Part shown: in pieces, positions 1-64,000 of the stretch
How the letters are laid out: the number at the start of each line of letters is the position of its first letter
Position numbering within the stretch: the stretch's first letter is position 1
Assembly (NCBI GenBank): GCA_947628895.1
Contig: CANRBS010000003.1
Span: 1,325-65,324 of the forward strand
DNA length: 64,000 nucleotides
Direction of reading: 5' to 3'
DNA from: an uncultured Bacilli bacterium
GTDB taxonomy: Bacteria; Bacillota_I; Bacilli_A; RF39; UBA660
Made by a program: the position numbers and the translations under genes
Notes under the pieces: generated by a model
Databases searched by the model: none
What the model saw: only the letters and a program-made list of their open reading frames with translations
What the model was told of the DNA's origin: nothing

Positions 1-960
1 TTTAGCATAATAGTCTATATCAACATCAAATAGATTTTCTATAGTTTGAACTGCACAACTAGAAGAACTACCCCAAGTAGTAGTATTAATTCTTCTATAA
101 AGTCCATTTGAACATGCTGTTTTTAAATACATATCTCTTGGTACTGATGTTAGTGTTGCTCTTAGAGTACTTGGATTAAATGTTACAAGTAATAATACAT
201 CTGCATTATATCCAGAAGTAACACCATCATTAGATGAATCAACACCTATAAACAACATACTAAATGGTTTATTTAAAGATGAATTTTCACTCTTAATTTC
301 TTCATCTGTACTTTCATATTCTTTTTCATATTTATATAAAACAACGGTTTCTTCTTCTATATCTTCAAATCCATCCATAGAATAAAACATATCTACATAA
401 TTAGAACTAAAGAATCCTGCATCAACTTCCTTATTCTTAAGAGCATATAATAATTCCATAGTTGATTCATATTTAACAATTTTATTATTTTCTTCTAACT
501 TTAATTTATCAATTGCTTCAAGTGGTAATATATTTCCTTCTATATCATTTTTATCATCTACAATACCAATCTTTTTATCTTTTAAATCTTTTTCACTCTT
601 TAATGTTTTATCGTAACTAACTAAAGATGAATGATACATATTTTCATTACTACTATATTCATTAATAGTTTTATATATTTTATTTAAATAATAAGCTCCT
701 ACAAATAAAATTGCTGATATTAATATTGAAAGTATAGCAGGAATAATAAATGAAATCATTTTTTTCTTACTTATACTTCTAAGTAATAAATATGAAAAAA
801 ATAGAAGTAAATAAACTAAAATGATAAGTCCAAATATTCTATAAAATGTTTCTACTCCTTTATATAATATTAATGAATATCCCATAAATAAAGTAGCTAC
901 TAATTCTAATATCATTAATATTATAGAAAGTATGCATTTTACTATTCTTTTCTTTTTCAT
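1..960 (-). CDS. LCP (LytR-CpsA-Psr) family cell-wall glycopolymer ligase, N-terminal ~320 codons; gene runs off the left edge
   Basis: Not in the ORF track because it is open-ended. The minus-strand frame from ATG (958-960) is stop-free to position 1. My translation gives MKKKRIVKCILSIILM... (TM segments), then ...GYNADVLLLVTFNPSTLRATLTSVPRDMYLK..., the LCP signature block. Confidence 0.8.
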   Translation of the reverse strand, partial: MKKKRIVKCILSIILMILELVATLFMGYSLILYKGVETFYRIFGLIILVYLLLFFSYLLLRSISKKKMISFIIPAILSILISAILFVGAYYLNKIYKTINEYSSNENMYHSSLVSYDKTLKSEKDLKDKKIGIVDDKNDIEGNILPLEAIDKLKLEENNKIVKYESTMELLYALKNKEVDAGFFSSNYVDMFYSMDGFEDIEEETVVLYKYEKEYESTDEEIKSENSSLNKPFSMLFIGVDSSNDGVTSGYNADVLLLVTFNPSTLRATLTSVPRDMYLKTACSNGLYRRINTTTWGSSSSCAVQTIENLFDVDIDYYAK

Positions 961-973
961 TTAAATCATCCTT

Positions 974-2557
974 CTATTTTATTTCTTTATCTTTTTTCTT
1001 CTTTTCTTTTTTATCTTTCTTTTTATCTTTTTTAGATTCTTTTATTTCTTCTTGTTCTTCTTTTTTAGTTTCAACTTTTTCTTCTTTCTTTAATTCTTCA
1101 CTTATAGATTTTTCAACTTTAACATTATCTTTAATATTTATCTCTTTTTCTATTTTATCACTTTTTTCTTCTTTTTTAACATTTTTTGTTTCTTTTTCTT
1201 CTTTTTTAATTTTTTCTTCTTTTTTATTTTGATTTTCTAATTCTTTTAATTTCTTTTTTCTTTTCTTATTTTTCCCTAGTTTACTAATTAATATACATAT
1301 TAATATAAATATAATTAATACACTTTCTGCTCCTAGAAATAAAATTAATTTTTTATATTCTTCTAATTCATTTTTATAACTTTCCGTATCTTCATCAGTA
1401 TATCTAATCATTGTATTAGTTTTACTATCATATGTATAATAATCATCTTTTCCAGTTGATAAATCTTTAGCATGTATAATTGAATAATCACTATTATCTA
1501 ATTTTAATGAATCAAATTCTACAGTACCTATAGTTGTTTTACTAGGTTTATAATCTTCACTAAATTTTTTATCTATTTTAAGTGGATAAATTTTAAATTC
1601 ATTAAGTTTAACTTCGTTATAATAACTATAACTATTTGTATTTTTATCATATAAGAAATATTCAAGTTCACCTTCACTATTTTTAAGACCTACTAATGTA
1701 AAATCATTTGTTTTATTATAAAAAACTGGTATTTTTTGATCATTAATTGTAGTCGTTGTTCTTTCAAAATCTTCTACATCTTCAAGTATACTTTCTCTTT
1801 TTACAACAGTATATTTTTGATTATTTATATTTACTTCTATTGGATTTGGATCTATTACATTAACTATTATTGTATATGTTTTAGTACTACCATTTTGTGC
1901 TGTGACTGTAATATTAAATTTATTTTCACCTTCATATACGGATTTTTTACCAGTTCCAGACACTTTTGATTTAGAATCTTCTACACTAGCTTTAATATTA
2001 ACACTAGTTGTATTTGAATCAGCTTCTACTTTATAACTTGTAGTATCTTTATTAAAAGCAGGATCTAATTTTAATCCATCAACTGATAAACTTTTTAAAT
2101 TATTATTTTTAGAATATGATGCTTCTAATTCTTTTTGAGTAATAACTTTTACTGTTTTACTTCCTTTTGAAATTGATAATTTTTTTTCGTCCCAATCATA
2201 AGCACCATAACTTTTTACAGTAATGGTTCCACTTCCTGTACCTATTGCTTTAAATTCATATGAATAACTTTTTGATTTAACATTTCCATTATCTGCCCAA
2301 GCTGCTACTGGAGTTTTACCTGATACTAGTTTAAATTTACTTGTATCATAACTTGGAGTAAATTCCCATGAACCAAGAGCAGTAGATGATGAAATTTTAA
2401 TTGTTACTGTAAATGTTTTACCTACTACTATTTGATTATTACTTAAAGAGGTAGATATGCTAATAGAAGCAGAAGCTGCTTTTAAATAATTAATGTTACT
2501 AAATGCTAACAAAGCACTAATAATAGTAATACTTAAATATTTTAATACTCTTTTCAT
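974..2557 (-). CDS. Membrane-anchored surface protein: signal peptide, cohesin-like domain, cadherin-like beta-sandwich domain, TM helix, Lys/Glu-rich tail
   Basis: 527-aa ORF. Signal peptide MKRVLKYLSITIISALLAFSNINYLKA. Cohesin-like pattern ...VGKTFTVTIKISSSTALGSWEFTPSYDTSKFKLVSG.... Cadherin-like module NNNLKSLSVDGLKLDPAFNKDTTSYKV...TYTIIVNV. TM helix LILFLGAESVLIIFILICILISKL, then ~100 aa of K/E-rich low complexity. Confidence 0.7.
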   Translation of the reverse strand: MKRVLKYLSITIISALLAFSNINYLKAASASISISTSLSNNQIVVGKTFTVTIKISSSTALGSWEFTPSYDTSKFKLVSGKTPVAAWADNGNVKSKSYSYEFKAIGTGSGTITVKSYGAYDWDEKKLSISKGSKTVKVITQKELEASYSKNNNLKSLSVDGLKLDPAFNKDTTSYKVEADSNTTSVNIKASVEDSKSKVSGTGKKSVYEGENKFNITVTAQNGSTKTYTIIVNVIDPNPIEVNINNQKYTVVKRESILEDVEDFERTTTTINDQKIPVFYNKTNDFTLVGLKNSEGELEYFLYDKNTNSYSYYNEVKLNEFKIYPLKIDKKFSEDYKPSKTTIGTVEFDSLKLDNSDYSIIHAKDLSTGKDDYYTYDSKTNTMIRYTDEDTESYKNELEEYKKLILFLGAESVLIIFILICILISKLGKNKKRKKKLKELENQNKKEEKIKKEEKETKNVKKEEKSDKIEKEINIKDNVKVEKSISEELKKEEKVETKKEEQEEIKESKKDKKKDKKEKKKKDKEIK

Positions 2558-2568
2558 TCTTTTTCCTC

Positions 2569-4740
2569 CTATAAAGGTTTTCCTTCTACTATATGTTTTT
2601 GTACTTGTAATAAGTCTAATATAGTAATACTATTATCATTTGAAGTATCCCCTGCAATAAAGTTTGCACCTGATAATTTACCAGCACCAATAATATATTT
2701 TTGCATTTGTAATAAATCTAATATTGTAGCTTCTCCATCACCAGATGTATCTCCACTAACAACTACTGTAAATGTTTTTGTTTCAAGAGCAGTAGTCATT
2801 GTAAGTGTACTATTAGTAGTAAGTTTACTATTATCACTCATTAATGCTCCACTTGAATTTTTAATTACTGAACTTTTTGATCCAGTTGATTCAATTTGTT
2901 TTTCAAATGAAGATAAATTATTACTACTTACTTTTATATAATTTCCATTAACATTTAAATTAGCTGATTTTAATACATCTTCAGCTGGTGTATTATCATT
3001 AACTCTTCTAATTGAAATTATATATTTTTTTTCATCTCCTGTTTCAGCTGTAACAGTTATTGTAATGTCAGTATCATCATTAATTAATTCTATTTCTCCA
3101 CTTCCAGTAACTGTAGCTTTAGAGCTTTCTGCAGAGGCATTAATTTTTAATTTGTTTACAATAGCTGGAATCCATACCTCATATGTAAGTACATCTTTAT
3201 CAAATACTGGTGTAATACTATAACCATCTATACTTAATGATTTTAAATTATTATTTTTATCACCTGAATTTGGAAGGGAAGTATATTCTGGCATATTATT
3301 ATAAACAGGTATTTCAAATATAAATACATTATTTAATAAATTAGCTTTATTATATGAATTATATGATTTATTACCTTCTGTTGCTGGAGCTTGAATATTA
3401 GTCATATATTGATGTGTATAACTATCAAAGTAAGCATCAGGAGATACATTAAATTTTTGATAATATAATGTTCCTTGTCCTTTATTTACATATCCATTTG
3501 CAAGAAAACGACTTCCTTCAGTAATAGCAGTTTGTATATTATTCCAAAGGCTTCTATTTTTATCATCATCTACAAGTTTAGCTGCATAAGCAAGTCCTCT
3601 TGTAATTGCTGAAACTCCATCTGTTTGATAAGCACCAATATTGAAGAAGTTATAATACCCACTGTATTTCTTACCTTTCCAAGTAAATTCAGTTCCATTA
3701 GTTGAATCACTACCATTAGCAGTTACTTCTTGTACAATTCTACTTGCTATATGTACAGGACTTATTTTATTAGTTTTACCTGCATTAACCATTGGTACTG
3801 TGTATTTTTCATCAGCAAGCTTTCCTCCTGCAAAAATTGATTTTACTAAATCTAAATATTGATTTTCAAGAGAAGCATCATAATCTAGTTTTTCAAACAT
3901 AAATATTCTCTCTTCAGTTAAGAAGTTTCTTGGATCTAAGTAAAATGCAATTACACCACTATTTACTTTAAACCAACTAGAACCTTCAGCTGGTGTTTTA
4001 GAAGTTCTATAGTTATCATTAGTAGTTTGCATATAGTTTTTTCCTTCTTCACTACTAACAGCAGTAGCAAAGTTTTTATTCAAAATCTTTGGAGTGAAAG
4101 TCCATGATGGATATTTTTTATGTAAATAAGTTAAATAAGGTATATATGAATCAGGAAATCCTGCAGATTTTAATGTTTTTGCATATTCTTCATCAGTAGC
4201 AGTTATATCAGTTTTAGAAGTAACATAACTAGAACAAATATAACCTTTTTTATCTCCATAATATTGAATTTGATACCATGTATTAGAAGAACAACCAGAA
4301 TTTTTAGAAGTTGTTGTATTCATAATTCTAACATTAGCACCAAGTGTTAGTGTATCTAAAGATTTAGCACTAGTAGTTGGTGTTTGTCTTACAGATACAT
4401 TATTTGCATTAACTCTTGAAGTCCAATCTATTACATTAATTCCTGAATAACTATTGTTTACGAATTTTACATATTTACTACAAACATAACCAGTTTTATT
4501 TTTATATATTATTTTTAACCATTTAGTATCACATCCATTACCTTCAATAAGTGTTTTATCAACTACACTAATTGAAGTATTATAGTTAACTGTATAAAGT
4601 ATTGTACCATCAGTAGTAGCTTTATCTCTAATTCTAACACTACTACCATCAATAACAGCATCATAATTGGCTTTTACAATAAAAGGAATACAAAAGAAAA
4701 ATAATGTAAATAATAATTTTGAGAAACTATTTTTTTTCAT
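2569..4740 (-). CDS. Secreted peptidoglycan hydrolase: 2x SH3b, glucosaminidase-like domain, cadherin-like module, C-terminal type I dockerin
   Basis: The track starts at GTG 4755, but AAAGGAG lies 5 nt upstream of ATG 4738-4740 (MKKNSFSKLLF..., signal peptide), so I start there. SH3b-like repeats (...TKWLKIIYKNKTGYVCSKYV and ...NTWYQIQYYGDKKGYICSSYV). Glucosaminidase-like block SPVHIASRIVQEV...YYNFFNIGAY. Cadherin-like NNNLKSLSIDGYSITPVFDKDVLTYEV. Two Ca-binding dockerin repeats GDTSGDGEATILDLL and GDTSNDNSITILDLL. Confidence 0.7.
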   Translation of the reverse strand: MKKNSFSKLLFTLFFFCIPFIVKANYDAVIDGSSVRIRDKATTDGTILYTVNYNTSISVVDKTLIEGNGCDTKWLKIIYKNKTGYVCSKYVKFVNNSYSGINVIDWTSRVNANNVSVRQTPTTSAKSLDTLTLGANVRIMNTTTSKNSGCSSNTWYQIQYYGDKKGYICSSYVTSKTDITATDEEYAKTLKSAGFPDSYIPYLTYLHKKYPSWTFTPKILNKNFATAVSSEEGKNYMQTTNDNYRTSKTPAEGSSWFKVNSGVIAFYLDPRNFLTEERIFMFEKLDYDASLENQYLDLVKSIFAGGKLADEKYTVPMVNAGKTNKISPVHIASRIVQEVTANGSDSTNGTEFTWKGKKYSGYYNFFNIGAYQTDGVSAITRGLAYAAKLVDDDKNRSLWNNIQTAITEGSRFLANGYVNKGQGTLYYQKFNVSPDAYFDSYTHQYMTNIQAPATEGNKSYNSYNKANLLNNVFIFEIPVYNNMPEYTSLPNSGDKNNNLKSLSIDGYSITPVFDKDVLTYEVWIPAIVNKLKINASAESSKATVTGSGEIELINDDTDITITVTAETGDEKKYIISIRRVNDNTPAEDVLKSANLNVNGNYIKVSSNNLSSFEKQIESTGSKSSVIKNSSGALMSDNSKLTTNSTLTMTTALETKTFTVVVSGDTSGDGEATILDLLQMQKYIIGAGKLSGANFIAGDTSNDNSITILDLLQVQKHIVEGKPL

Positions 4741-4894
4741 ATATGCTCCTTTCACTTATTTATACTATAGTAATTATAGCAAAAAGTGACAAATATTTCA
4801 TTATTAATTATTCTACTTTACATAGTTTACAACATAAATATTATATGGAAAAAATCGTAAAATTAGTTTATAATAATTTTTAGGAGTGGTAAGT

Positions 4895-5956
4895 ATGGAT
4901 TTTAATGTAAATGGTCATAACATTTTTATAATAGTTAGTGTATCATTTTTAGCTTCATTAATATTTGTTTATTTAATGAAAAAAGTCGCTATATTTTTAA
5001 ATATAGTAGATAAACCAGATAAAGTAAGAAAGATGCAAACAAAACCTGTTCCACTACTTGGTGGTCTTGGAATATTCTTTTCATTTTTACTTGGTTATAT
5101 GCTGTTTGCTCCTAAAAATGATTTAATGATTTCAATATTAATATCATCATTTCTAATAATGTTACTTGGACTTTTTGATGATATGACTAAAAACGATAAT
5201 CCAATGCCTAATAAATATAAAGTTATAGTTCAAGTAATTTCTGCTATGATTATTGTATTTTATGGAGGACTTGAATTAAATAAAGCTAATTTATTTGGTA
5301 TAACAATAAATTTTGGATTCTTTGCTCCATTTTTAACAATTCTAATAATAGTTGCTATTATAAATGCTATTAATTTAATAGATGGACTTGATGGTCTTTG
5401 TGCTGGTATATCTTCAATATATTTTTTAACAATTGCAATACTTGGATTTATTTTAAATAAGTTTGGTGGTTTAGATATTATATTAAGTTTAATAATGCTT
5501 GGTAGTACACTTGGATATTTAGTGCACAATTTCCCACCTGCTAAAATATATCAGGGAGATGCAGGAAGTACATTCTTAGGACTTATGATATCTGTTATAT
5601 TCTTACTTGGATTTAAAACTACAACCTTAACTTCATTAATAATTCCATGTTTAATCCTCGCAATACCAATATTAGATACATTATTTGCAATACTTAGAAG
5701 AAAATTAAAAGGACAAAAAATAGATCATGCTGATAAAGAACACATACATCATCAATTATTAAAAAAATTTGGTAAAAGAAGTACATTATTATTAATATAT
5801 GCAATTAACTTATTATTCTCAATTACAACTATTTTCTATACACTAGGGGATAGTACAGAATTAATATTCTGTTATGTAATACTTGTATTTATAGTTTTAT
5901 ATTTAATACTTAAAACAGATGTAATATTTGATAGAAGTTATAAAAGAAAAAAATAG
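4895..5956 (+). CDS. tagO: Undecaprenyl-phosphate N-acetylhexosamine-1-phosphate transferase (GT4 MraY/WecA/TagO family)
   Basis: Polytopic membrane protein with the ...NAINLIDGLDGL... and ...GDAGSTFLG... motifs. AGGAG (4882-4886) lies 8 nt upstream of ATG 4895; the track start is the in-frame GTG 4886. Confidence 0.85.
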   Translation: MDFNVNGHNIFIIVSVSFLASLIFVYLMKKVAIFLNIVDKPDKVRKMQTKPVPLLGGLGIFFSFLLGYMLFAPKNDLMISILISSFLIMLLGLFDDMTKNDNPMPNKYKVIVQVISAMIIVFYGGLELNKANLFGITINFGFFAPFLTILIIVAIINAINLIDGLDGLCAGISSIYFLTIAILGFILNKFGGLDIILSLIMLGSTLGYLVHNFPPAKIYQGDAGSTFLGLMISVIFLLGFKTTTLTSLIIPCLILAIPILDTLFAILRRKLKGQKIDHADKEHIHHQLLKKFGKRSTLLLIYAINLLFSITTIFYTLGDSTELIFCYVILVFIVLYLILKTDVIFDRSYKRKK

Positions 5957-5982
5957 GAGTTTATTCATTTAAACTCCTTTTT
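5957..5982 (+). terminator. Rho-independent terminator after tagO-like gene
   Basis: GGAGTTT (5957-5963) pairs with AAACTCC (5971-5977), followed by TTTTT. Confidence 0.6.
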
Positions 5983-6036
5983 AAATTAACTAATAAATTA
6001 AAAATAACGTTATCATAATAACAAAATCTTAAAATA

Positions 6037-6582
6037 TTAATAATTTAATGTTTTTACAAGTTTTTGTCCTAAAAGTGGTTTTGCAAATTGTTCTTCAAAA
6101 CATAAAATGCTACTTTTATATCTAGAATAAGCTTTATCGTAATTTCCATTTTCTATTTGTGTAACACAATAATCTACAACATTATCATAAATATAATCAT
6201 AAATAAGATTACTTTTTTCTTCTTTATTTATAGCTTCAACTATTGTTGGTGCAATTTTATAATAGTGTTCTATATCTTCTTTTGATACAAAATTATCTCT
6301 AAACCATCTCAATACTGTTAGTTCATAACAATTATCATAAAAGTTTTCTTTAAAAGCCTTCATGCATGCTGTAGTTAAATAACATTTTGTATCAGTATGT
6401 TCTGTTTTTCCATTTGTTGTATCAATTATATGTGCAGTTTTTTTTGAACTATCTACTGCTATATGAATTGATTTATGATCTCCTTTAGGATCTGAAGTGT
6501 ATACATCAATTTTTGTGTCATATTTACCACTTCTTGGTGTTGATGCTTTAATTATTGGCTTTTCATCTTTCATTTTTATCAC
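6037..6582 (-). CDS. Hypothetical cytoplasmic protein with Cys-containing helical C-terminal module
   Basis: 181-aa ORF. The C-terminal half reads ...KCYLTTACMKAF...DNCYELTVLRWFRDNFV...YYKIAPTIVEAI.... I believe this recurs in Firmicutes hypothetical proteins but cannot name the family. Overlaps the upstream ORF by 20 nt. Confidence 0.55.
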   Translation of the reverse strand: MIKMKDEKPIIKASTPRSGKYDTKIDVYTSDPKGDHKSIHIAVDSSKKTAHIIDTTNGKTEHTDTKCYLTTACMKAFKENFYDNCYELTVLRWFRDNFVSKEDIEHYYKIAPTIVEAINKEEKSNLIYDYIYDNVVDYCVTQIENGNYDKAYSRYKSSILCFEEQFAKPLLGQKLVKTLNY

Positions 6583-6925
6583 CTTCTTTCATTAAACTAA
6601 CTAAAAACTCACCAATTTGATATATTGAATAAGATATACCATTCATATGAAATTTATCTTCATAATCTGCCAAACATAATTCTAATTCTGAAATAATAGA
6701 TTCTATTTCTTTATATTTATCTATAATTAAAACATAATTTTTATCATTATATTTTTTTTTCCAAGATTTTATTTCCATATATACGCTATTTAAATAATTA
6801 ATTATCTCTTTTTTAGTAAGTTCTATGTATTTTTTATCTTCTAAAAAGTCGGATTCTTTTATATCTTTCTCTAAATTAATAAGAATAAAATTTAAATTGG
6901 ATAAAAATTCTTTACTTTTTTTCAT
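6563..6925 (-). CDS. Hypothetical protein
   Basis: 120-aa ORF, co-directional with and overlapping the next gene. No recognisable motif. Confidence 0.5.
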   Translation of the reverse strand: MKKSKEFLSNLNFILINLEKDIKESDFLEDKKYIELTKKEIINYLNSVYMEIKSWKKKYNDKNYVLIIDKYKEIESIISELELCLADYEDKFHMNGISYSIYQIGEFLVSLMKEGDKNER

Positions 6926-6999
6926 AATTATCCTTTCTTAATAAAATTATATACTATTTCTTTTAAAAAAACAATAATTTATTCTTATATTATTCTTAT

Positions 7000-7031
7000 A
7001 TAAAAAAGAACTAAATAATCTTATTTAGTTC
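7000..7031 (-). terminator. Rho-independent terminator after the ltaS / 205-aa gene pair
   Basis: GAACTAAATAA (7008-7018) pairs with TTATTTAGTTC (7021-7031). On the minus strand the hairpin is followed by TTTTTTA. Confidence 0.6.
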
Positions 7032-7040
7032 CAATAGAAG

Positions 7041-7658
7041 CTATTTTTCACCTTTAACTATATATAATATATTATTATCATTTATAACAGTTAATTTAAT
7101 ACTATTCTGATATCCTAAATCTTTTTCATATTCAATAGATACCGTTACTAAATATGCAGAATATTCTTTTCCTTCATAAGTATATTTAGTTTCAAACACA
7201 TTATCAACAATTGCTTTACTAACTATAGGAAGTTCTTGATTTCTTTTACCATCAATATTACTAAGTACATTTTTATATAATGAAGAACCCATATTTTCTC
7301 TAAAGTTCTCTTTAAAATCTTTATGTAAGAATTCAAGACCACCTATATCAGTACTAGCAAGCTTATTATCAAGTGTAAAAACATCTATTACAAATAGTTG
7401 TGATATAAGTTTAGCATATTCTTCATAATTAATTTCATCTGCATTTAAAACATCTTTTAATTCATTAAATGTATCTTTATAAACTTCTGTATCATTTTTA
7501 CTTAATGTATATCCATATAAATCTAATGATACTAATTTTTTATTAGAAGTTGGATTGTTAAAAAAATCTTTATAAACTCTAAAAGCTAAAAATCCAAATA
7601 ATAATACTCCAATTACAATAAATATAATAATTATTTTTAAATCACTTTTCTTATTCAT
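7041..7658 (-). CDS. N-terminally membrane-anchored protein, unknown function
   Basis: 205-aa ORF with one N-terminal TM (IIIIFIVIGVLLFGFLAF). An 8-nt overlap with the ltaS stop suggests translational coupling. Confidence 0.6.
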   Translation of the reverse strand: MNKKSDLKIIIIFIVIGVLLFGFLAFRVYKDFFNNPTSNKKLVSLDLYGYTLSKNDTEVYKDTFNELKDVLNADEINYEEYAKLISQLFVIDVFTLDNKLASTDIGGLEFLHKDFKENFRENMGSSLYKNVLSNIDGKRNQELPIVSKAIVDNVFETKYTYEGKEYSAYLVTVSIEYEKDLGYQNSIKLTVINDNNILYIVKGEK

Positions 7659-9642
7659 TTAAACACTCTCCTAATTTATCACTTTCTGTTTTAATTAAAT
7701 CATGTTCAACTATTTCATTAGATACTTCTAATATATTATTTGCATATTCTTTTAAATTATTAATATAATCACTACTAATAGGTTCATCTGTAAATGTTAT
7801 ATATTCATCATATAAATCACTATAATAAACTTTATCAGTAAGTACATTTCCATTTGGAAATACAACCAATCCTTCTTCGCTGCTAAATATATCTCTTCCA
7901 AGTGAAAACTTTTCATCAAATCCAAACATATTTGCAATAGTTGGAAGTACATCATACATTCCCATTACGGTAGTTATTTCTTTATTATATTTTTCATCAT
8001 TAGACCATATAATCAAAGGTGTATTTTTAAGTAAATCATAATTATAATTATCTAAACTATAATAGTTTTCATCACTCTCTTCTAATAGTGTATCATTAAC
8101 TGGATCATAATTATATAATAATTCAAAATCTTTTTTAGGAAGTCTTGCTTCATGATCACCATAGAATACAATAATTGTATTATCAAGTAAATTTTCATTT
8201 TTTAACTCTTCAAACAACTCACCAATTGCTTCATCAGCATAATGAGCAGATTTAATATAATAACCCATTTCAGTATCTTCTAAATATTCTCGCCTTCCAA
8301 TTAAAGTATCTCCATTTTCATCTTCATATTTATAACTCATTGTTAAATCAAAATCACCAAATTTTTCATTTTCTTTATATGGAGAATGATTAGAAAGAGT
8401 AATTATTGTTCCAAAATAAGGTGAATTATTAGTTTTAATATCTTTTAGTATTGGAATTATTTGCTTAAAGAATGATTTATCACTAAGTCCAAGTCCTATG
8501 TAATTATCACTGTCTTCATCTTCTGGAATAATAAAACTTTCTTTAGCATAGAATTTTTGATATCCAAGTCTTTTATACATATCCTCTCTATTCCAGTATG
8601 TTCTATCATTCGCATGCATACTAAATGTATAATAACCAAGATCATTAAAATAATTTGGCATTGCTTTATAAGTATTTTCATCATAATTTACAAATACAGT
8701 TCCATTAGTAGATGGCATAAGACCAGTTGTTAGTGTAAATTCTGAATCACTTGATGTACCAACACTTATTTGAGGATAAAATTTACTAAAATACATTCCT
8801 TCATGAGCAAGCTTATTTATATTAGGTATTACTTCTTGATTATTAATTTTTAAATCTACTAAAAAGTTTTGTATACTCTCTGCATGTATAAATAATACAT
8901 TTTTACCTTTAAATATATTAGTATATTCATTATCACTAGTATCTTTTTTACAAGAATAATAATTTCTAAATTCCATTGCTGCCTTATCATAACTACTTTC
9001 ATTCTTAATTAAATCATAGAATGTATATACATATAATCCATAGTTTTTAACAACATATTCTTTATTTCTAAAATTAGAAAATTTAACTTTATCATTTTGT
9101 GTAAAAGAAAAAGTCAATATTATTAAAATAATTAAAATTATCATAGACATTTTTTTAAATACTTCTTTAGTATTTGATAATTCTAAATTATTAAAATAAT
9201 TCTTTTTAATCAATATTTTTTTTATTAAAATAAATATAATTGGAAAAATTAAAAATATAAATTGATGTATCTTCATCTTAGCAAATAATGAATCATTTAC
9301 TTTACCTACCATTGATGTTGTAGCAAGTAAACTAACTGATATAAATGAATGATAAAATTCATAATAAATAAGATTTGCTATAGAAAGAATAGAAAAAAAA
9401 GTTATCCATATTAAATAATAATTATATCTTTTATTAGGCTTCATAAAAAATGCAAAAGATCCTATAAATAATGAAATTAAAGTATCAGAAAGTATAGCTT
9501 TTAAATCAACATAAAAACCTATTGTAAGAAATCTTAATAATAAACTTATTAATACACAAATAATTACAAAAGATGCAAATAGTTTGTTATTCTTTATAAA
9601 TTTATTTGTTCTTTTTAATATTTTATTGATACTTTCTTTCAT
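7651..9642 (-). CDS. ltaS: Lipoteichoic acid synthase family protein (LtaS-type sulfatase-fold phosphoglycerol transferase)
   Basis: 663 aa. N-terminal multi-TM region plus an extracellular domain with ...GLMPSTNGTVF..., ...TLSNHSPY... and ...VFYGDHEAR... blocks, typical of LtaS. Confidence 0.85.
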   Translation of the reverse strand: MKESINKILKRTNKFIKNNKLFASFVIICVLISLLLRFLTIGFYVDLKAILSDTLISLFIGSFAFFMKPNKRYNYYLIWITFFSILSIANLIYYEFYHSFISVSLLATTSMVGKVNDSLFAKMKIHQFIFLIFPIIFILIKKILIKKNYFNNLELSNTKEVFKKMSMIILIILIILTFSFTQNDKVKFSNFRNKEYVVKNYGLYVYTFYDLIKNESSYDKAAMEFRNYYSCKKDTSDNEYTNIFKGKNVLFIHAESIQNFLVDLKINNQEVIPNINKLAHEGMYFSKFYPQISVGTSSDSEFTLTTGLMPSTNGTVFVNYDENTYKAMPNYFNDLGYYTFSMHANDRTYWNREDMYKRLGYQKFYAKESFIIPEDEDSDNYIGLGLSDKSFFKQIIPILKDIKTNNSPYFGTIITLSNHSPYKENEKFGDFDLTMSYKYEDENGDTLIGRREYLEDTEMGYYIKSAHYADEAIGELFEELKNENLLDNTIIVFYGDHEARLPKKDFELLYNYDPVNDTLLEESDENYYSLDNYNYDLLKNTPLIIWSNDEKYNKEITTVMGMYDVLPTIANMFGFDEKFSLGRDIFSSEEGLVVFPNGNVLTDKVYYSDLYDEYITFTDEPISSDYINNLKEYANNILEVSNEIVEHDLIKTESDKLGECLNE

Positions 9643-9685
9643 AATATCCTCTAGAATATTATAGCATTATAGTATGTTTTTTTCA

Positions 9686-9711
9686 ATTAAAAAAAAGAGT
9701 GTTAACTCTTT
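9686..9711 (-). terminator. Rho-independent terminator closing the Tad-like gene string
   Basis: AAAGAGT (9694-9700) pairs with ACTCTTT (9705-9711) around a 4-nt loop. The minus strand continues with a T-run (the A-run at 9686-9693 on plus). Confidence 0.65.
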
Positions 9712-9732
9712 GTTTACTATTTAGTATTTAAA

Positions 9733-10101
9733 TTAATTATTAGCATCTTTTACTAATGCTTTACAATCTTTTCCAAATGGTCCAGTTATACATTCCATAC
9801 ATGATTTATATTCATCATGTCCTACCAAATTCATAACTACTGATACAATAACACCAATTAAGAATACAATAACAGCTGCAATTGCTCTTTTAACAAGTTT
9901 ATTTTGAGCTTCTTTTATTTTATCTTCACTCTTTTCAGTTACAGCTTTAGCCATATCCATCATACCAACAATAATTAATATAATTGGAACAGCAACCATA
10001 ATTCCCCAATATACAATTCCAACAAATTTTAATACTGGTGCTAAATCAGAACATAATGCTTCTCCACTTGTATAATCTAATAAATTTATTAAATTTAACA
10101 T
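9733..10101 (-). CDS. Small membrane protein, two predicted TM helices plus Cys-containing tail (last gene of Tad-like string)
   Basis: 122 aa. Hydrophobic helices VLKFVGIVYWGIMVAVPIILIIVGMM and AIAAVIVFLIGVIVSVVMNLV are separated by a charged loop. C-terminus reads ...YKSCMECITGPFGKDCK.... The two-helix layout resembles VirB2/TrbC-like pilins, but that is only a resemblance. Confidence 0.55.
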   Translation of the reverse strand: MLNLINLLDYTSGEALCSDLAPVLKFVGIVYWGIMVAVPIILIIVGMMDMAKAVTEKSEDKIKEAQNKLVKRAIAAVIVFLIGVIVSVVMNLVGHDEYKSCMECITGPFGKDCKALVKDANN

Positions 10102-10179
10102 TTTACACCCTCTCCTTCACTAATTAAATTTTATATAATTTATATTATTTTGTCAATAAAATTGTATGTTACTTTACAT

Positions 10180-11190
10180 TTATAATCCAATTTTATTAAT
10201 AAATTTAATTAAAGACTCATTTTTTTCTTGTCTATCATCAAGTGCTGGTATAGCAAATAAAACTTTCAATTTTGTTTCATATTCAAATGTAGCTACATCT
10301 TCACTATTAAGCACACATTTATTTAATAATACTTTTTTATCTTTTAATGACTCTAATATTCCTTTATTTTTTCTTAACATTTTATTTATCATAATTGTAG
10401 ATGGCTCTATTAAATAATATACATCAGTACATATTTCTAAATCTTCATAATCATTCAAATCAAGCAAAATAATATCACAATTAGCTTGTCTTCTCATAAT
10501 CTCTTTTAATACATCTTGAGTATTAGAACTAACCATATCTGGATCATTAAAATATAAAAAATCTACTTTATTTATTTCAATTGCATTAACTTTTCTACTT
10601 GATTGTAAATTCTTTTTTAACATATATATAAGAGATGTTGCACCTGCATGATTTGTAACATTTTTAAATCCTATTATTTTAAGTTTATTACTACTTGATG
10701 TTGGTTCTACAACATTATTATTAACAAATGCATTATTATTTGGTTGAATAAAATTATTTTGTTGTTGAGGCATTGGCATTGTTGATTGAGATATTTTATT
10801 ATCAATTTCTTGAATGTTAGTCATATTTACAACATCTTTTAATGTATGTGGATGAACTATTAAATAATTAATTCCATCTACATTTCTTGTAAAATTATAA
10901 ATACCTAAAGAAATTAGTTTTGATATAAATTGAGGATTATTAGTTTCTGGTGTATCATCTAATAATAATATAAGATTTTCCATATTTAAATTCATAGCAA
11001 GTTTTTGTAAATTATCAACATTTTGATAATCTCTAATAGAAGTTATATCTAATATCATTTTGTCAAAATAAAAATTTGTAAATGTATCTATTATTTCATC
11101 TACATTATAAACACCTTCTAAAGACTTTACTATTTCAATATTTAAACTTTTTAATAATTCTTTGTATTTGTTGCAAACCATTACATTCAT
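10180..11190 (-). CDS. tadZ: TadZ/CpaE-like protein: receiver-like N-domain plus ParA/MinD-fold domain with degenerate Walker A
   Basis: 336 aa. The N-terminal ~115 aa alternate beta/alpha like a REC fold (...KMILDITS...LILLLDD...). The C-terminal part reads KIIGFKNVTNHAGATSLIYMLKKNL...CDIILLDLN...YYLIEP and aligns to the KGGVGKTT-type P-loop of CpaE/TadZ, but lacks the Lys and Gly residues. Confidence 0.5.
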   Translation of the reverse strand: MNVMVCNKYKELLKSLNIEIVKSLEGVYNVDEIIDTFTNFYFDKMILDITSIRDYQNVDNLQKLAMNLNMENLILLLDDTPETNNPQFISKLISLGIYNFTRNVDGINYLIVHPHTLKDVVNMTNIQEIDNKISQSTMPMPQQQNNFIQPNNNAFVNNNVVEPTSSSNKLKIIGFKNVTNHAGATSLIYMLKKNLQSSRKVNAIEINKVDFLYFNDPDMVSSNTQDVLKEIMRRQANCDIILLDLNDYEDLEICTDVYYLIEPSTIMINKMLRKNKGILESLKDKKVLLNKCVLNSEDVATFEYETKLKVLFAIPALDDRQEKNESLIKFINKIGL

Positions 11191-11208
11191 GATTTAATCC
11201 CTCCTAGT

Positions 11209-11760
11209 TTATTCAAAATTAAAATCTTTTGAATTTAAATTTCCTGAAACATCACATTTGTAGCTTCCATTATCATAATAAATTGTTCTCGTTTCACCAG
11301 AAATAGGCATTTTAAGAGTAACATTTATTACAGGTATTCTAATAGCTATAAATGTAGTGATTTTATAGTAAGTGTTACCAGCTTGATTACCAGTCGGACA
11401 AACTTTTGTTAAACAGAATCCACCACTTTGCATTTTACCAGCCAAAGATTCATCACCACTTTTAACAGTTGAACAATCTATTTGACTAGTAGTGCTATAA
11501 TTATAACCTAAGTTTTTTATTTTTAGAAAAGCTGAAGCTTCTACACTTTTATCAGCTTTTAACTGATCATCTGAAGCATTCTTAATATCACCTTTACTAT
11601 ATACAGTATATCCCTCATTTTGTTCAATTAAATTAATTATTTCATTTTTCGTATTAAATGCTTTAGTGTAAGTAATAGAATATGCTAAAAAACTAGAAAA
11701 TAATGCTATAAAAGTTATAACTATACCAAATAACCAACTTCCACCTATAGCTTCTCTCAT
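11209..11760 (-). CDS. Pseudopilin/TadE-like N-terminally anchored protein
   Basis: 183 aa. MREAIGGSWLFGIVITFIALFSSFLAYSI hydrophobic N-terminus, then a Cys-containing extracellular domain. The call rests on position in the Tad-like string; there is no canonical TadE motif. Confidence 0.4.
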   Translation of the reverse strand: MREAIGGSWLFGIVITFIALFSSFLAYSITYTKAFNTKNEIINLIEQNEGYTVYSKGDIKNASDDQLKADKSVEASAFLKIKNLGYNYSTTSQIDCSTVKSGDESLAGKMQSGGFCLTKVCPTGNQAGNTYYKITTFIAIRIPVINVTLKMPISGETRTIYYDNGSYKCDVSGNLNSKDFNFE

Positions 11761-11841
11761 ATTGAACTCCTTTTATTCTAATATCTAAAAAAAACTATAA
11801 ACTATAATACTATAATTTATAGTTAATTATTATTTTTAATA

Positions 11842-12114
11842 TTATTGATCAACTGCTTCACATTTGCTTTGATCCCAAGTAGTAGTACCATTACAACAAC
11901 CCCAAGCACTTACTTTAGCACTTGTACTTGTATTTTTATCATTCCCACCTGGATTTTTTACTGCATGCCAATTTTCACCCATTGTATTACAAGTTTGTTG
12001 TACAATTTGTCTTTGTATCATTGGCCACATTACAAAATAGAATAATGCAGCAAGTGCAGCAACAGCAATTAATGTTACAACTGTCATGTTTAATTCACCT
12101 GTAGCTTCTTTCAT
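11842..12114 (-). CDS. Candidate major pilin (Flp/type IV pilin-like N-terminal helix), non-canonical leader
   Basis: 90 aa: MKEATGELNMTVVTLIAVAALAALFYFVMWPMI..., then a small 4-Cys domain. It sits directly downstream of the tadC-like gene, as flp-type pilins often sit beside tad genes. It lacks the G/xxxxEY or G/FTLxE consensus. Confidence 0.4.
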   Translation of the reverse strand: MKEATGELNMTVVTLIAVAALAALFYFVMWPMIQRQIVQQTCNTMGENWHAVKNPGGNDKNTSTSAKVSAWGCCNGTTTWDQSKCEAVDQ

Positions 12115-12185
12115 TTATTTAATTCCTCCTTTACTCTATCTATATTAATTATATAATATGTATTTTTCATAATCAAGTATTTTCA

Positions 12186-12989
12186 CTATAAATTGCCAAA
12201 CATTTGTAAAATAGAAAGTAATAATAATACCATTACTCCAGCACCAGTACCAACAAGCATTGACATAGTCTTCTTTTCCATTTTATCAAGTCTTTCTTTA
12301 TATTTAGTATCTCTTGATTTTGCTTGTAAATTTGATATAGTTCTTGAGAATACTATTAATTGTTCTTGTTTTCTTTCTTGACTACCAAGACTAAGTCTAT
12401 AAAGAAGTCTCATCATACGCATTGAATCTCTTACAGGATATCTTCTAGCAAATGCCATATAAGGCTCAATTGTTGAGTCACCTGCATCAATTGAAGCAAT
12501 TAATTCACGAAGACCTGGTTTAAACATTTCAGGTGCTTCTTCTAAACTTCTTGTAATTGCAACTGGTACAGTATAGTGTTGTATTAATATTTCTAAACTT
12601 TTTAAATAATAAGGCAATTTTAAATTAATATCATGTAAATGAACTTTATAATAGTTCTTAAGTTTATTATAATCATCTTTAAAAATTAAATACGTAACTG
12701 CTAAAACTAAAACTATTTTTATTGCTATATTAAGTCCATCTATACTAGTCATTACAACTATCATTAAAATAATAAATACAATTATAGCATTTTTAACTCT
12801 TTTTTGATATTTTTGGTTTGGATCAACCTTGTCACCATACCTACTAGTAACAAGAAAATCCCAATCATCCTCTTTTAATTTTCCAAAAACCACTTTATTA
12901 TCATCAACAAACTTATTAAAACTAAATACTCCAATATAGTTAAATAAGAAAATTAAGATAATTCCAACAGCTAAAATTTCTATTCCCAT
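12186..12989 (-). CDS. tadC: Tad platform protein, T2SS-F family (TadC-like)
   Basis: 267 aa. N-terminal and C-terminal TM helices flank a helical cytoplasmic domain (...EAPEMFKPGLRELIASIDAGDSTIEPYMAFARRYP...). The start overlaps the tadB-like stop by 1 nt. Confidence 0.6.
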   Translation of the reverse strand: MGIEILAVGIILIFLFNYIGVFSFNKFVDDNKVVFGKLKEDDWDFLVTSRYGDKVDPNQKYQKRVKNAIIVFIILMIVVMTSIDGLNIAIKIVLVLAVTYLIFKDDYNKLKNYYKVHLHDINLKLPYYLKSLEILIQHYTVPVAITRSLEEAPEMFKPGLRELIASIDAGDSTIEPYMAFARRYPVRDSMRMMRLLYRLSLGSQERKQEQLIVFSRTISNLQAKSRDTKYKERLDKMEKKTMSMLVGTGAGVMVLLLLSILQMFGNL

Positions 12990-13888
12990 TATTCAGCACC
13001 TACATCCTCATGGTAATATTTAATTCCAGTTACTAAAAAGAATGTATTAATTAATATTACACCATGAAGTAATATTATAACATACCAATCTTCTAACATT
13101 TTTAAATAACTATCATTTCCAAGTAATAACTGTACTAATAATACTAATAAATATAAGGCACAACCAAATGTTAAGAATTGCTTATAAAAATTAGTTCTAT
13201 CAATTCTATCACGATAAACACTTTCAACAAGCATATCTATATCTTGAAGCATTCCTTCTAATGCTTCACCTGAATCTTTAGATCCTTCTTTAGTAATTTG
13301 AATAAATAATTGATGCATATTTTTTACTACATAATAATCATATTTTTCATTCATAAATCTTACAGCTTCATCAATAGTACCATTATCATAAGCCATTTGA
13401 ATCATTTCTTTAATATCACTAAGTAATGGATCTTCAAGAACTCCTGAATCTCTTACACCTTCTAATGATTTTACAAATGATTGAGTAGTATTATATTCCA
13501 TAATAACATTTGTAGTATATACTTGTATTTGTTCAAATATGAATTCACTATATGCTTTTTTACATCTCATATATGCAAGATATGGAATAAAAGCTATCGC
13601 GGCCACTGCATATACAACACTCCATATAATACTATAAAAATATAAATAAGATACGAAAGCTGCTGCTACACCAAATATAACTACTTGCATTAAATATTGT
13701 TTAGGAGTATATTCTTGGCCTAATTCTTTAGCTTTTTCACGAACAACTTTAAATGAATATGGAGCATATTTTTCATATGTATTACCTATTGTTTTAGCTA
13801 TAAATTTATATGAATTTGTACCTGTGTTTTTTCTATATATAAATACAAATAATAATATTGCAACTATAACAAATATTTCTATATACAT
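12989..13888 (-). CDS. tadB: Tad platform protein, T2SS-F family (TadB-like)
   Basis: 299 aa. TM helices plus the helical domain ...LEDPLLSDIKEMIQMAYDNGTIDEAVRFMNEKYD...EGSKDSGEALEGMLQDIDML..., typical of the GspF/TadB fold. Confidence 0.6.
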   Translation of the reverse strand: MYIEIFVIVAILLFVFIYRKNTGTNSYKFIAKTIGNTYEKYAPYSFKVVREKAKELGQEYTPKQYLMQVVIFGVAAAFVSYLYFYSIIWSVVYAVAAIAFIPYLAYMRCKKAYSEFIFEQIQVYTTNVIMEYNTTQSFVKSLEGVRDSGVLEDPLLSDIKEMIQMAYDNGTIDEAVRFMNEKYDYYVVKNMHQLFIQITKEGSKDSGEALEGMLQDIDMLVESVYRDRIDRTNFYKQFLTFGCALYLLVLLVQLLLGNDSYLKMLEDWYVIILLHGVILINTFFLVTGIKYYHEDVGAE

Positions 13889-13900
13889 TTTTCACACCTC

Positions 13901-15421
13901 CTAAAAATTTAATACTTCTATTCCACCTGATGATGAGTTATTATTATCATTATTTCCAGCTATATCATTAACACTAACAAATAATCCAGACATATCATTT
14001 TCATTTTCAAAATTGTTTAATTCACTCTGTGTAGATAATTCAGTAGTTTGTGTATTTTCAATTTGAGGAGTATCAGTATTTTGAATCTCAGTATTTTCAT
14101 CATTAATTGCCATATCACTTGCTTGTACATCAACAATAGGTGTTGATTCAACATTTTCCTGAGCTAAAGTAGAGCTTTCAACTACAGGAGTTGATTCTAT
14201 ATTTTCTTGAACTATATTTGGTGTTTGAGATGATTCAACACTATTTTCATCTTGTTCTACAGAATTAACATTTTCTACGGCATTAAGTGATTGATTATTA
14301 TCTACATTTTCAGGTTGATTTTCATCTGAACCATCAGATGTACTTTCATTTATTTCACTTCCCTTTGGAATAAATGGATCCTCTCTCATAACTACACCTT
14401 GAGATGCTAAATAATCTATTAAATGACTTGTTGGATTATTATAACTTTCATTACCAGCTAAGTCACGAGAATAAAGAACATTTACTTTAGCTTCATTAGC
14501 ATCATCATCTACATAAAATTCAACAACTTGTGTAATTTCTCTTTGAAATCTATTATATTGTTTTGAATAAAATCCTTTAACATGTATACCTAATTGAATA
14601 TATCTATGCATACCTTTAACAAATTGATCTATATCTTGACTAGATTCAAGCAATGAATATAAACGCATTGGAATACTTGATGCTTTATCAGAGTGAATTG
14701 TTGATAAAATGTTATGTCCTGAAGAAATAGAGTTACGAACAGCCATAACTGCTTCAGCAGAACGAACCTCTGATAGTAAAATCCATCTTGGGTTTTGACG
14801 CATACAAGCTACTAATACATCTGAATAAGATGCTATATTATTTGTTTTCATTGCTACAATATCACGAGTTGGATAAATTTTATCTAAGTGAAGCTCTAAA
14901 GTATCTTCTATTGTAATTATTTTTTCGTCTTCTTTAATATGACTTGCTAAATATTTAACAAGTTCTGTTTTACCACTACCAGTTTCTCCACTTACTAGTA
15001 TATTGCAGTGACCCTCTACACAAGTAATTAAGAAATCATGTAATTTTAATGATACATAATCTTCTTGAACTAATTTCTCTTTTTGTAATCTAATTTTAGC
15101 AGGTGTTTTTCTTATTAAAACAGCAATTCCATTAGTAGCAATAGAATCATGAACAAAATTAAGACGCAACTCAGCACTTTCAGCATCTAGAAGTGGATGA
15201 GCCATATTAAATGTTTTACCCATAACATTAGAACATTGAAAAGCTAATTTTTCCATAACTTCATTGTTTAGTCCATCTATATGTTCTGGATAAACACCTT
15301 TAGATAAAGATTTAACCCATAATTGACCACCATTAGAATATGAAATATCTGTTATATCATCATTTTCTAATAATGGCATTAATAATCCAAAATCAATTTG
15401 TGAAAATACTATCGTGTCCAT
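13901..15421 (-). CDS. tadA: CpaF/TadA-type secretion ATPase (VirB11/GspE superfamily) with ~150-aa acidic low-complexity C-terminal tail
   Basis: 506 aa. Walker A VSGETGSGKTELVKYL, ...ITIEDTLEL..., ...RQNPRWILLSEVR..., His box ...SGHNILSTIHS.... The tail (about nt 13901-14370) is E/N/Q/S-rich and has a repeated QEN(I/V)ESTP(V/I)V unit. Confidence 0.85.
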   Translation of the reverse strand: MDTIVFSQIDFGLLMPLLENDDITDISYSNGGQLWVKSLSKGVYPEHIDGLNNEVMEKLAFQCSNVMGKTFNMAHPLLDAESAELRLNFVHDSIATNGIAVLIRKTPAKIRLQKEKLVQEDYVSLKLHDFLITCVEGHCNILVSGETGSGKTELVKYLASHIKEDEKIITIEDTLELHLDKIYPTRDIVAMKTNNIASYSDVLVACMRQNPRWILLSEVRSAEAVMAVRNSISSGHNILSTIHSDKASSIPMRLYSLLESSQDIDQFVKGMHRYIQLGIHVKGFYSKQYNRFQREITQVVEFYVDDDANEAKVNVLYSRDLAGNESYNNPTSHLIDYLASQGVVMREDPFIPKGSEINESTSDGSDENQPENVDNNQSLNAVENVNSVEQDENSVESSQTPNIVQENIESTPVVESSTLAQENVESTPIVDVQASDMAINDENTEIQNTDTPQIENTQTTELSTQSELNNFENENDMSGLFVSVNDIAGNNDNNNSSSGGIEVLNF

Positions 15422-15443
15422 ACTTTAATTCCTTTCTATTTTT

Positions 15444-16202
15444 TTAATCTACTATATCTGGTTCAATATGTTCTGTTTTACTTTCTATTAAACCTTTTAA
15501 ATATTCACTTGAAATATTAGTTTCTTTATCATATGATGCATTTCTTGGTACTGGTATTAAAGAACCACTACTTAAATACATTGCTTTTCTAAGTAATAAA
15601 TGATAATCTTCAGGAACTGAGAATATTAGTGCTGATGCATTTCTTTGATCTGCACTTCTTTTAAAGATATGTTCTCCTCTATCATCTTTAACAGCTAATA
15701 CCTCTATTCCTTCTATCAATTTTCCTAAAACTAACTTATCTCCTTCATATGTTTGATAATATAAATCTATTTTATCTCCAGGAAAAATTGAATTACCATA
15801 TGTTGTAGTTGCATTTACTGGAAGTGAAACTATTGTATTATCATTACTAATATTTGACCAAGCAGAATCAGGCATTTCACTCCATTCTACAACAGCAGAA
15901 CTATAAAATAAACTTCCTTCTGGTATAAATGTATTATAATCTACATAATGATTTAATAATTGATCAGTTCTTGTAATAACATTATCAGTAATTAATGATG
16001 CTGCAACTTTTATTGTTCTAAATGAACTTTCTGTTATTTCAGTTCTTGCATCTAATTTAGTTGCTGCAACAGGAACATTTATTAAATTAGTTGCTTTATC
16101 AACTCTATAGTTATAAGCTACTACTAAAATAACTAAACATATAATAAATGAAATTATTGTTACTATACTTTTATTATGAAATAATTTACTAAGTGCTTTC
16201 AT
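15444..16202 (-). CDS. cpaB: CpaB/RcpC-like Flp pilus assembly protein (SAF + beta-clip), paralog 2
   Basis: 252 aa. N-terminal TM, SAF-like ...VPVAATKLDARTEITESSFRTIKV...FIPEGSLF..., then ...VSLPVNATTTYGNSIFPGDKIDLYY.... Confidence 0.7.
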   Translation of the reverse strand: MKALSKLFHNKSIVTIISFIICLVILVVAYNYRVDKATNLINVPVAATKLDARTEITESSFRTIKVAASLITDNVITRTDQLLNHYVDYNTFIPEGSLFYSSAVVEWSEMPDSAWSNISNDNTIVSLPVNATTTYGNSIFPGDKIDLYYQTYEGDKLVLGKLIEGIEVLAVKDDRGEHIFKRSADQRNASALIFSVPEDYHLLLRKAMYLSSGSLIPVPRNASYDKETNISSEYLKGLIESKTEHIEPDIVD

Positions 16203-17080
16203 TATTCATTACCTCCTGCTGGTTCTTCATTATTGTTAGTATCATTATTTACATCAGTATTTGTATTATTATTTCCACCAACAATATTAACACCACCATT
16301 TGTTACTCTATCTTGACTTTCTACATCAATAGATCTATCTAAAATATATCTTTGAATTCTAGAACTAACTACTCTAGTTTCTTTAGGATTATTTGAATAT
16401 TCAGCATTTCTTGGTACTGGGAATATAGTTCCATCTAAATATGATGCTTTTCTTAATAATAAATGCATATCTTCTGGAACACTAAACATTAAATAAGAAG
16501 GAGTTTTATTTTCTTCAGTTGATTCAAAAACATTATTTCCTTCTGAATCAGTTACAGATAGAACTTTTATACTTTCTATAAATTTTCCTAGCATAACTTT
16601 TCCAGTATCTAAAGTTGTAACATAATATAAATCTATATAATTTCCAGGAAAGATTGAATTACCATAAGTAGTATCTAAATTTACTTGAAGTGCAACAACA
16701 GTATTACCATCTGGTATATCTTCATATAAACTTGAAGGTAAATCTTCCCATTCAACAACCATATCTTTATAAAATAAACCTCCACTTGGTATTACTGCTT
16801 TATTAGATACATATTTTCCTATAATTTGAGAAGTACTTGTTAATAAATTGCTATTTTTAACTCCTCCTGGTACTTTCATTGTAGAAACCATATCTGATGT
16901 TATTAAAGTTCTCGGAGCTATTTCAACAGTTGCATAAGGAACACTAATAGGTTCAGTTTTCTTTTCTATTCTATAATAATATGCCCAATATAAAATACCT
17001 AGTGAAGCCAATATTGCTAAAATTGTCACTGTATTTTTATTTTTTAAAAATCTTTTAATTCCAATCATTATGCTATTCAT
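16202..17080 (-). CDS. cpaB: CpaB/RcpC-like Flp pilus assembly protein, paralog 1 (N/G/T-rich C-terminal tail)
   Basis: 292 aa with the same layout: ...VPYATVEIAPRTLITSDMVSTMKV...VIPSGGLF...VALQVNLDTTYGNSIFPGNYIDLYY.... Clearly paralogous to the next gene. 1-nt stop/start overlap. Confidence 0.7.
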   Translation of the reverse strand: MNSIMIGIKRFLKNKNTVTILAILASLGILYWAYYYRIEKKTEPISVPYATVEIAPRTLITSDMVSTMKVPGGVKNSNLLTSTSQIIGKYVSNKAVIPSGGLFYKDMVVEWEDLPSSLYEDIPDGNTVVALQVNLDTTYGNSIFPGNYIDLYYVTTLDTGKVMLGKFIESIKVLSVTDSEGNNVFESTEENKTPSYLMFSVPEDMHLLLRKASYLDGTIFPVPRNAEYSNNPKETRVVSSRIQRYILDRSIDVESQDRVTNGGVNIVGGNNNTNTDVNNDTNNNEEPAGGNE

Positions 17081-17123
17081 TCTTTTTTCCTCCTATTATC
17101 ATGATAGTAATCTATTCTAGTTA

Positions 17124-17153
17124 ATTATAACACAAAATATTTACTTAATTCAA
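17124..17153 (-). promoter_or_regulatory. Sigma-A-type promoter for the cpaB-tadA-tadBC unit
   Basis: Minus strand reads TTGAAT (17153-17148), an 18-nt spacer, then TGtTATAAT (-10 at 17129-17124). Confidence 0.45.
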
Positions 17154-17161
17154 TATGTTTC

Positions 17162-17195
17162 AAAATAAAAATGTTTAGAATTTTAATTTCTAAAC
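17162..17195 (-). terminator. Rho-independent terminator after the 140-aa gene
   Basis: GTTTAGAA (17173-17180) pairs with TTCTAAAC (17188-17195). The minus-strand hairpin is followed by ATTTTTATTTT. Confidence 0.55.
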
Positions 17196-17203
17196 ATCAC
17201 TAA

Positions 17204-17626
17204 TTAATTTGTAACATCTCCAGGTGCAGTAGTTTCTAATATTCCACTAATATATGTATTTATATTAACATCAAAGCTATCAGAATCAATTTGTGTTTCA
17301 CCACTATTTGTAACAATTCTTACTGTTGCCTTTGGTGGATACTCATGTATATCATAAAATTCAAGTCTATAGCTTTTTGAATTAGAAACACTTTCTGCAA
17401 ATCTTCTTAAATATACTTCAACAAATTTTTCTTTTGACATTACTAATTCTCCAGTTCTTCCATATGAACCAAAATCTATTGCATCAACCATTGCAGCTTT
17501 CATTATTTCTCTACTTAAATAATAATCCTCTTCATTTATAGTAGTAAATCTTTGAACAAGTAATAAAATTGCAATAATTACTATACCTAAAACTAATATT
17601 AAATATCCCCATACTGATTCTTTCAT
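17204..17626 (-). CDS. N-terminally anchored small protein (possible minor pilin/pseudopilin)
   Basis: 140 aa. MKESVWGYLILVLGIVIIAILLLV hydrophobic N-terminus, then a soluble domain. No named motif. Confidence 0.45.
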   Translation of the reverse strand: MKESVWGYLILVLGIVIIAILLLVQRFTTINEEDYYLSREIMKAAMVDAIDFGSYGRTGELVMSKEKFVEVYLRRFAESVSNSKSYRLEFYDIHEYPPKATVRIVTNSGETQIDSDSFDVNINTYISGILETTAPGDVTN

Positions 17627-17711
17627 ACTAAACCTTCTTTCAATATTACTATGTATTCTTTATAACAATTATATCAAATAAAAGAAATATTTTAAAGTAT
17701 TTTTTTATATA

Positions 17712-18350
17712 TTAAATACCATGTTTAATTTTTCTAAATTTATTACTATAAATAGAAGTAAAAACAATACATGATACTAAAAATAATACAAATTTAATTC
17801 CCCAATTTAATGCAAAAGCTTGCATTTTATCTAATAAAGTTTCTTTTTCTTCAGTTTTTTCTTCTTTTTGTTGTTCTTGAAGTATTATATTATCATAATT
17901 TTGTTTAGCAGTTACTAATATTTCTTCTGTTACTAAGCTTGTTGTAAATTGAGAATTACACATAGTGATTTTATCTTCATATCCTGCACAAGCACCAGTT
18001 CCATAAAATTTATTATAATATAATAGATTTACAAAAATTGTTCTAAGAGATGTATCACAATTGTCATTACCATAAACTTTTATTACCATATTTGTTCCTT
18101 CATTTATTTTATTTATAGTAACTTCATTATTTGAATTACTTTCATATTTTTTATCATCATATTCTACAAATAATCCATCAACAACATTGTAAACTACTAT
18201 ATCATATGTTCTAGTATTTACATTATAATTAGTATCATAAGTTATATTATTTGCAAGTAATGCATATTTATCATGTTTATCATGATCACATTCTGCTGAA
18301 TAAACAACAAATGGAAGTAACATCAATAATACAACAAATATTTTTTTCAT
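17712..18350 (-). CDS. Secreted Cys-containing protein with C-terminal TM + basic tail; third paralog of the 225-aa cassette protein
   Basis: 212 aa. Signal peptide MKKIFVVLLMLLPFVVYSA. Shares ...VYG.D.C...LRT...N(K/R)(F/Y)...C.GYEDK..MC... and an E/K-rich segment with the proteins at 24677-25354 and 28987-29664. Also shares the C-terminal helix + KFRKIKHGI layout. Confidence 0.55.
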   Translation of the reverse strand: MKKIFVVLLMLLPFVVYSAECDHDKHDKYALLANNITYDTNYNVNTRTYDIVVYNVVDGLFVEYDDKKYESNSNNEVTINKINEGTNMVIKVYGNDNCDTSLRTIFVNLLYYNKFYGTGACAGYEDKITMCNSQFTTSLVTEEILVTAKQNYDNIILQEQQKEEKTEEKETLLDKMQAFALNWGIKFVLFLVSCIVFTSIYSNKFRKIKHGI

Positions 18351-18352
18351 TT

Positions 18353-19984
18353 TTACTCTCCTTTCAATAATACAGCATGTACAACTAATCTTTTATTATT
18401 ATTACCAGTACATGTAGATAATGTTAATATTTTATCATCAGCTGTTACTTTAGTATCAAATTTATAATTACTTCTTGATTTTATTAATTTAATAAAATCT
18501 TCTTTTTCTTTTTTAGAATCAAATTTAACTTTTAAATAATCAGTCGTATAATCAACTTTATATACAGAAAATATTTTAAATTTATAATTATTATTCTCTG
18601 TATCTAAAGATATTATTAAATTATCTTTTTCTTTTCTCCATGTAGAATTTAATACTTTTTTAAGTGTTCCAAACATAGTACCATTTAACATACTATGACC
18701 ATATATAATATTATTATCATTTAATGTTTTTGCATCATTTCTATAATCTAAATAAATCCATCCCATACTATTTTTATTCTTATAAAAATCATGTTTTAAA
18801 TAATAATTATTATCATTATGTTGAACTACAGGATAAGAAATATTAGTGTTATTAACAATTAAATATCCAATAGTTTCCTTATTAATTTTTTTAAGTGATT
18901 TAAGTGAATTTTCAAAAGTATATTTTGATTTAATTTCTTCTTTTGGAATTTCTTCTTCCATTAAAACATCTCTATCTTCAAGTTCTAAATCTTCTGTTAC
19001 TACTGGTATATTATTACTTTCATCTTGTGTATTTGAAGATGCATAAGATTCATTAATTAATGTATTATTTAAACTATCTATACTAATTTTTTCTATATAA
19101 TCATATGCTTTTACAATTAATAAACAAACTACACATACATAAATACATAAAACAGAAACAAGTTTTAAATTATTTAATGTTAATTGCTTAAATAAATTAT
19201 TTTTTAAAAATGAATTAGCATATATTATTCTAAACTCACAAGTATAATCTTCCTTACATTTATCACTTAATTCTTTTAACCAATCAAAATTATTTACAAT
19301 AAAGTTACCTTTATCATATCCTTGATGAAGAAAAACAATAACATTTCTAGACTCATCATTTTTTACAAGATTAACTACAGATTCTATTAAATCTTTAGAA
19401 TATACATATATATGTATTGCTTTTAAATTATAATTAATTTTTAAAAACTCTTCTAAATCTTTTATTAATCCAAGATACTCTTTAGTTATTTTAATAACTT
19501 TTTTATAATATAAAGTATCTATTTCAAATAAATCTTGTTGACTTAAAAAATCAAAAGATATTTCATTTTGCATTGTTTTAAATACATTTATTTTTTTATC
19601 TTCAAATTTATTTAATATACTACTTGGCATATAATAACAATATATATTTTTAATATTAGTAGATAAAAATAAATTATAATCACTTATACTTATTGATGAA
19701 TTAAATTCTAATATAACATTTTCTATATTTAAATCATTTATATATGGAATTATATATTTAAATGTCATTAATCTTACAATTTTGATATTATTTATATCAT
19801 TATTTATATTTTTAATAGTCTCTAATATATTTTTATAATTCTTTTTATATTTATTTAATGTATAATAAAGAGAATCTTTATACAAACTATTTTTATTTAT
19901 AAAAACACTTTCATCATCATTAATAGTTCTATAATTAAAGATTAATGTATTATTTAATATAGTTAATACAATATATTCCTTCAT
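18353..19984 (-). CDS. srtB: Class B sortase fused to an unknown ~290-aa N-terminal domain via one TM helix
   Basis: 543 aa. The C-terminal ~190 aa read ...IGYLIVNNTNISYPVVQHNDNNYYLKHDF...IIYGHSMLNGTMFG...ILTLSTCTGNNNKRLVVHAVL (His, TLSTC Cys and Arg of sortase B). TM helix LVSVLCIYVCVVCLLIV. The N-terminal domain has no motif I recognise. Confidence 0.8.
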   Translation of the reverse strand: MKEYIVLTILNNTLIFNYRTINDDESVFINKNSLYKDSLYYTLNKYKKNYKNILETIKNINNDINNIKIVRLMTFKYIIPYINDLNIENVILEFNSSISISDYNLFLSTNIKNIYCYYMPSSILNKFEDKKINVFKTMQNEISFDFLSQQDLFEIDTLYYKKVIKITKEYLGLIKDLEEFLKINYNLKAIHIYVYSKDLIESVVNLVKNDESRNVIVFLHQGYDKGNFIVNNFDWLKELSDKCKEDYTCEFRIIYANSFLKNNLFKQLTLNNLKLVSVLCIYVCVVCLLIVKAYDYIEKISIDSLNNTLINESYASSNTQDESNNIPVVTEDLELEDRDVLMEEEIPKEEIKSKYTFENSLKSLKKINKETIGYLIVNNTNISYPVVQHNDNNYYLKHDFYKNKNSMGWIYLDYRNDAKTLNDNNIIYGHSMLNGTMFGTLKKVLNSTWRKEKDNLIISLDTENNNYKFKIFSVYKVDYTTDYLKVKFDSKKEKEDFIKLIKSRSNYKFDTKVTADDKILTLSTCTGNNNKRLVVHAVLLKGE

Positions 19985-20041
19985 TTTCTCTCCTTATTAT
20001 ATATTAATGATATCACATTTTTAATTAAAAAAAAATATGAA

Positions 20042-20551
20042 TTATTCAATTTCATATTTACTTATCATATTGTCTAATACTTTATAATTAATTAGTTTTA
20101 ACTCACTACTTACAGCTTCAACAGCTTGTCCATTTTTAATATATATTATTAATGGAGCATTAACTATTTCATAACTTACATTTGGAAATTTATTTTGAAG
20201 AATATCAATATATTTATCTTTTACATCATTTACATTCCAATATATTATTTTATCTGTTAAATTTTTCTTTTTTATTTCTTTATATAATCTTTTTTCCATT
20301 TTATAAATACTATTTGAATTAGTATAACTAACATATAAAATAGCTTCATTTGTCTCACTTAAAGCATAATCAATATCACTATCATTTATTTCTTTTATAG
20401 TTTTATCCATAAAAACAGAATTATTTATTTTCTTTGATTTTACATTTAAATAAATACTTCTACAACTTAATGTTAATACAATTACTATAATAGAAACAAC
20501 TAATACAATATAATAATTATTACTATTAATTTTCTTAAATATTTTATTCAT
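20042..20551 (-). CDS. Membrane-anchored protein, possible thioredoxin-like fold without CXXC
   Basis: 169 aa. N-terminal TM. ...AILYVSYTNSNSIYKMEKRLYKEI...IIYWNVNDV...APLIIYIKNGQAVEAVSS follows the thioredoxin beta-alpha-beta layout, with SNSI where CXXC would be. By-eye call only. Confidence 0.35.
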   Translation of the reverse strand: MNKIFKKINSNNYYIVLVVSIIVIVLTLSCRSIYLNVKSKKINNSVFMDKTIKEINDSDIDYALSETNEAILYVSYTNSNSIYKMEKRLYKEIKKKNLTDKIIYWNVNDVKDKYIDILQNKFPNVSYEIVNAPLIIYIKNGQAVEAVSSELKLINYKVLDNMISKYEIE

Positions 20552-20611
20552 AATATATCCTTACCCTTCAATATAATATTATTTTATCACAATTTTAAAT
20601 ATTATTAAACT

Positions 20612-20662
20612 TTAATTAAAAAAGAAAGATTACTTTTATAATTATTTTTATAATCTTTCTTT
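20612..20662 (-). terminator. Rho-independent terminator after the 1335-aa gene
   Basis: AAAGAAAGATTA (20621-20632) pairs with TAATCTTTCTTT (20651-20662). On the minus strand the hairpin is followed by a T-run. Confidence 0.6.
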
Positions 20663-20667
20663 TTTAC

Positions 20668-23600
20668 TTATTTTTTTTCAGCAGTATATTTTGATATACC
20701 ATCAAACTTATTTTTTTGATCATTATTATTTACATATAATGAATTTCCACCTCTTATTTCTTCTAAGAAACTACTCTTACAATTAAAGAATTTATTATCT
20801 TTTTGAGTACATGTTCCGGAAATCTTTGTATCATTAAGATATCCTCCTTGACCTTCAACTTTCCTATTATATGATTTTATTTCTCTAATTGATTGTGGTG
20901 TTAAATCAAAACTGTACTCTAAATATAAATCTGAATTTATTTGTGATGATGATTTTTCTATTTCATTCTTTGCAATTTTTCCATATTCAGTTGCCCAGTT
21001 TGAATTTATCCTATCTCCATTTGGAAATAAATCTGATAATTTTACATTTCTATATTTTGTTATAGGATCTGTTATAGAATCTGAATTTCCTGATTGTGAT
21101 TCTTGTGGTAATACAGATGGTCTAGTTACATCTATATGACATGTAAGTTCTGTAAAATCTGTTGATGTTAAATATTTACTAAATGAATCTAATGATCTTC
21201 TTCTGTAATATGTCGTCATATTATTTATTGTTTGTGTTATATCACATCTTGCTACATTAGAATCTATTACTTTACATTTTCCACTATTATATGCATCTTT
21301 TGATGTTGGATATGAATATTTATCTAATGCAACTACATCTAAACTTCCTTCATCTGTTGATTTCTTTACTTCTCCTGTTAATGCTTCCATTTTAAATTCA
21401 CTATCATTATAGAAATCTATTTGTATTGATGTATAAAACATTGCATAATCATTAATTGGTATTTTTGTTATATATAAGTCATTTAATCTCTCTGTTAAAC
21501 CAGTAAGTGTCTTCTTTACTTCAATTGCATTTTTTACTGTAGCTGTAGTACTTTCATCTTTAAACTTATCATATGCATAATTATCATCTTGACTAGCTGA
21601 TACATCATATTCTAAACAATTATCTCCACTACAATAACTTATATCTGATAGATTACTTCTTATCTCTTTTTCTACTTTTATATCATCACTATTTGTTCCA
21701 ATAAATCTATTTTTATTATTTATGTATTGGGCTCCTCCTTCATATGTTATTGTATTTGTTATATCATTGTTAAGTCCATAATGATTTTCACTACTATATA
21801 AATTTTTCAAATATTTATTTAAATTTCCTGTTTTATTATCTTGTGGCTGTCTTATAATATTTTCTTTTATTACCACTTGTCCATTTTTCTCTTGTTCTGT
21901 ATTTTTTACAGCCTCTTCTGTATATAAATTACAGTTATATAAATCATATAATATTTGATTTATATTTTCATCTCTTGAATTTTCTTTTTGTGATTTTATA
22001 AATAATACTGTTAATAAATCTTGTATATTATTTATTGACTTTTCACCACTTGGAAAAGCATCTTCTAAGTCTTTGTCTGTTATTCCATATAATTTTTTCC
22101 AATCTATAGATTCTGGGAAATTCTTATTATAATATATTTCTGATACACATCTTCTTTTTTCTTCTATTATACTTGATATTTTATTATCTTTATTTTCAAG
22201 CACTCCTCCTGGTTTTATATCATATGTAAATGATCTTCCTGATGAAACTGTTAATTTATCTGCTATATAATAATTTACTTCATCTGCACAATATACTCTA
22301 CATAAATTTGTATTTACTTTAAAGTATTCACTATAATCATAATATGATTTATTTGTATCTGAATACATATTTACTATACATTTTAATGATGGATCTCTTA
22401 CATATCCTGTATACACTCCACCATCATTATCTTGACATTTTGGTGCTGAAGTTTTTATTGAATAATCTGTACAATTTCCTGTACAATTTAATGATACACT
22501 ATATTCTTCTGTTGGATAATAGTAACTATCATTTTTCTCCTCTTCTCCACTTACTTTATTATTTTCTGATGTTGTAAATGCAAACATTATCTGATTTCCA
22601 GTTGGATTTGAACATGATACATATTTTTTTACACTAGTACTTTGAGTTGGTCTTTTATAATTTACTGAAACTTGATATTCTTTATATTTATTTTTATTTT
22701 CTGATGTACATACTGCAAAATATTCTGTATCTATTATTATTTGTCCTTTACTAGCATCATATATTTTATCATTATCATTTACATCTATCTTTTCACATTT
22801 GTCTGTTACATCATTGTAAATACAAAAATTATCAACTTTTACAGTACAATATTGTAAAATATATGCTCTTTGTGTATCTGTTAAATCTTGGTATGTTCTC
22901 TTGTCTAATGGTAATTCTGCATCTTTTTTTACATCTTTACAATTATATTCTGTTTTTGTGGTATTTGTTACTGTTCTATCAAATGTTAATACTATATTAG
23001 TTTCTCCTTTAACAAATTCACCTTTATCATTTTGTTCTTCACTTGTTTCTACATCTACTTTATCTGGTCTAGTATTTACTTCATTTCCATATAAATATTC
23101 TAGATGTTCTTGCATATATCTATTTCCTAATACAGTGTTATAAAATAATGCTAATGCTTGTCTTAATGTTGTTGTACTTCCACACACCATATTTGTATAA
23201 TTACATGTTACTTCACTAAAATAATCATTTATATAATTTTGTGACACATCTAAATAGTTATCTGGTAAATTCTTTGCAGTTAAACTTTTTAAATAATTTT
23301 CAAATATATGGTTATATCCATTTTTATATACATTAGTAGAATCAAAGAATCCTGTATCTGCACATGATGAACCATTCCATTTTGCTCTAGAAACTCCAAT
23401 TTTATCATTTCCAAAACCAGCTTGTCCAGAGTGTGCCCCCCATATTCTCATAGCAAGTTCTATTGCTTTATCACTTATATTAGTGTTATTTTTTTTCTTA
23501 TGATAATCTGCTTCTATCATTATATTTGCATATCCACAGTCTACTGTACTATAACTTGTTTGACAATTTGTTACATCAAAATCATTATCAACTTTATAAT

Positions 23601-24675
23601 TATTTCCACCATCTAAATCAAATCCTTGATTTGGATTTACACAATATGCTGGAACATTACCTACTTGAAATGATGGAGTACATGCTTGAAATGTTTGTAA
23701 TTGCCTATTGCATTGATAAACTGGACACATTAATCTGTATCTTATTGACCGATTTCCAGTAGCAAAACCTATTGCATTTGGTTCTATCTTTGCTGCTGCA
23801 CTTTCACACAATCCCCAAAAATCTTCGTTTGTTTTTTCACCTTCTGTTGCTATTACTACTTCAAATGGATCAATAGTTTTAAGACAATTATTTAGAAGTA
23901 CATTTGAACCTAAGTGTAGAGTATAATCATCATTTTTGCATTTATAACACCTTTGATTGCTACTATTATATGTATAGCCAGTTGGACATTTATAACATTT
24001 ATCAGTATTTAACAACATTTCGCCATTAGGGCAAGAATAATTAGTTGCACTATGATAAGTACCTGAACAATATCCATTATAACCACCTGTACAAGAACCT
24101 TTTCTACCATTTTTACCTACATTCCAAGTACATCCATTCCTAGTACACTGAGTAATATTTGAATAATTACAACTTTTTGGATCATGCCAAGTACATGTAG
24201 ATTTGTTGTTGCATGTACTTTTAGAAAGACCACTACAATTTGACCAAATTTTATTTTCTGTAGCCTTTCTCATATAAGTTAAATTTGAAGATAGCATTTC
24301 GCCTTTAGCAACAACTACACAAAGGCCAAATGCTTCAACTTTTCTTTCATCACTTGAGCATCTTTGATAATAAGTTGTATATGTTCCTTTATTATCTGGT
24401 CTCCAATTAGTGGCTTGTAAAAGATCACTAAATGACTCTGCAACTTTATCATAATTTGGACCTTCATATACATTAGCAAAAGCTGGAGAACCATCTGCTG
24501 CTTTTGCTCTTGAAAATCCATTACAAACCTCTGTTTTAATATTAAATCCAGCAGGAGATGCTTGACTAGTTTCATTTATTTTTACATTGCAGTCATTAAT
24601 TCCTGCCTTGCTTATAGGAATAAATGAAAAAACAAGAGAAATTGTAAATAATAATTTTAAAAATTTCTTTTTCAT
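20668..24675 (-). CDS. Giant cysteine-rich secreted protein, unknown family (paralog B1)
   Basis: 1335 aa. Signal peptide MKKKFLKLLFTISLVFSFIPISKA, no C-terminal anchor. Many Cys, e.g. ...YSCPNGEMLLNTDKCYKCPTGYTYNSSNQRCYKCKNDDY.... Conserved blocks are shared with 25437-28985. The start lies 1 nt after the stop of the upstream 225-aa gene. Confidence 0.8.
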   Translation of the reverse strand: MKKKFLKLLFTISLVFSFIPISKAGINDCNVKINETSQASPAGFNIKTEVCNGFSRAKAADGSPAFANVYEGPNYDKVAESFSDLLQATNWRPDNKGTYTTYYQRCSSDERKVEAFGLCVVVAKGEMLSSNLTYMRKATENKIWSNCSGLSKSTCNNKSTCTWHDPKSCNYSNITQCTRNGCTWNVGKNGRKGSCTGGYNGYCSGTYHSATNYSCPNGEMLLNTDKCYKCPTGYTYNSSNQRCYKCKNDDYTLHLGSNVLLNNCLKTIDPFEVVIATEGEKTNEDFWGLCESAAAKIEPNAIGFATGNRSIRYRLMCPVYQCNRQLQTFQACTPSFQVGNVPAYCVNPNQGFDLDGGNNYKVDNDFDVTNCQTSYSTVDCGYANIMIEADYHKKKNNTNISDKAIELAMRIWGAHSGQAGFGNDKIGVSRAKWNGSSCADTGFFDSTNVYKNGYNHIFENYLKSLTAKNLPDNYLDVSQNYINDYFSEVTCNYTNMVCGSTTTLRQALALFYNTVLGNRYMQEHLEYLYGNEVNTRPDKVDVETSEEQNDKGEFVKGETNIVLTFDRTVTNTTKTEYNCKDVKKDAELPLDKRTYQDLTDTQRAYILQYCTVKVDNFCIYNDVTDKCEKIDVNDNDKIYDASKGQIIIDTEYFAVCTSENKNKYKEYQVSVNYKRPTQSTSVKKYVSCSNPTGNQIMFAFTTSENNKVSGEEEKNDSYYYPTEEYSVSLNCTGNCTDYSIKTSAPKCQDNDGGVYTGYVRDPSLKCIVNMYSDTNKSYYDYSEYFKVNTNLCRVYCADEVNYYIADKLTVSSGRSFTYDIKPGGVLENKDNKISSIIEEKRRCVSEIYYNKNFPESIDWKKLYGITDKDLEDAFPSGEKSINNIQDLLTVLFIKSQKENSRDENINQILYDLYNCNLYTEEAVKNTEQEKNGQVVIKENIIRQPQDNKTGNLNKYLKNLYSSENHYGLNNDITNTITYEGGAQYINNKNRFIGTNSDDIKVEKEIRSNLSDISYCSGDNCLEYDVSASQDDNYAYDKFKDESTTATVKNAIEVKKTLTGLTERLNDLYITKIPINDYAMFYTSIQIDFYNDSEFKMEALTGEVKKSTDEGSLDVVALDKYSYPTSKDAYNSGKCKVIDSNVARCDITQTINNMTTYYRRRSLDSFSKYLTSTDFTELTCHIDVTRPSVLPQESQSGNSDSITDPITKYRNVKLSDLFPNGDRINSNWATEYGKIAKNEIEKSSSQINSDLYLEYSFDLTPQSIREIKSYNRKVEGQGGYLNDTKISGTCTQKDNKFFNCKSSFLEEIRGGNSLYVNNNDQKNKFDGISKYTAEKK

Positions 24676-25419
24676 TTTATTTCTCTCTTTCTTTCTTTTT
24701 ATATTTCGTTATCTTTACTATATATATTATTGTTATTACTACTAATGGTACTAATACATATATTCCATATTCCATTGCTATTTTAAATATCTTACTTGCT
24801 GTTAATTCTTTCTCTTTTATTTGTCTATCATATTCTCCTAGTGTCTCTTTAAATTCACTCTCTTCCATATCCTTTGTTGCATTTGTATATGTTTTACATA
24901 ATTCATGATCTGGATATTCTTCACAATATTCTGTCTTTATATATCTATTAAATCTTGGCACTGTATATCTTAATGTCTTTAATAATTCATTTGGACATGC
25001 ACTATCTTCTTTTCCATATACTTCTATTGTATATGTCTCTTCTTCTAAATTTGTATAACATCCTACTCCATATATCCCTACACTATCATAATTCTTTCCT
25101 TCTGCCTTATTTCCACTTCCATCTGTTACTATTATCTTTACATCATCTCTTAATGGTGTTATTGATAAAAAATATGCATATGTTTCTTCTTCACTCATTT
25201 CTCCTGATGGATCTGTTGTCCTTGTATCTTCCTTAAATGTTGCACTTACTCCTACTGCCCATTCATTTAGTTCTTCATCATAACATAATGCTTTTACATT
25301 TATTACTAATAATGATGAAATTATTACTATAATTAATTTTACTAATTTTTTCATTATTTCACCTACTTTTACTCTAAATAAAATTATATCAAATAAAATA
25401 GAAAAAAGAAAGATTTTAT
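24643..25419. repeat. 777-bp direct repeat, copy 1 (5' end of B1, whole A1 gene, A1 upstream region)
   Basis: Aligned by eye to 28953-29729 at a constant offset of 4310 nt with no indels. I found about five mismatches. Confidence 0.9.
24677..25354 (-). CDS. Small secreted protein with C-terminal TM anchor (paralog A1 of the cassette)
   Basis: The track ORF (272 aa) is trimmed to the internal ATG at 25354. That start gives the 225-aa MKKLVKLIIVIISSLLVINVKA... form, which differs at only two residues from 28987-29664, and it has AGGTGA upstream. Five Cys, an E/K-rich segment, then C-terminal helix + KYKKKEREK. Confidence 0.75.
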   Translation of the reverse strand: MKKLVKLIIVIISSLLVINVKALCYDEELNEWAVGVSATFKEDTRTTDPSGEMSEEETYAYFLSITPLRDDVKIIVTDGSGNKAEGKNYDSVGIYGVGCYTNLEEETYTIEVYGKEDSACPNELLKTLRYTVPRFNRYIKTEYCEEYPDHELCKTYTNATKDMEESEFKETLGEYDRQIKEKELTASKIFKIAMEYGIYVLVPLVVITIIYIVKITKYKKKEREK

Positions 25420-25432
25420 AAAAATCTTTCTT
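25395..25432 (-). terminator. Rho-independent terminator after the 1182-aa gene
   Basis: AAGAAAGATTTT (25406-25417) pairs with AAAATCTTTCTT (25421-25432). The minus strand then reads TTTTCTATTTT. The duplication boundary (25419) falls in the loop. Confidence 0.65.
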
Positions 25433-25436
25433 AAAC

Positions 25437-28400
25437 TTATTTATTTTCTTTAGTATATTTTGAAATACCATCAAATTTATTATTAGGACTATCATTATCT
25501 ACATATAATGAATTACCACTACCTATATCTCTTAAGAATGAACTTTCACAATTAAAGTATTTATCATTTGTTAAAGTACAATTTGATAATGTATTATTTA
25601 AGTAACCACCGTTTTTTTCCATTCTAGAATTATAATTTTTAATTTCTCTAATAGATTCTGGTGTTAAATCAAAACTATACTCTAAATAATAATCATCATT
25701 AGTAATTCTACTTGAAGATTCAGCTATTTCATTTTTTGCTATAGTTCCATATTCAGTTGACCAATTTGTATTATCTCTTTCTCCATTTGGGAATAAATTT
25801 GATAAATCTACATCTCTATATATAGTCTTACTATTAGCTGACTGTTCTACTGTAACTTCAGGTATTTTTACATCTACAGAACAATTAAACTTTGTAAGAG
25901 TTGATTTAGTTAAAGCATTACTTAAGTCATCAGTTTTTCTATTTCTGTAAAAAGTACTTGCATTACTAAATGTTTGAGTAACACCACAACTTGCATAGTC
26001 TTTTGATGATTTGCTACATAAATTATATGCATTTTTAGATAATGGATATGAAAAACTATCTAGTTTAGCATAATTTTCATTATATGAACCTATAATCTTA
26101 TTTACTTTTCCACTATATTGTTCTATTTCAAATTCACTTGAATTATAGAAACCAATTTGTGTTGTTATAGTAAACATTGCATAATCATTAACAGGAATTT
26201 GTGTATCTAATATTTTCTTTAAATTCTTAATAGAAGTTGATTTACCATCAATTTCATATCCTGTTGATCCTAATTCAATATTACCAAAAGTATCATAAGT
26301 ATATTTTTCATTTTTACTATCATATGGCAAACATTCATAGCCAAATCCTGTACAATACTTAACATCTGATACTTGTGATTTAACTTCTTTCTTCATATCT
26401 ATATCATTGTTATTATTGCCTACTCTTGAAGATGAATTCATATATTCACTTCCACCTTCATATGAAACAGTATTTAGCCACATATCATCTAAATTTTTAG
26501 AATCTACTAAACCATAATTATTTTTACTATTAAATAAAGTATTTACATAATTATAAGAATCTCCGATAGTATTATCTTTAGGTCTTGTTATATTTCCATT
26601 AGTAAATGTTGATATGTCTTTGACAAAATTACAATTATATAAATCATATACTAATTGATTTAAATTTTCAGATCTATAACCTTCAGATTGAGACTTTTTA
26701 AATAATACAAAGAATAAATCTTTCCAATTTCTAATTTTAGGATCATCTTTAAGATATTTATTAATTTCTTCTTCTGTTATTCCATATATTCCTTCCCAAT
26801 CAGGATTATTTGGAAATTCATTATTATAGTATATTTCAGAGACACAATTTCTCTTTTCTTCAATAATACTACTAAACATTTTACCACTATCATTTAATAG
26901 ATTACCTGGTTTAATATCATATTTAAATTGTAAACCAGAAACAGCATCTATTTTTCCTGCTATATGATAGTTAACTTCATCACTACAATATACTCTACAT
27001 AAATTTGTATTTACTTTAAAGTAATTGCTATAATCATAATAATTTTTATTTGTATTTGAACCCATATTAATAATACAACTTAATGATGGATCTTTTACTG
27101 TACTAGTATAGTACTTATTGTATTCTTTTTGACTTTCACATTTACTTACATTTTCTCTTATTCCATAATTAGTACAAGCACCTGCACAATTAATAGATAT
27201 ATTAAATAGTTTATCATCTTTTTCATCTTTTGTTATACTTTCACCTGGTACTTCTTCAGTAACAGAAACTCCTTGAAATGAAAATAAGTATTGATTTTCT
27301 TCTGGTTCACTACAAGCAATATATTTTTCAACACTAGTCTGTGTTTTAGTTTTTAAATATTCAACTTCTAATTCATAATGAGTATATTTCTTTTGACCAT
27401 TAACTTTACAAGCAGCAAACTTTTCTATATCAAAATCTATTGTTCCTTTATATCCATCAAATTCTTTACTATCTTTATCTACATCAATAGGTATTCTATT
27501 TCCATCATTGTCATATACAAAGAAATTTAAAACTTCAATATTACAATATTTTAATATATTTTCTCTTAAAGGTTCATCTATATTAGGATATTTTCTTTTT
27601 TCTTTTGGTAAATCTTTATCTTTTTCTAAATCATTACAATTAAATGTTTCTTCAGTTTGAATATTAACATTTCTTTCAAATGATAATTCTAATCTTGATT
27701 TTTCTTCTACAGTTTCTACTATAGCATTTGTAGGTTCAGTATTAATATCATATCCTACAATACTATATAGATGTTCTTGCATATATTTATTTCCATTATA
27801 TGTATTAAAGAATAAAGCTATAGCTTCAGCATAATTTAGTAATTTACCACAAACCAAACTGTTTTGTGAATTTTTACATGTAACTTCATCAAAATAACTA
27901 TTAGCTTTGCTAGCATCTACATATTCTTCTTTACTTATTTTATCAAAGAAATATTTCCAAATATAATCATGTGTTATTTTATAAATATTAATTACATCAT
28001 CATCTGCAACAAAAGTTACATACTCACTACAAGAACCGCCTATTACATTAGCTACTCCAACTTTTTTATCATCAAATCCTGCTCCACCAGTATGAACACC
28101 CCATAATCTTAATGCAAGTTGTATTTGTTGCTCATCAATATTATGATATTTTCCCTCAATTAATATATTAGCATAACCACAATCTGCTCTATTAAAGCTT
28201 GATGCAAAACATTTATTAATATCAAAAGTTTTATCTAACATATAATTATTACCATTTGATAAAAATGGAGCAAATCCTTGACTAGGATTAACACAATAAG
28301 CTGGTTTTTCACCAGTTGTAAATGTTGGTGTACAAGTAGATACCTCTTCAGTTTTTGCATCACATCCATATAGTGGACAATTTAATGTATATGTTTCACT

Positions 28401-28985
28401 AGTACACTTAGTACAATTATTATCATTTTCTTGATTACATGTAGCTAAAGCATCAAAAGAAGAATCAATATTAGTAAAATCTTTTGACCAAGTAGTTGTT
28501 GTAGTATCAGATTCCCATTTTCTATTTTTATAACAATATCCATTACTTAGATAAGGATATCCAGTTGGACAACGGTGGTTTACCATAGGAGTGCCATCAC
28601 TATAATGCCAATATGGATCACCTTTTGTTTCAACTGTACAAGTTACATTAGCATCTATATGTGCATCAGGAACATCACATCTTTTGACTTGTACTGTTTC
28701 AATTGTTTTAGCATCAATTGATTCTCTAGTTTTATATACCCATTCATTTTGATAATCAAAAGCGGCTTTAACAGTATCAAAACTTTCTGTATCCCATCCT
28801 TTTGGCACAGCATTTTCCATATCACATATAGTAAGATTAGAACTCCAACTAGTATTCCATGTAGAAGGATCATTTTCAGTTATTCTAATAGTACACTCAT
28901 TTCCTGTTACATCAGCATTAGTAAGTGGAATAAATATAAAAGTAAATAAAACTGTAAATAATAATTTTAAAAATTTCTTCTTCAT
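25437..28985 (-). CDS. Giant cysteine-rich secreted protein, unknown family (paralog B2)
   Basis: 1182 aa. Signal peptide MKKKFLKLLFTVLFTFIFIPLTNA. Blocks shared with B1 include ...CTPTFTTGEKPAYCVNPSQGF..., ...DCGYANILIEGKYH..., ...ALRLWGVHTGGAGF..., ...FKVNTNLCRVYCSDEVNYHIA... and ...LEYSFDLTPESIREIKNYN.... Confidence 0.8.
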   Translation of the reverse strand: MKKKFLKLLFTVLFTFIFIPLTNADVTGNECTIRITENDPSTWNTSWSSNLTICDMENAVPKGWDTESFDTVKAAFDYQNEWVYKTRESIDAKTIETVQVKRCDVPDAHIDANVTCTVETKGDPYWHYSDGTPMVNHRCPTGYPYLSNGYCYKNRKWESDTTTTTWSKDFTNIDSSFDALATCNQENDNNCTKCTSETYTLNCPLYGCDAKTEEVSTCTPTFTTGEKPAYCVNPSQGFAPFLSNGNNYMLDKTFDINKCFASSFNRADCGYANILIEGKYHNIDEQQIQLALRLWGVHTGGAGFDDKKVGVANVIGGSCSEYVTFVADDDVINIYKITHDYIWKYFFDKISKEEYVDASKANSYFDEVTCKNSQNSLVCGKLLNYAEAIALFFNTYNGNKYMQEHLYSIVGYDINTEPTNAIVETVEEKSRLELSFERNVNIQTEETFNCNDLEKDKDLPKEKRKYPNIDEPLRENILKYCNIEVLNFFVYDNDGNRIPIDVDKDSKEFDGYKGTIDFDIEKFAACKVNGQKKYTHYELEVEYLKTKTQTSVEKYIACSEPEENQYLFSFQGVSVTEEVPGESITKDEKDDKLFNISINCAGACTNYGIRENVSKCESQKEYNKYYTSTVKDPSLSCIINMGSNTNKNYYDYSNYFKVNTNLCRVYCSDEVNYHIAGKIDAVSGLQFKYDIKPGNLLNDSGKMFSSIIEEKRNCVSEIYYNNEFPNNPDWEGIYGITEEEINKYLKDDPKIRNWKDLFFVLFKKSQSEGYRSENLNQLVYDLYNCNFVKDISTFTNGNITRPKDNTIGDSYNYVNTLFNSKNNYGLVDSKNLDDMWLNTVSYEGGSEYMNSSSRVGNNNNDIDMKKEVKSQVSDVKYCTGFGYECLPYDSKNEKYTYDTFGNIELGSTGYEIDGKSTSIKNLKKILDTQIPVNDYAMFTITTQIGFYNSSEFEIEQYSGKVNKIIGSYNENYAKLDSFSYPLSKNAYNLCSKSSKDYASCGVTQTFSNASTFYRNRKTDDLSNALTKSTLTKFNCSVDVKIPEVTVEQSANSKTIYRDVDLSNLFPNGERDNTNWSTEYGTIAKNEIAESSSRITNDDYYLEYSFDLTPESIREIKNYNSRMEKNGGYLNNTLSNCTLTNDKYFNCESSFLRDIGSGNSLYVDNDSPNNKFDGISKYTKENK

Positions 28986-29729
28986 TTTATTTCTCTCTTT
29001 CTTTCTTTTTATACTTTGTTATCTTTACTATATATATTATTGTTATTACTACTAATGGTACTAATACATATATTCCATATTCCACTGCTATTTTAAATAT
29101 CTTATTTGCTGTTAATTCTTTCTCTTTTATTTGTCTATCATATTCTCCTAGTGTCTCTTTAAATTCACTCTCTTCCATATCCTTTGTTGCATTTGTATAT
29201 GTTTTACATAATTCATGATCTGGATATTCTTCACAATATTCTGTCTTTATATATCTATTAAATCTTGGCACTGTATATCTTAATGTCTTTAATAATTCAT
29301 TTGGACATGCACTATCTTCTTTTCCATATACTTCTATTGTATATGTCTCTTCTTCTAAATTTGTATAACATCCTACTCCATATATCCCTACACTATCATA
29401 ATTCTTTCCTTCTGCCTTATTTCCACTTCCATCTGTTACTATTATCTTTACATCATCTCTTAATGGTGTTATTGATAAAAAATATGCATATGTTTCTTCT
29501 TCACTCATTTCTCCTGATGGATCTGTTGTCCTTGTATCTTCCTTAAATGTTGCACTTACTCCTACTGCCCATTCATTTAGTTCTTCATCATAACATAATG
29601 CTTTTACATTTATTACTAATAATGATGAAATTATTACTATAATTAATTTTACTAATTTTTTCATTATTTCACCTACTTTTACTCTAAATAAAATTATATC
29701 AAATAAAATAGAAAAAAGAAAGATTTTAT
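28953..29729. repeat. 777-bp direct repeat, copy 2 (5' end of B2, whole A2 gene, A2 upstream region)
   Basis: See copy 1. Identity ends at 29729/25419 on one side and decays below 28953/24643 on the other. Confidence 0.9.
28987..29664 (-). CDS. Small secreted protein with C-terminal TM anchor (paralog A2)
   Basis: 225 aa. Differs from A1 at two residues (N/S and V/M). Confidence 0.75.
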   Translation of the reverse strand: MKKLVKLIIVIISSLLVINVKALCYDEELNEWAVGVSATFKEDTRTTDPSGEMSEEETYAYFLSITPLRDDVKIIVTDGSGNKAEGKNYDSVGIYGVGCYTNLEEETYTIEVYGKEDSACPNELLKTLRYTVPRFNRYIKTEYCEEYPDHELCKTYTNATKDMEESEFKETLGEYDRQIKEKELTANKIFKIAVEYGIYVLVPLVVITIIYIVKITKYKKKEREK

Positions 29730-29755
29730 TGTATAATTAATTAGAGGTATTTTTT

Positions 29756-30325
29756 ATGTATGAAGTATTTAATAAAGAATTAAGTTATATTAAAGATGAA
29801 AGAATTAAAAGAAGTTTAATCACAATGTTAAAACTACTTCCTGATTATTTTTATGAAGTACCAGCAAGTTCTACTGGAAAGTATCATCCTAGTTTTGCAA
29901 CTGGTAATGGAGGACTTGTAAGACATACTAAAGTTGCTGTTAGAATTGCTAAAGAACTTCTTGATAATCCATCTCTAAATAATTTTACTCAAAATGAAAA
30001 AGATTTAATTTTATTTGCTTTAACACTTCACGATGGTATGAAAAGTGGAAAAGAAAAAAGTGAATATCATTTATTTGAACATCCACTTATTGTAAGTAAC
30101 TTTATAAAAGAAAATAAAGATAAATTAGAACTTACAGATGATGAAATTAATTTAGTATGTAGATGTATAGATACACATATGGGACCTTGGACTAAAAATT
30201 ATAAAGGCGAAGAAATTCTTGAAGCACCAAAAGATAAATATCAAAGATTTGTTCATATGTGTGATTATTTATCAAGTAAAAAATTTTTAGATGTTAAATT
30301 TGATAATAATGAATTAATAGGTTAA
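29756..30325 (+). CDS. HD-domain phosphohydrolase
   Basis: 189 aa. ...VRHTKVAVRIAKEL...ALTLHDGMKSG...CIDTHMGPW... fits the H..HD..D metal-binding pattern of the HD superfamily. Confidence 0.7.
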   Translation: MYEVFNKELSYIKDERIKRSLITMLKLLPDYFYEVPASSTGKYHPSFATGNGGLVRHTKVAVRIAKELLDNPSLNNFTQNEKDLILFALTLHDGMKSGKEKSEYHLFEHPLIVSNFIKENKDKLELTDDEINLVCRCIDTHMGPWTKNYKGEEILEAPKDKYQRFVHMCDYLSSKKFLDVKFDNNELIG

Positions 30326-30358
30326 AAAAAGAATATTTTAGTCATAATATTCTTTTTT
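30325..30358. terminator. Bidirectional rho-independent terminator between convergent genes
   Basis: AAAAAAGAATATT (30325-30337) pairs with AATATTCTTTTTT (30346-30358). The arms themselves are A/T-runs, so it can act on either strand. Confidence 0.6.
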
Positions 30359-30515
30359 ATTTAAACTAGTTTGTAATTTTTTAAATTCATTATTATCTTT
30401 AAATAATTCTTTAGCTTTTTCACTATCACAAAAACATTTTATATATTCTTTATATACTTCTTTGTCTTTTTTATTTTTATTAATTATATTTTTTATTTTC
30501 TCTATCATAACTCAC

Positions 30516-33110
30516 CTATTCATTTTGTACTTCTATTATTGTTAAATTATTTTCTTTAGCAATATTTAAAAGTTCATCATTTAATAAACCAACTATTATT
30601 ATAAATGCTGGACTCATAGTTGATAATTCAATATTATCTTTATTAACTTTAATAGTGGTCTTATTATTAATTGTTGTAAATCTAATAGAACCTGTCTTTA
30701 TTAATTTATCATATCCATAACTATTTTTATCAAGATTTACAATACTTGAACACAGATAATGTATACCATCATTATTAGTACTAGTAAGTACTTTAAACTC
30801 TTGACCAACTATAGTATATACTTTTACACCATTTCTTTCATTTTTTAAAACAATATCTGGTCTATATTTATACAATTCTTCTATTTCATTTAAAGATACA
30901 ATCATATTATTTATAAGTTCAACTTTATATTCTTTTATTTTATTAAATAGCTCATTAACACTAAATATGTTTCTTTTAACTTTATTAGTAATTATATTTT
31001 CTAAAAAAGATAATATTAAATCAAAATCATTGCTTGAAAATAATAATTTAGTCATACAAAACAAATTTACTTCATCATCTGTAAATATATTTTTATCATC
31101 AATTTTTAAAGTTTCAAGTGCTTCACTATCAAAAACATCACATATATTTTTTATAGTATCTACATCTAACCAACCACAATTTCCTTTTTCATCATATGAT
31201 TTATTAAATAAATACTTACATAATAAATTTTTATAAACATTTTCATCTTTTGTTACAGATAATTCTTCAACAATTTTTTTAATATAAAAAGTATCATAAG
31301 AAGATAGTTCTTCTTTTTTAGTTACATTATATTGATTTAATCCAGAAGATAATAGTAAAATTAAATTTTCAATTTCTAAATCTGTTAATTCTTTATCTTT
31401 TATATCTAATAATATATCTTTATAATATGTAAAATTTTCTATTGTTTTATATAATGATTCTTTATTTTTACCATATATTTCTATCATTATATAATAATAT
31501 TCTTTAAACAAATCATACATTTTATCAGATTTAATTATCAATAATAAATTTGATATATTAACAAAATTATATTTTGAATAATCTTGTAATAAATCATCAT
31601 CTATAAAAGATAATCTATTATCAAATAGTTCAAGTGAATTAATATTATATAAGTCTTTATTATTTTTAATTTTTCTTTTATATGCATTTGATAATATTTC
31701 ATTTAATATAGTTATTCTTTGAGCCGTTATTTTATTATTAGTTTTATCTTTATATAATATTGAAGAACCTATATATACAGATATTTTATCAAAAGCATTT
31801 GCTGTAATTATTTTTTTATTAAATAATATTTTAAATAATTCAAATATACAATTATAGTCTTTTTCATAATCATATTCATCCATATTTTCTATATATGTAT
31901 TATAAATTTTGTTTATAAGTTTGTAATATTTAGAATATATATCATTATTATCATAATATGATTTAAATAAATTTAAACATCTTGAATTACTATCAATTAT
32001 TATTTTTTCTTTTACGGCTTTTTCCTCATCTTTATTGTATAAAGGAACAACATATGGAAGAACATAGTTTACATCAATATTAATAAGTGATTTTATTTGA
32101 TCTAAATTAAGTTCTTGTAATATTTTAATAATTCTTTTTGTATATTGATAACTTATATCATTACTTTTAGAATCAAATCTATAAAGTTTTCCTTTTGCAT
32201 TAAATAAATTTTTATTAACCAATATATTTACTATTTCTTTAATTGATGATGATTCTATATTTTCTAAAATTCCATATACTATTTCTTGTGTTTTATCTTC
32301 TTTATTTTTTAGTATTGATAAGTTTACATATTTAATTAATTCTGTATCGTATTTTAATAATTTAACTAATATATCTTCTTCTATATAATTTATCATATAT
32401 GGATAAGTTTTAATATATTCTTTTTGTATATCAATATTTGCAGTATTAAAATTAGTAAAATCTTCTTTTATTTTATTAATTTGACTTTCTAAATATTTAT
32501 CTCTTGCAGAACCATTTAAATATGTAATGAATTCTTCTTTATCTGTATATTTATTTTGAACATTTTGATTAGCATATTTAATAAATATTGGATTTACTTC
32601 TAATATGTATTCCCATTGCTTATCAGTTAATTTATCTTTTATTTTTTCTATTAATTTTTCAGTTTCTTTTACATCTGAATTAGAAAGAACGGTTATTACT
32701 TTTTTTAAATCATCCATAAATAGTAATGTTATATCATCTGGTTGACTAAAATATAATTTTAAATAATTATTGTATTCTTCTTCATCGAATCCTACTACAA
32801 GTGCATTCATAAAAAATTTATTACCATGCATCCATAAACTTACTAGTTCTCTTTTTGCTTCTTTACTTCCTAAATTAAACATAGTAAGATTACTATTTAT
32901 TCTAGATACTTGAAAATCTAAAGGCAATATTCTAATTAAAGAGGGATGATTAAAAAACAAATAACTAAGTACTATTTCATTATTTGCAAATTCTTTATTA
33001 TCAAGATAAGCTATTTCTATTTCTTTTTCACTTTTATTTTTAAGTTTTGCTATGAAATCATTAGCTTTTCTTTGAACTTGTCTATTTTTCATATCTTTTA
33101 ATAGTGACAT
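30516..33110 (-). CDS. Large cytoplasmic protein, unknown function
   Basis: 864-aa uninterrupted ORF in very AT-rich DNA. Predicted mostly helical and K/N/I/E-rich. No signal peptide, TM or catalytic motif that I recognise. Confidence 0.7.
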   Translation of the reverse strand: MSLLKDMKNRQVQRKANDFIAKLKNKSEKEIEIAYLDNKEFANNEIVLSYLFFNHPSLIRILPLDFQVSRINSNLTMFNLGSKEAKRELVSLWMHGNKFFMNALVVGFDEEEYNNYLKLYFSQPDDITLLFMDDLKKVITVLSNSDVKETEKLIEKIKDKLTDKQWEYILEVNPIFIKYANQNVQNKYTDKEEFITYLNGSARDKYLESQINKIKEDFTNFNTANIDIQKEYIKTYPYMINYIEEDILVKLLKYDTELIKYVNLSILKNKEDKTQEIVYGILENIESSSIKEIVNILVNKNLFNAKGKLYRFDSKSNDISYQYTKRIIKILQELNLDQIKSLINIDVNYVLPYVVPLYNKDEEKAVKEKIIIDSNSRCLNLFKSYYDNNDIYSKYYKLINKIYNTYIENMDEYDYEKDYNCIFELFKILFNKKIITANAFDKISVYIGSSILYKDKTNNKITAQRITILNEILSNAYKRKIKNNKDLYNINSLELFDNRLSFIDDDLLQDYSKYNFVNISNLLLIIKSDKMYDLFKEYYYIMIEIYGKNKESLYKTIENFTYYKDILLDIKDKELTDLEIENLILLLSSGLNQYNVTKKEELSSYDTFYIKKIVEELSVTKDENVYKNLLCKYLFNKSYDEKGNCGWLDVDTIKNICDVFDSEALETLKIDDKNIFTDDEVNLFCMTKLLFSSNDFDLILSFLENIITNKVKRNIFSVNELFNKIKEYKVELINNMIVSLNEIEELYKYRPDIVLKNERNGVKVYTIVGQEFKVLTSTNNDGIHYLCSSIVNLDKNSYGYDKLIKTGSIRFTTINNKTTIKVNKDNIELSTMSPAFIIIVGLLNDELLNIAKENNLTIIEVQNE

Positions 33111-33271
33111 AACTTAACCTCTTTACTCTATTTTTACTATTAAATTATATCATAATAAAAAATGAAATGAAATATTTTTATTAATTATTATTTTTGTAAA
33201 GTTATACTTTATATTTTAAAATTATAATGTTATAATTATTATTAAGGAGATAAACCAATAGTTGGGTGTTA

Positions 33272-33291
33272 CCTTCTCTTCCAAGAGGAGG
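33272..33291 (+). promoter_or_regulatory. SD-sequestering hairpin in the 5' UTR of the small hydrophobic ORF
   Basis: CCTTCTC (33272-33278) pairs with GAGGAGG (33285-33291) over 7 bp including one G-U, around a 6-nt loop. The 3' arm is the ribosome-binding site. Confidence 0.4.
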
Positions 33292-33298
33292 TGGTATT

Positions 33299-33388
33299 AT
33301 GAATAAGAAAGATTTATTAATTTTTTTATTAATATCAATTATATTTCTATTATTATTTATAATATTAATTATTTTAATAGTTTTATAA
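33299..33388 (+). CDS. 29-aa hydrophobic peptide, candidate type I toxin
   Basis: ATG 33299, preceded by GGAGG with a 7-nt spacer. Translation is MNKKDLLIFLLISIIFLLLFIILIILIVL, stop TAA 33386-33388. Below the ORF-track length cutoff. Confidence 0.5.
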   Translation: MNKKDLLIFLLISIIFLLLFIILIILIVL

Positions 33389-33390
33389 TT

Positions 33391-33508
33391 TTTAAAATAG
33401 AAAAACACCTAACTCAACTTTTGAATTAGGTGTACTAAGATAACGGTAACACCCAACAACGAAATATTGGTATGTTTCCTTTTTTATTTTATTCAAGTTT
33501 TCCTTGAT
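33391..33508 (-). ncRNA. Candidate ~120-nt antisense sRNA (type I antitoxin) convergent with the small ORF
   Basis: Bounded by the minus-strand promoter at 33515-33543 and by the hairpin ACACCTAA (33405-33412) / TTAGGTGT (33426-33433). On the minus strand that hairpin is followed by TTTTTCTATTTT. The 5' end is inferred, not observed. Confidence 0.4.
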
Positions 33509-33514
33509 GAATAC

Positions 33515-33543
33515 ATAATACCATAAATTATTGATTTTTACAA
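33515..33543 (-). promoter_or_regulatory. Near-consensus sigma-A promoter reading into the pcrA-distal intergenic region
   Basis: Minus strand reads TTGTAA (33543-33538), a 17-nt spacer, then TGgTATTAT (-10 at 33520-33515). Confidence 0.5.
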
Positions 33544-33550
33544 GTAATGA

Positions 33551-35635
33551 CTATTTTTTCCTCAAATATTTGTGATTAGCTGCAATGGATTTTATACCTA
33601 CTCCATAAGAGAATGCTATTGTAGCAATACCACCGCTTATATTTATAACGACTCCTTCTCCAAATACTGTATGAATAACTTTATCTCCAGCTTTTATTTC
33701 ATCAGATGATTCATTATACATATTACCTATTACTTTAGTTTCATTGTTTTTAATTTGATCTTCTTTTGTATTTGTAATATTTAATAAACTTTTATCTATT
33801 TCTTTAATAAATCTACTTTCTATAGTACCACTTGTTTTACCATAAAGTGTTCTACTTCTTGCACTAAGTAAATAAAGTTTTGTTTTAGCACGAGTAATTC
33901 CTACATAACAAAGTCTTCTTTCTTCCTCAAGTTCACTTTCACTTTCAAAACTTCTCATATGTGGAAATATTCCCTCTTCCATTCCTAGTATAAATACTAC
34001 TTTAAATTCAAGTCCTTTAGCAGAATGTAATGTCATTAAATTAACAGCTTCTTTATTTTCTTTATATTGTCCTGCATCACTTACTAAAAGTATATTTTCT
34101 AAAAATGTTTGTAAGTCATAAATACCACTTTCTTCAAATGCAACAGCTACACTTTTAAATTCATTTAAGTTTTCTATTTTAGCTTCATTTTCAAGTGATT
34201 TATTATTTTCATATTCCATTCTAAGTCCAGTTTTAACAAGTACGGTTTCAATTAAATCAGATAAACTTAATGAAGTTGAATCTTCTTTTAATTCTAGTAT
34301 TATGTTTTTCCATTCTAGTTCTTTTCCAGAATCAATCGCATCAAACATAGATATGTTATTTAACTGTGCTTTTTCTCTTAAAGATTCTATTGTTTTAGTA
34401 CCAATTCCTCTTTTTGGAGTATTAATAACTCTTTCTAAACTTACTGAATCATTTGTATTATAAATTAAGTTTAAATATGCGATTAAATCTTTTATTTCTT
34501 TTCTACTATAAAAGTAATAACTACCTATAATATTATATGGAATATTACTTCTTAAAAATTCATCTTCAATAACTCTACTTTGAGCATTAGTTCTATAAAG
34601 AACAGCAAAGTCATTATAATTGTATCCAAGAGATACTAAATCTCTTATTTTAGCTGTAACATAATGAGCTTCTTTTATTTCATCATCTACTCTTATATAA
34701 TCTATTTTTTCTCCATCACCAGAAGAAGTCCAAAGATTTAATTTTTTACCTTCATTATTATTTTTAATAACAGAATTTGCTGCCTTTAAAATATTATTTG
34801 TACTTCTATAATTTTCTTCAAGTAAAACTACTTTTGCGGTTTTATAATCTTTTTCAAAATTTAATATATTCCTATAGTCAGCATTTCTCCATGAATAAAT
34901 TGATTGATTAGCATCCCCTACTACAAATATATTTTTATATTTACTTGCTAACATCTTACATAATTCATATTGAATACTATTAGTATCTTGATATTCATCC
35001 ACTAAAATATATTGAAATCTTGTTTGATATTTATTTAATATTTCTGGATATTTTTTAAATAATTCTACTGGCTTTAATAATAAATCATCAAAATCAACAG
35101 AATTATTTTCTTTTAATAATTTTAAGTATTTTTCATATATAACAGCTATTACTTTATCATCTTCTTTTAAAAATAGCCTATTATATTCAGCGGGTGTAAT
35201 CCCATCATTTTTAGAACTACTAATTCTTGATATTATATGTTTTATATCATAATCTTTTGGATCTAAATCCATTTCTTTTATTATTCTTTTTATTAATGAT
35301 TTAGTATCATCACTATCAAGTATTGTAATATTAGAAGTATACCCTACTTCTCTATAATTTTCTCTTAATATTCTAAGTCCAAAAGAGTGAAAAGTTCCAA
35401 TAAAAATAGAATCAGTACTAGTACCTAATTTTAATTCTACTCTATCTCTCATTTCTTTAGCAGCTTTATTTGTAAATGTTATAGCTAAAATATTATAAGG
35501 ACTTACTCCTTCATCAATTAATTTTATTATTCTTTCTGTCAGTACTCTTGTTTTACCACTTCCAGCTCCTGCTAGTACTAAACAAGGTCCATCTTTATGT
35601 TCAATTGCTTCAATTTGTTTTTCGTTTAATGTCAT
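33551..35635 (-). CDS. pcrA: ATP-dependent DNA helicase PcrA (UvrD/Rep family, SF1)
   Basis: 694 aa. ...GPCLVLAGAGSGKTRVLTERI... (motif I), ...ILVDEYQDTN... (motif II), ...VGDANQSIYSWRNA..., ...NYRST..., ...LMTLHSAKGLEF..., ...ERRLCYVGITRAK.... C-terminal ...GDKVIHTVFGEGVV.... Confidence 0.95.
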   Translation of the reverse strand: MTLNEKQIEAIEHKDGPCLVLAGAGSGKTRVLTERIIKLIDEGVSPYNILAITFTNKAAKEMRDRVELKLGTSTDSIFIGTFHSFGLRILRENYREVGYTSNITILDSDDTKSLIKRIIKEMDLDPKDYDIKHIISRISSSKNDGITPAEYNRLFLKEDDKVIAVIYEKYLKLLKENNSVDFDDLLLKPVELFKKYPEILNKYQTRFQYILVDEYQDTNSIQYELCKMLASKYKNIFVVGDANQSIYSWRNADYRNILNFEKDYKTAKVVLLEENYRSTNNILKAANSVIKNNNEGKKLNLWTSSGDGEKIDYIRVDDEIKEAHYVTAKIRDLVSLGYNYNDFAVLYRTNAQSRVIEDEFLRSNIPYNIIGSYYFYSRKEIKDLIAYLNLIYNTNDSVSLERVINTPKRGIGTKTIESLREKAQLNNISMFDAIDSGKELEWKNIILELKEDSTSLSLSDLIETVLVKTGLRMEYENNKSLENEAKIENLNEFKSVAVAFEESGIYDLQTFLENILLVSDAGQYKENKEAVNLMTLHSAKGLEFKVVFILGMEEGIFPHMRSFESESELEEERRLCYVGITRAKTKLYLLSARSRTLYGKTSGTIESRFIKEIDKSLLNITNTKEDQIKNNETKVIGNMYNESSDEIKAGDKVIHTVFGEGVVINISGGIATIAFSYGVGIKSIAANHKYLRKK

Positions 35636-35764
35636 ACTATTTACCTCTTAAAAAATTATAACATTTATTTTATTTTTTTTATAGCAAACATTTTTAAAAA
35701 TAGTAAATTTATAACAAATGATAATGTTTAGAATATAATACTATGAAAGAAAGAGAGGTAACTT

Positions 35765-36349
35765 ATGAAAAAATTAATTTTAACTATAGTAGTGATTATG
35801 ATTATTATTACACTTAGTATAATAGTAGGAATTAATGTAAAAAATAAAGATGAAAATAAACTTGATAAAGTTGTTGTTAGTGAAGTTACACATTCAGTAT
35901 TTTATGCTCCATGGTATGTATCTATAGAAAAAGGATATTTTAAAGATGAAAATATTGATGTTGAAGTATTATTAACTCCGGGAGCTGATAAAGTGGCAAC
36001 AGCTGTAATATCAAAAGATGCTGATATTGGATTTTCTGGACCTGAAGCAACTATTTATGTTTATAATAATTCAAAACAAAAATTATTAACATTTGCATCA
36101 CTAACTAAAAGAGATGGACAATTCTTAGTAGGAGACTGTAAATTAAAAGACAACTTTACAATGGACAAGTTAATTGGAAAAACAGTTTTAGCTGGAAGAA
36201 GTGCTGGTATGCCACTTATGATGTTTGAATATGCCCTAAAAGAAGCAAATATTGATAAAAGCAAAGTAAACATTGATACAAGTGTAGAATTTGCTGGACT
36301 TACCGGTGCTTTTATAGGTGGTCAAGGTGACTTTGTAAACTTATTTGAG
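35765..36349 (+). pseudogene. 5' fragment of an NMT1/ThiY-like ABC substrate-binding protein gene, interrupted by the recombinase element
   Basis: The track ORF ends ...GDFVNLFEQSAMIII*. The conserved sequence stops at ...FVNLFE (GAG 36347-36349), after which element DNA supplies 7 foreign codons and a stop. Confidence 0.75.
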
Positions 36350-36385
36350 CAAAGTGCAATGATAATAATTTAGTATTATAATTCT

Positions 36386-36424
36386 AATAAAAAGTCAAAT
36401 TGATTTTTATTTCAACTTGACTTT
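36386..36424 (-). terminator. Rho-independent terminator after the kinase gene
   Basis: AAAGTCAAATTG (36391-36402) pairs with CAACTTGACTTT (36413-36424) at 11 of 12 positions. The minus strand continues TTTTTATT. Confidence 0.6.
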
Positions 36425-36428
36425 TATT

Positions 36429-37577
36429 TTACATTTTACTTAATTTCTTTACAAAGTTATTTTCTGTAGTATACTCTTCATAACATTCTTTTATATAATG
36501 TTTAATATATTCCATTTTATTTTCTATATCTTTTACTAATGCTATTTGATTTCTTGCTCTATCTAAATTATGTTTTTCATAATTTATTTTAAAGTATGTA
36601 TCTCCATTAATATAATCATTTAAAAATCTAATTGCTAATTCTAATGTAATTATTCTAATTGATTCTGCCATTAGAGAAAGTTCTTCATAAGTAATATAAT
36701 TTGCCATTTCACTTAAATAACCCCTAGTATAAGACTTAAATAATTCTAAGTTTAAATATACTTTACTTAAATCAGTTTCATCTTCTTTAGCATTAGCCGC
36801 AGTACTTCTTACTCCATCTCCATAATCAAATAACATACTTCCCGGCATTACTGTATCTAGGTCTATTACTGCAAGATAATCATTTGTATCTTTATTCATC
36901 ATAACATTATTAACTTTAGTATCATTATGTGTAACTCTAAGAGGAATTGAATCACTTCCTAATTCTTCAGTTATTAAAGAGCATATTTCCTCTCTCATTA
37001 ATATAAATACTATTTCAGGTGCTACTTCTATTGCTCTTCCTTCTGAATCTATCTTAATATCATCCATTAATTGTTTATATCTTTTATCTGTAATATGAAA
37101 GTCTTTAATGGTTTCAGTTAATCTTTTAATAGGATAATTTCTAAGTAATCTTTGAAAATTGCCAAAAGCTTTTCCTGTATTATATACAATATTTGGATCA
37201 GTTGATGTATCATATGCAATTGCATTATCAATATATTCATAAATTCTATAATATTGTCTTTCACCTGGATGTGGTTCTATATAACAAAGTGATTTATTAT
37301 TTTTAGTTTTAATAACTTTTAAAACTTTATGAGTATAGTCTCCTTCTTTTTGCATTTGCATTTCTAAATAATCTGTAATATTTTCAATATTTTTCATTAG
37401 TTTATATGGTTCTGAAAAAACATTTGTATTAATTTTTTGAACTAAATATTTTTTAAATGAACCATCTTCTAATTCCATAGTTACTGCATATGTACTATTA
37501 ATATTACCTGAAGTGTTTTCTTCAATTTTAATAATCTTTCCTTCTATATTAAAGTTATTAATTATTTCTTCAATCAT
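36429..37577 (-). CDS. Phosphotransferase of the APH/choline-kinase fold, N-acetylhexosamine 1-kinase (NahK)-like
   Basis: 382 aa. ...RVTHNDTKVNNVMMNKDTNDYLAVIDLDTVMPGSMLFDYGD... is the Brenner/catalytic-loop plus DxD region of this kinase fold. The HNDTK.NN / IDLDTV form is what I associate with NahK-type sugar kinases. Confidence 0.6.
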   Translation of the reverse strand: MIEEIINNFNIEGKIIKIEENTSGNINSTYAVTMELEDGSFKKYLVQKINTNVFSEPYKLMKNIENITDYLEMQMQKEGDYTHKVLKVIKTKNNKSLCYIEPHPGERQYYRIYEYIDNAIAYDTSTDPNIVYNTGKAFGNFQRLLRNYPIKRLTETIKDFHITDKRYKQLMDDIKIDSEGRAIEVAPEIVFILMREEICSLITEELGSDSIPLRVTHNDTKVNNVMMNKDTNDYLAVIDLDTVMPGSMLFDYGDGVRSTAANAKEDETDLSKVYLNLELFKSYTRGYLSEMANYITYEELSLMAESIRIITLELAIRFLNDYINGDTYFKINYEKHNLDRARNQIALVKDIENKMEYIKHYIKECYEEYTTENNFVKKLSKM

Positions 37578-37622
37578 ATTATCTCCTTTAAATTACAAGT
37601 ATTTATTATACTTATAAAAAAG

Positions 37623-39242
37623 TTAATTATCAACAAAATATACACTAATTTTGTAAAAAACATTATATCTTTTAGTACTTTTAGTATCATACCCTCTTTT
37701 AAATTTATATTCTTTGTTTAGATATATTTCATTTTTATAATTTAAATATATATCTAAATTAATTATATTATCTATTTTATATACTTCAATATATTTTAAT
37801 ATTAAATTTATTATTTTTTCTTTGTTTATATTATTTATTTTATTATTTAATTTTTGTTTATAATTTATTTTATTCTTAGAATTTAAATGATTTAATTTAT
37901 TTTTTAATTCTAATATTTCATTATTTAATTCACTATTTTTATTTTTAAATTCTTTATTAGATAAACTATTTTCTAAATTAAGTTCTAATATTTTTTCTTT
38001 CTTTAAATTTAAATATTTAATTTTATTTTCTAGTTTTTCTTTTTTATTAGTATCATCATTTTCATAATAATTATAATTCTTTAATAGTATTTCTTCTATT
38101 TCTTTAAAATCAATATTTAAATTATCTATCAAATCATACATTATTTTATTTAATTCACTTTCTCTAATATTTGGACTATCACAATACTTTTTACCTTTTT
38201 TTAAATATCCACTGCATACCCAAGTTACATCTTTATTATTTTTTCTAAATATTCTTCTATAAAATAATGATTTATCATTTTTACAATATATTTTATTTGA
38301 ATATAAATATAGTTTTTTATTAATTTTCTTTTTTCTTTTATTAAGTAATATATTTGCTCTTTGCCATAATTCTTCACTAATTATTGGTGGAACTTTAATA
38401 TTATCTTTATATATAATCCATTTATTTTTATTTAAATAATCTACTCTTTTAGTCATATAATCAACAACATGAGTTTTATTAGCACAATAATATCCTTTAT
38501 ATTTTGGATTTTCTATCATTCTTGATATAGTAGATACACTCCATTTATTATTAAAACTTGTTTTTATATTTAATTCATTTAATTTTTTTACTATTTTAGT
38601 AAGTGATAAATTATCTATTGTATACATTTCATATATTTTTCTTACTATACTAGCTTCTTTTTCTACTATTTTAAGTGTATTATTTATTTTATCTTTTTTA
38701 TATCCATACATCATATCATTACCAAGAATTTCTCCATTTTTAATTGCTCTTTTCATACCAAACTTTACTCTTTCAGATAGTCTTCTTACTTCATCTTGTG
38801 CCATTGATGCCATAATTGTAAGTCTTAATTCTGAATCACTAAGTGCTGTATTTATATTATCATTTACAAATAGTACAGCTACTCCATATGAAAGTAATTC
38901 TCTTGTATATTTTATACTATCTAAAGTATTTCTTGAAAATCTTGATATTTCTTTTGTAATAATTAAATCAAATTTATTACGGCTTGCATCCTCTATCATT
39001 TTCATAAAATTATCTCTTTTAATATCACTAGTTCCACTTATACCATCATCTATATATCCTTTTACATAAGTCCAATTAGGATTAGATTTTATATATTCAT
39101 AAAAGTGTTCTTTTTGATTATTTAATGATTTCTTTTGTTCTAATGAATCAGTTGATACTCTTACATAATCTGTTACTCTAAGTTTAATGTTTGATAGTGG
39201 CACTCCCATATTTAATTCATTTCTTATTTTATATAAATCCAA
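37623..39242 (-). CDS. Large serine recombinase (resolvase/invertase N-domain + recombinase domain + Zn-ribbon/coiled-coil)
   Basis: 539 aa. TTG start 6 nt after GAGGTGA. ...VTDYVRVSTDSLEQKKSLNNQ... (catalytic Ser region), ...ITKEISRFSRN..., ...RLSERVKFGMK.... Later Cys cluster ...YCKND...WVCSGYLKKGKKYCDS..., then a long K/N-rich coiled-coil. Confidence 0.85.
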   Translation of the reverse strand: MDLYKIRNELNMGVPLSNIKLRVTDYVRVSTDSLEQKKSLNNQKEHFYEYIKSNPNWTYVKGYIDDGISGTSDIKRDNFMKMIEDASRNKFDLIITKEISRFSRNTLDSIKYTRELLSYGVAVLFVNDNINTALSDSELRLTIMASMAQDEVRRLSERVKFGMKRAIKNGEILGNDMMYGYKKDKINNTLKIVEKEASIVRKIYEMYTIDNLSLTKIVKKLNELNIKTSFNNKWSVSTISRMIENPKYKGYYCANKTHVVDYMTKRVDYLNKNKWIIYKDNIKVPPIISEELWQRANILLNKRKKKINKKLYLYSNKIYCKNDKSLFYRRIFRKNNKDVTWVCSGYLKKGKKYCDSPNIRESELNKIMYDLIDNLNIDFKEIEEILLKNYNYYENDDTNKKEKLENKIKYLNLKKEKILELNLENSLSNKEFKNKNSELNNEILELKNKLNHLNSKNKINYKQKLNNKINNINKEKIINLILKYIEVYKIDNIINLDIYLNYKNEIYLNKEYKFKRGYDTKSTKRYNVFYKISVYFVDN

Positions 39243-39460
39243 AAGATCACCTCAAATTATTTAATTTTTTTAAAATATTATCTTCAGTATATTTATATGT
39301 TTTATAAGAAATATAATTATCTTCTAACATTTCTTTATTTATAATTAGTGATAATTCATAAATAACTTTTTTATTTTTACTTTTCATATTAAAAAATATG
39401 TATATTTAAGAGTAAATTATTACAATTATTTACTGACTTTCTTATATAACATTAAGAGAA

Positions 39461-39868
39461 CCTAATGCTACAGCTTTAGAAAATGAAGGATATGGTTGTG
39501 TTCTATCTTCCCTTGGTAAACTAACAGGTACTGTTCCATATACAGCATTTTATGCAAGAGAAGAATATATAAAAGAAAATAAAGATTTAATACAAAGATT
39601 TAATAATGCTCTAAATAAGGGATTAAAATTTGTAAAAGAAAATGATAGTAAAACTATTGCTAATGCAATTATTAATCAATTTCCAGATACTTCATTAGAA
39701 GATTTAATAAAAATAGTTGATAGATATAAAACTGCAGACTCATGGTATGATAGTACTTATGTAAATACTAAAGACTATAATAGACTTGTTGATATTATGA
39801 TTTATGGTAAAACAATAGATAAAAGAATCAATGTAGAAGATCTTATTACTAATGAATTTAACAAATAA
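39461..39868 (+). pseudogene. 3' fragment of the interrupted NMT1/ThiY-like SBP gene
   Basis: In-frame translation is PNATALENEGYGCVLSSLGKLTGTVPYTAFYAREEYIKENKDLIQRFNNALNKGLKFVKEND...ITNEFNK*. It ends at TAA 39866-39868, overlapping the ATPase start (39852) as in an intact operon. Confidence 0.75.
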
Positions 39869-40601
39869 AATTTTATCAGTAAATAATGTATCTAAATCAT
39901 ATTATTCACTTAATGGAGAAACTAATGCTTTAGATAATATATCATTTGATTTATATGAAGGTGAATTTTTAGGAATAATAGGTCCATCTGGATGTGGCAA
40001 AAGTTCTATATTAAATATAATTTCAGGGTTAGATAAAGAATATAAAGGTAAAATATATATTAAAGATGGTATTAAAATTGGATATATGTTTCAAGAAGAT
40101 GCATTATTTCCATGGCTTACTATATTAGATAATGCTTTGTTAGGACTTAAAATATCTAAAAAATTAAATCAAGAAAATAAAAATTATGTTTTAAATTTAC
40201 TTAAAAAATATGGCTTATATGATTTTAGAAATAAATATCCAAATGAACTTTCTGGTGGTATGAAACAAAGATTAGCTCTTATTCGTACTCTTGCTACTAA
40301 ACCTGATATATTATTGCTTGATGAACCTTATTCTGCTCTTGATTATCAAACAAGATTAAGTGTTGGTAATGATGTTTATAATATAATTAAAGAAGAAAAG
40401 AAAACAGTTATTATTGTAACTCATGATTTATCAGAGGCTATCGCAAGTTGTGATAGAATAATTGTTTTTAGTAAAAGACCATCTACTATTAAAAATATTC
40501 ATAATATTGAACTTACAAATAAAAAATCCCCAATAGAAAATAGAAAAGCAAAAGAATTTTCTATTTACTATGACATTATTTGGAAGGAAATTGATAAATA
40601 A
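39852..40601 (+). CDS. ABC transporter ATP-binding protein (nitrate/sulfonate/taurine-type, SsuB/TauB-like)
   Basis: 249 aa. Walker A GPSGCGKSS, signature LSGGMKQRLALIRTL, Walker B ILLLDEP. Confidence 0.9.
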   Translation: MNLTNKILSVNNVSKSYYSLNGETNALDNISFDLYEGEFLGIIGPSGCGKSSILNIISGLDKEYKGKIYIKDGIKIGYMFQEDALFPWLTILDNALLGLKISKKLNQENKNYVLNLLKKYGLYDFRNKYPNELSGGMKQRLALIRTLATKPDILLLDEPYSALDYQTRLSVGNDVYNIIKEEKKTVIIVTHDLSEAIASCDRIIVFSKRPSTIKNIHNIELTNKKSPIENRKAKEFSIYYDIIWKEIDK

Positions 40602-41374
40602 TGTCAAAAGAATATAAAAACTATATTAAAAAATTAAAAATTAATAAATTTAAAGTAATATTATGCCAAATATTAATAGCAGTTTTATTTATAGTTATAT
40701 GGCAAGTACTTGCAGATAAAAACTTAATTAATACATTTATTACAAGCTCACCTAAAAATATAATAAATACATTAATTAGTTTATATAATCAAAATAATTT
40801 ATTTTTACATATATGGGTTAGTGTTAAAGAAACAATTATTGCATTTTTAATAACTAGTATTGTATCTATTTTAATAGCAATAATATTATATAATTTTGAT
40901 TTTTTATCAAAAGTTTTAGACCCATATTTAACTATATTGAATTCATTACCTAAAGTAGCTCTTGGCCCAATTATTATAATATGGATTGGTGCTAATACTA
41001 AAAGTATTATTACTATATCAGTATTAATTTCTATTATTGTTAGTATCCAAACTATTTATAATGGCTTTAAAAATACCGATAAATTAAAAATAAAGTTATT
41101 AAATACATTTAATGCTAGTAAAAAAGATATACTTTTAAATGTTGTAATTCCATCTAATAAAGATATAATATTAAATACATTTAAAATAAATATTTCTATG
41201 TGTTTAATTGGGGTTATTACTGGAGAATTTTTAACTTCAAAAGCAGGAATTGGATATTTAATATTATATGGTTCTCAAGTATTTAATTTAAATCTAGTAA
41301 TGAGTGGAATATTCTTACTTACAATTATTTCATTTGTTATGTATAAGATAGTATTGTTAATATCAAAAAAGTAA
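40601..41374 (+). CDS. ABC transporter permease (SsuC/TauC-like, BPD-type)
   Basis: 257 aa, about 6 TM helices. Start overlaps the ATPase stop. ...LNSLPKVALGPIIIIWIG... region. Confidence 0.8.
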   Translation: MSKEYKNYIKKLKINKFKVILCQILIAVLFIVIWQVLADKNLINTFITSSPKNIINTLISLYNQNNLFLHIWVSVKETIIAFLITSIVSILIAIILYNFDFLSKVLDPYLTILNSLPKVALGPIIIIWIGANTKSIITISVLISIIVSIQTIYNGFKNTDKLKIKLLNTFNASKKDILLNVVIPSNKDIILNTFKINISMCLIGVITGEFLTSKAGIGYLILYGSQVFNLNLVMSGIFLLTIISFVMYKIVLLISKK

Positions 41375-41405
41375 AGAAAATTTACATTTATTCTTTACTT
41401 TTTTA
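41370..41405 (+). terminator. Rho-independent terminator of the ABC operon
   Basis: AGTAAAGAA (41370-41378) pairs with TTCTTTACT (41391-41399), followed by TTTTT. Confidence 0.6.
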
Positions 41406-41432
41406 TATTTCTTTATAGAAATATGTTTTTTA

Positions 41433-41461
41433 TTGAAATTTAACCATTTTTATGGTATAAT
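41433..41461 (+). promoter_or_regulatory. Near-consensus sigma-A promoter of the 328/607-aa operon
   Basis: TTGAAA (41433-41438), a 17-nt spacer, then TGgTATAAT (-10 at 41456-41461). Confidence 0.55.
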
Positions 41462-41498
41462 ATAGTAACTTTTTAAGAGGGGAAAAAGGTGAATTAAA

Positions 41499-42485
41499 AT
41501 GACTATAGAAGAACTAAGTAAAATTGCTAATGAAGAATATATTCAAAATCCAATAGAATTAGCTCAAAAATTAAATATTTTAGATGATAAAGAATATGTT
41601 GAATTTTTAAATTTAGTTTTTGAATACAACAAAAAAATTATTTCAAGATTAAAAAATGATATTAGTTTTATTAAATCTAGTAATAAAAAAACTAGAGAAT
41701 TTAATTTTAATATGTCTAATTATGAAGAATATAAAGATGAAGATAAAAGTGATAATACTGATAATGAATTAAGTAAAAAAGCAAAAGAAATAATTTTATC
41801 AATTAATAGTTGTACCAATATGGATATAACTTCTCTATTACCTTCAAAAGATAATTCTAATTATCATTCAATTATAAATGAATTATTAGTTCATTATCTT
41901 AAAGATATTGTTTTTTTAAATAATTATATGTTAAATTTTTATAATGAACTTACATCTGATGAACTTAAAGAATTAAAAATAGAATTAGAAAAAGCAAGAT
42001 ATATTTTTGAAACTATAAAAAGTAATCGTCAAGATAATGAAAATGAAGAAGATGTTATAACTAATGAACCACCTATACTTATTTATTTAGAAACACCTAA
42101 TGGAAATACATACTTTCATCAAGATATTTTAAAATTACCAACTGAGTTATATATAAACTTCTTAAAAATCTTTGAATCTTTTATTTCAGGGAAAGAAACT
42201 TTTATTAAACATATGGCTAATTATAAAAACTTATCATGTATTAAAAATAAAATGCATCAAGCAAGAATATATATTATGAATATTACTGATAATATTTATA
42301 TTGTTTTAGGTGCTTTAAATAAAAAAACAGATTGGTCAAAATCAGAATCTATATTTGTATTAAATCGTTATGCAAGAGCAAATTTATTAAAAGATTTAAT
42401 TTCATCAAAAATTAATGATCAATCTTTCTTAGATGAGCAACAAGAAAAAACTCAAAAAGCATTAAAACTTTTAAGGGGTGAATAA
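41499..42485 (+). CDS. Hypothetical protein with C-terminal RelE/Gp49 (HigB)-like toxin-fold region
   Basis: 328 aa. The C-terminal ~110 aa read ...ILIYLETPNGNTYFHQDILKLPTELYINFLKIFESFISGKETFIKHMANYKNLSCIKNKMHQARIYIMNITDNIYIVLGALNKKTDWSKSE.... This follows the strand-helix-helix-strand pattern and the ...R(I)Y......I(V)L.A..KK.D motif of Gp49/RelE-like proteins. By-eye call only. Confidence 0.45.
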   Translation: MTIEELSKIANEEYIQNPIELAQKLNILDDKEYVEFLNLVFEYNKKIISRLKNDISFIKSSNKKTREFNFNMSNYEEYKDEDKSDNTDNELSKKAKEIILSINSCTNMDITSLLPSKDNSNYHSIINELLVHYLKDIVFLNNYMLNFYNELTSDELKELKIELEKARYIFETIKSNRQDNENEEDVITNEPPILIYLETPNGNTYFHQDILKLPTELYINFLKIFESFISGKETFIKHMANYKNLSCIKNKMHQARIYIMNITDNIYIVLGALNKKTDWSKSESIFVLNRYARANLLKDLISSKINDQSFLDEQQEKTQKALKLLRGE

Positions 42486-44301
42486 TATGGATTTAATTAA
42501 ATTAATAGAAAATGAAATGATATCAATTAAAAATAAAGAAGAAATTAAATATAATGAATTTTTTATTAATACATTTAGTAAATATTCAAATAATTCACCA
42601 TCTACAATAGAAAATATTAGTAATGGAGAGTTATTTACTCTATTAATAAAAATACATTTACCTCAAATTTCTTTTAATGAAATTGATAAAATTCAAAAAT
42701 TTATTGATAAGTTTTTTATAGAAAATCCAACAACTGATTTAACTAAATTTATTTCTTATTTTAAACTAGCAATTTCAAAACAATATAATAGTGGACTTAC
42801 TAGTATAGTATTGACTATTTCTAAATATAACGAATTAGTTGACTTTTTAAATCAATACAATGAATCTAACTCTCAATTAATATTAGATTGGTTAGAATTA
42901 TTAGAATTAAAATCTTACAATAATAAAATAAATCAAAAAATAAAAGAAGAGAATATTGAAAAAGATAAAATTAATAAATATGTTAAAACTCAACTTGATA
43001 CATATAGAAAAACTAGTAATTATCAATTAGTATTATCAAAATTACAAAATCATTTACTAGAATGTCAAAAAGAATTAAAAAGAAATAAAAAATTATTATT
43101 AAATTATCAAAATATCTTAGACAAATTAAATAGAAATGAAAGATTTACTGAAATAGAAAATTATTGGAAAGTTTTCTCTTTTGAAATACAAAAAGAACTT
43201 ATTTTAAAAGTGTTTGAAGAACAAAAAAAATTATATAATGAATTATTAGAAGAAAAAAATAGTTTAAAACATTCAGATATATATGAATTATTAATGGAAT
43301 TAAATGTTCATCCAATATTTATTGATTATATTGAAAGATTAAATTTAGATAAAGAAAATTTAAGTGAAATACTTAATATAATTAAACAAAATAATTTCCC
43401 TATTTCAAAAATAACTGATAAAAAATGTTTAACAACTTTATTATCAAGTGATAAAAAAAATATTATATCTTTAATTTCTTATTTTAAAACATCTGCTATT
43501 GATATTGAGTTTTTAATAAAACACCCACAAATATTAATTGATAAAAGTGATAAAAAGCCTTATGGTTTAAGTGAAATTGCTAATAATAATTTTAAATTAT
43601 TAAAAGATAATCAAGCACAATTTAATAGTGAATATTATAATCCAAATATTCTTTTATTAGATAGTAATGAACTTTATAAAAGAATTAAACTTGCTGAAAA
43701 TTATAATTTAAATTTAAAAAATAATGAAGAAGTATTTAATTTAATAAATGAACCAAGTTTATTTGATTTATTAGATTTTGCTATTGAAAATGGTTTACCA
43801 ATAGATCAAATTATAAAAATAAAAGCAAATAATGAAGAAATTAATAATATAATTAAAAGATTATTAATTTATGAAGAATTTGGTTATGATATAATTGTTG
43901 ATTCTAAAATTAATTATAATATTATAAATGGAAATTCATTCTTTGTTCCAAATGAAATGTTAGATGAATTAATTGAAAACTCAACTCAATATGAAATAAA
44001 TAATGAAATGGAAGAAATACTTAAAAATAATGAAAGATTAGAATTATATCAAGTAGATGATAATGTTAAATTGTTAGATGAATTATTTTTAGATGAAGAA
44101 ATAGGAAATTATAACTTTTATGGTGTAATTATTTCTAGAAATAAAGTATTAAGAAATTTATATGTTCTAAAAAAATACTTTAATGATTATGATGAAAACT
44201 ATTTAATTTATCAATCAATAATATTTAATGAAATTTTAAAAACAGAAGAATTAGATTTAATTAAGAATTGTTATAAACAATATACTAAAAAATTAATATA
44301 A
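42478..44301 (+). CDS. Hypothetical helical protein, unknown function
   Basis: 607 aa. 8-nt overlap with the upstream gene. No TM, signal or catalytic motif recognised. Confidence 0.6.
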   Translation: MNNMDLIKLIENEMISIKNKEEIKYNEFFINTFSKYSNNSPSTIENISNGELFTLLIKIHLPQISFNEIDKIQKFIDKFFIENPTTDLTKFISYFKLAISKQYNSGLTSIVLTISKYNELVDFLNQYNESNSQLILDWLELLELKSYNNKINQKIKEENIEKDKINKYVKTQLDTYRKTSNYQLVLSKLQNHLLECQKELKRNKKLLLNYQNILDKLNRNERFTEIENYWKVFSFEIQKELILKVFEEQKKLYNELLEEKNSLKHSDIYELLMELNVHPIFIDYIERLNLDKENLSEILNIIKQNNFPISKITDKKCLTTLLSSDKKNIISLISYFKTSAIDIEFLIKHPQILIDKSDKKPYGLSEIANNNFKLLKDNQAQFNSEYYNPNILLLDSNELYKRIKLAENYNLNLKNNEEVFNLINEPSLFDLLDFAIENGLPIDQIIKIKANNEEINNIIKRLLIYEEFGYDIIVDSKINYNIINGNSFFVPNEMLDELIENSTQYEINNEMEEILKNNERLELYQVDDNVKLLDELFLDEEIGNYNFYGVIISRNKVLRNLYVLKKYFNDYDENYLIYQSIIFNEILKTEELDLIKNCYKQYTKKLI

Positions 44302-44371
44302 TTCTTCTTTTTTATAGTTTTTTACTCACACTATAAATTAAATATTAAATATATTATAGTGGGAGGTAAAA

Positions 44372-44986
<615 letters not shown>

Positions 44987-44989
44987 AAA

Positions 44990-46063
44990 ATGAATAAATA
45001 TAAAATTTGTGTTTATGCTATAAGTAAAAATGAAGAGAAATTTGTTCGTCGTTGGTATAATTCAATTAAAGATGCAACATATATTTGTGTATTAGATACA
45101 GGTTCTACTGATAATACTGTTAAAGAACTAAAAAGTCTTGGTGTAAAAGTTAAAGTTAAAAAAATTAAACCTTGGAGATTTGATACAGCTAGAAATGAAT
45201 CATTAAAATTAATACCTAAAGATACTGATATTTGTATTTGTTTAGATTTAGATGAAATAATGACAGATGGCTGGGTAGAAAAATTAAATCAAATATGGGA
45301 TGAAAATACTACTAGATTACATTATAAATATAATTGGAAACTTGATGAAAATAATAATCCATTAATAAGTTTTTATGCAGACAAAATACATAAAAATAAT
45401 GTTTATAAGTGGACTCATCCAGTACATGAAGTATTAAATTATGTAGGTGATGATAAAGAAATATATAAAACTTGTAATGATTTAATAATTAATCACTATC
45501 CTGATAATGAAAAATCTAGAAGTTCTTATTTACCACTTCTAGAATTATCTGTTAAAGAAAATCCTTTAGATGATAGGAATATGCATTATCTTGGAAGAGA
45601 ATATATGTATTATCACAAATGGAATGAATGTATTGATACATTAATTAAACATTTAAATTTAAAGACAGCAACTTGGAAAGATGAAAGATGTGCATCAATG
45701 AGATTTATATCTCGTAGCTACATTAATTTAAAAAGGTATGATGAAGCAAGAATGTGGCTTGATAAAGCAATAAATGAAGCCCCATATTTAAGAGATCCTT
45801 ATGTTGAGCGAATGTTACTTGAATATAATTTAAAAAATTATAATGAAGCAATTAAGTATGGACTTGAAGCTTTAAAAATAAAAAGTCATGCTCTTTCATA
45901 TATAAATGAATTATTTTCATGGAATGAAACAATTTACGATGTTCTTAGTATATGTTATTATTATATTGGAAATAAAGAAGAAGGTAAAAAATATTTAGAT
46001 ATAGCAATAGAAATGAATCCTAATGATAAAAGACTTATAGATAATAAAAAGTTTTTTGAATAA
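44990..46063 (+). CDS. Family 2 glycosyltransferase fused to TPR repeats
   Basis: 357 aa. ...YAISKNEEKFVRRWYNSIKDATYICVLDTGSTDNTV...CLDLDE... (GT2 DxD region). The C-terminal half has TPR-like helices (...HYLGREYMYYHKWNECIDTLIKHL...). The start lies 3 nt after the collagen-like gene. Confidence 0.75.
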   Translation: MNKYKICVYAISKNEEKFVRRWYNSIKDATYICVLDTGSTDNTVKELKSLGVKVKVKKIKPWRFDTARNESLKLIPKDTDICICLDLDEIMTDGWVEKLNQIWDENTTRLHYKYNWKLDENNNPLISFYADKIHKNNVYKWTHPVHEVLNYVGDDKEIYKTCNDLIINHYPDNEKSRSSYLPLLELSVKENPLDDRNMHYLGREYMYYHKWNECIDTLIKHLNLKTATWKDERCASMRFISRSYINLKRYDEARMWLDKAINEAPYLRDPYVERMLLEYNLKNYNEAIKYGLEALKIKSHALSYINELFSWNETIYDVLSICYYYIGNKEEGKKYLDIAIEMNPNDKRLIDNKKFFE

Positions 46064-46085
46064 TTTTTTCAAAAAACTTTTTTTC
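46046..46085. terminator. Bidirectional terminator between convergent GT2 and sipW genes
   Basis: AAAAAGTTTTTTGAA (46046-46060) pairs with TTCAAAAAACTTTTT (46068-46082), a 15-bp perfect stem. Confidence 0.6.
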
Positions 46086-46694
46086 TTATAAACTATTTGA
46101 TCCAAAATGCATTAATTTATTTCTTAAAATTATTAATTTAACTAGTTTTACTATATCATAAATTAATATAACACTTGCAGGTATCAATATTGCAAATAAC
46201 CATCCTTTTTTAGATGCTAAAAAGAATTGAACTTTTCCTAATTGTGGAATTTTAAACATTACTTTTCCTATTACATTATTAGGATATACTTTTTCTTCAT
46301 CTGCAACTTCATTAGCATCCCCTTTTACTCTATACATAACACCTACATCTGGTACATTTAATATTTCTACAATTCTATGTGTTATAGGAGTACCACCAAA
46401 ATATGAATTAGTTGAATAAAATGTTATTACATCATTTACTTTTAACTTACTTGTATCTATTTTTTTTATAAAAACAACATCATAAACATTAATATTTGGT
46501 GTCATACTTGGACTTATAATTGTATATAAACCAAAAGGAGGATTTTCACCTTTCTTTTCAGCAATTTTACCTGCTGTTACATATAATATACAAAATGAAG
46601 CAACTAACATTAATAAAACAATGAATGTATAACTTATTACTCTATATACCATTCTAAAAATTCTTTTTCTTTTTATTACCTTGTCTTCTTCCAT
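46086..46694 (-). CDS. sipW: Signal peptidase I, SipW (archaeal/ER) type
   Basis: 202 aa. ...YTIISPSMTPNINVYDVVFIKK... (catalytic Ser), ...TPITHRIVEI... (His), ...VKGDANEVADEE..., and a C-terminal TM as in SipW. Confidence 0.8.
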   Translation of the reverse strand: MEEDKVIKRKRIFRMVYRVISYTFIVLLMLVASFCILYVTAGKIAEKKGENPPFGLYTIISPSMTPNINVYDVVFIKKIDTSKLKVNDVITFYSTNSYFGGTPITHRIVEILNVPDVGVMYRVKGDANEVADEEKVYPNNVIGKVMFKIPQLGKVQFFLASKKGWLFAILIPASVILIYDIVKLVKLIILRNKLMHFGSNSL

Positions 46695-46698
46695 ATTT

Positions 46699-47262
46699 TC
46701 ACCCTGTTACATCATTACTTATTTTGATTTTAGCAGCAAATAAATAATTTTTAGAAGAATATTTTGTCATATCAGCTGTATCTTTTAATTTCAAAACCAT
46801 TTTATATGTATGTTTATTTTTAGGAGTAATACTTCCTGAGCCAATATCTCTATTTAAAACTGGAATTGGTGTTTCATTTCTATTAATTACTATATTTGAA
46901 TTATCTTTACTATCAGAAGTACCTTCTAAAGTATAAGCAAAATCATCATCAACCATATTTGAAAGTGGTGTTATAATTTCAAAACTAATTTTATATTTAC
47001 CTATTGCATCTTCACTTGAATTTTCTATAGTAAACTCTACTTCTTTTTCAAAACCAGGTTTAATATTATATCCATTTATTTGATCAGGACTATAAAATGT
47101 AGTTAACATATTAACATATTTAACATTAACATTTGAATTATCTTTATCTTTAATTACCTTTTTATAATATGCATAAGAAGTTGCTATAAACATTGAAAAA
47201 ACTGCTAATAAAACTATTAAATATAACATTATATTAAACTTTTTAGGTTTATTTTTACTCAT
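46699..47262 (-). CDS. TasA/CalY (camelysin)-like secreted beta-sandwich protein
   Basis: 187 aa. N-terminal ...LLAVFSMFIATSYAYYKK resembles the SipW-dependent signal region. ...IKPGFEKEVEFTIENSSEDAIGKYKI... parallels the TasA PGD...F.F.N.G motif. Confidence 0.5.
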   Translation of the reverse strand: MSKNKPKKFNIMLYLIVLLAVFSMFIATSYAYYKKVIKDKDNSNVNVKYVNMLTTFYSPDQINGYNIKPGFEKEVEFTIENSSEDAIGKYKISFEIITPLSNMVDDDFAYTLEGTSDSKDNSNIVINRNETPIPVLNRDIGSGSITPKNKHTYKMVLKLKDTADMTKYSSKNYLFAAKIKISNDVTG

Positions 47263-47364
47263 AGCTATCCTCCTTATTCATATTTTTATGATAACAAATT
47301 TATAATTAGTTTACAATAAAGGCAATTAAAAAAGTGAATTACTTCACTTAAATTTTACAATATT

Positions 47365-47940
47365 TTATTTTTTTGGATATTTAGATTCATCTGCAATTTG
47401 AACTGATAAGTATCCACTAAATTCTTTTCCTTGTGCAGCATTTTGATCTGCATCTACATAATTAAGTCCTATTGTATATTCATAAGTATGAGCTTCATAA
47501 CCTTCAATAACTCCACTACCAATAATTGTACTTTCTGTAGGGACTTCTTTAGATTCAATTTTTGCAAGAGTACCACCATTTGCATTACCAGTTCCAGTTA
47601 AAGAATGAACAAATTGACCATCTGCATTAGGAGTTAATGTATTTGATTCTACATTTAATATTATATTATATTTAATTTGACCAGTTGCAGCTGGATCTGT
47701 TTGACTTATTGTAAAAGTCTTTTTAGTAGATGAACCAGGAACAAGCTCTTTCATATCAATAGTAATTCCATCATTAAAGTTTACTTGACCTAAATTTGGT
47801 GATGAAATACCAATATTAGCTGGATTTTCATTACCACTTACATTAATACTAAACCATGCAAAAGTAGCACCGATTATAGCAACTAATAATGTAGCAATAC
47901 CAATTATTGAAAGAAATATTGATTGACCTTTATCATCCAT
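47365..47940 (-). CDS. TasA/CalY-like secreted protein with SipW-type signal peptide
   Basis: 191 aa. ...IGIATLLVAIIGATFAWFSINV... matches the G(G/A)TFA(F/W)F(S/T) SipW-cognate signal. ...LVPGSSTKKTFTISQ.... Confidence 0.6.
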   Translation of the reverse strand: MDDKGQSIFLSIIGIATLLVAIIGATFAWFSINVSGNENPANIGISSPNLGQVNFNDGITIDMKELVPGSSTKKTFTISQTDPAATGQIKYNIILNVESNTLTPNADGQFVHSLTGTGNANGGTLAKIESKEVPTESTIIGSGVIEGYEAHTYEYTIGLNYVDADQNAAQGKEFSGYLSVQIADESKYPKK

Positions 47941-48013
47941 AATTTATATTCTCCTATATTTTCTAAAATAATAATACCAATTATTGACAAAAAATTCAAG
48001 TAAATTAATATTT

Positions 48014-49216
48014 TTAATTTATTTTTGATAATGTAATTAATGGTTTTATATCTAAATCATTAGTTAAATTTTCTAATATATAAAATTCTCCATTATTTTG
48101 TATAGAAGTTCCTTTATCTTTTTGATATGAATTAATAGCAAAATAATTACCTGTTATTAAATCTTTATCTTCTATTTTTTGATATGCTCTATTATACTCA
48201 TCATAAGAAATAATTTTTATTTTACTATTAGTATAAGATGAACAAGTATAATTATTTTTATCAATCATTTCTTTTGTAAGTCCACCACAATTTTCATTAT
48301 TGCAACTATAATTATCATATTCATCACATATTTCTTTTGAAACTAATTTATTTCTTATATTTTCTCCTAAATTATTAATATATACATTATTTAAATAATA
48401 ATTTATATATGAGTTACTCCATTTATAAGAAACTCTACTGTCTTTAGTATAATAGCAAAATTCACTTTCTTCATTTAAACAATGTGATATTTTTTCATCT
48501 ATTGGTGTATATTTCATAAGTGTAATATCATTATTAGTATCGTCTAAAACTAACCATTCTATACTATCAAGTATTACAACAGATCCACTACAATAATAAA
48601 GTTCACTATTATATTCTGTTTTAAATGAATTTAAACAATCTACTTTAAATTCAATTACATCACTAATATTTCCATCTTTATCTTTAAACCAAATATAATT
48701 ATTACCTACAGTATATGAATTTAATATAATATTATCTTTATAATCTTGTTTTATCCAATTACCTTTAAAATCATCACTATTTGATAACATATATTCTAAA
48801 TTAGTTTTATTAGATGAAAATGATATAATTTTATTATTTCTTATAATTTCTACATCAATATTTTCAAAATCTTTACATTTACCATCTAATATTTCAATAT
48901 TACCTAAATATGTTTTACTTACACATTTATTATTTGAATTTATTTTAAATCTAACATTTTTATATTTATCAATATTAATAATTCCATTCCCATCAAAATA
49001 ATATTTTTCTTTTAATAAAGATCCATTTTCACTAAATACAAAACCATCTTTATATAAATAATTACCTTCATTTAGCATATATAAATATTTTAACATTTCT
49101 TTAGATTTATTTATTGTATGAATACCATTATATTTACCCATAAAAAAGAATAATACACTTAACATTAGTATTATGAATATAAAAGTTACAATTATATACT
49201 TATAAATTTGCTTCAT
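48014..49216 (-). CDS. N-terminally anchored extracellular protein, unknown function (first gene of the SipW/TasA-like string)
   Basis: 400 aa. TM helix YIIVTFIFIILMLSVLFFF. The C-terminal part is Cys-rich (...ICDEYDNYSCNNENCGG...NYTCSSY...). Confidence 0.6.
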   Translation of the reverse strand: MKQIYKYIIVTFIFIILMLSVLFFFMGKYNGIHTINKSKEMLKYLYMLNEGNYLYKDGFVFSENGSLLKEKYYFDGNGIINIDKYKNVRFKINSNNKCVSKTYLGNIEILDGKCKDFENIDVEIIRNNKIISFSSNKTNLEYMLSNSDDFKGNWIKQDYKDNIILNSYTVGNNYIWFKDKDGNISDVIEFKVDCLNSFKTEYNSELYYCSGSVVILDSIEWLVLDDTNNDITLMKYTPIDEKISHCLNEESEFCYYTKDSRVSYKWSNSYINYYLNNVYINNLGENIRNKLVSKEICDEYDNYSCNNENCGGLTKEMIDKNNYTCSSYTNSKIKIISYDEYNRAYQKIEDKDLITGNYFAINSYQKDKGTSIQNNGEFYILENLTNDLDIKPLITLSKIN

Positions 49217-49298
49217 AGCTAATATTATAAAATATTATTATTTAAAAAGTAAATAAAAATGATGATAAAGTATTAATAAATCATCATTTTTAAGTTAT

Positions 49299-50834
49299 TT
49301 ACTTATTTGTATCAATTCTATTAAATAAAATTTCTGCTTCATTTAATATAATATTTGTTTCTAAAGAACCAAATTCTAATGTATCAAATGTTATATTTTT
49401 AGTATTTAACATTTTAAATATTCTTTCACTTGTATTTGGAATAAATGCATTTAATAATATTGCACTAATTCTTATACTTTCAAGTAAATTATATAATACT
49501 GTTTTAAGTCTATCAGTATTTTTTTCATCTTTAGCTAGTACCCATGGTGTTGTATCATCTATATATTTATTACTTCTTTTTAATAATTCAAATATATCTT
49601 CAAGTGCTTCATTTACTTTTAATGAATTCATTTTATTTTCTACAATACCTGGTAACATTTTAGCATAATTAATAAGTGCATCATCAACAGGCTCGTATAC
49701 AGCTGGATTTTCAACTTTTGAATCAAAATATTTTTTACTCATCGCGATAGTTCTATTAACTAAATTTCCAAGTGTATTTACAAGATCAGCATTAGTTCTT
49801 GCAATTAATGCTTCTTCACTAAAATTACCATCATTTCCAAATGGAACTTCTCTTAATGCAAAATATCTTACTGCATCTACTCCATATTCATTAATATATT
49901 CTCTTGGATCTTTATAGTTTCCAGTTGATTTAGATATTTTACCACCATCTATAATTAACCATCCATGACCAAATACTTGACGAGGTAATTCAAGACCTAA
50001 ACTCATTAACATACAAGGCCAAATAATTGTATGAAATCTTACTATTTCTTTTCCAACTAAATGTAAATCAGCTGGCCAATATTTTTTAAACAATTCACTA
50101 TTAGTATCAGGATATCCAAGTGAAGTGATATAGTTTGATAATGCATCAATCCATACATAAATTACATGTTTATCATCAAATGTTACTGGTATTCCCCATT
50201 TAAATGAAGTACGAGATACACATAAATCTTCAAGACCTGGTTTAATGAAATTATTTAGCATTTCATTTTTTCTACTTATTGGTTGTATAAAATTAGGATT
50301 TTTATCATAAAATTCAACTAATTTATCTTGATATTTTGATAATCTAAAAAAGTATGCTTCTTCTTTTACTTCATGAACATCTCTATGACAATCTGGACAT
50401 TTTCCATTTTCATCTAATTGACTTTCAGTCCAAAATGATTCACAAGGTGTACAATAAAGACCTTTATATTCTCCTTTATATATGTCTCCTTTATCATACA
50501 TAATTTTAAATATTTCTTGTACTCTTTTTTCATGATCTTCATCTGTAGTTCTAATAAAGTAATCATAAGAAATACCAAGTTTACTCCATAAATCTTTCGC
50601 ATTTTCAATAATTGGATTTACATAATCAATTGGACTTACTCCTGCCTCTTCTGCTTTCTTTTCTATTTTTTGTCCATGTTCATCAGTACCAGTTTGAAAA
50701 AACACATCATATCCTGAAAGTCTTTTGTATCTAGCAATAGCATCAGCAATTATTGTAGTATAACAATGTCCAATATGAAATTCAGCACTTGGATAATATA
50801 TTGGTGTTGTTATATAAAACTTTTTCTTTTCCAT
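49299..50834 (-). CDS. metG: Methionine--tRNA ligase (short form)
   Basis: 511 aa. ...TTPIYYPSAEFHIGHCYTT... (HIGH), Zn knuckle ...CTPCESF...CPDCHRD..., ...GKISKSTGN... (KMSKS). AAAGGAGG lies upstream. Confidence 0.95.
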   Translation of the reverse strand: MEKKKFYITTPIYYPSAEFHIGHCYTTIIADAIARYKRLSGYDVFFQTGTDEHGQKIEKKAEEAGVSPIDYVNPIIENAKDLWSKLGISYDYFIRTTDEDHEKRVQEIFKIMYDKGDIYKGEYKGLYCTPCESFWTESQLDENGKCPDCHRDVHEVKEEAYFFRLSKYQDKLVEFYDKNPNFIQPISRKNEMLNNFIKPGLEDLCVSRTSFKWGIPVTFDDKHVIYVWIDALSNYITSLGYPDTNSELFKKYWPADLHLVGKEIVRFHTIIWPCMLMSLGLELPRQVFGHGWLIIDGGKISKSTGNYKDPREYINEYGVDAVRYFALREVPFGNDGNFSEEALIARTNADLVNTLGNLVNRTIAMSKKYFDSKVENPAVYEPVDDALINYAKMLPGIVENKMNSLKVNEALEDIFELLKRSNKYIDDTTPWVLAKDEKNTDRLKTVLYNLLESIRISAILLNAFIPNTSERIFKMLNTKNITFDTLEFGSLETNIILNEAEILFNRIDTNK

Positions 50835-50844
50835 TTTATTCCTC

Positions 50845-51045
50845 CTTTAAAATAAAAAAGTCATAAACTAAAGGACGAGATTTTCCCGTGGTACCACCTT
50901 AATTCATGACTTTATAATCATCTTATAATACCTTAACGCGGTATTAATATACGTTTGACTCCAGAACCATTTTTGAGTATCTCATTATTAGTTTACACCT
51001 ACCACTAACTCTCTTTAAAATCAATATCTCTCTCTTTCCTTCTTT
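50845..51045 (-). promoter_or_regulatory. T-box riboswitch leader of metG (Met specifier)
   Basis: The minus strand carries the T-box core AATTAAGGTGGTACCACGGG (50904-50885). A terminator helix follows, AAAGTCATGAA (50913-50903) / TTTATGACTTT (50867-50857), plus TTTTTATTTT. Stem I region is AGAGAGTTAGTGG.... The candidate specifier is AAUA-AUG-A, with AUG at 50985-50983. Confidence 0.8.
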
Positions 51046-51088
51046 GTCAATGATTAAATTTTATCATATTTTTATTCAAAAATCTATT

Positions 51089-54000
51089 TTATTTATTTAC
51101 TTTAAAATTTATTTCTTGTTGTACTTCATCTGCAAAAATTTCATCTTCAAAATCATGAGTTAAATTTTTAAGAGTATAATAAATATCTTGTCTTACTTTA
51201 GTACTATTTGGATAGCTTCTTCTATTAGTAACATCTACACGACACCAATAATTTTGTAAGCAATTTGGTTCTCTTTCCATTTTAGCTGCTAAATCAACTC
51301 TTGTAGATTCAGCATCTTTTACTAAAGCATCATATAATTCTTGAACATATTTATTTACATCAATACCTTTTAGATATGGTAAATTATCTTCAGTTTGTGC
51401 AAATCTAGCTTTTTTGTATTCATCAAAATTCTCATATTTGCCATTTGAAATAGTTTTAATAGCCATATTATCTGTCTTATAATTTACTTCAGTATATCCT
51501 TTTGATGGATCTTCTAGCTCATTATAAATTTTTTCTTTTACAGAATGGATATTACTATAATATTCTACATAACCATCTTGATATCCTTTATAACCAAGCA
51601 TTTCATAAGCTATCCATTTTAATGCATAAGAATCAGGTCTACCATAAGGGTTATATGGTTGATACCAGTGAGCAGTGTTAATACCTTCGCCTCCATATGA
51701 ATTAGAACCCCTTGATGCATATAAGTAAACTCCTGCATATTTCATAATTCTATTATCAATTAAGTCATATACTGTATCTAATTGCATTTTATCCCATTCT
51801 GAAGATGGTATTTGACTATAACCTGTTGTCTGACGAGCACGATATATATTACCATCATCTTTATATTTCTCTTCATTTGGATAAGAAACCTTAATACCAA
51901 TTTCAGCTTTATCAGATGAATTTAATTGTAAGAATGCTTGTGCTTCTATGTAATCTATTACATATATTGTTTCAAATACTTTTTCATAAAAATCTTGTAT
52001 TTTTTCTGGTGTATCTATTCTAGATGGATCTAAGCTTGAACCTATTTTTTCATCTGCATCAAAATGTACTGATAAATTCATAACAATATCATTTGGTCCG
52101 AATGATTGCATTAAATTACTATCAGCATAATCTTCTCCTCCAGCATCAAATCTTCTTCCATTATTTTTTAAGAATAGTCTTGCATCAATATTATGTGCTG
52201 TTTCATGAGTAAATGTATGATATGTATATTCTTGAATATCTTTATTTAATTCTTTAGCTAAGTCTTTATCAATGTAACCATCCATTAGTCCTTCTGCACT
52301 CCAGTCAATTCTATCTCCCCAAGCAACAGCTGCATTTCCATCACTAGTTTGCCAACGATTAGTTACTTCATTAAAGTTTTTATGGAATGGTTCTTCTGTT
52401 CCAACTTGTTGATATACAAGCACACCATTTTCATCATATGCATATCTCTTATCAAGATGGAAAGTATGAATATCATTAAATAACTTAGCATCCCCGAGTA
52501 TTTTATATGCTGTATTATAATAAGTACTCATTCTATCAGCATAACTCTTAACTCTTCTTTTAAATATACTTTGTTCATATTCACTTTCAGGATTTTCCAT
52601 ATAACTTCTTTGTGCTCCGATTACATATTGAACTGGAGTAGAAATTACATAAGCTGCATTTTTTGGAAGAGTTAAAATTGGTAACATCATGTCATAAGCA
52701 CGATGTGGTTTATAATTTGCATCTTCATTACTAAAATGATCCCATAAAGTATATTGTATTTCATCTTCCATTCCTTTAACTGGAAGTTCAACTAAATAAC
52801 CTTTAAATTGTTTTCTAGTCCATTCATCAAGATCTCCATCTCCAAATTCAGTTACCATATATTCTATAAATTTAGCAATAGTATCTTGTTTAGTATAACT
52901 TCCAAGAACAGTCGCATATTTTGTTCCAGTTGAAGAAGTAGCAAAATTATTATCATCACTAAAATATAATTCAATTATTTTATCTGGTGTTAATGATTTA
53001 TCAAAGCCATCCATATTAAATAACATAAAGTCATATAATTTCATTCCATCTATATCTAAATCATAGAATCTTCTAAAATAATTATACATATAAAGTGCCT
53101 TTTCTATTTTATTATTTTCTTTAACACTCTTTTCAATATAATTATTAATTATATCGTTATCTAAAGTATTTGTATAATTACTATTAGATAAGAATTTAAG
53201 AACAAATTCTTTTAATTCATTTTTTGTTGTATCATTATAAAAATCTTTATATATTCTACTATCTATAGAAGGTGTTAAAACATCTAAATTTTCAGTATAT
53301 TTTAATCCTTTTAAATAATTAGTTAAATTATTTACAACTTGTGAGTCATCATTAATTATATAATTACTATAATTATAACTAATATTTAATTCTGGAACAT
53401 AATAACTAGCTACAAAATCATATGTATTATCATAAAGTACTTTATATTCTTTATGTTCATTAGTTTTATAAACTAATTTTATTTTACTTATTTTTTTAAC
53501 ATTATCACTTGTTAAATAATTTACTATATTACCTTTTGAATCAACAGGTAAAATATGTGTAAGCTCTTTATTAATTAAATTACTATCTTTAACATTTTTT
53601 GCTATATCAATTATTTTATCAAGTTTATAATATGGCATTAATTTCATTAAATTATTATATAAATTTATATTATTTTCAGCAAATGCACTATTAGTAACAT
53701 CTTTATATTCTCTTTTCTTTTCATATTGGAATATTGGGATGTTTTCATAAGATACATTATCTAAACTCCATATTTTTTCACTAAATCCATTATCAATAAA
53801 GAATTGTTTATTAATAGCATTTTTAGTAATTTTTGTAAATCCTGAAACATTAATATCTACTTCATTTTCATCATCTACATAATAATTATTTTTACTTTCT
53901 TTAAATCCTCCAGGTCTATGATTAAATCCTGTAGTTAAACTAATATTATTTGTAAATGTATTATTGTTACCTGATGCAATATCAAATACATTTTCAAGAC

Positions 54001-57000
54001 CCATTCCAGTATTAATTTCTACTTTAATGATGTTATTTTTTATTGTACAACCATTAGCAATTCCTATAAGACCTGATCTAAAATTCCATCCTCCAGGAAT
54101 TTTACCATTTGCATAACTATTTTCAATTGTTGTATTAGTTGCATTTCCAATAAATCCACCTATTTGTTGTAGATTTGCCCATCCTGCATATATATTAAAT
54201 GAATCAGCGGCACTATTTTTAATTGTTGTATTAGTTGCATTTCCAAAGAATATACCAACTCTACCTTCATTATTTGCTTTATAATAATTGTGAACCATAA
54301 CATTTTCAATAGTAGATTCATTTGAATTATTTGCAATAGTACCAGTACCATTACCATCATTTGCAATTGATGGCATAGTGACATCTTCAAATTTAATATT
54401 TTTTATAGTTGCATGATCTATTTTATTAAATAAAGGTTTATTTAAATTTTTAATAGTAAATCCATTACCATTTAAAGTAGAAGAGTATTCTTCAACATAA
54501 TATCTACTATCATCATTAAACATACTAGCATCATAGTTTTTAGTTAGTGTTACTTCTTGATTAGATTTAAGTTTTTTAAGTAATGCTTCAAATGCTTCTT
54601 TAGGATGTGTCTCGTTAATAGCACTACCATCATTTATTTCACCAAAATCAATTATTAAATCACTAGAGTTAGTATTTCTAATAGATGAATGCATACAATC
54701 TAGTACAAATATTAAATGTCCATTTTCTTCTTTTACGGCTTTAATATTAACTCTAATACTCTTAAGATTATCCATATTAATTTCTACAAAATAAGATTCT
54801 TTATTACTATCAATTTCTGATTTTGATACTTTATTAATAAGAGTTACTTCTTCTTTTCCATCTTTTGATGTTACTTTATATAAATTAACATCATTGATAT
54901 CTTTAAATTCAACATCATTAATTTCCAAAGAAATTATTTCATCTAATAATTTTGTATCTTTATTATAGTTTTCACTATCATTTTTTACATCTAAGTCTCT
55001 ATCATAATTTGCAGTTATTAATACATAATATCTACTTACTTTATCTTCTAAATTAATAGTAAATGTATTTTTATAACTTTCATCTATTAATATGGTTCCA
55101 TCTTCAGTAGTAATTTTAACATTAGCTACCCCATCTATAGAAGCATCACTATCTACTAGAATAGATGTAATATTTATTTTATCATTTTTAACTTCATACT
55201 TATAATTTGTGATTTTAGGTATATCTTTTAATATTTCAAATTTTATAGTATAAGGATTATTTAATTTAATTTTTTTACCATTACTTAAAGTGATATCACT
55301 AATAGTTATTTCTTTTTCACCAAAAGTATTATATCCATCAATTGTAAACTCATATACATCATCTTTTTTAGTTAAATTATATTCCTTATTTCCTATAAAT
55401 ACTTTCTTTAGACTTAATTCATCTAAATCATCACTTACTTTGAAATTTAATTTAACTTTTTCATTTTTTTCAAAATATTTATTGTTATTTTTACTAATAG
55501 CTACTCCATCACTTATAATCATGTTTTCATATTTATTAGTTATAAATAGACCATATTTTGTTTTATATATTTCTTCATTTGTAAATTCATTTTCATCTAT
55601 TCCATCTTTTTCTTTAAAGTAGTCTGTATCTAAATCATAACTTGCTTTAAATATTAATTCAAGGTCAGTATCTTTATTTACATGTTCAAATTTTATAGTA
55701 TTATGATTTCTTTTAAATTCATGTTCTTCTTCTCCTAGTATGACACTACCTTTAATAAAGCTTTCATCATTTTCTTTTGCTGAGTCATCTAGTTTTACAT
55801 CAAATTCAAAAGTTACACTTCCCTCATCATAATTTTCTTCTTTAACTTTTAAATTTTCAATTTTTGGTTTATCTTTTAATACTTCAATTTCAATATCTTT
55901 TTTAGGTACTGAATAATAATCATTTTGTTTATCATAATATGAATTTAATTCTAATTGTACTCTACTAGCTGATAATGTTAAAACTCCTGATTCACTTGGT
56001 GTAGTAATACCTATTTTTCCTTTATAAATTCTAGGTTTATCAGTTGATTCTCCATTTGGAATATAATTTTTTCCATTAACTGTTACAATAGAAAGTCTAG
56101 TATAACTTTTATTATTATTAGTCTTTATATTTTCTCCAACATAAACATCATAACTAATTTCGTAATTTTTTACATTTTTATTTACATATTTAGATTTCTT
56201 TAAACTAATTGCTTCTATAAATATTTCATCACTTTGAGTTAATATTTCATTTTCTCCTATATTTTGATTAGTATATGTATATTTATTTGAAAGACTATAG
56301 TCTGCTAGGAATTTAACTCTATATTTACCATCTTTATTTTTATCATAAGATAAAGTTATTCCAACACTTTCTCCATCTATAGTAGCTTCATCTAATGGAA
56401 TATCAGCAGTCGCGATTATTTTATCAGTTGAATCAACTAATACAGCTTTTAATTTTGATATAGCATAATCTTCATCATTTACTTTATATTTTGCTGTTAT
56501 AGTTTTATCAGATGAATTATTAGTAAGATTAATATTAGTTATACTTGGTGAGTTTTTCAAAACAGTATATGAAAGTACTCTTGCATTAAAATTAACATTA
56601 TTTTTAAATGTTTTTAATCCTAATGTTACACTATTAAATATTACTTCATGTTCTTTAAAACTCATATCAGCATCATTTATTACAACTTCATATCTATTAT
56701 TATTTTCTTTTACACTATATGTTTTATCATTTAAAGTAACTTTTTCTATTTTTAATCCTTTTGTATTAGTACTAGTAAATGTTACGATTGGTTTTTCGTT
56801 TTCTTTAATAGCATCTGTAATTGATACATCAGTTAAAGTAAAATTATATTCTCCACCTATTAAGAATGAATGCTCATACATATTCATATTATCATGAACA
56901 TTATTGCTATCTCCTTCTATACTATCTAAATCATAACTACCAATAACTTTAATACTATAAGTTTCTTCATCTTTAAAATCATAATCTATAAATTGTGTTT

Positions 57001-60000
57001 CTTTTGATTTTAAATCTTTTGTTAAATTATTTGTATTTAATTTATCATTTATAGTAATTGTTCCATTTTTAAATGCATTATCAACATCAACTAATTCATA
57101 ACTTAATGTTTTATTATCTTCACCAATATTAACTCTATTAACATAAGGAACATCTTTTAAGACATCAATTTTAATTTCTAATGGGGCTTTTACTTTTATA
57201 TCTTCACCTAATAATACTTTTTCTATATTATATATTTCTTCTCCAGCATTTTTAGCCGCGATTAAATTAATACTATAAGCTCCATTTTTATAATTAGCTT
57301 CTACTAATGTTCCATCTTTCATTATAAATGCAGTTATTTTTAATGAAGTTTCAGGATTAATTGTTGCTGTTAAATTAATTGGTTTTTCTTCTTCTTTACT
57401 AAAATAATAATTATTATCTGATAATTTTAGATTAATTTTATATATTTTAATTTCATGATTTTGAATTAAATATTCAGTATGTTCATGTAAACCATTATCT
57501 TTAGAAGAGTCTAAATCATAATTAACTTTAATATCAACAGTATAAATTCTTCCATTATCTAAAGATGATGTAATATCAGTTAAACTAATCTTATTATTAC
57601 CTTTTTTAATAGGATATTTTTTTACTTCTTGATTTTCAAATTTAACAATTACTTCACCTGGATCGCTTTTTAATGCATTATCTTCATCTATAATATCAAA
57701 TGTAATAATTGGTGTTTCTTCTGATTCATCAATAAAGAAATTTTCTACTTTAGGTTTATCTTTTAATACATCAATATTATAAATTAATTCTTCTGTTATT
57801 TTATTATCATCTAAAGTTATTTTATCTATTTTATATTCTTTTATTCCAGCTGTAGATGGGGATTTTACTATAACTCCATAAGATCCATCATCATAATGAG
57901 TTGGTGCATAAGGTTCATTATTAATAGTAACTTTATTAATATAAGCAATATTATCACCTGGAACAATTTTAGCATTGAATTTTAATTCTACTTCACTATC
58001 TTTATTTGCATAATATGTTTTTTCTCTAAAATGTGAAATACTAACAGCATAAACAGTTAATTCATAATTAAATAATGATCCGTCAAAATCATTTTTATTA
58101 TTATTTTTATCATTATCTAAATCATAATATCCTGTTATTTTAACATCATATTTAAAACCTTGTTCAAGTTTTACACTATATGCAAAATCTCTTAGATTTA
58201 AATCTAATTCATGTTCAAAAACAGATTCTTTTTCTCCTATTTTAGTTATAATAATTTTAGCTTTACTAAGAGATTTATCTTTATCATCAACAGCAAATGT
58301 AATTCTTTCTTCTTTTTCATGATATATAAAATCAATAACTGATGGTTTTTCTTTTAGAGTAAAATATGAAATACTCATTTCAGATAATACTTTAGTATCA
58401 TCACCTAAAATAACTGAAGTTATTTTAGATTTTACTTCTCCATATTTTGAATTTGCATCCATTTCAAGAACATAGTTTCCATTTTTATCAATAGATACAT
58501 CATATTCTTTATTATCAATTACAATTTTTTTAATTTTTTGATTAAGTGTTTTTGGATTAATTTCTGCTTTAAAATATAATTTAACTTTTTCATTTTGAGA
58601 TACATATAAATTATTTAAATCAGTTATAAAATTAATTTTAACTTCTCCATTTGTAATAGTATCAAAATATAAATTTTGATCTTTATAATAATTACTATTA
58701 GAATCTAATTTATTAGTATCTAAGTCATAATTACCACTAATTAATATAGTATAGTCTTTACCAAATTCTAATAAAGCATCTAATGAAATATTATTTGATT
58801 CAATATTAATATCTTTATCTAAAACTAGTTTACTATTTTTTATATCTTGAAGATTAACTTTTCCTTCTACTACTTTTATATGAAGAGATTTTAATGATTT
58901 ATCTTTATCATTAATATTAAAATTAATTTTTCCATCTTTATAATTAAAGTTTTCTATTTTTGGTTCAGTTTTTAAAACTTCAACAGTAAATTTTAAATTT
59001 TTAACATTTATTTCTCTTCCGTTTGTTAATATTACTTTTGTAATTGTATAATCATAAACACCTGATGTTGAAGGCATTTTCATTAAAACTTTATAATTAT
59101 TTTTATCTATTTCTACTTTATATGCTTTCCCATCAATATAAACTTCTTTTATTTTAACGGTATTTGGATTAATTGTAGCACTAAATTCTAAATTAGCATT
59201 TTCATTCTTAGCAACATAAACATTATTATTATTAACACGATTTAATTCAACTTTATAATTAGTTTTATTTGTAGTATCTTTTTCTTGTTTAGCAGAGTCT
59301 GTTATAGTGATTTGTCCATCACCATTAACATCATAATCTTTATTAGGAGTATTATTTTTTTCATTAGTTATATCAATTAAATATTCATTAATTTTATTAG
59401 CATCATCATAATCTTTAACTCCATCATTATTACTATCTCCTCTAGAATTAATAATGAATACTAAACTTATAGTAGCAATAGAAAATAATGCTAAAAGTAT
59501 ACCAAATATAATATTTAATTTTTTTCTTAATTCATCATTTATTTTTAATTTGTCTTTTAAAATATTTATATTTATTAAAATAAGACCAATGATTAAAGCA
59601 ACAATCAAAACAATACCAGTAATTATAAATGGTTTAATAGCTAAAATACTAAATGTATTTCCTAAAATTTCTACATTATTTGAATAAGCATTACTAGGCT
59701 TTTCACCACTAGTATTTTCAACTGTTAAAGTTATACTTGTACTATTAAATTCAATATCTTTTTTACCATCTGATGCAGTAGGATTATTTAAAACAATTTC
59801 TGTTTTTCCTGGTACTGGATTATTTTTAACAAATAATTTTAACATAAATAAATGTGATTTTACCATTCCAGATTTATTTAATAAAGCAAATTTATTATTT
59901 TCTTCATTATAAACAATATTTGACCATTCATCTTGTTCTTGAAAATTATTAGTATTTATTACTTCAAAAACATTTTCATCAAAACTAAGATTTGCAAGAA

Positions 60001-64000: not shown

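Follow-up and report, generated by a model that had tools for sequence, protein, structure and literature searches.

The window analysed here is the whole 64-kb stretch of DNA, with coordinates counted from its first letter. Its 17 co-directional minus-strand genes between positions 9733 and 29664 were all recovered with the positions and sizes of the first-pass annotation (Table 1). The profile-HMM searches which that annotation had suggested were run with Pfam and NCBIfam, and structure and Foldseek searches were run on the giant protein. The terminators it had placed in the region correspond to AT-rich, terminator-like hairpins with U-runs at 25407-25431, 20617-20666 and 17170-17198. A fourth terminator-like hairpin (11794-11823) follows the 90-aa gene, giving at least four transcription units in all. 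A serine recombinase is also encoded in the window, at 37623-39242.

Table 1. Features of the cluster and its neighbours in the 64-kb window
Feature	Position	Strand	Evidence or remarks
Conserved upstream neighbours, putative members at most	29756..33110	.	synteny
HD-domain protein, upstream neighbour	29756-30325	+	synteny
56-aa protein, upstream neighbour	30338-30508		synteny
864-aa orphan cytoplasmic protein, upstream neighbour	30516-33110		synteny
225-aa type I membrane protein, copy A	28987..29664	-	signal peptide, 4-Cys ectodomain, C-terminal TM helix, K/R tail
Giant secreted Cys-rich protein, 1182 aa, 37 Cys	25437..28985	-	Sec signal peptide, no anchor
Near-identical 777-nt repeat, copy B	24643..25419	-	copy A at 28953-29729
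225-aa membrane protein, copy B	24677..25354	-	within the 777-nt duplication
Giant secreted Cys-rich protein, 1335 aa, 49 Cys	20668..24675	-	paralogue of the 1182-aa protein
PedC-like protein, N-terminally anchored	20042..20551	-	PF20207/DUF6568, Pfam 1.1e-21
Sortase B fusion, 543 aa	18353..19984	-	TIGR03064, 173.5 bits
212-aa type I membrane protein	17712..18350	-	paralogue of the 225-aa protein
DUF5411 pilin-like protein, 140 aa	17204..17626	-	PF17424, 2e-47
CpaB/RcpC-like protein 1, 292 aa	16202..17080	-	PF16976, 28.3 bits; TIGR03177, 3.8e-9
CpaB/RcpC-like protein 2, 252 aa	15444..16202	-	RcpC/CpaB and TIGR03177 profile scores
Secretion ATPase, CpaF/VirB11/FlaI clade	13901..15421	-	PF00437 (T2SSE), 1.6e-28
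Polytopic membrane protein, TadB/GspF-like platform candidate, 299 aa	12989..13888	-	transitive BLASTP link
Second platform candidate, TadC-like, 267 aa	12186..12989	-	BLASTP to Priestia plasmid protein
Candidate major pilin, 90 aa	11842..12114	-	N-terminus and hydrophobic helix
Pseudopilin-like protein, 183 aa, 4 Cys	11209..11760	-	MREAIGG, then hydrophobic helix
Cytoplasmic protein, 336 aa	10180..11190	-	conserved synteny
Two-TM membrane protein, 122 aa, 4 Cys	9733..10101	-	syntenic
LtaS-like sulfatase-family enzyme, conserved downstream neighbour, putative member at most	7651..9642	-	synteny

The motifs GETGSGKTE, IEDTLEL and GHNILSTIHS are all present in the secretion ATPase, which carries an acidic, low-complexity tail. 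The NCBIfam models for VirB11, TadA, FlaI and TrbB score it equally, with VirB11 at the top and every one under its equivalog cut-off, and the protein is 32-36% identical to 'CpaF/VirB11' proteins of Bacillus, Priestia and Paraclostridium plasmids. The assignment of two CpaB-like proteins is borne out by RcpC/CpaB scores of 27.6 and 28.3 bits, slightly below the cut-off of 28.8 bits, and by E-values of 8e-9 and 4e-9 against TIGR03177. The two proteins first labelled T2SS-F have no direct match in Pfam, NCBIfam or the PDB, and their platform label is retained through a transitive link. The 299-aa candidate, whose AF2 model is too poor for a structural verdict, matches a Priestia plasmid protein (BLASTP E 4e-9) that itself scores 3.4e-5 against PF00482, and the 267-aa candidate matches a Priestia plasmid product encoded after the T2SSF gene (E 9e-21). 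The label TadZ-like is unsupported for the 336-aa protein, which has no Pfam, NCBIfam or PDB match.

The 90-aa, 183-aa and 140-aa proteins have the N-terminal pattern M[KR]E[AS]xxG in common, with a hydrophobic helix after it. In the 140-aa DUF5411 protein the pattern reads MKESVWG, and DUF5411 proteins of other species carry dockerin or other variable C-terminal modules. The N-terminus of the 90-aa protein (MKEATGELNMT) is invariant and the helix after it highly conserved, while its C-terminal part is variable and contains four Cys. A weak hint links the 183-aa protein to DUF4320 of plasmid modules (hhalign 27%, E 7e-4), and for the 122-aa protein, the pilin-like families T4SS_pilin and Mbov_0395 give faint matches that stay under their cut-offs. 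The earlier description of a Tad/Flp-like engine is upheld as far as a Tad-like or type-IV-filament-like machine, but not as canonical Flp/Tad, because there is no Flp-type pilin motif, TadV or recognisable TadZ and the ATPase fits VirB11, TadA and FlaI equally well. As previously noted, no prepilin peptidase is encoded in the window, and the flanks are likewise negative. On sequence grounds, the engine is a member of a Firmicutes 'DUF5411-type' Tad-like module, which received earlier computational notice and has an internalin-like protein directly upstream in operons of Roseburia, Ruminococcus and Eubacterium (PMC9523054).

Comparison of the two cassettes showed that the duplication is real: a 777-nt segment occurs twice with five mismatches (99.4% identity). 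Besides the 225-aa gene, the repeat covers an extended -10 promoter-like TGATATAAT and ~80 nt at the start of the giant gene, including the part that encodes the signal peptide. Over their bodies, the two giant proteins share ~42% identity. The start of the 225-aa gene in copy B was confirmed at 25354; a 272-aa ORF at 24677-25495 extends it artefactually and was rejected. In copy A, only 1 nt separates the 225-aa stop from the giant gene. The 225-aa and 212-aa proteins are paralogues (hhalign 96.7%, E 3.5e-10), and no sorting motif precedes the TM helix of the 225-aa protein. The giant proteins match no known family in Pfam, PDB, BFVD or Foldseek searches; none of their ~50 homologues is named, and the family comprises 453 clusters at 50% identity. 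The AF2 model of the 1182-aa protein is fair, with a pLDDT of 80. Their N-terminal and central parts are variable and their C-terminal part is conserved. About 25 of their Cys are invariant. The Cys content is 3.1-3.7% in the giant proteins, 4.4% in the 90-aa, 3.3% in the 122-aa, 2.2-2.4% in the 225- and 212-aa and 2.2% in the 183-aa protein, against 0.1-0.7% in other exported proteins of the window. The first-pass statement that nearly every exported product contains multiple Cys is corrected accordingly: Cys enrichment holds for these proteins, but not for the DUF5411, CpaB-like and PedC-like proteins. The signal peptides of the giant proteins are of the ordinary Sec type, so that export is probably by Sec and needs no special engine, a point against the display reading given below.

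Duplicated, fast-evolving giant genes, each translationally coupled to a small membrane protein and preceded by a recombination-prone conserved 5' block, might be expected if the giant proteins were effectors in contact-dependent antagonism, with the 225-aa proteins as immunity or chaperone partners. The Kil system of Myxococcus is a Tad-like machine of contact-dependent antagonism. However, Pfam, NCBIfam, PDB-profile and Foldseek searches of the giant proteins detected no toxin domain and none with an enzymatic or pore-forming function, their variable N-terminal and central parts and conserved C-terminal part are the reverse of typical polymorphic toxins, and the small partner is encoded upstream and has a signal peptide. 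Effector delivery is the least probable of the explanations considered here.

Conservation was analysed in 28 related loci with DNA and a 29th known from a listing, drawn from 20 GTDB species genomes, metagenome contigs and distant giant-protein relatives. They come from uncultured gut 'Bacilli/Tenericutes/Mollicutes' MAGs (rabbit, rumen, human). The giant proteins adjoin DUF5411, CpaB-like, ATPase and platform genes in all 28 loci and in the 29th, so the link withstands the refuting case named in the first-pass annotation, in which the cassettes would be mostly unlinked to tad-like genes. The same four kinds of gene adjoin the giant gene in its most distant relatives, and the cluster genes co-occur in every related locus examined. 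The cassette lies upstream of the PedC-like gene in L001-L013, inside the cluster between the 212-aa and DUF5411 genes in L017-L026, and at both places in L011. Locus L028 keeps only a 225-like gene, the giant gene, DUF5411, two CpaB, the ATPase and two platform genes. The 336-aa and 122-aa genes also keep their synteny in related loci. These arrangements support the cluster as one conserved unit rather than a chance adjacency.

Alternatively, two or three independent functions could be neighbours, namely a pilus of Tad type, a sortase unit and Cys-rich exoproteins secreted by Sec, kept in order because the lineage is young or rarely rearranged. The hairpins and separate promoters between the units and the ordinary signal peptides of the giant proteins are consistent with this. 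Moreover, the housekeeping gene pcrA, which adjoins the cluster in many species, and the LtaS-like gene (syntenic in L008, L010, L012, L014, L015 and L026) are syntenic as well, so synteny by itself is weak evidence. However, the cassette has been relocated and yet remains within the cluster, and L028 retains the giant, 225-like, DUF5411 and engine genes while its other parts differ. The large divergence (68-81% identity for PcrA and 24-48% for the giant proteins across species) indicates that the lineage is not young. Together with the plasmid proteins described below, these observations make independent neighbours unlikely.

The engine is conserved above the neighbouring PcrA, with 76-95% identity across species for the ATPase and 74-95% for the platform proteins. 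The 299-aa candidate is represented in more than 8000 metagenome clusters at 90% identity, and the best 120 listed are all at least 82% identical. Such extreme conservation suggests a near-essential role, as might be the case for a DNA- or nutrient-uptake pseudopilus, possibly essential to an organism with a reduced genome; the giant proteins would then be unrelated passengers. The Tenericutes/Mollicutes-like labels in the records accord with such an organism. Tad-dependent transformation has reportedly been observed in Micrococcus. For Liberibacter, it is named in a title cited in PMC11680825. However, no ComEA/ComEC-like genes were found in the window or in flanks with Pfam matches, and the persistent linkage and shared C-terminal domain of the giant proteins would be left unexplained. 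Uptake is accordingly a very improbable function.

DUF5411-type modules also occur on plasmids of Bacillus, Priestia and Paraclostridium, and their ATPase carries the annotation 'VirB11' there, pLS20- and pAW63-type plasmids included. The order on the Priestia plasmid is SLH protein, Ig-like 993-aa protein, DUF5411, SAF, AAA_31, CpaF and T2SSF, and B. cytotoxicus pCh2_53 likewise has a large protein directly upstream of its module. Profile comparisons showed that the C-terminal domain of the giant proteins (residues 1050-1133 in the 1182-aa protein) matches the large proteins upstream of DUF5411 on these Bacillus-group plasmids. The giant profile aligns with the Priestia 993-aa protein C-terminus to C-terminus (hhalign probability 85%, E 6.6e-6) and with the B. 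cytotoxicus 852-aa protein at E 1.2e-4. In the reciprocal search with an HMM of the two plasmid C-termini, 29 giant proteins rank first of 628 ORFs, with E-values down to 1.2e-6, and the best unrelated protein scores 0.43; the window's own two giant proteins alone match weakly (E 0.19-0.32). That the domain is encoded immediately upstream of DUF5411 on unrelated Bacillus plasmids argues against independent neighbours. Plasmid pAW63 has the same module type with a large surface protein directly upstream (PMC1196294), and on pLS20 the TIE adhesin adjoins 'VirB11' (PMC8557374). TIEpLS20 has no known anchor and is sortase-independent, its mode of attachment being open (PMC8092201). It is thereby a precedent for an anchorless adhesin beside a DUF5411-type module, although it lacks the C-terminal domain of the giant proteins.

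These plasmid relatives raise the possibility of a conjugation or DNA-transfer apparatus, or its remnant, with a VirB11 ATPase, the giant proteins as mating adhesins and the 122-aa protein as a T4SS pilin. The nearest of them include pLS20-type conjugation operons beside VirD4, and the pLS20 adhesin upstream of the module is required for efficient conjugation (PMC8092201). The top VirB11 score of the ATPase, the faint pilin similarity of the 122-aa protein and the serine recombinase point the same way. However, no VirB4, VirD4/FtsK or relaxase was found within the 64-kb window or in the flanks of metagenome loci with precomputed Pfam, and the Priestia and B. cytotoxicus modules are on plasmids typed merely mobilizable. 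Furthermore, the cluster is chromosomal, with pcrA adjoining in many species, and its engine is more conserved than PcrA, unlike a mobile element. Conjugation is therefore somewhat less likely than independent neighbours.

The best reading, to which we assign a probability of roughly one half, is that a Tad-like filament or display machine presents the anchorless disulfide-rich proteins as adhesins, all parts forming one system of uncultured, very low-GC gut Bacilli. It is about an even call that this system is a monoderm member of the Tad-like type IV filament superfamily. The CpaF/VirB11-clade ATPase, the two TadB/TadC-like platforms, the two CpaB-like proteins and the 90-, 183- and 140-aa pilin-like proteins would build a short filament or pseudopilus across the envelope, which may carry or release the giant proteins. 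These would cross the membrane by Sec, each co-made with a 225-aa membrane-anchored partner, and could dock onto the filament through their C-terminal domain, with the DUF5411 subunit or its vicinity as the probable site. Their diversifying N-terminal and central parts would then point outward as adhesins or receptor-binding modules. Consistent with this display reading, a conserved engine set against fast-diverging giant proteins, the duplicated cassette and the invariant Cys resemble the signature of surface proteins.

The sortase B fusion, the 212-aa paralogue and the PedC-like protein may form a lineage-specific accessory unit that matures, cross-links or anchors some component of the structure. 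The combination of a Tad engine and a sortase has no description in the literature searched. The sortase fusion is found in nearly all related loci (52-82% identity across species); however, engine and giant protein are linked even without it, as none lies directly upstream in L028 and none on the Bacillus plasmids. Wall attachment by the sortase, proposed in the first-pass annotation, is not supported: the giant, 225-aa and 212-aa proteins have no LPXTG/NPxTN-like signal. The window holds no recognisable substrate, as had been noted, and all ORFs of the 28 related loci lack such a signal. The protein earlier called thioredoxin-like matches PF20207 (DUF6568, PedC-like in precomputed Pfam) and has no conserved Cys pair; without a CxxC motif, it cannot be a thiol oxidoreductase. 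In the fusion, a ~270-aa N-terminal domain is joined through a TM helix and a linker to a class B sortase domain (residues 352-535), which exceeds the SrtB equivalog cut-off of 153.75 bits and has invariant H430, C525 and R532. The N-terminal domain, predicted to be cytoplasmic, is a conserved orphan with no Pfam, PDB or plasmid match. The 212-aa gene starts 3 nt past the sortase stop, and its product has a near-invariant cytoplasmic tail, K[FLY]RK[IV]KHGI.

The cluster is a Tad-like type IV filament module of the DUF5411 type, to which a fused sortase B, membrane proteins that act as partners and giant Cys-rich proteins of an orphan family are added. Its 17 co-directional minus-strand ORFs are present with the sizes given in the first-pass annotation (see the table of features), in a chromosomal window of ~23% G+C that also carries pcrA, metS, Sir2, ABC transporter and WecA/MraY-family genes. 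The two cassettes described before were recovered as two copies of a 777-nt block with only 5 mismatches, each comprising an extended -10-like promoter, the 225-aa gene and the stretch of the giant gene that encodes its signal peptide. Beyond this block, the two giants are ~42% identical in their bodies, and the near identity of the 5' blocks points to their exchange by gene conversion. Folding revealed an AT-rich hairpin with a U-run after each giant gene, after the DUF5411 gene and after the 90-aa gene, all missed by a terminator scan tuned to GC-rich hairpins; the caveat that the region comprises several transcription units thus holds. Cysteine enrichment is specific to seven exported cluster products (2.2-4.4% Cys); the other exported proteins of the window contain 0.1-0.7% Cys. 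An integrated mobile element or prophage was ruled out by the pcrA and metS context, which is kept across species, and by the lack of tRNA, transfer or phage genes within the 64-kb window. The whole region found no match among plasmids and phages by megablast.

Coordinates of the features discussed, in the window and in two plasmid loci
Sequence	Coordinates	Feature	Detail
Window	974-4755	Two secreted proteins	Cadherin-like, SH3_3 and dockerin domains
Window	9733-29664	Cluster of 17 genes, minus strand	
Window	13901-14400	C-terminal ~160 residues of the ATPase	Long acidic low-complexity tail
Window	24643-25419	777-nt block, one copy	
Window	28953-29729	777-nt block, other copy	
Window	29756-33110	HD-domain protein (opposite strand), 56-aa protein, 864-aa cytoplasmic orphan	Between pcrA and the cluster
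Window	35765-39242	Stretch just past pcrA	Serine recombinase, APH-family kinase, NMT1-like protein
Window	37623-39242	Large serine recombinase	
Window	44372-44986	Collagen-triple-helix-repeat protein	BclA-like GPT repeats
Window	46086-46694	SipW-type (archaeal-type) signal peptidase I	TIGR02228 87 bits, cut-off 52
Window	46086-47940	SipW-type peptidase and two ~190-aa proteins	
Window	48014-49216	400-aa protein	10 Cys
Window	51089-60184	3031-aa secreted protein	Sole match GLUG motif; 0.1% Cys
L031, pLS20-type plasmid	12197-12510	Two tandem 47-aa proteins	Copies identical; one central hydrophobic helix (MLDQN...)
L030, Paraclostridium plasmid	12196-12599	Two tandem 47-aa proteins	Copies near-identical; one central hydrophobic helix (MLDQN...)

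A word-indexed search found ~50 homologues of the giant protein, none of them named, and an exhaustive profile search returned 453 clusters at 50% identity. Every contig that is long enough shows a common order of PcrA, an 862-aa protein, a ~60-aa protein, an HD-domain protein on the opposite strand, one or two cassettes of the 225-aa and giant genes, the PedC-like protein, the sortase fusion, the 212-aa protein and DUF5411, followed by two CpaB-like proteins, the ATPase, the 299-aa and 267-aa proteins, proteins of ~90, ~170, ~335 and ~120 aa and an LtaS-like protein. When each GTDB species was represented by one genome and scanned with the orphan N-terminal domain of the sortase fusion as the query, 20 loci were found, all in gut MAGs of uncultured bacteria with the titles Bacilli, Tenericutes, Mollicutes, Erysipelotrichaceae or 'Clostridium sp.', and the full cluster is present in 20/20. 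The position of the cassette varies: one species group has it upstream of the PedC-like gene, another has it flanked by the 212-aa gene and DUF5411, and locus L011 has it at both places. In the related loci L017-L028, the giant gene immediately precedes DUF5411; in the window the sortase unit intervenes. The neighbours of distant relatives of the giants (profile E 1e-26 to 1e-66) are unchanged. The arrangement in L028 consists only of a 225-like gene, the giant gene, DUF5411, two CpaB-like genes, the ATPase and two platform genes, with a transglutaminase-like gene directly upstream at the place expected for the sortase unit. The first-pass annotation named a mostly unlinked occurrence of such homologues and tad-like genes as a refutation of the link; in the related loci the linkage survives this test. 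The full cluster in 20 loci, a mobile cassette that is nevertheless retained and the kept neighbours of distant relatives make chance adjacency or phylogenetic inertia alone unlikely. The idea that the giants and the engine are independent neighbours fits the moving but retained cassette, and the C-terminal domain described below, less well than the mechanism proposed here does.

Comparisons across species showed identities of 76-95% for the ATPase, 74-95% for the 299-aa and 267-aa platform candidates, 68-81% for the neighbouring PcrA, 52-82% for the sortase fusion, 30-75% for the 225- and 212-aa proteins and 24-48% for the giants, so that the engine is more conserved than PcrA. The machine is also widespread: at 90% identity, homologues of the 299-aa protein fall into more than 8000 clusters in public metagenome data, and the best 120 listed are all at least 82% identical. 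The identity contrast between engine and giants and the conservation of the 299-aa protein fit a machine under strong constraint whose surface-exposed parts diversify rapidly. The acidic tail of the ATPase occurs in this genome and in its closest relatives, L006 and L009 (506-539 aa), and the ATPases of other species are shorter (~370-440 aa).

The 506-aa protein is an ATPase, as annotated before; it belongs to the T2SSE superfamily (PF00437, 1.6e-28) and contains the quoted Walker and His-box motifs. Its subfamily scores (VirB11 112 bits, TadA-conjugal 100, FlaI 100, TrbB 96) are all far under the equivalog cut-offs. The 252- and 292-aa paralogues labelled CpaB/RcpC match these families just under the curated cut-offs (27.6 and 28.3 bits vs. 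28.8 for RcpC; 35-36 vs. 71 for TIGR03177); homologues carry precomputed RcpC matches, and the sub-threshold scores are consistent with a CpaB assignment. The T2SS-F labels of the 299- and 267-aa proteins have no direct match in Pfam (to E 10) or NCBIfam, six platform-like proteins searched against Pfam at E <= 10 gave no T2SSF match, the PDB profile search with the 299-aa protein was empty, and the profiles of the two proteins show no similarity to each other (hhalign). The two proteins are platform candidates through a transitive link: the 299-aa protein matches a T2SS-F protein of a Priestia plasmid (BLASTP E 4e-9) and the 267-aa protein matches the product of the next gene (E 9e-21). The Priestia protein, named T2SS F family by PGAP, itself matches PF00482 at 3.4e-5 (24.2 bits vs. 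a cut-off of 25.2). An AF2 model of the 299-aa protein from a shallow alignment has a pLDDT of 63, too poor for an informative Foldseek search. The TadZ label of the 336-aa protein is unsupported: it matches nothing in Pfam, NCBIfam or PDB and does not resemble the AAA_31 protein encoded in the Priestia module.

The 90-aa protein starts with the invariant sequence MKEATGELNMT, continues in a highly conserved hydrophobic helix and ends in a variable part with four Cys. The 183-aa protein and DUF5411 (140 aa; PF17424, 2e-47) open alike, with M[KR]E[AS]xxG ahead of a hydrophobic helix. The candidate pilins begin MKEATGE, MREAIGG and MKESVWG, with no Glu/Tyr at +5/+6 as in the Flp motif. Judged by these N-termini, the 90-aa, 183-aa and DUF5411 proteins are pilin-like yet not Flp-like. 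No Flp pilin or Peptidase_A24 match was found in the window, in agreement with the earlier report that it lacks a prepilin peptidase (TadV). DUF5411 is probably surface exposed, because in other species it bears dockerin or other C-terminal modules. Dockerin ends the DUF5411 pilin-like protein in the related loci L001, L003, L008 and L012, and two secreted proteins of the window include a dockerin domain, which hints at cohesin-dockerin attachment to the filament. Like the canonical Tad/Flp systems of Aggregatibacter, Caulobacter and Bifidobacterium, the cluster has a secretion ATPase followed by two platform candidates, CpaB-like proteins and small pilins with a conserved hydrophobic N-terminus, and the Tad-like nature of the engine is supported. 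Unlike them, it lacks the Flp G/XXXXEY motif and a recognisable TadZ/CpaE, and TadV is missing from the window; its ATPase is not assignable to TadA over VirB11 or FlaI, and giant proteins, a sortase and membrane partners are added.

The 1182- and 1335-aa giants matched no well-characterised family: family and PDB profile searches were empty, tblastn against plasmids gave no match, and Foldseek of a model (pLDDT 80, pTM 0.68; a chain of beta and helical domains) found nothing in PDB or BFVD at E <= 0.001. Profile-profile comparison revealed a motif shared by the C-termini of the giant family and of plasmid large proteins, YRxVDxxNxFPxG..NW ... EYSxTLTPxxIxxIKxYN. The giant profile aligns C-terminus to C-terminus with a 993-aa Priestia protein (hhalign probability 85%, E 6.6e-6) and matches an 852-aa 'conjugal transfer protein' of B. 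cytotoxicus (E 1.2e-4). Reciprocally, an HMM of the two plasmid C-termini ranked 29 giants at the top of 628 ORFs (E down to 1.2e-6), with the first unrelated protein at 0.43; the link is significant for the giant family and weak for the two giants of the window taken alone. The domain was found by tblastn on 75 plasmids, almost all of Bacillus, and as three fragments only in a 5.8-billion-protein set, a search whose sensitivity is limited by its word prefilter and database-size E-value. Apart from this domain, the large proteins are unrelated, and their genes lie upstream of DUF5411, adjoining it on the plasmids and in many of the loci. The simplest reading is that the C-terminal domain would dock the large protein to the machine. 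Readings of the cluster as a DNA-uptake pseudopilus or as an antagonism system fit this common domain, and a cassette that moves and is retained, less well than docking to a filament.

Among plasmid proteins, the ATPase is closest to those named 'CpaF/VirB11 family' in Bacillus, Priestia and Paraclostridium (32-36% identity). The Priestia koreensis plasmid NZ_CP061869 encodes in order an SLH protein, the Ig-like 993-aa protein, DUF5411, SAF/CpaB, AAA_31, CpaF, a T2SS-F family protein, a 279-aa protein and DUF4320, and B. cytotoxicus pCh2_53 has the same order. In Roseburia, Ruminococcus and Eubacterium, DUF5411, CpaF and PilC/GspF form a 'secretion-related operon' with an internalin-like protein, predicted by a language model (Miller et al. 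2022, PMC9523054). These modules and the cluster agree in gene order, with a large surface protein, DUF5411, SAF/CpaB, the CpaF/VirB11 ATPase, two polytopic platform proteins and then small pilin-like ones; homology extends to the platform proteins, and the large proteins have the C-terminal domain in common. The sortase fusion, the 225- and 212-aa proteins, the PedC-like protein and the Cys-rich giant family are missing from those modules, and the plasmid modules have the SLH protein and an AAA_31 (TadZ/ParA-like) protein in place of the second CpaB paralogue. The 225-aa protein was considered as the counterpart of the SLH proteins and dropped for lack of similarity. A tblastn search of plasmids with DUF5411 of the window gave no match. 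The homologous modules on plasmids and in Clostridia indicate that the engine belongs to a recurrent Firmicutes module, regularly paired with a large surface protein.

A leaner module, with a large adhesin, small anchored proteins, 'VirB11', two membrane proteins, a DUF4320-like protein and tiny pilin-like proteins, lies inside the conjugation operons of pLS20 and pAW63 (PMC8557374; PMC1196294). In pLS20 genes 34-41 and pAW63 CDS 17-26, as in the cluster, the ATPase (32% identical) is followed by two membrane proteins (~267 and 245 aa), the first of which is matched at BLASTP E 9e-4. A ~120-aa N-terminally anchored protein, tiny pilin-like proteins and a large upstream surface adhesin without a known anchor are likewise present (PMC8557374, PMC8092201, PMC1196294). 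The module is without CpaB, Pfam-recognisable DUF5411 or a sortase, and the adhesin of pLS20, of the thioester/CnaB kind, lacks the C-terminal domain of the giants and does not match the giant-family profile. The plasmid module sits among VirD4, VirB4, VirB6 and relaxase genes; the cluster is chromosomal and has none. No VirB4, VirD4/FtsK or relaxase was found among window ORFs of at least 100 aa or listed in the flanks of metagenome loci with precomputed Pfam hits. The reading of the cluster as a conjugation apparatus fits the moving but retained cassette and the common C-terminal domain less well than a filament does. The plasmid 'VirB11' modules also encode two tandem 47-aa proteins, annotated hypothetical and with the look of Flp-sized pilins, which supports reading these modules as Tad-like rather than as T4SS VirB11.

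The sortase B fusion was verified in the C-terminal ~190 residues of the 543-aa protein (TIGR03064, 173.5 bits vs. a cut-off of 153.75), with H430, C525 (TLSTC motif) and R532 invariant in five species. The cluster thus shares a bona fide class B domain with its conserved His, Cys and Arg with Sortase B systems (Isd-type anchoring; Clostridioides difficile SrtB). Upstream of a TM helix, a highly conserved N-terminal domain of ~270 aa, not a trait of the sortase families matched, gave no hit in a PDB profile search or in tblastn against plasmids. A sortase B substrate is marked by an NPxTN/xPxTG signal together with a hydrophobic helix and basic tail, and its gene usually lies nearby. No such signal was found in any ORF of the window, as reported before, or of the 28 related loci, and the proposed wall-anchoring role of the sortase is not upheld. 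The linkage and the Tad-like nature of the engine are what stands of the earlier interpretation. The 225- and 212-aa proteins are paralogous type I membrane proteins (hhalign 96.7%) without a family match; they have a TM helix and a basic tail, yet no conserved preceding motif, and were ruled out as substrates. The cytoplasmic KHGI tail of the 212-aa protein is near-invariant, and together with the sortase N-terminal domain, taken as cytoplasmic, it may point to coupling with cytoplasmic parts of the machine. The 169-aa protein labelled thioredoxin-like matches PF20207 and is PedC-like by precomputed hits; no conserved Cys pair (CxxC) was found across 20 aligned homologues, indicating that it is not a thiol oxidoreductase.

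The mechanism proposed here, with a probability of about 0.5 for its core, is that a Tad-like filament mounts or releases the Sec-exported giants via their C-terminal domain. A short filament would be built out of the pilin-like proteins by the ATPase together with the CpaB-like proteins and the two platform candidates. The disulfide-rich giants would leave by Sec, co-translated with their membrane-anchored 225-aa partner, and the C-terminal domain would mount them on the filament, or the filament would release them through the wall, in either case to serve as adhesins that vary. A lineage-specific accessory unit would consist of the sortase fusion, the PedC-like protein and the 212-aa paralogue. 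The giants, being fast-evolving, duplicated and recombination-prone, are candidates for the proteins by which abundant, uncultured bacteria of the gut bind hosts or partners, and the C-terminal domain ties these orphans to large proteins beside the same engine on Bacillus-group plasmids. Type-IV-filament engines and sortases are normally separate Gram-positive surface-assembly pathways. Their joining is a new combination; a literature search for Tad-plus-sortase systems found none, in line with the earlier claim.

The adhesin TIEpLS20 lies next to the same kind of module, without a known anchor, and is sortase-independent (PMC8092201). A broader and distinctly more tentative reading is that the DUF5411-type module could be a general, unrecognised monoderm machine, displaying or releasing large anchorless proteins through the envelope on a short type-IV-like filament and recognising them by the C-terminal docking domain. 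The cluster would be its most elaborate form, with a machine-integrated sortase B, coupled to the engine by its orphan cytoplasmic domain, and membrane-anchored partners, apparently indispensable in a reduced-genome lineage of gut Bacilli. If true, it would answer how adhesins like TIEpLS20 are held on the cell and explain the real role of 'VirB11' on Gram-positive conjugative plasmids. Both are testable in the culturable and genetically tractable Bacillus subtilis.

Several other loci lie outside the cluster. The HD-domain, 56-aa and 864-aa genes hold their place in most related genomes, and the 864-aa gene was not detected in L024. The flanks of pcrA in related genomes differ (agmatine deiminase, YgjV), and the stretch just past pcrA in the window may thus be a small insertion. 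The 3031-aa secreted protein differs in kind from the Cys-rich giants, and the collagen-repeat gene adjoins a GT2/TPR glycosyltransferase gene. The SipW-type peptidase adjoins two ~190-aa proteins, one with a signal peptide ending GATFAWFS, which we take to be TasA/camelysin-like, and is followed by the 400-aa protein; this group may be a second, unrelated fibre system.

Follow-up and report, generated by a model that had tools for sequence, protein, structure and literature searches.

The window, i.e., the whole 64-kb stretch of DNA from an uncultured Bacilli bacterium that was analyzed here, carries two gene pairs (A1-B1 and A2-B2), a third A-like gene (A3) and a gene for a class B sortase fusion, all of them on the minus strand and at the positions given for these six open reading frames in an earlier reading of the same DNA (Table 1). 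For A1, a longer open reading frame that reaches position 25495 represents an upstream extension. The earlier, sequence-only reading had placed the start of each B gene one nucleotide past the stop of an A gene, and both junctions indeed read TAA-A-ATG. In relatives, the gap between A and B lies between -4 and +4 nt at 21 of 22 junctions and an SD-like purine run is found inside the last codons of A; the conserved A tail, KKEERxK, is encoded by codons that overlap with the purine-rich ribosome-binding site of the B gene. B2 and A1 are uncoupled; the 82 nt between them contain a hairpin with a 12-bp stem and, behind it, a T-run. This hairpin was missed by a consensus scanner because its stem has too few G-C pairs; a promoter and terminator scan of positions 17000-30500 was uninformative in this AT-rich DNA (123 sites vs. 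132 expected).

Table 1. Genes and other features of the locus and their positions in the window.
Feature	Position	Strand	Remarks
TadE-like protein	11209-11760	-	183 aa; conserved N-terminus
Flp-like pilin candidate	11842-12114	-	90 aa; conserved N-terminus
Two polytopic membrane proteins	12186-13888	-	299 and 267 aa; TadB/TadC position; 4-5 hydrophobic segments each
CpaF/TadA-type secretion ATPase	13901-15421	-	PF00437 E=1.6e-28; best PDB match CpaF 8rkd E=2e-19
Two CpaB/RcpC-like proteins	15444-17080	-	292 and 252 aa; PF16976, TIGR03177
DUF5411 pilin-like protein	17204-17626	-	Pfam PF17424 E=2e-47; MKESxWG, then hydrophobic helix
A3	17712-18350	-	212 aa; remote A paralogue; tail ...RKxKHGI
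Class B sortase fusion	18353-19984	-	TIGR03064 and PDB SrtB match
Membrane-anchored thioredoxin-like protein (DUF6568/PedC-like)	20042-20551	-	Pfam PF20207 E=1e-21; no CxxC
B1	20668-24675	-	ORF; 1335 aa, 49 Cys; B2 paralogue
Repeat copy 1	24617-25419	-	65 nt upstream of A1, whole A1, first ~58 nt of B1
A1	24677-25354	-	ORF; 225 aa
Terminator-like hairpin after B2	25406-25432	-	Predicted from sequence; 12-bp AT-rich stem, loop TAT, T-run
B2	25437-28985	-	ORF; 1182 aa, 37 Cys; predicted Sec export; new family
Repeat copy 2	28927-29729	-	Upstream region, A2, start of B2
A2	28987-29664	-	ORF; 225 aa; type I membrane protein
HD-domain protein	29756-30325	+	Conserved upstream flank
X864	30516-33110	-	864 aa; no known family; conserved upstream flank

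The A1 and A2 proteins are identical at 223 of 225 positions (99%), since their genes belong to a nearly identical repeat of about 800 bp whose two copies share a run of 624 consecutive identical bases (24796-25419 in copy 1). The upstream part of copy 1 contains a -10-like box, TGATATAAT (25383-25391), and an AGGTGA SD sequence. Because the repeat extends into the first ~58 nt of B, both B1 and B2 begin with MKKKFLKLLFT. Overall, these two proteins are about 43-46% identical (43% between residues 228-1335 of B1 and 137-1182 of B2, E=0), with little similarity between their N-terminal parts (30% over 131 aa). Given this difference in conservation, A cannot read the variable part of B.

As described in the sequence-only reading, B1 and B2 are rich in Cys (25 of the 49 Cys of B1 are located within its first 400 residues; B2 possesses 37), each contains one N-terminal and no C-terminal hydrophobic segment, and every conserved block quoted there is present in B1/B2. 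Neither homology searches nor AlphaFold modeling followed by Foldseek connected these blocks to a named family: B has no sequence match in Pfam, NCBIfam or the PDB, and the confident model of B2, a compact multi-domain body (AF2; pLDDT 79.5, pTM 0.67), finds no match in the PDB (best E=0.13) or BFVD (best E=0.054). The B family encompasses about 470 clusters (50% identity) of proteins with 1000-1700 aa, and 35 of the 37 Cys of B2 are conserved in at least 78% of 40 homologues. B has no recognizable adhesin fold and is not built from repeats like typical Gram-positive stalk adhesins; some distant members carry N-terminal Flg_new (Listeria-Bacteroides repeat), MucBP or Big domains. In the homologues, the N-terminal part is the more variable one, in keeping with the divergent N-termini that had been pointed out before, and the C-terminal third is best conserved. 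The C-terminal ~300-400 aa are the part matched best by distant members and, at the same time, the least confident part of the B2 model (pLDDT of 39-74 in blocks of 10 residues), a combination that fits a region folding against a partner.

A TM scan assigned a signal peptide, a C-terminal TM helix and a basic tail (KYKKKEREK in A, NKFRKIKHGI in A3) to A1, A2 and A3, the only proteins of the window in which these three elements are combined. In the model of A2 (AF2; pLDDT 83.5), the signal peptide and an N-terminal helix are followed by an Ig-like beta-sandwich (strands within residues 37-132) and a long stalk helix that continues into the TM helix (165-224). Foldseek searches with this model returned generic Ig-like matches only (E>=0.018), and none of the 66 clusters of A homologues is named. 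Each A protein contains five Cys, as noted earlier. The N-terminal hydrophobic segments of A1, A2 and A3 end in VKA/VNA-x-C; inspection by eye led us to reject A as a lipoprotein, since the Cys is at position +2 after the VNA/VKA cleavage site and the lipobox is absent. The resemblance in layout between A3 and A that had been recognized from the sequence reflects true, remote paralogy (hhalign 97.8%, E=8e-13, 178 columns); pairwise similarity between A and A3 is weak (E=0.02).

The sequence-only reading had viewed A and B as a two-partner cassette. The pair is conserved, translationally coupled and syntenic in every related locus examined, but the cassette is not free-standing; it forms part of a conserved pilus locus that is Tad/Flp-like. 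Across 17 loci from genomes and five more from metagenomes, the genes are arranged in the order X864, HD, Trx-like, SrtB fusion, A3, (A-B[-DUF5411])n, CpaB (twice), CpaF/TadA, two platform-like proteins, Flp-like and TadE-like. None of the related records derives from a cultured isolate. In most relatives the cassette consists of three genes, A-B-DUF5411, with DUF5411 directly after or overlapping B, and the most distant B relatives (P0049, P0236) retain A3-A-B-DUF5411-CpaB with overlapping stops and starts. The ancestral cassette comprises A, B and the pilin-like DUF5411. Four B genes of relatives (L003, L012, both in L016) have no upstream A. In those relatives whose contigs extend far enough, the locus adjoins a uvrD-like helicase gene, a conserved position that is suggestive of a core function. 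Among the genes of the locus, B evolves fastest: comparisons between the same pairs of genomes yielded identities of 30-48% for B, 45-65% for A, 50-82% for the sortase, 77-95% for TadA and 82-95% for TadB, and B is present in one to three divergent copies per genome. In genomes with two cassettes, the identity between the A proteins (32-63%) roughly tracks that between the B proteins (35-53%), a trend that is compatible with cognate pairs.

The sortase fusion consists of a conserved N-terminal cytoplasmic domain of ~265 aa, one TM helix and a class B sortase (TIGR03064 173.5 bits, above cutoff; PDB SrtB 2oqw, E=5e-39) with the conserved motifs YGHS, TLSTC and RLVVHA. A3 always follows directly after this gene, with an overlapping or adjacent start. 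The Trx-like protein was considered as a dedicated disulfide oxidase and rejected as a redox enzyme, since CxxC is found in none of 15 homologues. For the CpaB-like pair, matches to PF16976 (28.3 and 27.6 bits) fall just below the cutoff of 28.8 and those to TIGR03177 (E=4e-9 and 8e-9) below its cutoff; they are consistent across relatives. The two proteins in the TadB/TadC position, which are 77-95% identical in relatives, have no Pfam, NCBIfam or PDB match and are assigned from their position. Likewise, no family model matches the Flp-like and TadE-like proteins, whose N-termini, conserved in relatives, read MKEATGELNMTVV... and MREAIGGSWLFGIV... The Flp-like protein starts with MKEATG-ELNMTVV..., in which a hydrophobic helix comes after a short leader and the canonical EY of the G/xxxxEY processing motif is missing; together with the TadE-like and DUF5411 proteins it has a short M(K/R)E(A/S)xxG leader before the hydrophobic helix in common. 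A prepilin peptidase (TadV; A24) was not found within the 64-kb window. Since the platform and pilin candidates match no family, the designation Tad-like rests on the ATPase, the CpaB-like proteins, the gene order and the N-terminal motifs. VirB11-like matches and a weak T4SS-pilin-like match of a 122-aa protein raised the possibility of a conjugative type IV secretion system or a mobile element; this was rejected, as there is no VirB4, VirD4 or relaxase among the scanned genes of the locus and the chromosomal position beside the uvrD-like gene is conserved across species.

On the basis of the synteny, the A-B coupling and the identity of the apparatus (ATPase, CpaB-like proteins, leaders), we tentatively regard the A-B pairs as the surface module of a filament system of the Tad/Flp type (type IVc-like) that is conserved and uncharacterized and occurs in uncultured gut Bacilli of low GC content, a reading that is plausible while falling somewhat short of probable. 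With the same reserve, we consider it quite possible that B is a disulfide-stabilized, rapidly diverging distal or adhesive component of the Tad-like filament that docks via its C-terminal third and has the membrane-anchored, Ig-like A as its partner. B would be exported by Sec and would fold outside the cell into a large multi-domain body, presumably stabilized by disulfide bonds. Its conserved C-terminal third might dock on the pilin-like DUF5411 protein, on A, or on both, and its faster-evolving N-terminal two-thirds might face outward and set what the filament binds. A is predicted to be a type I membrane protein whose Ig-like ectodomain is carried by a helical stalk; it would be made in a fixed proportion with B through translational coupling, and may either hold or chaperone B at the membrane until it is loaded onto the filament, or anchor it there. 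Both the position of B on the filament and its role in adhesion are thus what we infer: its exposure from the fact that B diverges faster than A, the sortase, TadA and TadB, and its adhesive role from the adhesin-type N-terminal additions of some distant members. The structural role proposed for the Cys residues draws on the conservation of 35 of the 37 Cys of B2 and on the Cys-richness of other extracellular parts (4.4% in the Flp-like protein and 2.2% in A, compared to 0-0.8% in cytoplasmic parts). Counting against the surface-module reading are the lack of a recognizable adhesin fold and of stalk-type repeats in B, the near-identity of A1 and A2, the four B genes without A, the absence of a prepilin peptidase from the window, and platform and pilin candidates that match no family model.

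A catalytic function of the conserved Cys/His block of B, as considered earlier, did not find support: no His is invariant, and the distant subfamily has lost both E277 (in 'ANILIE') and the His in 'WG.H', so that a lysozyme-like Glu was rejected as well. Across the superfamily, only Cys, Gly, Arg and aromatic residues remain invariant, a pattern indicative of a structural role. Thioester domains carry a Cys motif of the type [YFL]C-hydrophobic-[DNE], which YCVNP of B resembles; most family members contain (A/V)YC(V/I/L)(N/Q)P, C231 is invariant, and the distant member P0236 gives a weak match to Pfam TED_2 (E=1e-3, 19.5 bits vs. a cutoff of 27). Yet the view that the YC(V/I)NP ... CG(Y/L)A ... 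ALRLW block forms an adhesion domain of the thioester type, or one that is covalent or catalytic in some other way, is largely refuted and retains hardly any probability. The sub-threshold TED_2 match is confined to one of 51 scanned family members, a conserved Gln partner (hydrophobic-Q-xxx-W) is absent, as (T/L)A(L/M)R(L/M)W has Ala or Leu at this place, a sub-profile made from the block recovered no TED from the PDB but just a chance match to a kringle-like YCRNPG (E=0.28), and the Foldseek matches include no thioester structures; the Cys is more simply explained as one of about 18 disulfide partners. Equally, the tail of A had been likened to a sortase sorting signal, but in 35 A and 14 A3 sequences there is no conserved pentapeptide before the TM helix, be it LPXTG, NPxTN, [SP]PxTG or any other, and the 20 residues before the helix have no conserved columns and form the most variable segment. 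It is consequently quite improbable that A and A3 are substrates of the neighboring class B sortase, which would cut them at an unconventional signal near the C-terminus and link them to peptidoglycan, with wall-anchored A displaying B, even though the locus contains a bona fide SrtB domain with its His, Cys and Arg motifs, A3 invariably follows it, and the A proteins are unique in the window in their combination of signal peptide, TM helix and basic tail. Against such a holdfast also stand the continuous helix modeled for residues 165-224 in place of an exposed linker, the conserved A tail, which can also be accounted for by the ribosome-binding site of B, and a locus (L023) in which the Trx-like gene is followed by A3-A-B with no sortase gene in between.

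Alternatively, B could be no adhesin but a structural or assembly part of the machine, such as a wall-spanning collar, a conduit, or a basal or tip scaffold, in a single-membrane cell, with A and A3 as its membrane receptors. Single-membrane Tad systems have no secretin, so that another component at the level of the wall is plausible; B is ancestral and invariably present in the locus, and its model is compact rather than a fiber. We nevertheless judge this unlikely, because the machine parts TadA and TadB are highly conserved while B evolves fastest, occurs in several divergent copies and, in distant members, bears variable adhesin-type additions. In the Kil system of Myxococcus, which is contact-dependent, effector delivery by a Tad-like apparatus has been proposed. 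Divergent B paralogues behind a small conserved membrane protein resemble toxin-plus-partner cassettes, and B evolves rapidly; still, delivery of B as a secreted effector or toxin, with A as immunity, holding or export partner, is highly improbable, since neither sequence nor fold revealed a toxin or enzyme domain, catalytic-type residues are not invariant across the superfamily, B comes with a Sec signal peptide of its own, the gene for the partner lies ahead of B instead of behind it, and an extracellular Ig-like domain is predicted for A. A bolder extension of the surface-module reading, which we place on the unlikely side, is that A, B, DUF5411 and the sortase fusion make up a previously unrecognized filament-tip or surface-display complex, in which a Tad-like motor would present a giant disulfide-knotted B of novel fold by way of a dedicated pilin adaptor, and an Ig-like, C-tail-anchored 'loader' family (A/A3) would couple to the class B sortase with its additional cytoplasmic domain. 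If true, this complex would connect two pathways that are otherwise viewed as separate, that of type IV filaments and that of sortases.

With Tad/Flp (type IVc) pili, such as Cpa of Caulobacter, Tad of Aggregatibacter and Tad of Bifidobacterium breve, the locus shares the CpaF/TadA-type ATPase, the CpaB/RcpC-like proteins, a pair of polytopic proteins at the TadB/TadC position and, each with a short leader ahead of a hydrophobic helix, TadE-like proteins and a very short candidate pilin. It differs from them in that its platform and pilin candidates match no family model, the window contains no prepilin peptidase, and a class B sortase fusion, a redox-dead Trx-like protein, three A-family proteins and the giant B are added. 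To our knowledge, none of these additions is known from described Tad loci, and our literature search on pili in related bacteria turned up no described Tad locus with a sortase fusion, Trx-like protein, A or B. The size of B (~1100-1300 aa), its Sec signal, its coupling to a minor-pilin-like gene and its fast evolution recall the PilY1/PilC tip adhesins of type IVa pili, an analogy in organization rather than homology: B has no sequence or fold similarity to them, with no PilY1-type beta-propeller or vWA detected by Pfam or among the Foldseek matches, is Cys-rich and has a dedicated membrane-anchored partner. Like the thioester-domain (TED) adhesins of Gram-positive bacteria, B combines a Cys motif of the type YC(V/I)(N/Q)P with the context of a surface protein; unlike them, it shows no conserved Gln partner, above-threshold Pfam match, or match by fold or PDB profile. 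A resembles class B sortase substrates (IsdC with NPQTN/NPKTG; [SP]PxTG proteins of C. difficile) in its signal peptide, C-terminal hydrophobic segment, basic tail and neighboring SrtB gene, and departs from them by lacking a conserved sorting pentapeptide and by its helical, variable pre-TM segment.

An operon comprising CpaF, PilC/GspF, DUF5411 and an internalin-B-like protein has been predicted from gene neighborhoods to encode an uncharacterized secretion or pilus system in Clostridia (Roseburia, Ruminococcus, Eubacterium; Miller et al., 2022, PMC9523054), and this prediction was all that our search of the literature on DUF5411 and RF39/Firmicutes pili retrieved. Both operons combine CpaF, PilC/GspF-like, DUF5411 and surface-protein-like components in a Gram-positive gut bacterium, and the Flg_new type of repeat recurs in some distant members of the B family; the A/B families and the sortase were not reported there.

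A and B are new protein families within a new variant of a known machine, the function of which we infer. The presence of a class B sortase fusion within a type IV-filament locus is unusual. The assignment of B to a Tad-like filament provides a concrete hypothesis and a structural target for a family of ~470 clusters that lacks annotation and a known fold. Since gut metagenomes, among them those from rabbit and rumen, are rich in reduced-genome Bacilli of this kind, the locus bears on how such bacteria may attach to the host, to food particles or to partner cells.

The genes under study, which are transcribed from A2 through to A3, all lie on the minus strand, and the GC content of the window amounts to about 22-28%. 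B1 contains 49 cysteines (25 of them within the first 400 residues), B2 contains 37, and each A protein has five. Both A-to-B junctions of the window read TAA-A-ATG. In the related loci, the A-to-B gap measures -4 to +4 nt in 21 of 22 cases, and the final codons of A make up a purine-rich run resembling a Shine-Dalgarno (SD) sequence; the tight A-B pairing proposed in the sequence-only reading is thus borne out. This run, the candidate SD region of B in the window and in loci L003-L023, encodes the KKEERxK tail of A, whose conservation thus has at least part of its explanation in the DNA; the run is under a dual constraint, as protein and as RNA. Since the 82-nt spacer between B2 and A1 contains a 12-bp hairpin and a T-run, the region reads as two putative A-B bicistrons, and transcription is predicted to end after B2, a reading made from the sequence by eye; a consensus scan is uninformative in DNA this AT-rich. 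In the related loci, every A gene is followed by a B gene, and an A gene is located directly upstream of 20 of the approximately 24 B genes with readable upstream context. The loci found yield about 60 A-B pairs and more than 20 B-DUF5411 pairs. Four B genes, from loci L016, L003 and L012, lack an upstream A gene; L016 has two of them, of 1420 and 1601 aa, placed right after the Trx-like gene, and its sortase gene is preceded by a DUF5411 gene.

Features of the putative pilus-type locus and of other parts of the window
Feature	Position	Strand	Remarks
A2	28987-29664	-	first in transcription order
B2	25437-28985	-	second in transcription order
A1	24677-25354	-	third in transcription order
B1	20668-24675	-	fourth in transcription order
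Trx-like gene	20042-20551	-	fifth in transcription order
Sortase gene	18353-19984	-	sixth in transcription order
A3	17712-18350	-	seventh in transcription order
DUF5411 protein			downstream of A3; E=2e-47
Two CpaB/RcpC-like proteins			downstream of A3
Secretion ATPase (CpaF/TadA-like)	13901-15421	-	best solved relative: Tad pilus ATPase CpaF
Two conserved polytopic proteins			downstream of A3
90-aa pilin-like protein			downstream of A3
183-aa TadE-like protein			downstream of A3
122-aa two-TM protein	9733-10101	-	4 Cys; end of locus
X864, 864 aa	30516-33110	-	no family match
HD-domain protein	29756-30325	+	divergently transcribed relative to X864
UvrD/PcrA helicase gene	33551-35635		adjoins the X864/HD flank
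Direct repeat (two copies)	24617-25419; 28927-29729		~800 bp, ~99% identity, 624 bp perfect
Candidate SD run of B1; of B2	24677-24700; 28987-29010		codes for the KKEERxK tail of A
Giant GLUG-motif protein, 3031 aa	51089-60184	-	signal peptide; no C-terminal anchor
Two exported cadherin-like proteins	974-4755	-	728 aa and 527 aa
Stretches around a large serine recombinase (resolvase, recombinase, zinc ribbon)	37623-39242; 44372-46063	-; +	near collagen-repeat and GT2-TPR proteins

Besides the A gene, the direct repeat covers the signal-peptide codons of B (its first ~58 nt) and, ahead of A, 65 nt in which a TGATATAAT box and an AGGTGA Shine-Dalgarno sequence occur. Only 2 of 225 residues distinguish A1 from A2, and B1 and B2 share the start MKKKFLKLLFT because the repeat reaches into B. 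Within two-cassette genomes, A-A identities (32-63%) are similar to B-B identities (35-53%), and only in the window are the A copies 99% identical. Since A copies elsewhere are so much more divergent, this looks like a recent gene conversion, a recent duplication of the promoter-A-signal-peptide block or a shuffling of cassettes.

Related loci were found in GTDB genomes (uncultured Bacilli, 'Tenericutes' and Erysipelotrichaceae MAGs of rabbit gut and rumen; Clostridium sp. CAG:1000) and on metagenome contigs. All of them share the gene order X864, HD, Trx-like, class B sortase (SrtB) fusion, A3, cassettes, CpaB, CpaB, ATPase, two platform-like proteins, Flp-like and TadE-like. In most of them, including those with the most distant B relatives, the cassette consists of A-B-DUF5411 with overlapping stops and starts; it is located after A3 and is often present twice. 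The lineage of the window has two A-B pairs upstream of the Trx-like gene and one DUF5411 gene left. The 90-aa, 183-aa and DUF5411 proteins open with M(K/R)E(A/S)xxG followed by ~20 hydrophobic residues, a leader kept in all relatives that fits short-leader pilins of the Tad/archaeal type. Independently of this analysis, a published study of gene neighbourhoods picked out an operon of CpaF, PilC/GspF-like, DUF5411 and internalin-B-like genes in Roseburia, Ruminococcus and Eubacterium, which it termed an uncharacterised secretion-related system (PMC9523054). The ATPase of the window ends in an N/E/S/Q-rich low-complexity stretch of ~140 aa, which is missing in most relatives (381-465 aa); a few are equally long (527-549 aa). 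The 122-aa protein matches Gram-positive T4SS_pilin and Mycoplasma ICE pilin-like families weakly (E~1e-3 to 1e-2).

From B1 residue 228 to the end, B1 and B2 are 43% identical, and their N-terminal parts can barely be aligned, in line with the divergent N-termini and conserved remainder described earlier. That B belongs to no named family was upheld as well: neither protein matched Pfam or NCBIfam, PDB sequence searches with single sequences and with profiles of close or distant members found no match, and when a reasonably confident AlphaFold2 model of B2 (40 homologues; mean pLDDT 79.5, pTM 0.67) was searched with Foldseek, neither PDB (best E=0.13) nor BFVD (best E=0.054) gave a significant match. 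A word-seeded search recovered 50 clusters of relatives at 90% identity. When 1.84 billion representatives were searched exhaustively with a profile, 469 clusters matched at E<=1e-3, of which 143 reached E<=1e-30; full-length relatives within the 150 best matches listed measure 1000-1700 aa. Judged from these sequences, B defines a real family. Of the 37 cysteines of B2, 35 are kept in at least 78% of 40 aligned members, most of them in 95-100%, and the residues invariant across close and distant subfamilies are mostly Cys, Gly, Arg and aromatics, which argues for a disulfide-stabilised scaffold rather than an active site. The most variable regions among the 40 members are positions 120-180, towards the N-terminus, and 420-630; better-conserved parts include 631-690, 931-960 and the C-terminal ~130 residues. 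Distant members match best over the C-terminal 300-400 residues, and some of them have added N-terminal Flg_new, MucBP or Big domains. The B2 model is least confident in the conserved C-terminal ~140 residues (pLDDT of 39-74 in 10-residue blocks); a region conserved yet poorly modelled fits one that would fold against a partner.

The A family comprises 66 clusters, none of them named. Pairwise, A and A3 match marginally (E=0.02); profile-profile comparison (hhalign: 97.8%, E=8e-13, 178 columns) indicates that A3 is clearly homologous to A, in line with the A-like paralogue perceived beside the sortase. The pairings, cysteine counts, alignments and this hhalign match therefore confirm the original observation. 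In the A2 model (pLDDT 83.5), a signal peptide leads into a short helix of conserved sequence (xCNDEELNEWA), after which come a beta-sandwich (strands 37-132) and one long helix (165-224) that takes in the membrane span. Because of this model and its Foldseek matches, which are generic Ig-like, FN3 and filamin structures only (E>=0.018), A is predicted to be a type I membrane protein whose ectodomain is Ig-like and sits on a helical stalk.

When relatives were compared with the window proteins across the same genome pairs, identities were 77-95% for TadA, 82-95% for the TadB-like protein, 50-82% for the sortase, 31-75% for A, 31-67% for A3 and 23-48% for B. By these estimates, no other gene of the locus evolves as fast as B; genomes carry one to three divergent B copies.

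In the product of the sortase gene, residues ~350-543 form a genuine class B sortase domain, as judged by TIGR03064 (above cutoff) and by similarity to B. anthracis SrtB (E=5e-39), with conservation of the YGHS, TLSTC and RLVVHA motifs. Fused to this domain are one TM helix and a conserved ~265-aa cytoplasmic domain at the N-terminus, which has no family match; invariant columns are more numerous in residues 140-290 of the protein than in the sortase domain. This architecture is kept in every relative with a contig that covers the gene. The neighbouring DUF6568/PedC-like protein, a membrane-anchored thioredoxin fold beside Cys-rich exported proteins, was considered as a thiol oxidoreductase forming the B disulfides; since CxxC is absent from all 15 homologues examined, it cannot catalyse this reaction, and the candidate was ruled out. 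The X864 and HD genes flank the locus upstream wherever that flank falls on the contig, and both may belong to the system.

Sortase anchoring of A would give the enzyme a substrate, and A1, A2 and A3 are the only window proteins with a suitable topology. However, the 20 residues ahead of the membrane span, where the C-terminus of A had been likened to a sorting signal, show the lowest conservation in both the A and the A3 alignment and contain no pentapeptide motif in either, so the defining feature of such a signal is absent; we regard anchoring by this route as distinctly unlikely. With regard to B, the proposal that its conserved Cys/His block is catalytic fails on the distant subfamily, in which neither the 'ANILIE' glutamate E277 nor the 'WG.H' histidine is kept (e.g., CGLAQILYQT). 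A covalent thioester domain had been considered on account of the YCVNP motif and of one weak match to Pfam TED_2 (distant member P0236; E=1e-3, 19.5 bits, cutoff 27). It was rejected: 1 of 51 scanned members matches, the would-be Gln motif reads (T/L)ALRLW and lacks Gln, and no thioester structure emerged from a PDB search with a sub-profile of the YCVNP block or among the Foldseek matches of the B2 model. A covalent or catalytic block is hence very improbable. That B acts as an effector or toxin appears quite improbable, and a structural role, at the level of the wall or as a scaffold, simply unlikely.

Elsewhere in the window, the 3031-aa protein, with a GLUG-motif match only, is another giant surface or secreted protein. 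Of the two cadherin-like proteins, that of 728 aa carries SH3b and dockerin domains as well, and in that of 527 aa a TM helix precedes a long K/E-rich tail. Since dockerin also occurs on DUF5411 homologues of other genomes (L003; P0321, P0337 and P0358), this hints at a cohesin-dockerin-type surface assembly in these Bacilli. The serine recombinase stretch may be a mobile or phase-variable region.

We tentatively infer, at somewhat under an even chance, that B is the exposed binding part of a Tad-like filament, docked by its C-terminal third and with A as its partner. A and B would be made together through translational coupling, and B would be exported by Sec and form disulfides from its many conserved cysteines. 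Its conserved C-terminal third would then dock on the pilin-like DUF5411 protein, whose gene directly follows that of B in most genomes, and/or on the Ig-like ectodomain of A, whose gene directly precedes it, leaving the variable N-terminal part exposed as the binding surface. The arrangement is like that of PilY1 and the minor pilins of type IVa pili, but Foldseek detected no homology of B to them. The families of A, A3 and B carry no annotation, B is without a detectable known fold, and the machine they accompany is, on sequence grounds, a divergent member of the type IV-filament/Tad kind.

Follow-up and report, generated by a model that had tools for sequence, protein, structure and literature searches.

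The stretch of DNA analyzed here (the window, 64 kb in length) contains, on its minus strand at 18353..19984, a gene that encodes a 543-aa protein followed by a stop codon. This protein, which we refer to as the fusion sortase, consists of an N-terminal domain (N-domain), a transmembrane (TM) helix, a tether and a class B sortase domain. An initial annotation had placed the open reading frame (ORF) at the correct position and did not give its strand. The ORF is single and intact, begins with ATG, and is preceded by a ribosome-binding site, AAGGAG (19990..19995, minus strand), located 7 nt 5' of the start codon; its length agrees with those of its homologues (530-541 aa). The initial annotation had warned that a sequencing or annotation error might have joined two separate genes. 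We consider it vanishingly improbable that an error of sequencing, assembly or annotation merged two genes, given that a single fusion ORF of 510-565 aa is present in more than 100 independent assemblies (NCBI, ENA, JGI and Logan) and that a strong ribosome-binding site occurs solely at the first ATG. Clustering at 90% identity places the N-domain in 137 clusters, and clustering at 50% identity places it in 132; conservation of the fusion across these clusters excludes a frameshift or two-gene reading of the ORF. Promoter and terminator scans of the region, the sequence of which is 23% GC, were uninformative.

Directly upstream of the fusion sortase gene lies a gene for a membrane-anchored, 169-aa PedC-like thioredoxin-like protein (20042..20551, minus strand; Pfam PF20207, DUF6568 or PedC-like) that lacks a CxxC motif. 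On the other side, a gene for a 212-aa protein, which we call partner L (17712..18350, minus strand), starts 2 nt past the sortase stop codon. The conserved module to which the sortase and L belong also includes the gene (17204..17626, minus strand) for a 140-aa DUF5411 protein, whose N-terminus, MKESVWG followed by YLIL..., resembles that of a prepilin. Genes for a type IV filament (Tad-like) system occupy 9733..17080 on the minus strand and were assigned by Pfam and profile matches together with calls made by eye. They encode two CpaB-like proteins, a T2SSE ATPase, two polytopic membrane proteins, prepilin-like proteins of 90 and 183 aa, a 336-aa receiver/ParA-like protein and a 122-aa two-TM pilin-like protein. 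The ATPase scores above its cutoff and the two CpaB/RcpC-like proteins slightly below theirs, while the TadB/C and TadZ calls were made by eye only and have no Pfam match. With this ATPase, the CpaB/RcpC-like proteins and DUF5411 all present, the claim that Tad-like machinery adjoins the sortase stands; no prepilin peptidase was seen in the window. At 20668..29664 on the minus strand lie two tandem pairs, in each of which a small, 225-aa paralogue of L precedes a giant, Cys-rich secreted protein (of 1182 aa in one pair and 1335 aa in the other). A predicted secretion-related operon with CpaF, PilC/GspF and DUF5411 has been described in Roseburia, Ruminococcus and Eubacterium (Miller et al. 2022, PMC9523054). 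The window operon shares DUF5411 and a CpaF-type ATPase with that operon, for which, unlike the window operon, no sortase was reported. Our literature search found nothing on DUF6568/PedC-like proteins or on sortases in Firmicutes Tad operons.

The catalytic domain comprises residues 348-543 (18356..18943, minus strand). The curated equivalog profile TIGR03064 ('class B sortase') matches residues 352-535 with a score of 173.5 bits against a cutoff of 153.75, the match beginning at profile position 54, and the Pfam Sortase family matches at 1.7e-15. In line with a class B fold, which is a sortase beta-barrel with N-terminal helices and a long helical beta6/beta7 loop, a Foldseek search with the structure of the domain gave class B sortases as its best 19 matches (E 5e-21 to 4e-14, target TM-score 0.68-0.90), and sortases of classes A, C and D appeared only from E 1e-7. 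The closest solved relative is Bacillus anthracis SrtB (PDB 2OQW/1RZ2), which has the same His-Cys-Arg triad (Foldseek E 5e-21, 39% identity, target TM-score 0.77; phmmer 5e-39), and Clostridioides difficile SrtB (PDB 4UX7/5GYJ) is 41% identical in the Foldseek alignment. The triad consists of His430 in IIYGHSM (18695-18697), Cys525 in TLSTC (18410-18412) and Arg532 in RLVVHAVL (18389-18391), all on the minus strand, and the TLxTC and R-x-V-x-H contexts are both present. Thus, by profile, sequence and fold, the fusion protein belongs to the class B sortases (SrtB, MEROPS C60B), as the initial annotation had proposed from the same three motifs. The complete triad is retained in 44 of 45 close and 49 of 54 distant family members.

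Sortases are 'outside-only' enzymes with a minimal membrane anchor, and the standard SrtB architecture comprises a short anchor and about 220-260 aa in total. With 543 aa and 272 residues ahead of its TM helix, the fusion sortase departs from that architecture, as had been noted at the outset, although the N-terminal part had been put at about 290 residues and is closer to 270, since the TM helix begins at residue 273. By comparison, B. anthracis SrtB is a 254-aa protein with a short N-terminal anchor, whereas the fusion sortase has a 272-aa folded domain plus a tether of about 55 aa; C. difficile SrtB likewise differs in having no cytoplasmic domain. We found no description in the literature of a sortase with a large cytoplasmic domain.

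A hydropathy scan of the fusion protein revealed only one hydrophobic segment, at residues 273-291 (19112..19168, minus strand), and the N-terminal part has no signal peptide, both in agreement with the initial annotation. The catalytic domain of a sortase is located extracellularly, and since it has to be there, the TM helix is assigned an N-in, C-out orientation. This topology supports the earlier prediction that the N-domain is cytoplasmic. The TM helix is preceded by a juxtamembrane helix, NSFLKNNLFKQLTLNN (residues 257-272; 19169..19216, minus strand), which runs directly into it; in a full-length structural model, residues 257-310 form an uninterrupted helix that spans both. Residues 257-272 are near-invariant within the clade and are the most conserved N-terminal segment in the wider family (column conservation 0.50). 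Because no linker separates the N-domain from this juxtamembrane/TM helix, the domain is expected to lie immediately against the cytoplasmic side of the membrane. On the other side of the TM helix, an acidic and poorly conserved extracellular tether (residues 292-347; 18944..19111, minus strand; column conservation 0.22) is predicted to be disordered from about residue 305 onward, with pLDDT values below 50 at residues 305-344 of the full-length model.

The N-domain itself comprises residues 1-256 (19217..19984, minus strand) and was modeled with confidence by AlphaFold2 (pLDDT 89.3, pTM 0.82). In the model, a beta-hairpin cap (residues 4-19 and 38-41, with a helix at 43-60) leads into eight beta/alpha units, each about 20-34 residues long, with strands at residues 66, 89, 113, 133, 163, 189, 216 and 250, and the full-length model gives the identical secondary structure. 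Residues 1-309 have no Pfam (E<=10) or NCBIfam match, nothing usable came from searching Pfam with each of the 29 alignment members or the PDB with a profile, and Foldseek found no PDB match at E<=1e-3. The N-domain is an unannotated domain family without a solved homologue; the initial annotation had called it uncharacterised, and the Foldseek search that it had suggested revealed no common known domain. The Foldseek matches that were obtained are weak (TM-scores of about 0.2-0.3), and many are LRR proteins, for example NLRP. LRR proteins are among the best of them (E 6e-4 to 1e-1, TM-score about 0.25), giant-virus F-box/LRR proteins occur among the weak fold matches, and a BFVD fold search gave two marginal matches. 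The N-domain shares with ribonuclease-inhibitor and F-box-LRR solenoids the alternation of strand and helix units, but it lacks an LRR consensus, none of the 29 members matches an LRR family in Pfam (E<=5), and a profile self-alignment detected no significant internal repeat (E 0.06). The model may bear a faint resemblance to an LRR-type solenoid. We also considered whether the beta-beta-beta-alpha pattern at the N-terminus reflects an actin-like (PilM/GspL) fold and rejected this reading, which Foldseek did not support.

The alpha/beta fold would also suit an enzyme, or a nucleotide- or sugar-binding regulatory domain that senses a metabolite or cell-wall precursor, such as a degenerate glycosyltransferase-like or Rossmann-like fold. 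Single members give sub-threshold matches to Glyco_tranf_2_4 (E 0.12-0.15) and Glyco_transf_61, a few GT-B, TarA and dehydrogenase structures are found among the insignificant Foldseek matches, and members of the close clade all share a DE...HQ...D motif. However, the motif residues D210, E211 and H220 are clade-specific and are gone in relatives that are 33-38% identical, the weak glycosyltransferase match is seen in just 2 of the 29 members, every Foldseek match falls within the same low TM-score range, and no polar residue is conserved family-wide among 53 representatives. A catalytic reading of DE210-211/H220/D224 was rejected because the motif is restricted to the clade, and we regard an enzymatic or ligand-sensing N-domain as quite improbable. 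The absence of family-wide conserved polar residues makes the N-domain look like a docking module rather than an enzyme, and the N-domain persists in three lineages whose sortase domain no longer has the catalytic His and Cys, which argues for a role of this domain apart from catalysis. Most likely, then, the N-domain would act as a protein-protein docking module.

In a survey of homologues, every N-domain family member of at least 470 aa carried the sortase domain as well, and so did essentially all of the full-length members (about 510-565 aa). Alignment of the close and distant N-domain subfamilies with hhalign shows homology from end to end (99.9%). The N-domain has diverged roughly twice as quickly as the sortase domain, with median identities to the window sequence of 23% and 46%, respectively. 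A profile search of a word-indexed protein database with the distant N-domains gave 4 matches and was uninformative. The family is restricted to related uncultured low-GC Firmicutes, its carriers being gut Bacilli MAGs labelled Bacilli, Tenericutes or Clostridium sp. CAG. Since the family is confined to related lineages, part of the synteny at the fusion loci may reflect common descent and not function.

The initial annotation had reported that the window contains no canonical sorting signal, and indeed LPXTG, NPxTN, SPxTG and other NPxT[GN]/(S/P)PxTG signals are absent from all ORFs of the 64-kb window. Likewise, none of 43 close loci has an NPxT[GN]/(S/P)PxTG substrate within 10 kb of the sortase gene. 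The only operon proteins that have a terminal hydrophobic segment and a basic tail are those of 212, 225 and 272 aa. The 212-aa and 225-aa proteins were rejected as ordinary substrates because their ends, while resembling sorting signals, have no xPxT[GN] motif, and it appears unlikely from these sequences that they are canonical substrates; there is only a moderately conserved Thr 13 residues ahead of the pre-TM helix. In sister lineages, a VWA-domain protein with an [N/S]PKTG motif, a TM segment and a basic tail is encoded next to the fusion gene (loci L044, L045, L046, L048, L059 and L060), with the SPKTG variant in L048. This adjacency makes it very likely that the enzyme is NPKTG-specific. 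Thus, the initial annotation, which had left the substrate open, was right in that none is found in the window, and the class of candidates can now be narrowed. A search for homologues of the VWA-NPKTG proteins returned only 6 clusters, all from the sister lineage and none from the window's own.

B. anthracis SrtB anchors IsdC and lies in the isd heme-uptake locus, and C. difficile SrtB is a (S/P)PxTG-specific housekeeping class B sortase with adhesin-like substrates in an anaerobic gut Firmicute; VWA domains are typical of pilus tip adhesins. The SPKTG variant of L048 is a likeness to the C. difficile system. B. anthracis SrtB is itself NPKTG-specific (PMC11987632), yet the fusion sortase has no isd genes at its locus, and its neighbouring substrate in the sister lineage is the VWA-domain protein. 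The pilus sortases Streptococcus pyogenes Spy0129/SrtC2 and Streptococcus pneumoniae type II pilus SrtB (PDB 3PSQ, 4Y4Q) share the class B fold with the fusion sortase at only 26-28% identity. Pilus-polymerizing class B sortases require the signal-peptidase-like cofactor SipA (PMC11987632), and the compact modules L059 and L060 (sortase, L, DUF5411 and signal peptidase) resemble such loci in that they end in a SipW-like signal peptidase gene and include the VWA protein. The window operon, unlike these two modules, has no signal peptidase, and unlike pilus sortase loci, those fusion loci that encode a sorting-signal protein have only one each and no evident pilin set.

About 45 loci of the clade have the same succession of genes around the sortase (PedC-like, sortase, L, the small/giant pairs where present, DUF5411, CpaB twice, ATPase and onward), and the PedC-like gene lies upstream of the sortase in nearly all loci of the clade. 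This synteny favors the suggestion of the initial annotation that the N-domain couples sorting to the Tad machinery. Specifically, it might dock the sortase on the cytoplasmic face of the neighbouring type IV filament machine, at its ATPase, TadZ-like or platform proteins, so that anchoring would occur where the pilus or its cargo emerges. Moreover, a homologue of the 336-aa receiver/ParA-like protein is encoded immediately 3' of the sortase in L045, L047 and L048. In the bitopic GspL and PilM-PilN platform proteins, a single TM segment links a cytoplasmic part of about 250 aa to an outer domain, and the fusion sortase resembles them in this layout and in its type IV filament operon setting. 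The likeness is limited to these features, as there is no sequence or fold similarity, no actin-like fold was found by Foldseek, and the outer domain of the fusion sortase is an enzyme. Neither Pfam nor NCBIfam indicates homology of residues 1-309 to Tad, T4P or T2SS components, and the N-domain has no homology to the other operon proteins. Furthermore, the cluster beside the sortase in L045, L047 and L048 is T4SS-like, with a VirB4-type ATPase, and not Tad, and no Tad ATPase is found on the L059 and L060 contigs, which are 8.7-11.4 kb long. Distant fusion members lie amid housekeeping genes, and genes of the Tad, DUF5411, PedC-like and 212-aa families are absent from their surroundings, so the family also occurs outside type IV filament operons and its co-occurrence with Tad machinery is consistent in this clade only. 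On balance, we consider coupling to the Tad machine unlikely. The minimal module consists of the PedC-like protein, the VWA protein, the sortase, L and DUF5411, and the N-domain is its only sizeable cytoplasmic domain.

Within this module, the putative docking domain has a candidate partner in L. L has a signal peptide, a 4-Cys ectodomain, an E/P/K-rich stalk, a pre-TM helix, a TM segment and a cytoplasmic tail, K-x-R-K-x-K-H-G-I-COOH, and its gene comes straight after that of the sortase in 48 of 52 genome loci. Conservation along L is highest in the cytoplasmic tail (0.69, compared to 0.53 for the ectodomain), and the tail pattern, (K/R)(K/R)-hydrophobic-K-(H/Y)-(G/K)-hydrophobic-COOH, persists in lineages with N-domains only 33-38% identical. 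Because its most conserved part is a cytoplasmic C-terminal tail, L is the best candidate ligand of the N-domain in this clade, an identity that we infer from conservation and gene order. The distant fusion members have no L-like gene within 10 kb, so L can be the ligand throughout the family only if those members encode it at another site. L and the 225-aa family are paralogues (hhalign probability 98.7%), and the C-terminal tails of the 225-aa proteins are not conserved. With a net charge close to neutral, the N-domain offers no electrostatic hint of binding to a basic tail.

The architecture implies that something cytoplasmic positions or controls the sortase. In the mechanism that we propose, the folded domain of about 270 aa would sit on the inner face of the membrane, ahead of the usual anchor, while the catalytic domain would hang outside the cell on the disordered, acidic tether of about 55 residues. 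Binding of the N-domain to a cytoplasmic partner, or to the cytoplasmic tail of a membrane partner, would then position or gate the sortase, and in this clade the tail of the co-translated L would be what docks. We give an even chance to this explanation as a whole, namely a catalytically competent, NPKTG-type class B sortase with a membrane-apposed cytoplasmic docking domain. How sortases are positioned and how clients are chosen beyond the pentapeptide are poorly understood, and a sortase permanently joined to such a domain implies a transmembrane link from cytoplasmic partners to cell-wall anchoring. The family is widespread, offers a defined pair in the N-domain and the L tail, and points to a modified form of surface-protein sorting in a major group of uncultured gut Bacilli.

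A rival explanation is that the N-domain is a cytoplasmic receptor for the tails of both the VWA-NPKTG substrates and L, in which case this sortase subfamily would recognize its clients at both membrane faces, by the NPKTG motif outside and by the C-terminal tail inside. Substrates encoded beside fusion sortase genes have unusually well conserved tails with a hydrophobic final residue; the six VWA proteins share the tail KR(K/R)(E/D)-x-F-x-x-I-COOH. Conservation of L is likewise greatest in its tail, and in the model the N-domain is rigid at the membrane surface, where tails of 9-11 residues would be found. On the other hand, the six VWA proteins are 48-100% identical overall, such that conservation of their tails may be trivial, and neither the divergent tails of the 225-aa paralogues nor an N-domain that is not acidic fits the idea. 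We therefore view recognition on both sides as possible but rather doubtful. If it does occur, a cytoplasmic state or partner protein would decide which surface proteins are anchored and where, and catalytically dead members that keep the N-domain would be pure scaffolds. The C-terminal tail peptide sequences are YSNKFRKIKHGI and IIKRKEIFLQI.

The fusion sortase is encoded by a single 543-codon ORF on the minus strand of the window (18353-19984; window GC ~23%), which begins with ATG and is preceded by a canonical ribosome-binding site, AAGGAG, at 19990-19995. Residues 352-535 score 173.5 bits against TIGR03064, the NCBIfam equivalog for class B sortases (curated cutoff 153.75), and Pfam Sortase matches the C-terminal part of the protein at 1.7e-15. 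The sortase motifs quoted in the initial annotation are all present: IIYGHSM with His430, TLSTC with Cys525 and RLVVHAVL with Arg532. A hydropathy scan reveals only one hydrophobic segment, at residues 273-291, indicating that the N-terminal extension, previously put at ~290 aa, measures ~270 aa. No signal peptide is found in this N-terminal part. Since sortase catalytic domains work outside the membrane, the N-domain is cytoplasmic by topology, and lysines clustered on its side of the transmembrane (TM) helix are consistent with this orientation.

Searched alone, residues 1-309 matched 137 clusters at 90% identity; the proteins are almost all 530-541 aa long and carry Pfam Sortase. A profile search for the N-domain that covered 1.84 billion representatives yielded 132 clusters at 50% identity. 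In these, every member of at least 470 aa has a sortase domain; the shorter members stop at or before the TM helix and appear truncated. The fusion ORF is intact in 52 genome loci, even where N-domain identity falls to 33-38%. Given these observations, there is virtually no chance that the fusion is an artefact, and the sortase with an extra N-terminal domain is real. All 52 loci come from uncultured gut MAGs labeled Bacilli, Tenericutes, Mollicutes, Erysipelotrichaceae or "Clostridium sp. CAG:524 / CAG:1000", which we take to be RF39-type Bacilli. According to a genome survey, RF39 are predicted to have a peptidoglycan wall and to retain srtA/B (PMC10868615). The only non-sortase partner seen for the N-domain occurs in P0110, a 416-aa family protein on a 2.2-kb contig, in which an Acyl_transf_3-like polytopic C-terminus is joined to the N-domain plus half a TM helix. 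This protein is probably an assembly chimera.

We modeled the N-domain (residues 1-272) with AlphaFold2 using a 29-sequence alignment (pLDDT 89.3, pTM 0.82). At its N-terminal end, the predicted fold has a beta-hairpin (residues 4-19), then a third strand (38-41) and one helix (43-60); eight strand-helix units come after these, their strands lying at 66, 89, 113, 133, 163, 189, 216 and 250. In a model of the full-length protein (pLDDT 82.3), the N-domain is as in the separate model. Residues 257-310 form a single continuous helix through both juxtamembrane segment and TM, a disordered stretch occupies 305-344 (pLDDT below 50), and the sortase domain comprises residues 348-540. Because the helix continues through the TM, the N-domain would be held directly against the inner leaflet, and the catalytic domain is predicted to be suspended on a long acidic tether. 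The best structural matches of the sortase domain are class B sortases throughout (target TM-scores 0.68-0.90), with B. anthracis SrtB matching at E 5e-21; the B. anthracis enzyme is also its best PDB sequence match (5e-39).

As for the N-domain, Pfam and NCBIfam searches found no family, and even at a cutoff of E<=5 no Pfam family recurs in more than two of the 29 aligned proteins. A PDB profile search returned nothing, and Foldseek against the PDB gave no match at E<=1e-3; its weak matches (TM-scores all ~0.25) were to TIM-barrel-like enzymes, Rossmann-type dehydrogenases and NLRP LRR domains. The best BFVD matches were uncharacterised, F-box and LRR proteins of giant viruses (E down to 5.7e-4, TM-scores ~0.25). 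Profile self-comparison detected no significant internal repeat. Close and distant N-domain subfamilies are homologous along their full length (hhalign 99.9%), and across 53 full-length representatives the N-domain has a median identity of 23% to the window protein and the sortase domain one of 46%. In this set, the N-domain shows no charged or catalytic-type residue that is conserved family-wide; the close clade keeps the D210-E211...H220-Q221...D224 motif without exception, but it is gone in relatives at 33-38% identity. An enzymatic or ligand-sensing N-domain is, in our judgment, very unlikely, and we interpret it as an interaction module of beta/alpha solenoid-like fold without a solved homologue. 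The proteins constitute a subfamily of class B sortases whose conserved cytoplasmic domain is folded, lies against the membrane and has no known relative, and we found no description of a sortase with such an architecture in the searchable literature. Three lineages of the family have apparent pseudo-sortases (P0118, P0123 and P0136, the last at 10001-11560 of locus L053), in which the catalytic His and Cys are replaced (e.g., IIYGK.., LTLTTF) and the N-domain and TM are kept.

Every gene from 9733 to 29664 lies on the minus strand. In the direction of transcription, the operon begins with two pairs, in each of which a 225-aa protein with a signal peptide and C-terminal TM comes first and a giant, Cys-rich secreted protein second (1182 and 1335 aa for the giants). 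These are followed by a membrane-anchored, thioredoxin-like PF20207 protein (DUF6568, "PedC-like") without CxxC, the sortase, a 212-aa protein (L) that starts 2 nt past the sortase stop, DUF5411 (17204-17626), two CpaB/RcpC-like proteins, a T2SSE ATPase, two polytopic membrane proteins, small proteins of 90 aa (11842-12114) and 183 aa (11209-11760), and, at the end, a 336-aa protein with an apparent receiver domain and a degenerate ParA domain and a 122-aa two-TM pilin-like protein. DUF5411 and the 90-aa and 183-aa proteins share a prepilin-like M(K/R)E(A/S)xxG leader and hydrophobic helix; among the examined ORFs of the window, we saw no gene for a prepilin peptidase (A24). A related CpaF/PilC/DUF5411 operon in Clostridia, without a sortase, is a predicted secretion system (PMC9523054). 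Unusually for its family, the T2SSE/CpaF-like ATPase (13901-15421) bears a ~150-aa C-terminal low-complexity extension that is rich in N, E, Q and S. A ~790-bp segment comprising the 225-aa gene and ~60 bp upstream is 96-100% identical between its copies (24630-25420 and 28940-29730), with identity of only 73-80% for the giant genes directly downstream, suggesting either that only the small gene underwent recent gene conversion or that the assembly collapsed. The ORF caller extended the second copy too far upstream (272 aa, 24677-25495), the true start probably being the internal MKKLVKLIIV.

The initial annotation suggested that the extra domain could couple sorting to the neighbouring Tad-like machinery or to a cytoplasmic signal. 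The gene order around the sortase, conserved in about 45 loci of the window's clade, speaks for coupling to this machinery, but contexts outside this clade weaken the proposal. In a sister-lineage locus (L045, 11631-20817), and likewise in L047 and L048, the genes directly after the sortase encode homologues of the window's 336-aa and 122-aa proteins. Next comes a T4SS-like cluster, which encodes a larger protein whose C-terminus is pilin-like, a polytopic protein of 666 aa, a VirB4/TraG-type ATPase of 596 aa and a SpoIID-like protein. In the window, the 336-aa and 122-aa genes may thus serve another machine than the Tad-like genes do. Two further loci, L059 and L060, carry a compact module of QueG, a PedC-like protein, a VWA protein (opposite strand), the sortase, an L-like protein, DUF5411 and a SipW-like signal peptidase, with an ABC transporter after it; Tad ATPase is absent from both contigs. 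The closing SipW-like signal peptidase I (GDSMEPT motif; L059 4644-5156, L060 2510-3103) recalls the SipA/LepA cofactor of streptococcal pilus-polymerising class B sortases. In the more distant L053 and L055-L058, the fusion gene lies among housekeeping genes (recX/glyS, RNase R, rpsL-fusA-tuf, nrdD), and profile searches nearby detected no operon family except, in L056, a domain related to the 122-aa pilin-like protein inside one CHAP-domain protein. We thus consider it unlikely that the N-domain docks to the Tad-like machine.

The most likely role of the N-domain, to which we give about an even chance, is to dock or position the sortase through a protein partner; the Tad-like machine and the tails of L or of substrates are specific candidates within or beside this general model. 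By hhalign (98.7%), L is a paralogue of the 225-aa proteins; all share a signal peptide, 4-Cys ectodomain, E/P/K-rich stalk, conserved pre-TM helix (T-x-x-D-K-x-x-D-F-x-x-x-W-G), TM and tail, and none contains an xPxT[GN] motif. L is distinguished by a cytoplasmic tail of the form K-x-R-K-x-K-H-G-I-COOH, in which 46/46 sequences have the Lys, 44/46 the His, and 40/46 each the Gly and the Ile. This tail is its most conserved segment (0.69, versus 0.53 for the ectodomain; median pairwise identity 36%), and the pattern is kept as ..K(Y/H)K(L/I/F) in divergent lineages. Since the N-domain is the only sizeable cytoplasmic domain of the minimal module, the L tail would be its most economical candidate ligand. 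We propose the tails of L or of substrates as the partner only tentatively, at a fairly low probability.

As initially noted, no window ORF contains a canonical sorting signal, and no sorting-signal protein was found within 10 kb of the sortase in close loci. In L044, L045, L046, L048, L059 and L060, a VWA-domain protein of 407-436 aa adjoins the sortase and ends in NPKTG (SPKTG in L048), a hydrophobic segment and a basic tail. NPKTG is also the motif of B. anthracis SrtB (PMC11987632), the closest solved relative of the catalytic domain. The enzyme family is therefore very probably NPKTG-specific, and the substrate of the window's sortase is presumably encoded elsewhere in the genome.

The window also contains what looks like a second, separate surface-fibre system (46086-47940, minus strand), in which two ~190-aa proteins come after a 202-aa SipW-like type I signal peptidase (...SPSMTPN...); one of the two (191 aa) has a TasA/camelysin-type signal peptide (...GATFAWFS...). 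This cluster has no Pfam matches at E<=1e-3 and adjoins a 3031-aa ORF at 51089-60184. A 204-aa collagen-like protein (44372-44986, plus strand), with GPT/GAT triplets and a short non-repeat C-terminal domain, resembles BclA-type exosporium proteins. The ORF after it (44990-46063) appears by eye to encode a glycosyltransferase/TPR protein, and GC around the collagen-like gene climbs to 0.30.

What the first reader, a model, noticed from the sequence alone, without database searches (positions are those of the whole stretch)
33194..33543. Candidate type I toxin-antitoxin module between the 864-aa gene and pcrA
Seen, in four parts. (1) A 29-codon ORF (33299-33388, +) encodes MNKKDLLIFLLISIIFLLLFIILIILIVL, a short charged N-terminus followed by a single hydrophobic helix. 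GGAGG lies 7 nt upstream. (2) CCTTCTC (33272-33278) can pair with the SD GAGGAGG (33285-33291). (3) A perfect 13-nt inverted repeat flanks the ORF: GTTGGGTGTTACC (33261-33273) and GGTAACACCCAAC (33445-33457). It could close the mRNA 5' and 3' UTRs, and its 5' copy overlaps the SD hairpin arm by 2 nt. (4) On the minus strand there is a near-consensus promoter (TTGTAA, 17 nt, TGgTATTAT at 33543-33515). There is also a hairpin (33405-33433) followed by TTTTTCTATTTT. Together these predict a ~120-nt RNA convergent with the ORF and complementary to its 3' UTR. That RNA itself carries GUUGGGUGUUACC, so it would compete with the 5' UTR for the 3' partner. A possible plus-strand promoter is TTGTAA, 17 nt, TAAAAT near 33194-33222. 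A weak plus-strand terminator lies at 33461-33490. Established: small hydrophobic toxins with sequestered SDs and convergent 3'-overlapping antitoxin RNAs define type I TA loci such as txpA/ratA and bsrG/SR4 in Bacillus subtilis. Inference: this is a new member. The 68-aa track ORF on the minus strand is probably spurious.
Basis: partly seen in the sequence, partly recalled or inferred. Interest (0 to 1): 0.7.

Follow-up and report, generated by a model that had tools for sequence, protein, structure and literature searches.

The report
New type I toxin-antitoxin family

Summary

**In the window**
- The sORF, its sequestered GGAGG, the inverted repeat and the minus-strand promoter and terminator are all at the stated coordinates.
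- The inverted repeat is longer than reported: 33244-33273 pairs with 33445-33481.
- The block is a lineage-specific insertion. Relatives have only about 65-90 bp upstream of the 864-aa gene.

**In the family**
- Scans found more than 60 homologous copies in low-GC gut and rumen contigs. They sit in many unrelated housekeeping contexts and are often in tandem arrays.
- All share both promoters, a 5'-3' closing stem, an anti-SD hairpin, a 21-31-aa ORF (M-x-KKD-[FL], then about 21 hydrophobic residues) and a hairpin after the stop codon.
- Covariation is strong: 27 of 36 pairs change on both sides, and 0 of 500 shuffles reach this.
- G·U wobbles are strand-specific. The closing stem folds in the plus RNA. 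The post-stop hairpin folds in the minus RNA, where it acts as the antisense terminator.
- Codon position 2 is 87% T.

**Comparison with known families**
Nothing matches in Rfam, Pfam or NCBIfam. This is a new family of a known kind, closest in layout to the Gram-positive 3'-overlapping systems such as bsrG/SR4.

**Limits**
Toxicity and both transcripts remain untested.

The parts
33208..33236 (+). Promoter of the peptide mRNA: TTTATA, 17 nt, TGtTATAAT (extended -10)
   Evidence: One search gives 10 of 12 matches with TG. It aligns with the conserved TGnTATAAT box of the family. An extended -10 is present in 30 of 50 copies, against 12% of shuffles.
33243..33492 (+). Predicted peptide (toxin) mRNA, about 250 nt. 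The ends are inferred, not mapped.
   Evidence: MFE is -75.2 kcal/mol, z = -9.4. The nhmmer family profile matches 33250-33487 with E = 2e-34.
33244..33273 (+). 5' arm of the 5'-3' long-distance stem. It contains GTTGGGTGTTACC at 33261-33273.
   Evidence: Across the family, 21 of 25 pairs of the two stem segments have changes on both sides. G·U outnumbers A·C 106 to 25 on the plus strand.
33275..33291 (+). SD-sequestering hairpin: anti-SD UCUCUUC (33275-81), loop CAA, SD GAGGAGG (33285-91). The alternative register CCUUCUC 33272-78 applies when the 3' arm is occupied.
   Evidence: The SD is at least 4/5 paired in 46 of 47 family copies. The anti-SD sequences differ between copies but keep pairing.
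33299..33388 (+). 29-codon ORF encoding MNKKDLLIFLLISIIFLLLFIILIILIVL, the candidate toxin.
   Evidence: It is unique in the window. There are 44 distinct homologous peptides of 21-36 aa, most 21-31. Codon position 2 is 87% T. Entropy by codon position is 0.87/0.33/0.96. pN/pS is 0.48 in frame against 0.64 and 1.71 out of frame.
33393..33433 (-). Intrinsic terminator of the antisense RNA: hairpin 33433-33405 followed by the T-run TTTTTCTATTTT (33404-33393). It probably also ends pcrA transcripts.
   Evidence: It is the only terminator-like site in 32900-33800. It is conserved with 6 of 8 pairs covarying. Wobble pairs occur on the minus strand only, 14 against 1.
33445..33481 (+). 3' arm of the long-distance stem. 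It contains GGTAACACCCAAC at 33445-33457 and is also the core target of the antisense RNA.
   Evidence: The LDI duplex is -38.3 kcal/mol, against -154.7 kcal/mol for the antisense duplex.
33482..33492 (+). U-tract directly after the 3' arm; likely 3' end of the mRNA.
   Evidence: TTTTTTATT is conserved at this position in most copies. The local hairpin alone is weak.
33395..33508 (-). Predicted antisense (antitoxin) RNA, about 114 nt, fully complementary to the mRNA 3' UTR. It carries GUUGGGUGUUACC, the same sequence as the mRNA 5' arm.
   Evidence: The fold has z = -5.2. The promoter and terminator that bracket it are conserved.
33493..33507 (-). 5'-terminal hairpin of the antisense RNA: UCAAG-GAAAA-CUUGA.
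   Evidence: Other copies have ATGAAG/CTTCAT, ATGAAA/TTTCAT, ATGAAT/ATTCAT, ATGCAT/ATGCAT or GCAA/TTGC at the same place.
33515..33543 (-). Promoter of the antisense RNA: TTGTAA, 17 nt, TGgTATTAT. It starts 8 nt after the pcrA stop codon.
   Evidence: Across the family, 41 of 50 copies score at least 9 of 12, and 41 of 50 have an extended -10 TG, against 18% of shuffles.

Best explanation
The region is a chromosomal type I toxin-antitoxin-like module of a previously uncatalogued family. It was inserted between pcrA and the 864-aa gene.

Shown by sequence comparison:
- A plus-strand mRNA of about 250 nt is transcribed from its own extended -10 promoter.
- Its first 30 nt pair with the last 37 nt before a U-tract. 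This 5'-3' stem closes the whole molecule.
- A local anti-SD hairpin buries the GGAGG.
- The mRNA encodes a 29-aa peptide with a KKD head and one hydrophobic helix.
- A convergent minus-strand RNA of about 114 nt has its own promoter, a 5' hairpin and an intrinsic terminator placed just after the stop codon. It is perfectly complementary to the mRNA 3' UTR, including the 3' arm.

Inferred:
- The full-length mRNA is stable but translationally inert.
- The antisense RNA invades the 3' UTR and displaces the 5' arm, whose sequence it copies.
- The resulting duplex of about 100 bp is cut by RNase III, as in the Bacillus 3'-overlapping systems. The SD stays buried, or becomes more so.
- If the antisense RNA is lost, residual translation yields a membrane-damaging peptide.
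- pcrA read-through probably adds to antisense transcription in this particular copy.
For: **Insertion**
- Relatives with 62-82% identical 864-aa proteins have only about 65-90 bp upstream of that gene.

**Family**
- One further copy is in a GTDB genome, two came from a peptide profile, and 60 of 64 hits to an SD + MxKKD[FL] pattern carry a 21-31-aa hydrophobic ORF.
- The flanks span 124 Pfam families with no common neighbour.
- Tandem arrays of 2-4 copies occur.

**Structure**
- 93% of cells are paired, against 37-45% in the slid controls.
- 27 of 36 pairs have changes on both sides, and 0 of 500 shuffles reach this.
- 41 of 47 copies have at least 15 LDI pairs in the MFE fold, and the SD is paired in 46 of 47.

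**Strand-specific wobble**
- In the LDI, G·U outnumbers A·C 106 to 25 on the plus strand.
- In the post-stop hairpin the ratio is 1 to 14, so it folds in the minus RNA.

**Other**
- Both promoters are conserved.
- The ORF has a coding signature.
- The layout matches the published descriptors of type I TA systems and of the Gram-positive 3'-overlap families (PMC8594479, PMC3834814).
Against: - No transcript, toxicity or neutralisation data exist.
- The hosts are uncultured.
- In silico, the SD remains buried in the full-length, antisense-bound and 3'-truncated states. No activating state was found.
- The predicted SD-helix extension on antisense binding is only a trend: 20 copies up, 19 unchanged, 8 down, p = 0.06.
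- The plus-strand terminator is weak as a local hairpin.
- The peptide lacks the polar C-terminal tail common in Fst and TxpA-type toxins.
- The metagenome pattern imposed the SD and the first six codons, so family membership is biased towards that N-terminus.
Confidence: 0.75

Rival explanations
1. This is a regulated small membrane protein gene that is not a toxin, for example a modulator of a membrane complex. Its cis-antisense RNA would be ordinary gene regulation rather than a toxin-antitoxin pair.
For: Toxicity is untested. The peptide is a plain single transmembrane helix, and its weak, non-significant profile similarities are to transmembrane segments such as phospholamban, MacP and SecE. 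The ORF is under purifying selection, which any functional peptide would show.
Against: The module moves around the genome and has no conserved partner gene. It forms tandem arrays and leaves orphan antisense-only fragments. It also combines full SD burial, a 5'-3' lock and a dedicated antisense RNA. PMC8594479 names all of these as signatures of type I TA loci. They are not typical of housekeeping small proteins.
Confidence: 0.15
2. This is a MITE-like non-autonomous mobile element. The inverted repeats would be DNA-level terminal repeats recognised by a transposase, and the ORF and RNA features would be incidental.
For: The window copy is an insertion absent from close relatives. Copies lie in many contexts, several directly beside tRNA genes. 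The inverted repeats are 30-37 nt.
Against: The conserved unit extends about 35-60 nt beyond both repeat arms and includes both promoters, so the arms are not termini. The arms tolerate G·U but not A·C (106 to 25), which is an RNA-level, strand-specific constraint. The ORF keeps its length and has 87% T at codon position 2. No transposase or integrase is enriched nearby. There are no hits in plasmid, phage or viral collections. Mobility by an unknown route is not excluded, but it would be in addition to the RNA function, not instead of it.
Confidence: 0.05
3. The minus-strand signals are only the pcrA 3' UTR and terminator, and the sORF is a chance product of AT-rich DNA.
For: The pcrA stop codon (33551) lies 8 nt before the minus-strand -35 box. 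The hairpin at 33405-33433 is the first terminator downstream of pcrA. At about 20% GC, Ile/Leu/Phe-rich ORFs are easy to generate.
Against: Relatives end pcrA with a short terminator immediately after the stop codon and lack the whole block. The same block recurs more than 60 times without pcrA. An sORF with GGAGG and a transmembrane stretch arises in only 1 of 100 simulations.
Confidence: 0.02

Closest known systems
bsrG/SR4 and the related bsrE/SR5, bsrH, txpA/RatA and yonT/SR6 systems of Bacillus subtilis (Gram-positive type I TA with a 3'-overlapping antisense RNA)
   Same: Toxin mRNA and antitoxin RNA are convergent and overlap at the 3' end (PMC8594479). The toxin is a small hydrophobic peptide. 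A local helix sequesters the SD. In bsrG/SR4, antitoxin binding at the 3' end triggers RNase III decay and lengthens the SD helix from 4 to 8 bp (PMC3834814). In the window copy the predicted SD helix grows from 7 to 10 bp once the 3' arm is occupied.
   Different: There is no sequence or profile similarity in the peptide or the RNAs. The peptide is shorter (21-31 aa, against 38-59) and has no polar C-terminal tail. The mRNA is closed by a 25-30-bp 5'-3' stem that the antisense RNA mimics. Across the family, SD-helix extension is only a trend. In the window copy the overlap stops a few nt short of the stop codon (asRNA end about 33395, stop 33386-88); in typical 27-aa copies its U-tract reaches the stop.
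hok/Sok (plasmid R1) and aapA1/IsoA1 (Helicobacter pylori)
   Same: The full-length toxin mRNA is locked in an inert fold by a 5'-3' long-distance interaction together with SD sequestration. RNase III clears the RNA duplex (PMC5416894; PMC8594479 lists LDI and anti-SD as descriptors).
   Different: In those systems the antisense RNA is entirely overlapped by the mRNA and targets its 5' part or ORF (PMC8594479). 3' trimming exposes the SD there. Here the antisense RNA targets the 3' UTR, and removing the 3' arm does not expose the SD in silico. The hosts are Gram-negative, and there is no sequence similarity.
Fst/RNAII (par of pAD1) and SprA1/SprA1as
   Same: Convergent RNAs meet at a terminator hairpin placed right after a short hydrophobic toxin ORF in Firmicutes. 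Repeated sequence elements are shared between the two RNAs.
   Different: In Fst/RNAII the interaction lies outside the overlap, at 5' repeats covering the start codon (PMC8594479). Here the complementarity is the overlap itself, the terminator is unidirectional (minus strand only), and the peptides do not match Fst models.
Ibs/Sib and ShoB/OhsC (E. coli)
   Same: The toxins are very short, almost purely hydrophobic single-helix peptides (my own knowledge: 18-26 aa). The loci are multicopy.
   Different: Sib covers the whole ibs ORF, and OhsC is divergent and non-overlapping (PMC8594479). There is no similarity in sequence or RNA layout.

Membership tests
Type I toxin-antitoxin systems (class) | Short mRNA (150-400 nt) encoding a small, usually hydrophobic protein of 20-60 aa (PMC8594479) | tested here: met
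   The predicted mRNA is about 250 nt and the ORF is 29 aa. The family has 44 distinct peptides, most of 21-31 aa, that are 90% hydrophobic after residue 5, with a coding signature.
Type I toxin-antitoxin systems (class) | Antisense RNA of 60-200 nt, separately transcribed and complementary to the toxin mRNA | tested here: inconclusive
   In silico only. A conserved minus-strand promoter is present (41 of 50 copies with an extended -10). There is a 5' hairpin and a terminator with minus-strand-specific wobble pairs. The predicted RNA is about 114 nt. No transcript data were available.
Type I toxin-antitoxin systems (class) | Cis elements that block premature translation: anti-SD/SD pairing and/or a 5'-3' long-distance interaction | tested here: met
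   The SD is paired in 46 of 47 copies. An LDI of at least 15 bp is present in 41 of 47. 27 of 36 pairs covary, and 0 of 500 shuffles reach this.
Type I toxin-antitoxin systems (class) | Overexpressed peptide is toxic and the RNA neutralises it | not testable with these tools
   This needs expression experiments.
Type I toxin-antitoxin systems (class) | Multicopy or tandem occurrence in variable genomic locations (a search criterion of Fozo et al. 2010, as summarised in PMC8594479) | tested here: met
   Tandem arrays of 2-4 copies occur in at least 9 loci. There are 124 Pfam families among 90 flanking proteins. The window copy is an insertion.
Known antitoxin RNA families in Rfam (RatA, SR4-type, RNAII/par, SprA1as, Sib, Sok, IstR, OhsC, OrzO, symR and others) | Match to the family covariance model at or near the gathering score | tested here: not met
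   There are no hits at the gathering score in the window. Nothing lies within 33194-33543 at E <= 10; the only hit, symR with E = 1.7, lies at 33543-33628, almost entirely within pcrA. There are no module hits at E <= 0.1 in 20 other copies.
Known type I toxin protein families (Fst, TxpA, Hok/Gef, Ibs, Ldr, TisB and others in Pfam and NCBIfam) | Match to the family HMM | tested here: not met
   Eight representative peptides were scanned at E <= 10. Only non-significant similarities to transmembrane segments appeared (phospholamban, MacP, SecE, DUF2970).
MITE / non-autonomous transposon | Inverted repeats at the termini of the conserved unit, constrained at the DNA level | tested here: not met
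   Conservation extends beyond the arms into both promoters. Wobble asymmetry (106 G·U against 25 A·C) indicates constraint on one RNA strand. Target-site duplications were not examined systematically.

The most novel reading that the evidence does not exclude
The antisense RNA acts as a molecular mimic of the mRNA's own 5' end. Both carry GUUGGGUG(Y)UACC and a GGAACA-type leader, and they compete for the same 3' arm. This would make the module a three-strand exchange switch. In the closed state, 5' arm on 3' arm, the mRNA is a stable and silent reservoir. Antisense invasion frees the 5' arm, whose last CC then extends the anti-SD helix, and marks the 3' UTR duplex for RNase III. Such a design would merge the hok/aapA-type lock with the Bacillus-type 3' antitoxin in a single module. 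It would have spread widely, and until now unnoticed, through uncultured low-GC gut Bacilli.
Probability: 0.3. Interest if true: 0.65.

Novelty: new member of a known kind. Interest (0 to 1): 0.58.

Why it matters
- **It is a blind spot in annotation.** The family is invisible to current pipelines, which call a spurious 68-aa antisense ORF here. It is also absent from Rfam, Pfam and NCBIfam. Yet it recurs dozens of times in rumen and gut metagenomes from an uncultured low-GC Bacilli lineage.
- **It is ready for experiments.** The natural alignment already contains compensatory changes and strand-specific wobble signatures. These define two RNAs and their structures, and supply a set of variants for testing how a 5'-3' lock, an anti-SD hairpin and a 3' antisense RNA cooperate.
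- **It has practical uses.** The family can serve as a marker for gene-calling errors in AT-rich MAGs. Compact RNA switches of this type are also being reused as orthogonal regulatory devices (PMC12721322).

Tried and rejected
- **Rfam.** I ran the gathering threshold on the whole window, E <= 10 on the region, and E <= 0.1 on 20 other copies. There were no relevant hits.
- **tRNA/tmRNA scan of the window.** Nothing was found.
- **BLASTN of the block.** I searched plasmid and phage collections and ran two viral-contig pattern scans. Nothing was found, so there is no evidence for a phage or plasmid origin.
- **Exact two-arm pattern.** It found nothing in JGI metagenomes, because most copies differ by 1-2 nt in the arms. 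It found only one genome copy.
- **Direct peptide search.** I worked around this with the 40/41-aa extended ORFs.
- **Local plus-strand terminator.** It is not better than shuffles, z = -0.5.
- **Does antisense binding or 3' trimming expose the SD?** No. The SD stays buried in all three states.
- **Does antisense binding lengthen the SD helix across the family?** Only as a non-significant trend, p = 0.06.
- **Fozo 2010 supplementary tables.** They are not held, so I could not check their candidate peptides. A full-text search for KKDFLI, KKDLLI and MSKKDF found no paper.
- **The 68-aa minus-strand ORF.** It is not conserved; only 14 of 50 copies have an equivalent of at least 50 aa.
Full report
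**1. What is in the window**

- A 29-codon ORF lies at 33299-33388 on the plus strand and encodes MNKKDLLIFLLISIIFLLLFIILIILIVL.
- The SD GAGGAGG lies at 33285-33291, 7 nt upstream of the start codon.
- A perfect 13-nt inverted repeat joins 33261-33273 and 33445-33457. It is pair I14, and none of 100 shuffles gives two hits.
- The minus strand carries TTGTAA-17-TGgTATTAT at 33543-33515.
- The only terminator-like site in 32900-33800 is the minus-strand hairpin 33433-33405 followed by TTTTTCTATTT.

The repeat is in fact longer. With one 7-nt indel it runs 33244-33273 against 33445-33481 (I3 plus I14). The plus RNA 33243-33492 therefore folds with an end-to-end stem of about 29 bp, directly followed by a U-tract. 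The fold energy is -75.2 kcal/mol, z = -9.4.

A 7-bp hairpin stacks on top of that stem. It pairs UCUCUUC (33275-81) with GAGGAGG and buries the SD.

The predicted minus RNA (33508-33395) also folds better than shuffles, z = -5.2.

The window is about 20% GC, so hydrophobic ORFs are cheap to generate. Even so, this is the only 20-60-aa ORF in 64 kb that has both GGAGG and a hydrophobic stretch. Only 1 of 100 second-order Markov simulations produced one.

**2. It is an insertion**

The flanking genes are a PcrA/UvrD helicase (33551-35635, minus strand) and an 864-aa protein with no Pfam domain (30516-33110, minus strand). The 864-aa protein has more than 120 homologues at 47-82% identity in uncultured 'Bacilli bacterium' MAGs.

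In five related loci, the stop codon of the upstream gene lies only about 65-90 bp from the start of the 86x-aa gene. That space holds a short terminator and a TGnTATAAT promoter. In two of these loci the upstream gene is pcrA itself. The window has 440 bp at this position.

The block from about 33155 to 33545 is therefore a lineage-specific insertion. It replaced the pcrA terminator, so pcrA transcripts must now run into the antisense unit and stop at its terminator.

**3. It belongs to a large family**

I found further copies in three steps.
- A scan of one genome per GTDB species with both 11-nt arms found one further copy. It is in MAG RGIG2368 (goat ileum), between a zinc-ribbon membrane protein and a 333-aa ORF that looks tsaD-like from its sequence; that second identification was not tested. 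It is 79% identical to the window block, promoters included.
- A profile of the two extended ORFs found two called proteins. Their contigs carry two more copies, one beside a tRNA-Lys gene.
- From these four copies I wrote a pattern containing only the SD and the first six codons: GGAGGTGN{4,5}TATGANTAARAARGAYTT. It hit 64 metagenome contigs.

In 60 of those 64 contigs the start codon opens a hydrophobic ORF of 21-31 aa, most often 27 aa, of the form M-[STN]-KKD-[FL]-L... and often ending in ...VILK. ORF length and composition were not part of the pattern.

An nhmmer profile then revealed further copies in tandem. Arrays of 2-4 copies occur in L022, L023, L027, L052, L053/L070, L060, L064 and L067. 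These copies have intact ORFs with slightly different N-termini. Two fragments consist only of the 3' (antisense) part.

The window itself holds a single copy.

Carrier contigs are 19-33% GC, and the modules are intergenic. The 90 flanking proteins hit 124 different Pfam families. They are housekeeping genes such as Der, sigma-70, PBP, FemAB, MurG, RNase Y and ClpB. No neighbour recurs, and no integrase or transposase stands out. Five copies directly abut tRNA genes.

There are no matches in plasmid, phage or viral collections.

**4. Comparative evidence for two structured RNAs and a coding ORF**

I drew the structure by hand on a MAFFT alignment of 44 copies (A5). It comprises the outer and inner parts of the 5'-3' stem, three anti-SD pairs and the hairpin after the stop codon.
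- 93.0% of cells form standard pairs. The slid controls give 37-45%.
- 27 of 36 pairs have changes on both sides. The shuffle mean is 9.2, and 0 of 500 shuffles reach 27.
- Folded one at a time, 41 of 47 copies have at least 15 end-to-end pairs in the MFE structure.
- 46 of 47 copies have at least 4/5 of the SD paired.
- The median z-score is -8.4.

The wobble pairs show which strand folds.
- In the long-distance stem, G·U on the plus strand outnumbers A·C by 106 to 25. This stem is therefore selected in the plus RNA.
- In the post-stop hairpin the ratio is 1 to 14. This hairpin is therefore selected in the minus RNA, where it sits in front of a T-run. That is the expected signature of an antisense-RNA terminator.
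- This argues against a purely DNA-level terminal repeat and for transcripts on both strands.

Both promoters are conserved.
- Minus strand: 41 of 50 copies score at least 9 of 12, and 41 of 50 have an extended -10 TG. Shuffles give 18%.
- Plus strand: 32 of 50 copies score at least 9 of 12, and 30 of 50 have the TG. Shuffles give 12%.

Most copies have a short hairpin between the U-tract and the minus -10 box. In the window it is TCAAG/CTTGA. Elsewhere it is ATGAAG/CTTCAT, ATGAAA/TTTCAT, ATGAAT/ATTCAT or ATGCAT/ATGCAT. It would sit at the 5' end of the antisense RNA.

The ORF looks coding.
- Among 30 distinct 27-codon ORFs, beyond the six codons the pattern imposed, codon position 2 is 87% T.
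- Entropy at codon positions 1/2/3 is 0.87/0.33/0.96.
- pN/pS is 0.48 in frame, against 0.64 and 1.71 in the shifted frames.
- The 44 distinct peptides are 90% hydrophobic after residue 5, and 36 of them have no internal charge.

The annotated 68-aa minus-strand ORF is not conserved. Only 14 of 50 copies have an overlapping ORF of at least 50 aa.

**5. How it most likely works**

The architecture is shown by sequence comparison. The rest is inference by analogy.
- The primary mRNA is closed by its own ends and its SD is buried, so it should be long-lived and poorly translated.
- The antisense RNA is perfectly complementary to the 3' UTR from just after the stop codon to the U-tract. Its duplex energy is -154.7 kcal/mol, against -38.3 kcal/mol for the intramolecular stem.
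- The antisense RNA carries the same GUUGGGUGUUACC as the mRNA 5' arm. It should therefore displace that arm.

In the Bacillus 3'-overlap systems such a duplex is an RNase III substrate, and SR4 binding also lengthens the SD helix of bsrG from 4 to 8 bp (PMC3834814).

Across the family this lengthening is only a trend: 20 copies up, 19 unchanged, 8 down, p = 0.06.

The mean probability that GGAGG is unpaired is 0.075 for the full-length mRNA, 0.042 with the 3' UTR masked and 0.054 with the 3' arm truncated. I therefore found no activating state of the hok/aapA1 kind, in which 3' trimming exposes the SD (PMC5416894). How translation is ever licensed remains open.

**6. Comparison with what is known**

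The layout satisfies the published descriptors of type I TA loci (PMC8594479):
- an mRNA of 150-400 nt;
- a peptide of 20-60 aa;
- an antisense RNA of 60-200 nt;
- anti-SD pairing;
- a 5'-3' long-distance interaction;
- tandem, hydrophobic ORFs.

It also matches the arrangement typical of Gram-positive families, in which the antisense RNA overlaps the 3' side.

It is not a member of any curated family.
- Rfam 15 gives nothing for either strand in the window or in 20 other copies.
- Pfam and NCBIfam give nothing for eight representative peptides, even at E <= 10.
- No paper in the library contains the peptide motifs.

The closest systems by layout are bsrG/SR4 and its relatives. The 5'-3' lock is more like hok or aapA1.

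**7. Verdict**

This is a new family of a known kind. Toxicity, both transcripts and the activation step remain to be shown.

Noticed in passing
window 33111-33550; L004 454-542; L006 3426-3500; L007 3436-3500; L008 1502-3500: The region upstream of the conserved 86x-aa gene is a variable hot spot. pcrA is directly adjacent in L006 and L007. In L008 a 643-aa dockerin-domain protein sits between pcrA and the 86x-aa gene. L004 and L005 have a different upstream gene (glycine-rich C-terminus). The window has the TA-like module there.
   Followed up: partly
window 30338-30508 (-): A 56-aa ORF lies immediately downstream of the 864-aa gene. A 54-56-aa gene is called at the same position in every relative fetched (L004-L008). 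It appears to be a conserved small partner protein with no Pfam hit on record.
   Followed up: no
window 36429-39242 (-): A 382-aa APH-family phosphotransferase-like protein and a 539-aa large serine recombinase (Resolvase, Recombinase and Zn_ribbon_recom domains) lie about 3-6 kb beyond pcrA. This hints that part of the window may be an integrated element.
   Followed up: no
window 13901-28985 (-): A run of large proteins without Pfam domains (1335, 272, 1182 and 225 aa) sits next to a 543-aa sortase-domain protein and a T2SSE-type secretion ATPase. It may be a pilus or surface-protein assembly cluster. A 3031-aa ORF also lies at 51089-60184.
   Followed up: no
L023 3275-3365; L035 3718-3851: These fragments contain only the 3' half of the module: the hairpin, the 3' arm and the antisense promoter side. 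They have no SD or ORF, and they lie beside complete copies. They may be orphan antitoxin genes or decayed copies.
   Followed up: partly
L010 693-768; L018 515-591; L039 6078-6153; L057 591-667; L060 944-1019: Five family copies lie directly beside tRNA genes (Lys-ctt twice, Met-cat, Glu-ctc twice) on the antisense-promoter side of the module. Whether this reflects an insertion preference is unknown.
   Followed up: no
L010 456-563: One copy has lost its stop codon, so the peptide reads through the hairpin and gains 8 residues (...VILKEAPNSTLR). It also has a wobble and a mismatch in the 13-nt arms. It may be a decaying copy.
   Followed up: no
A5 columns 29/250 (window 33269/33449): One position inside the 13-nt arm exists in three states across the family: U-A (11 copies), C-G (10) and a C·A mismatch (17). 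The mismatch is the commonest state, so a deliberately weakened point in the closing stem seems to be tolerated or favoured.
   Followed up: no
L019 26-239 (-): A T-box leader (Rfam RF00230, 143.6 bits) lies directly next to a family copy. It is probably just the neighbouring gene's regulator.
   Followed up: no
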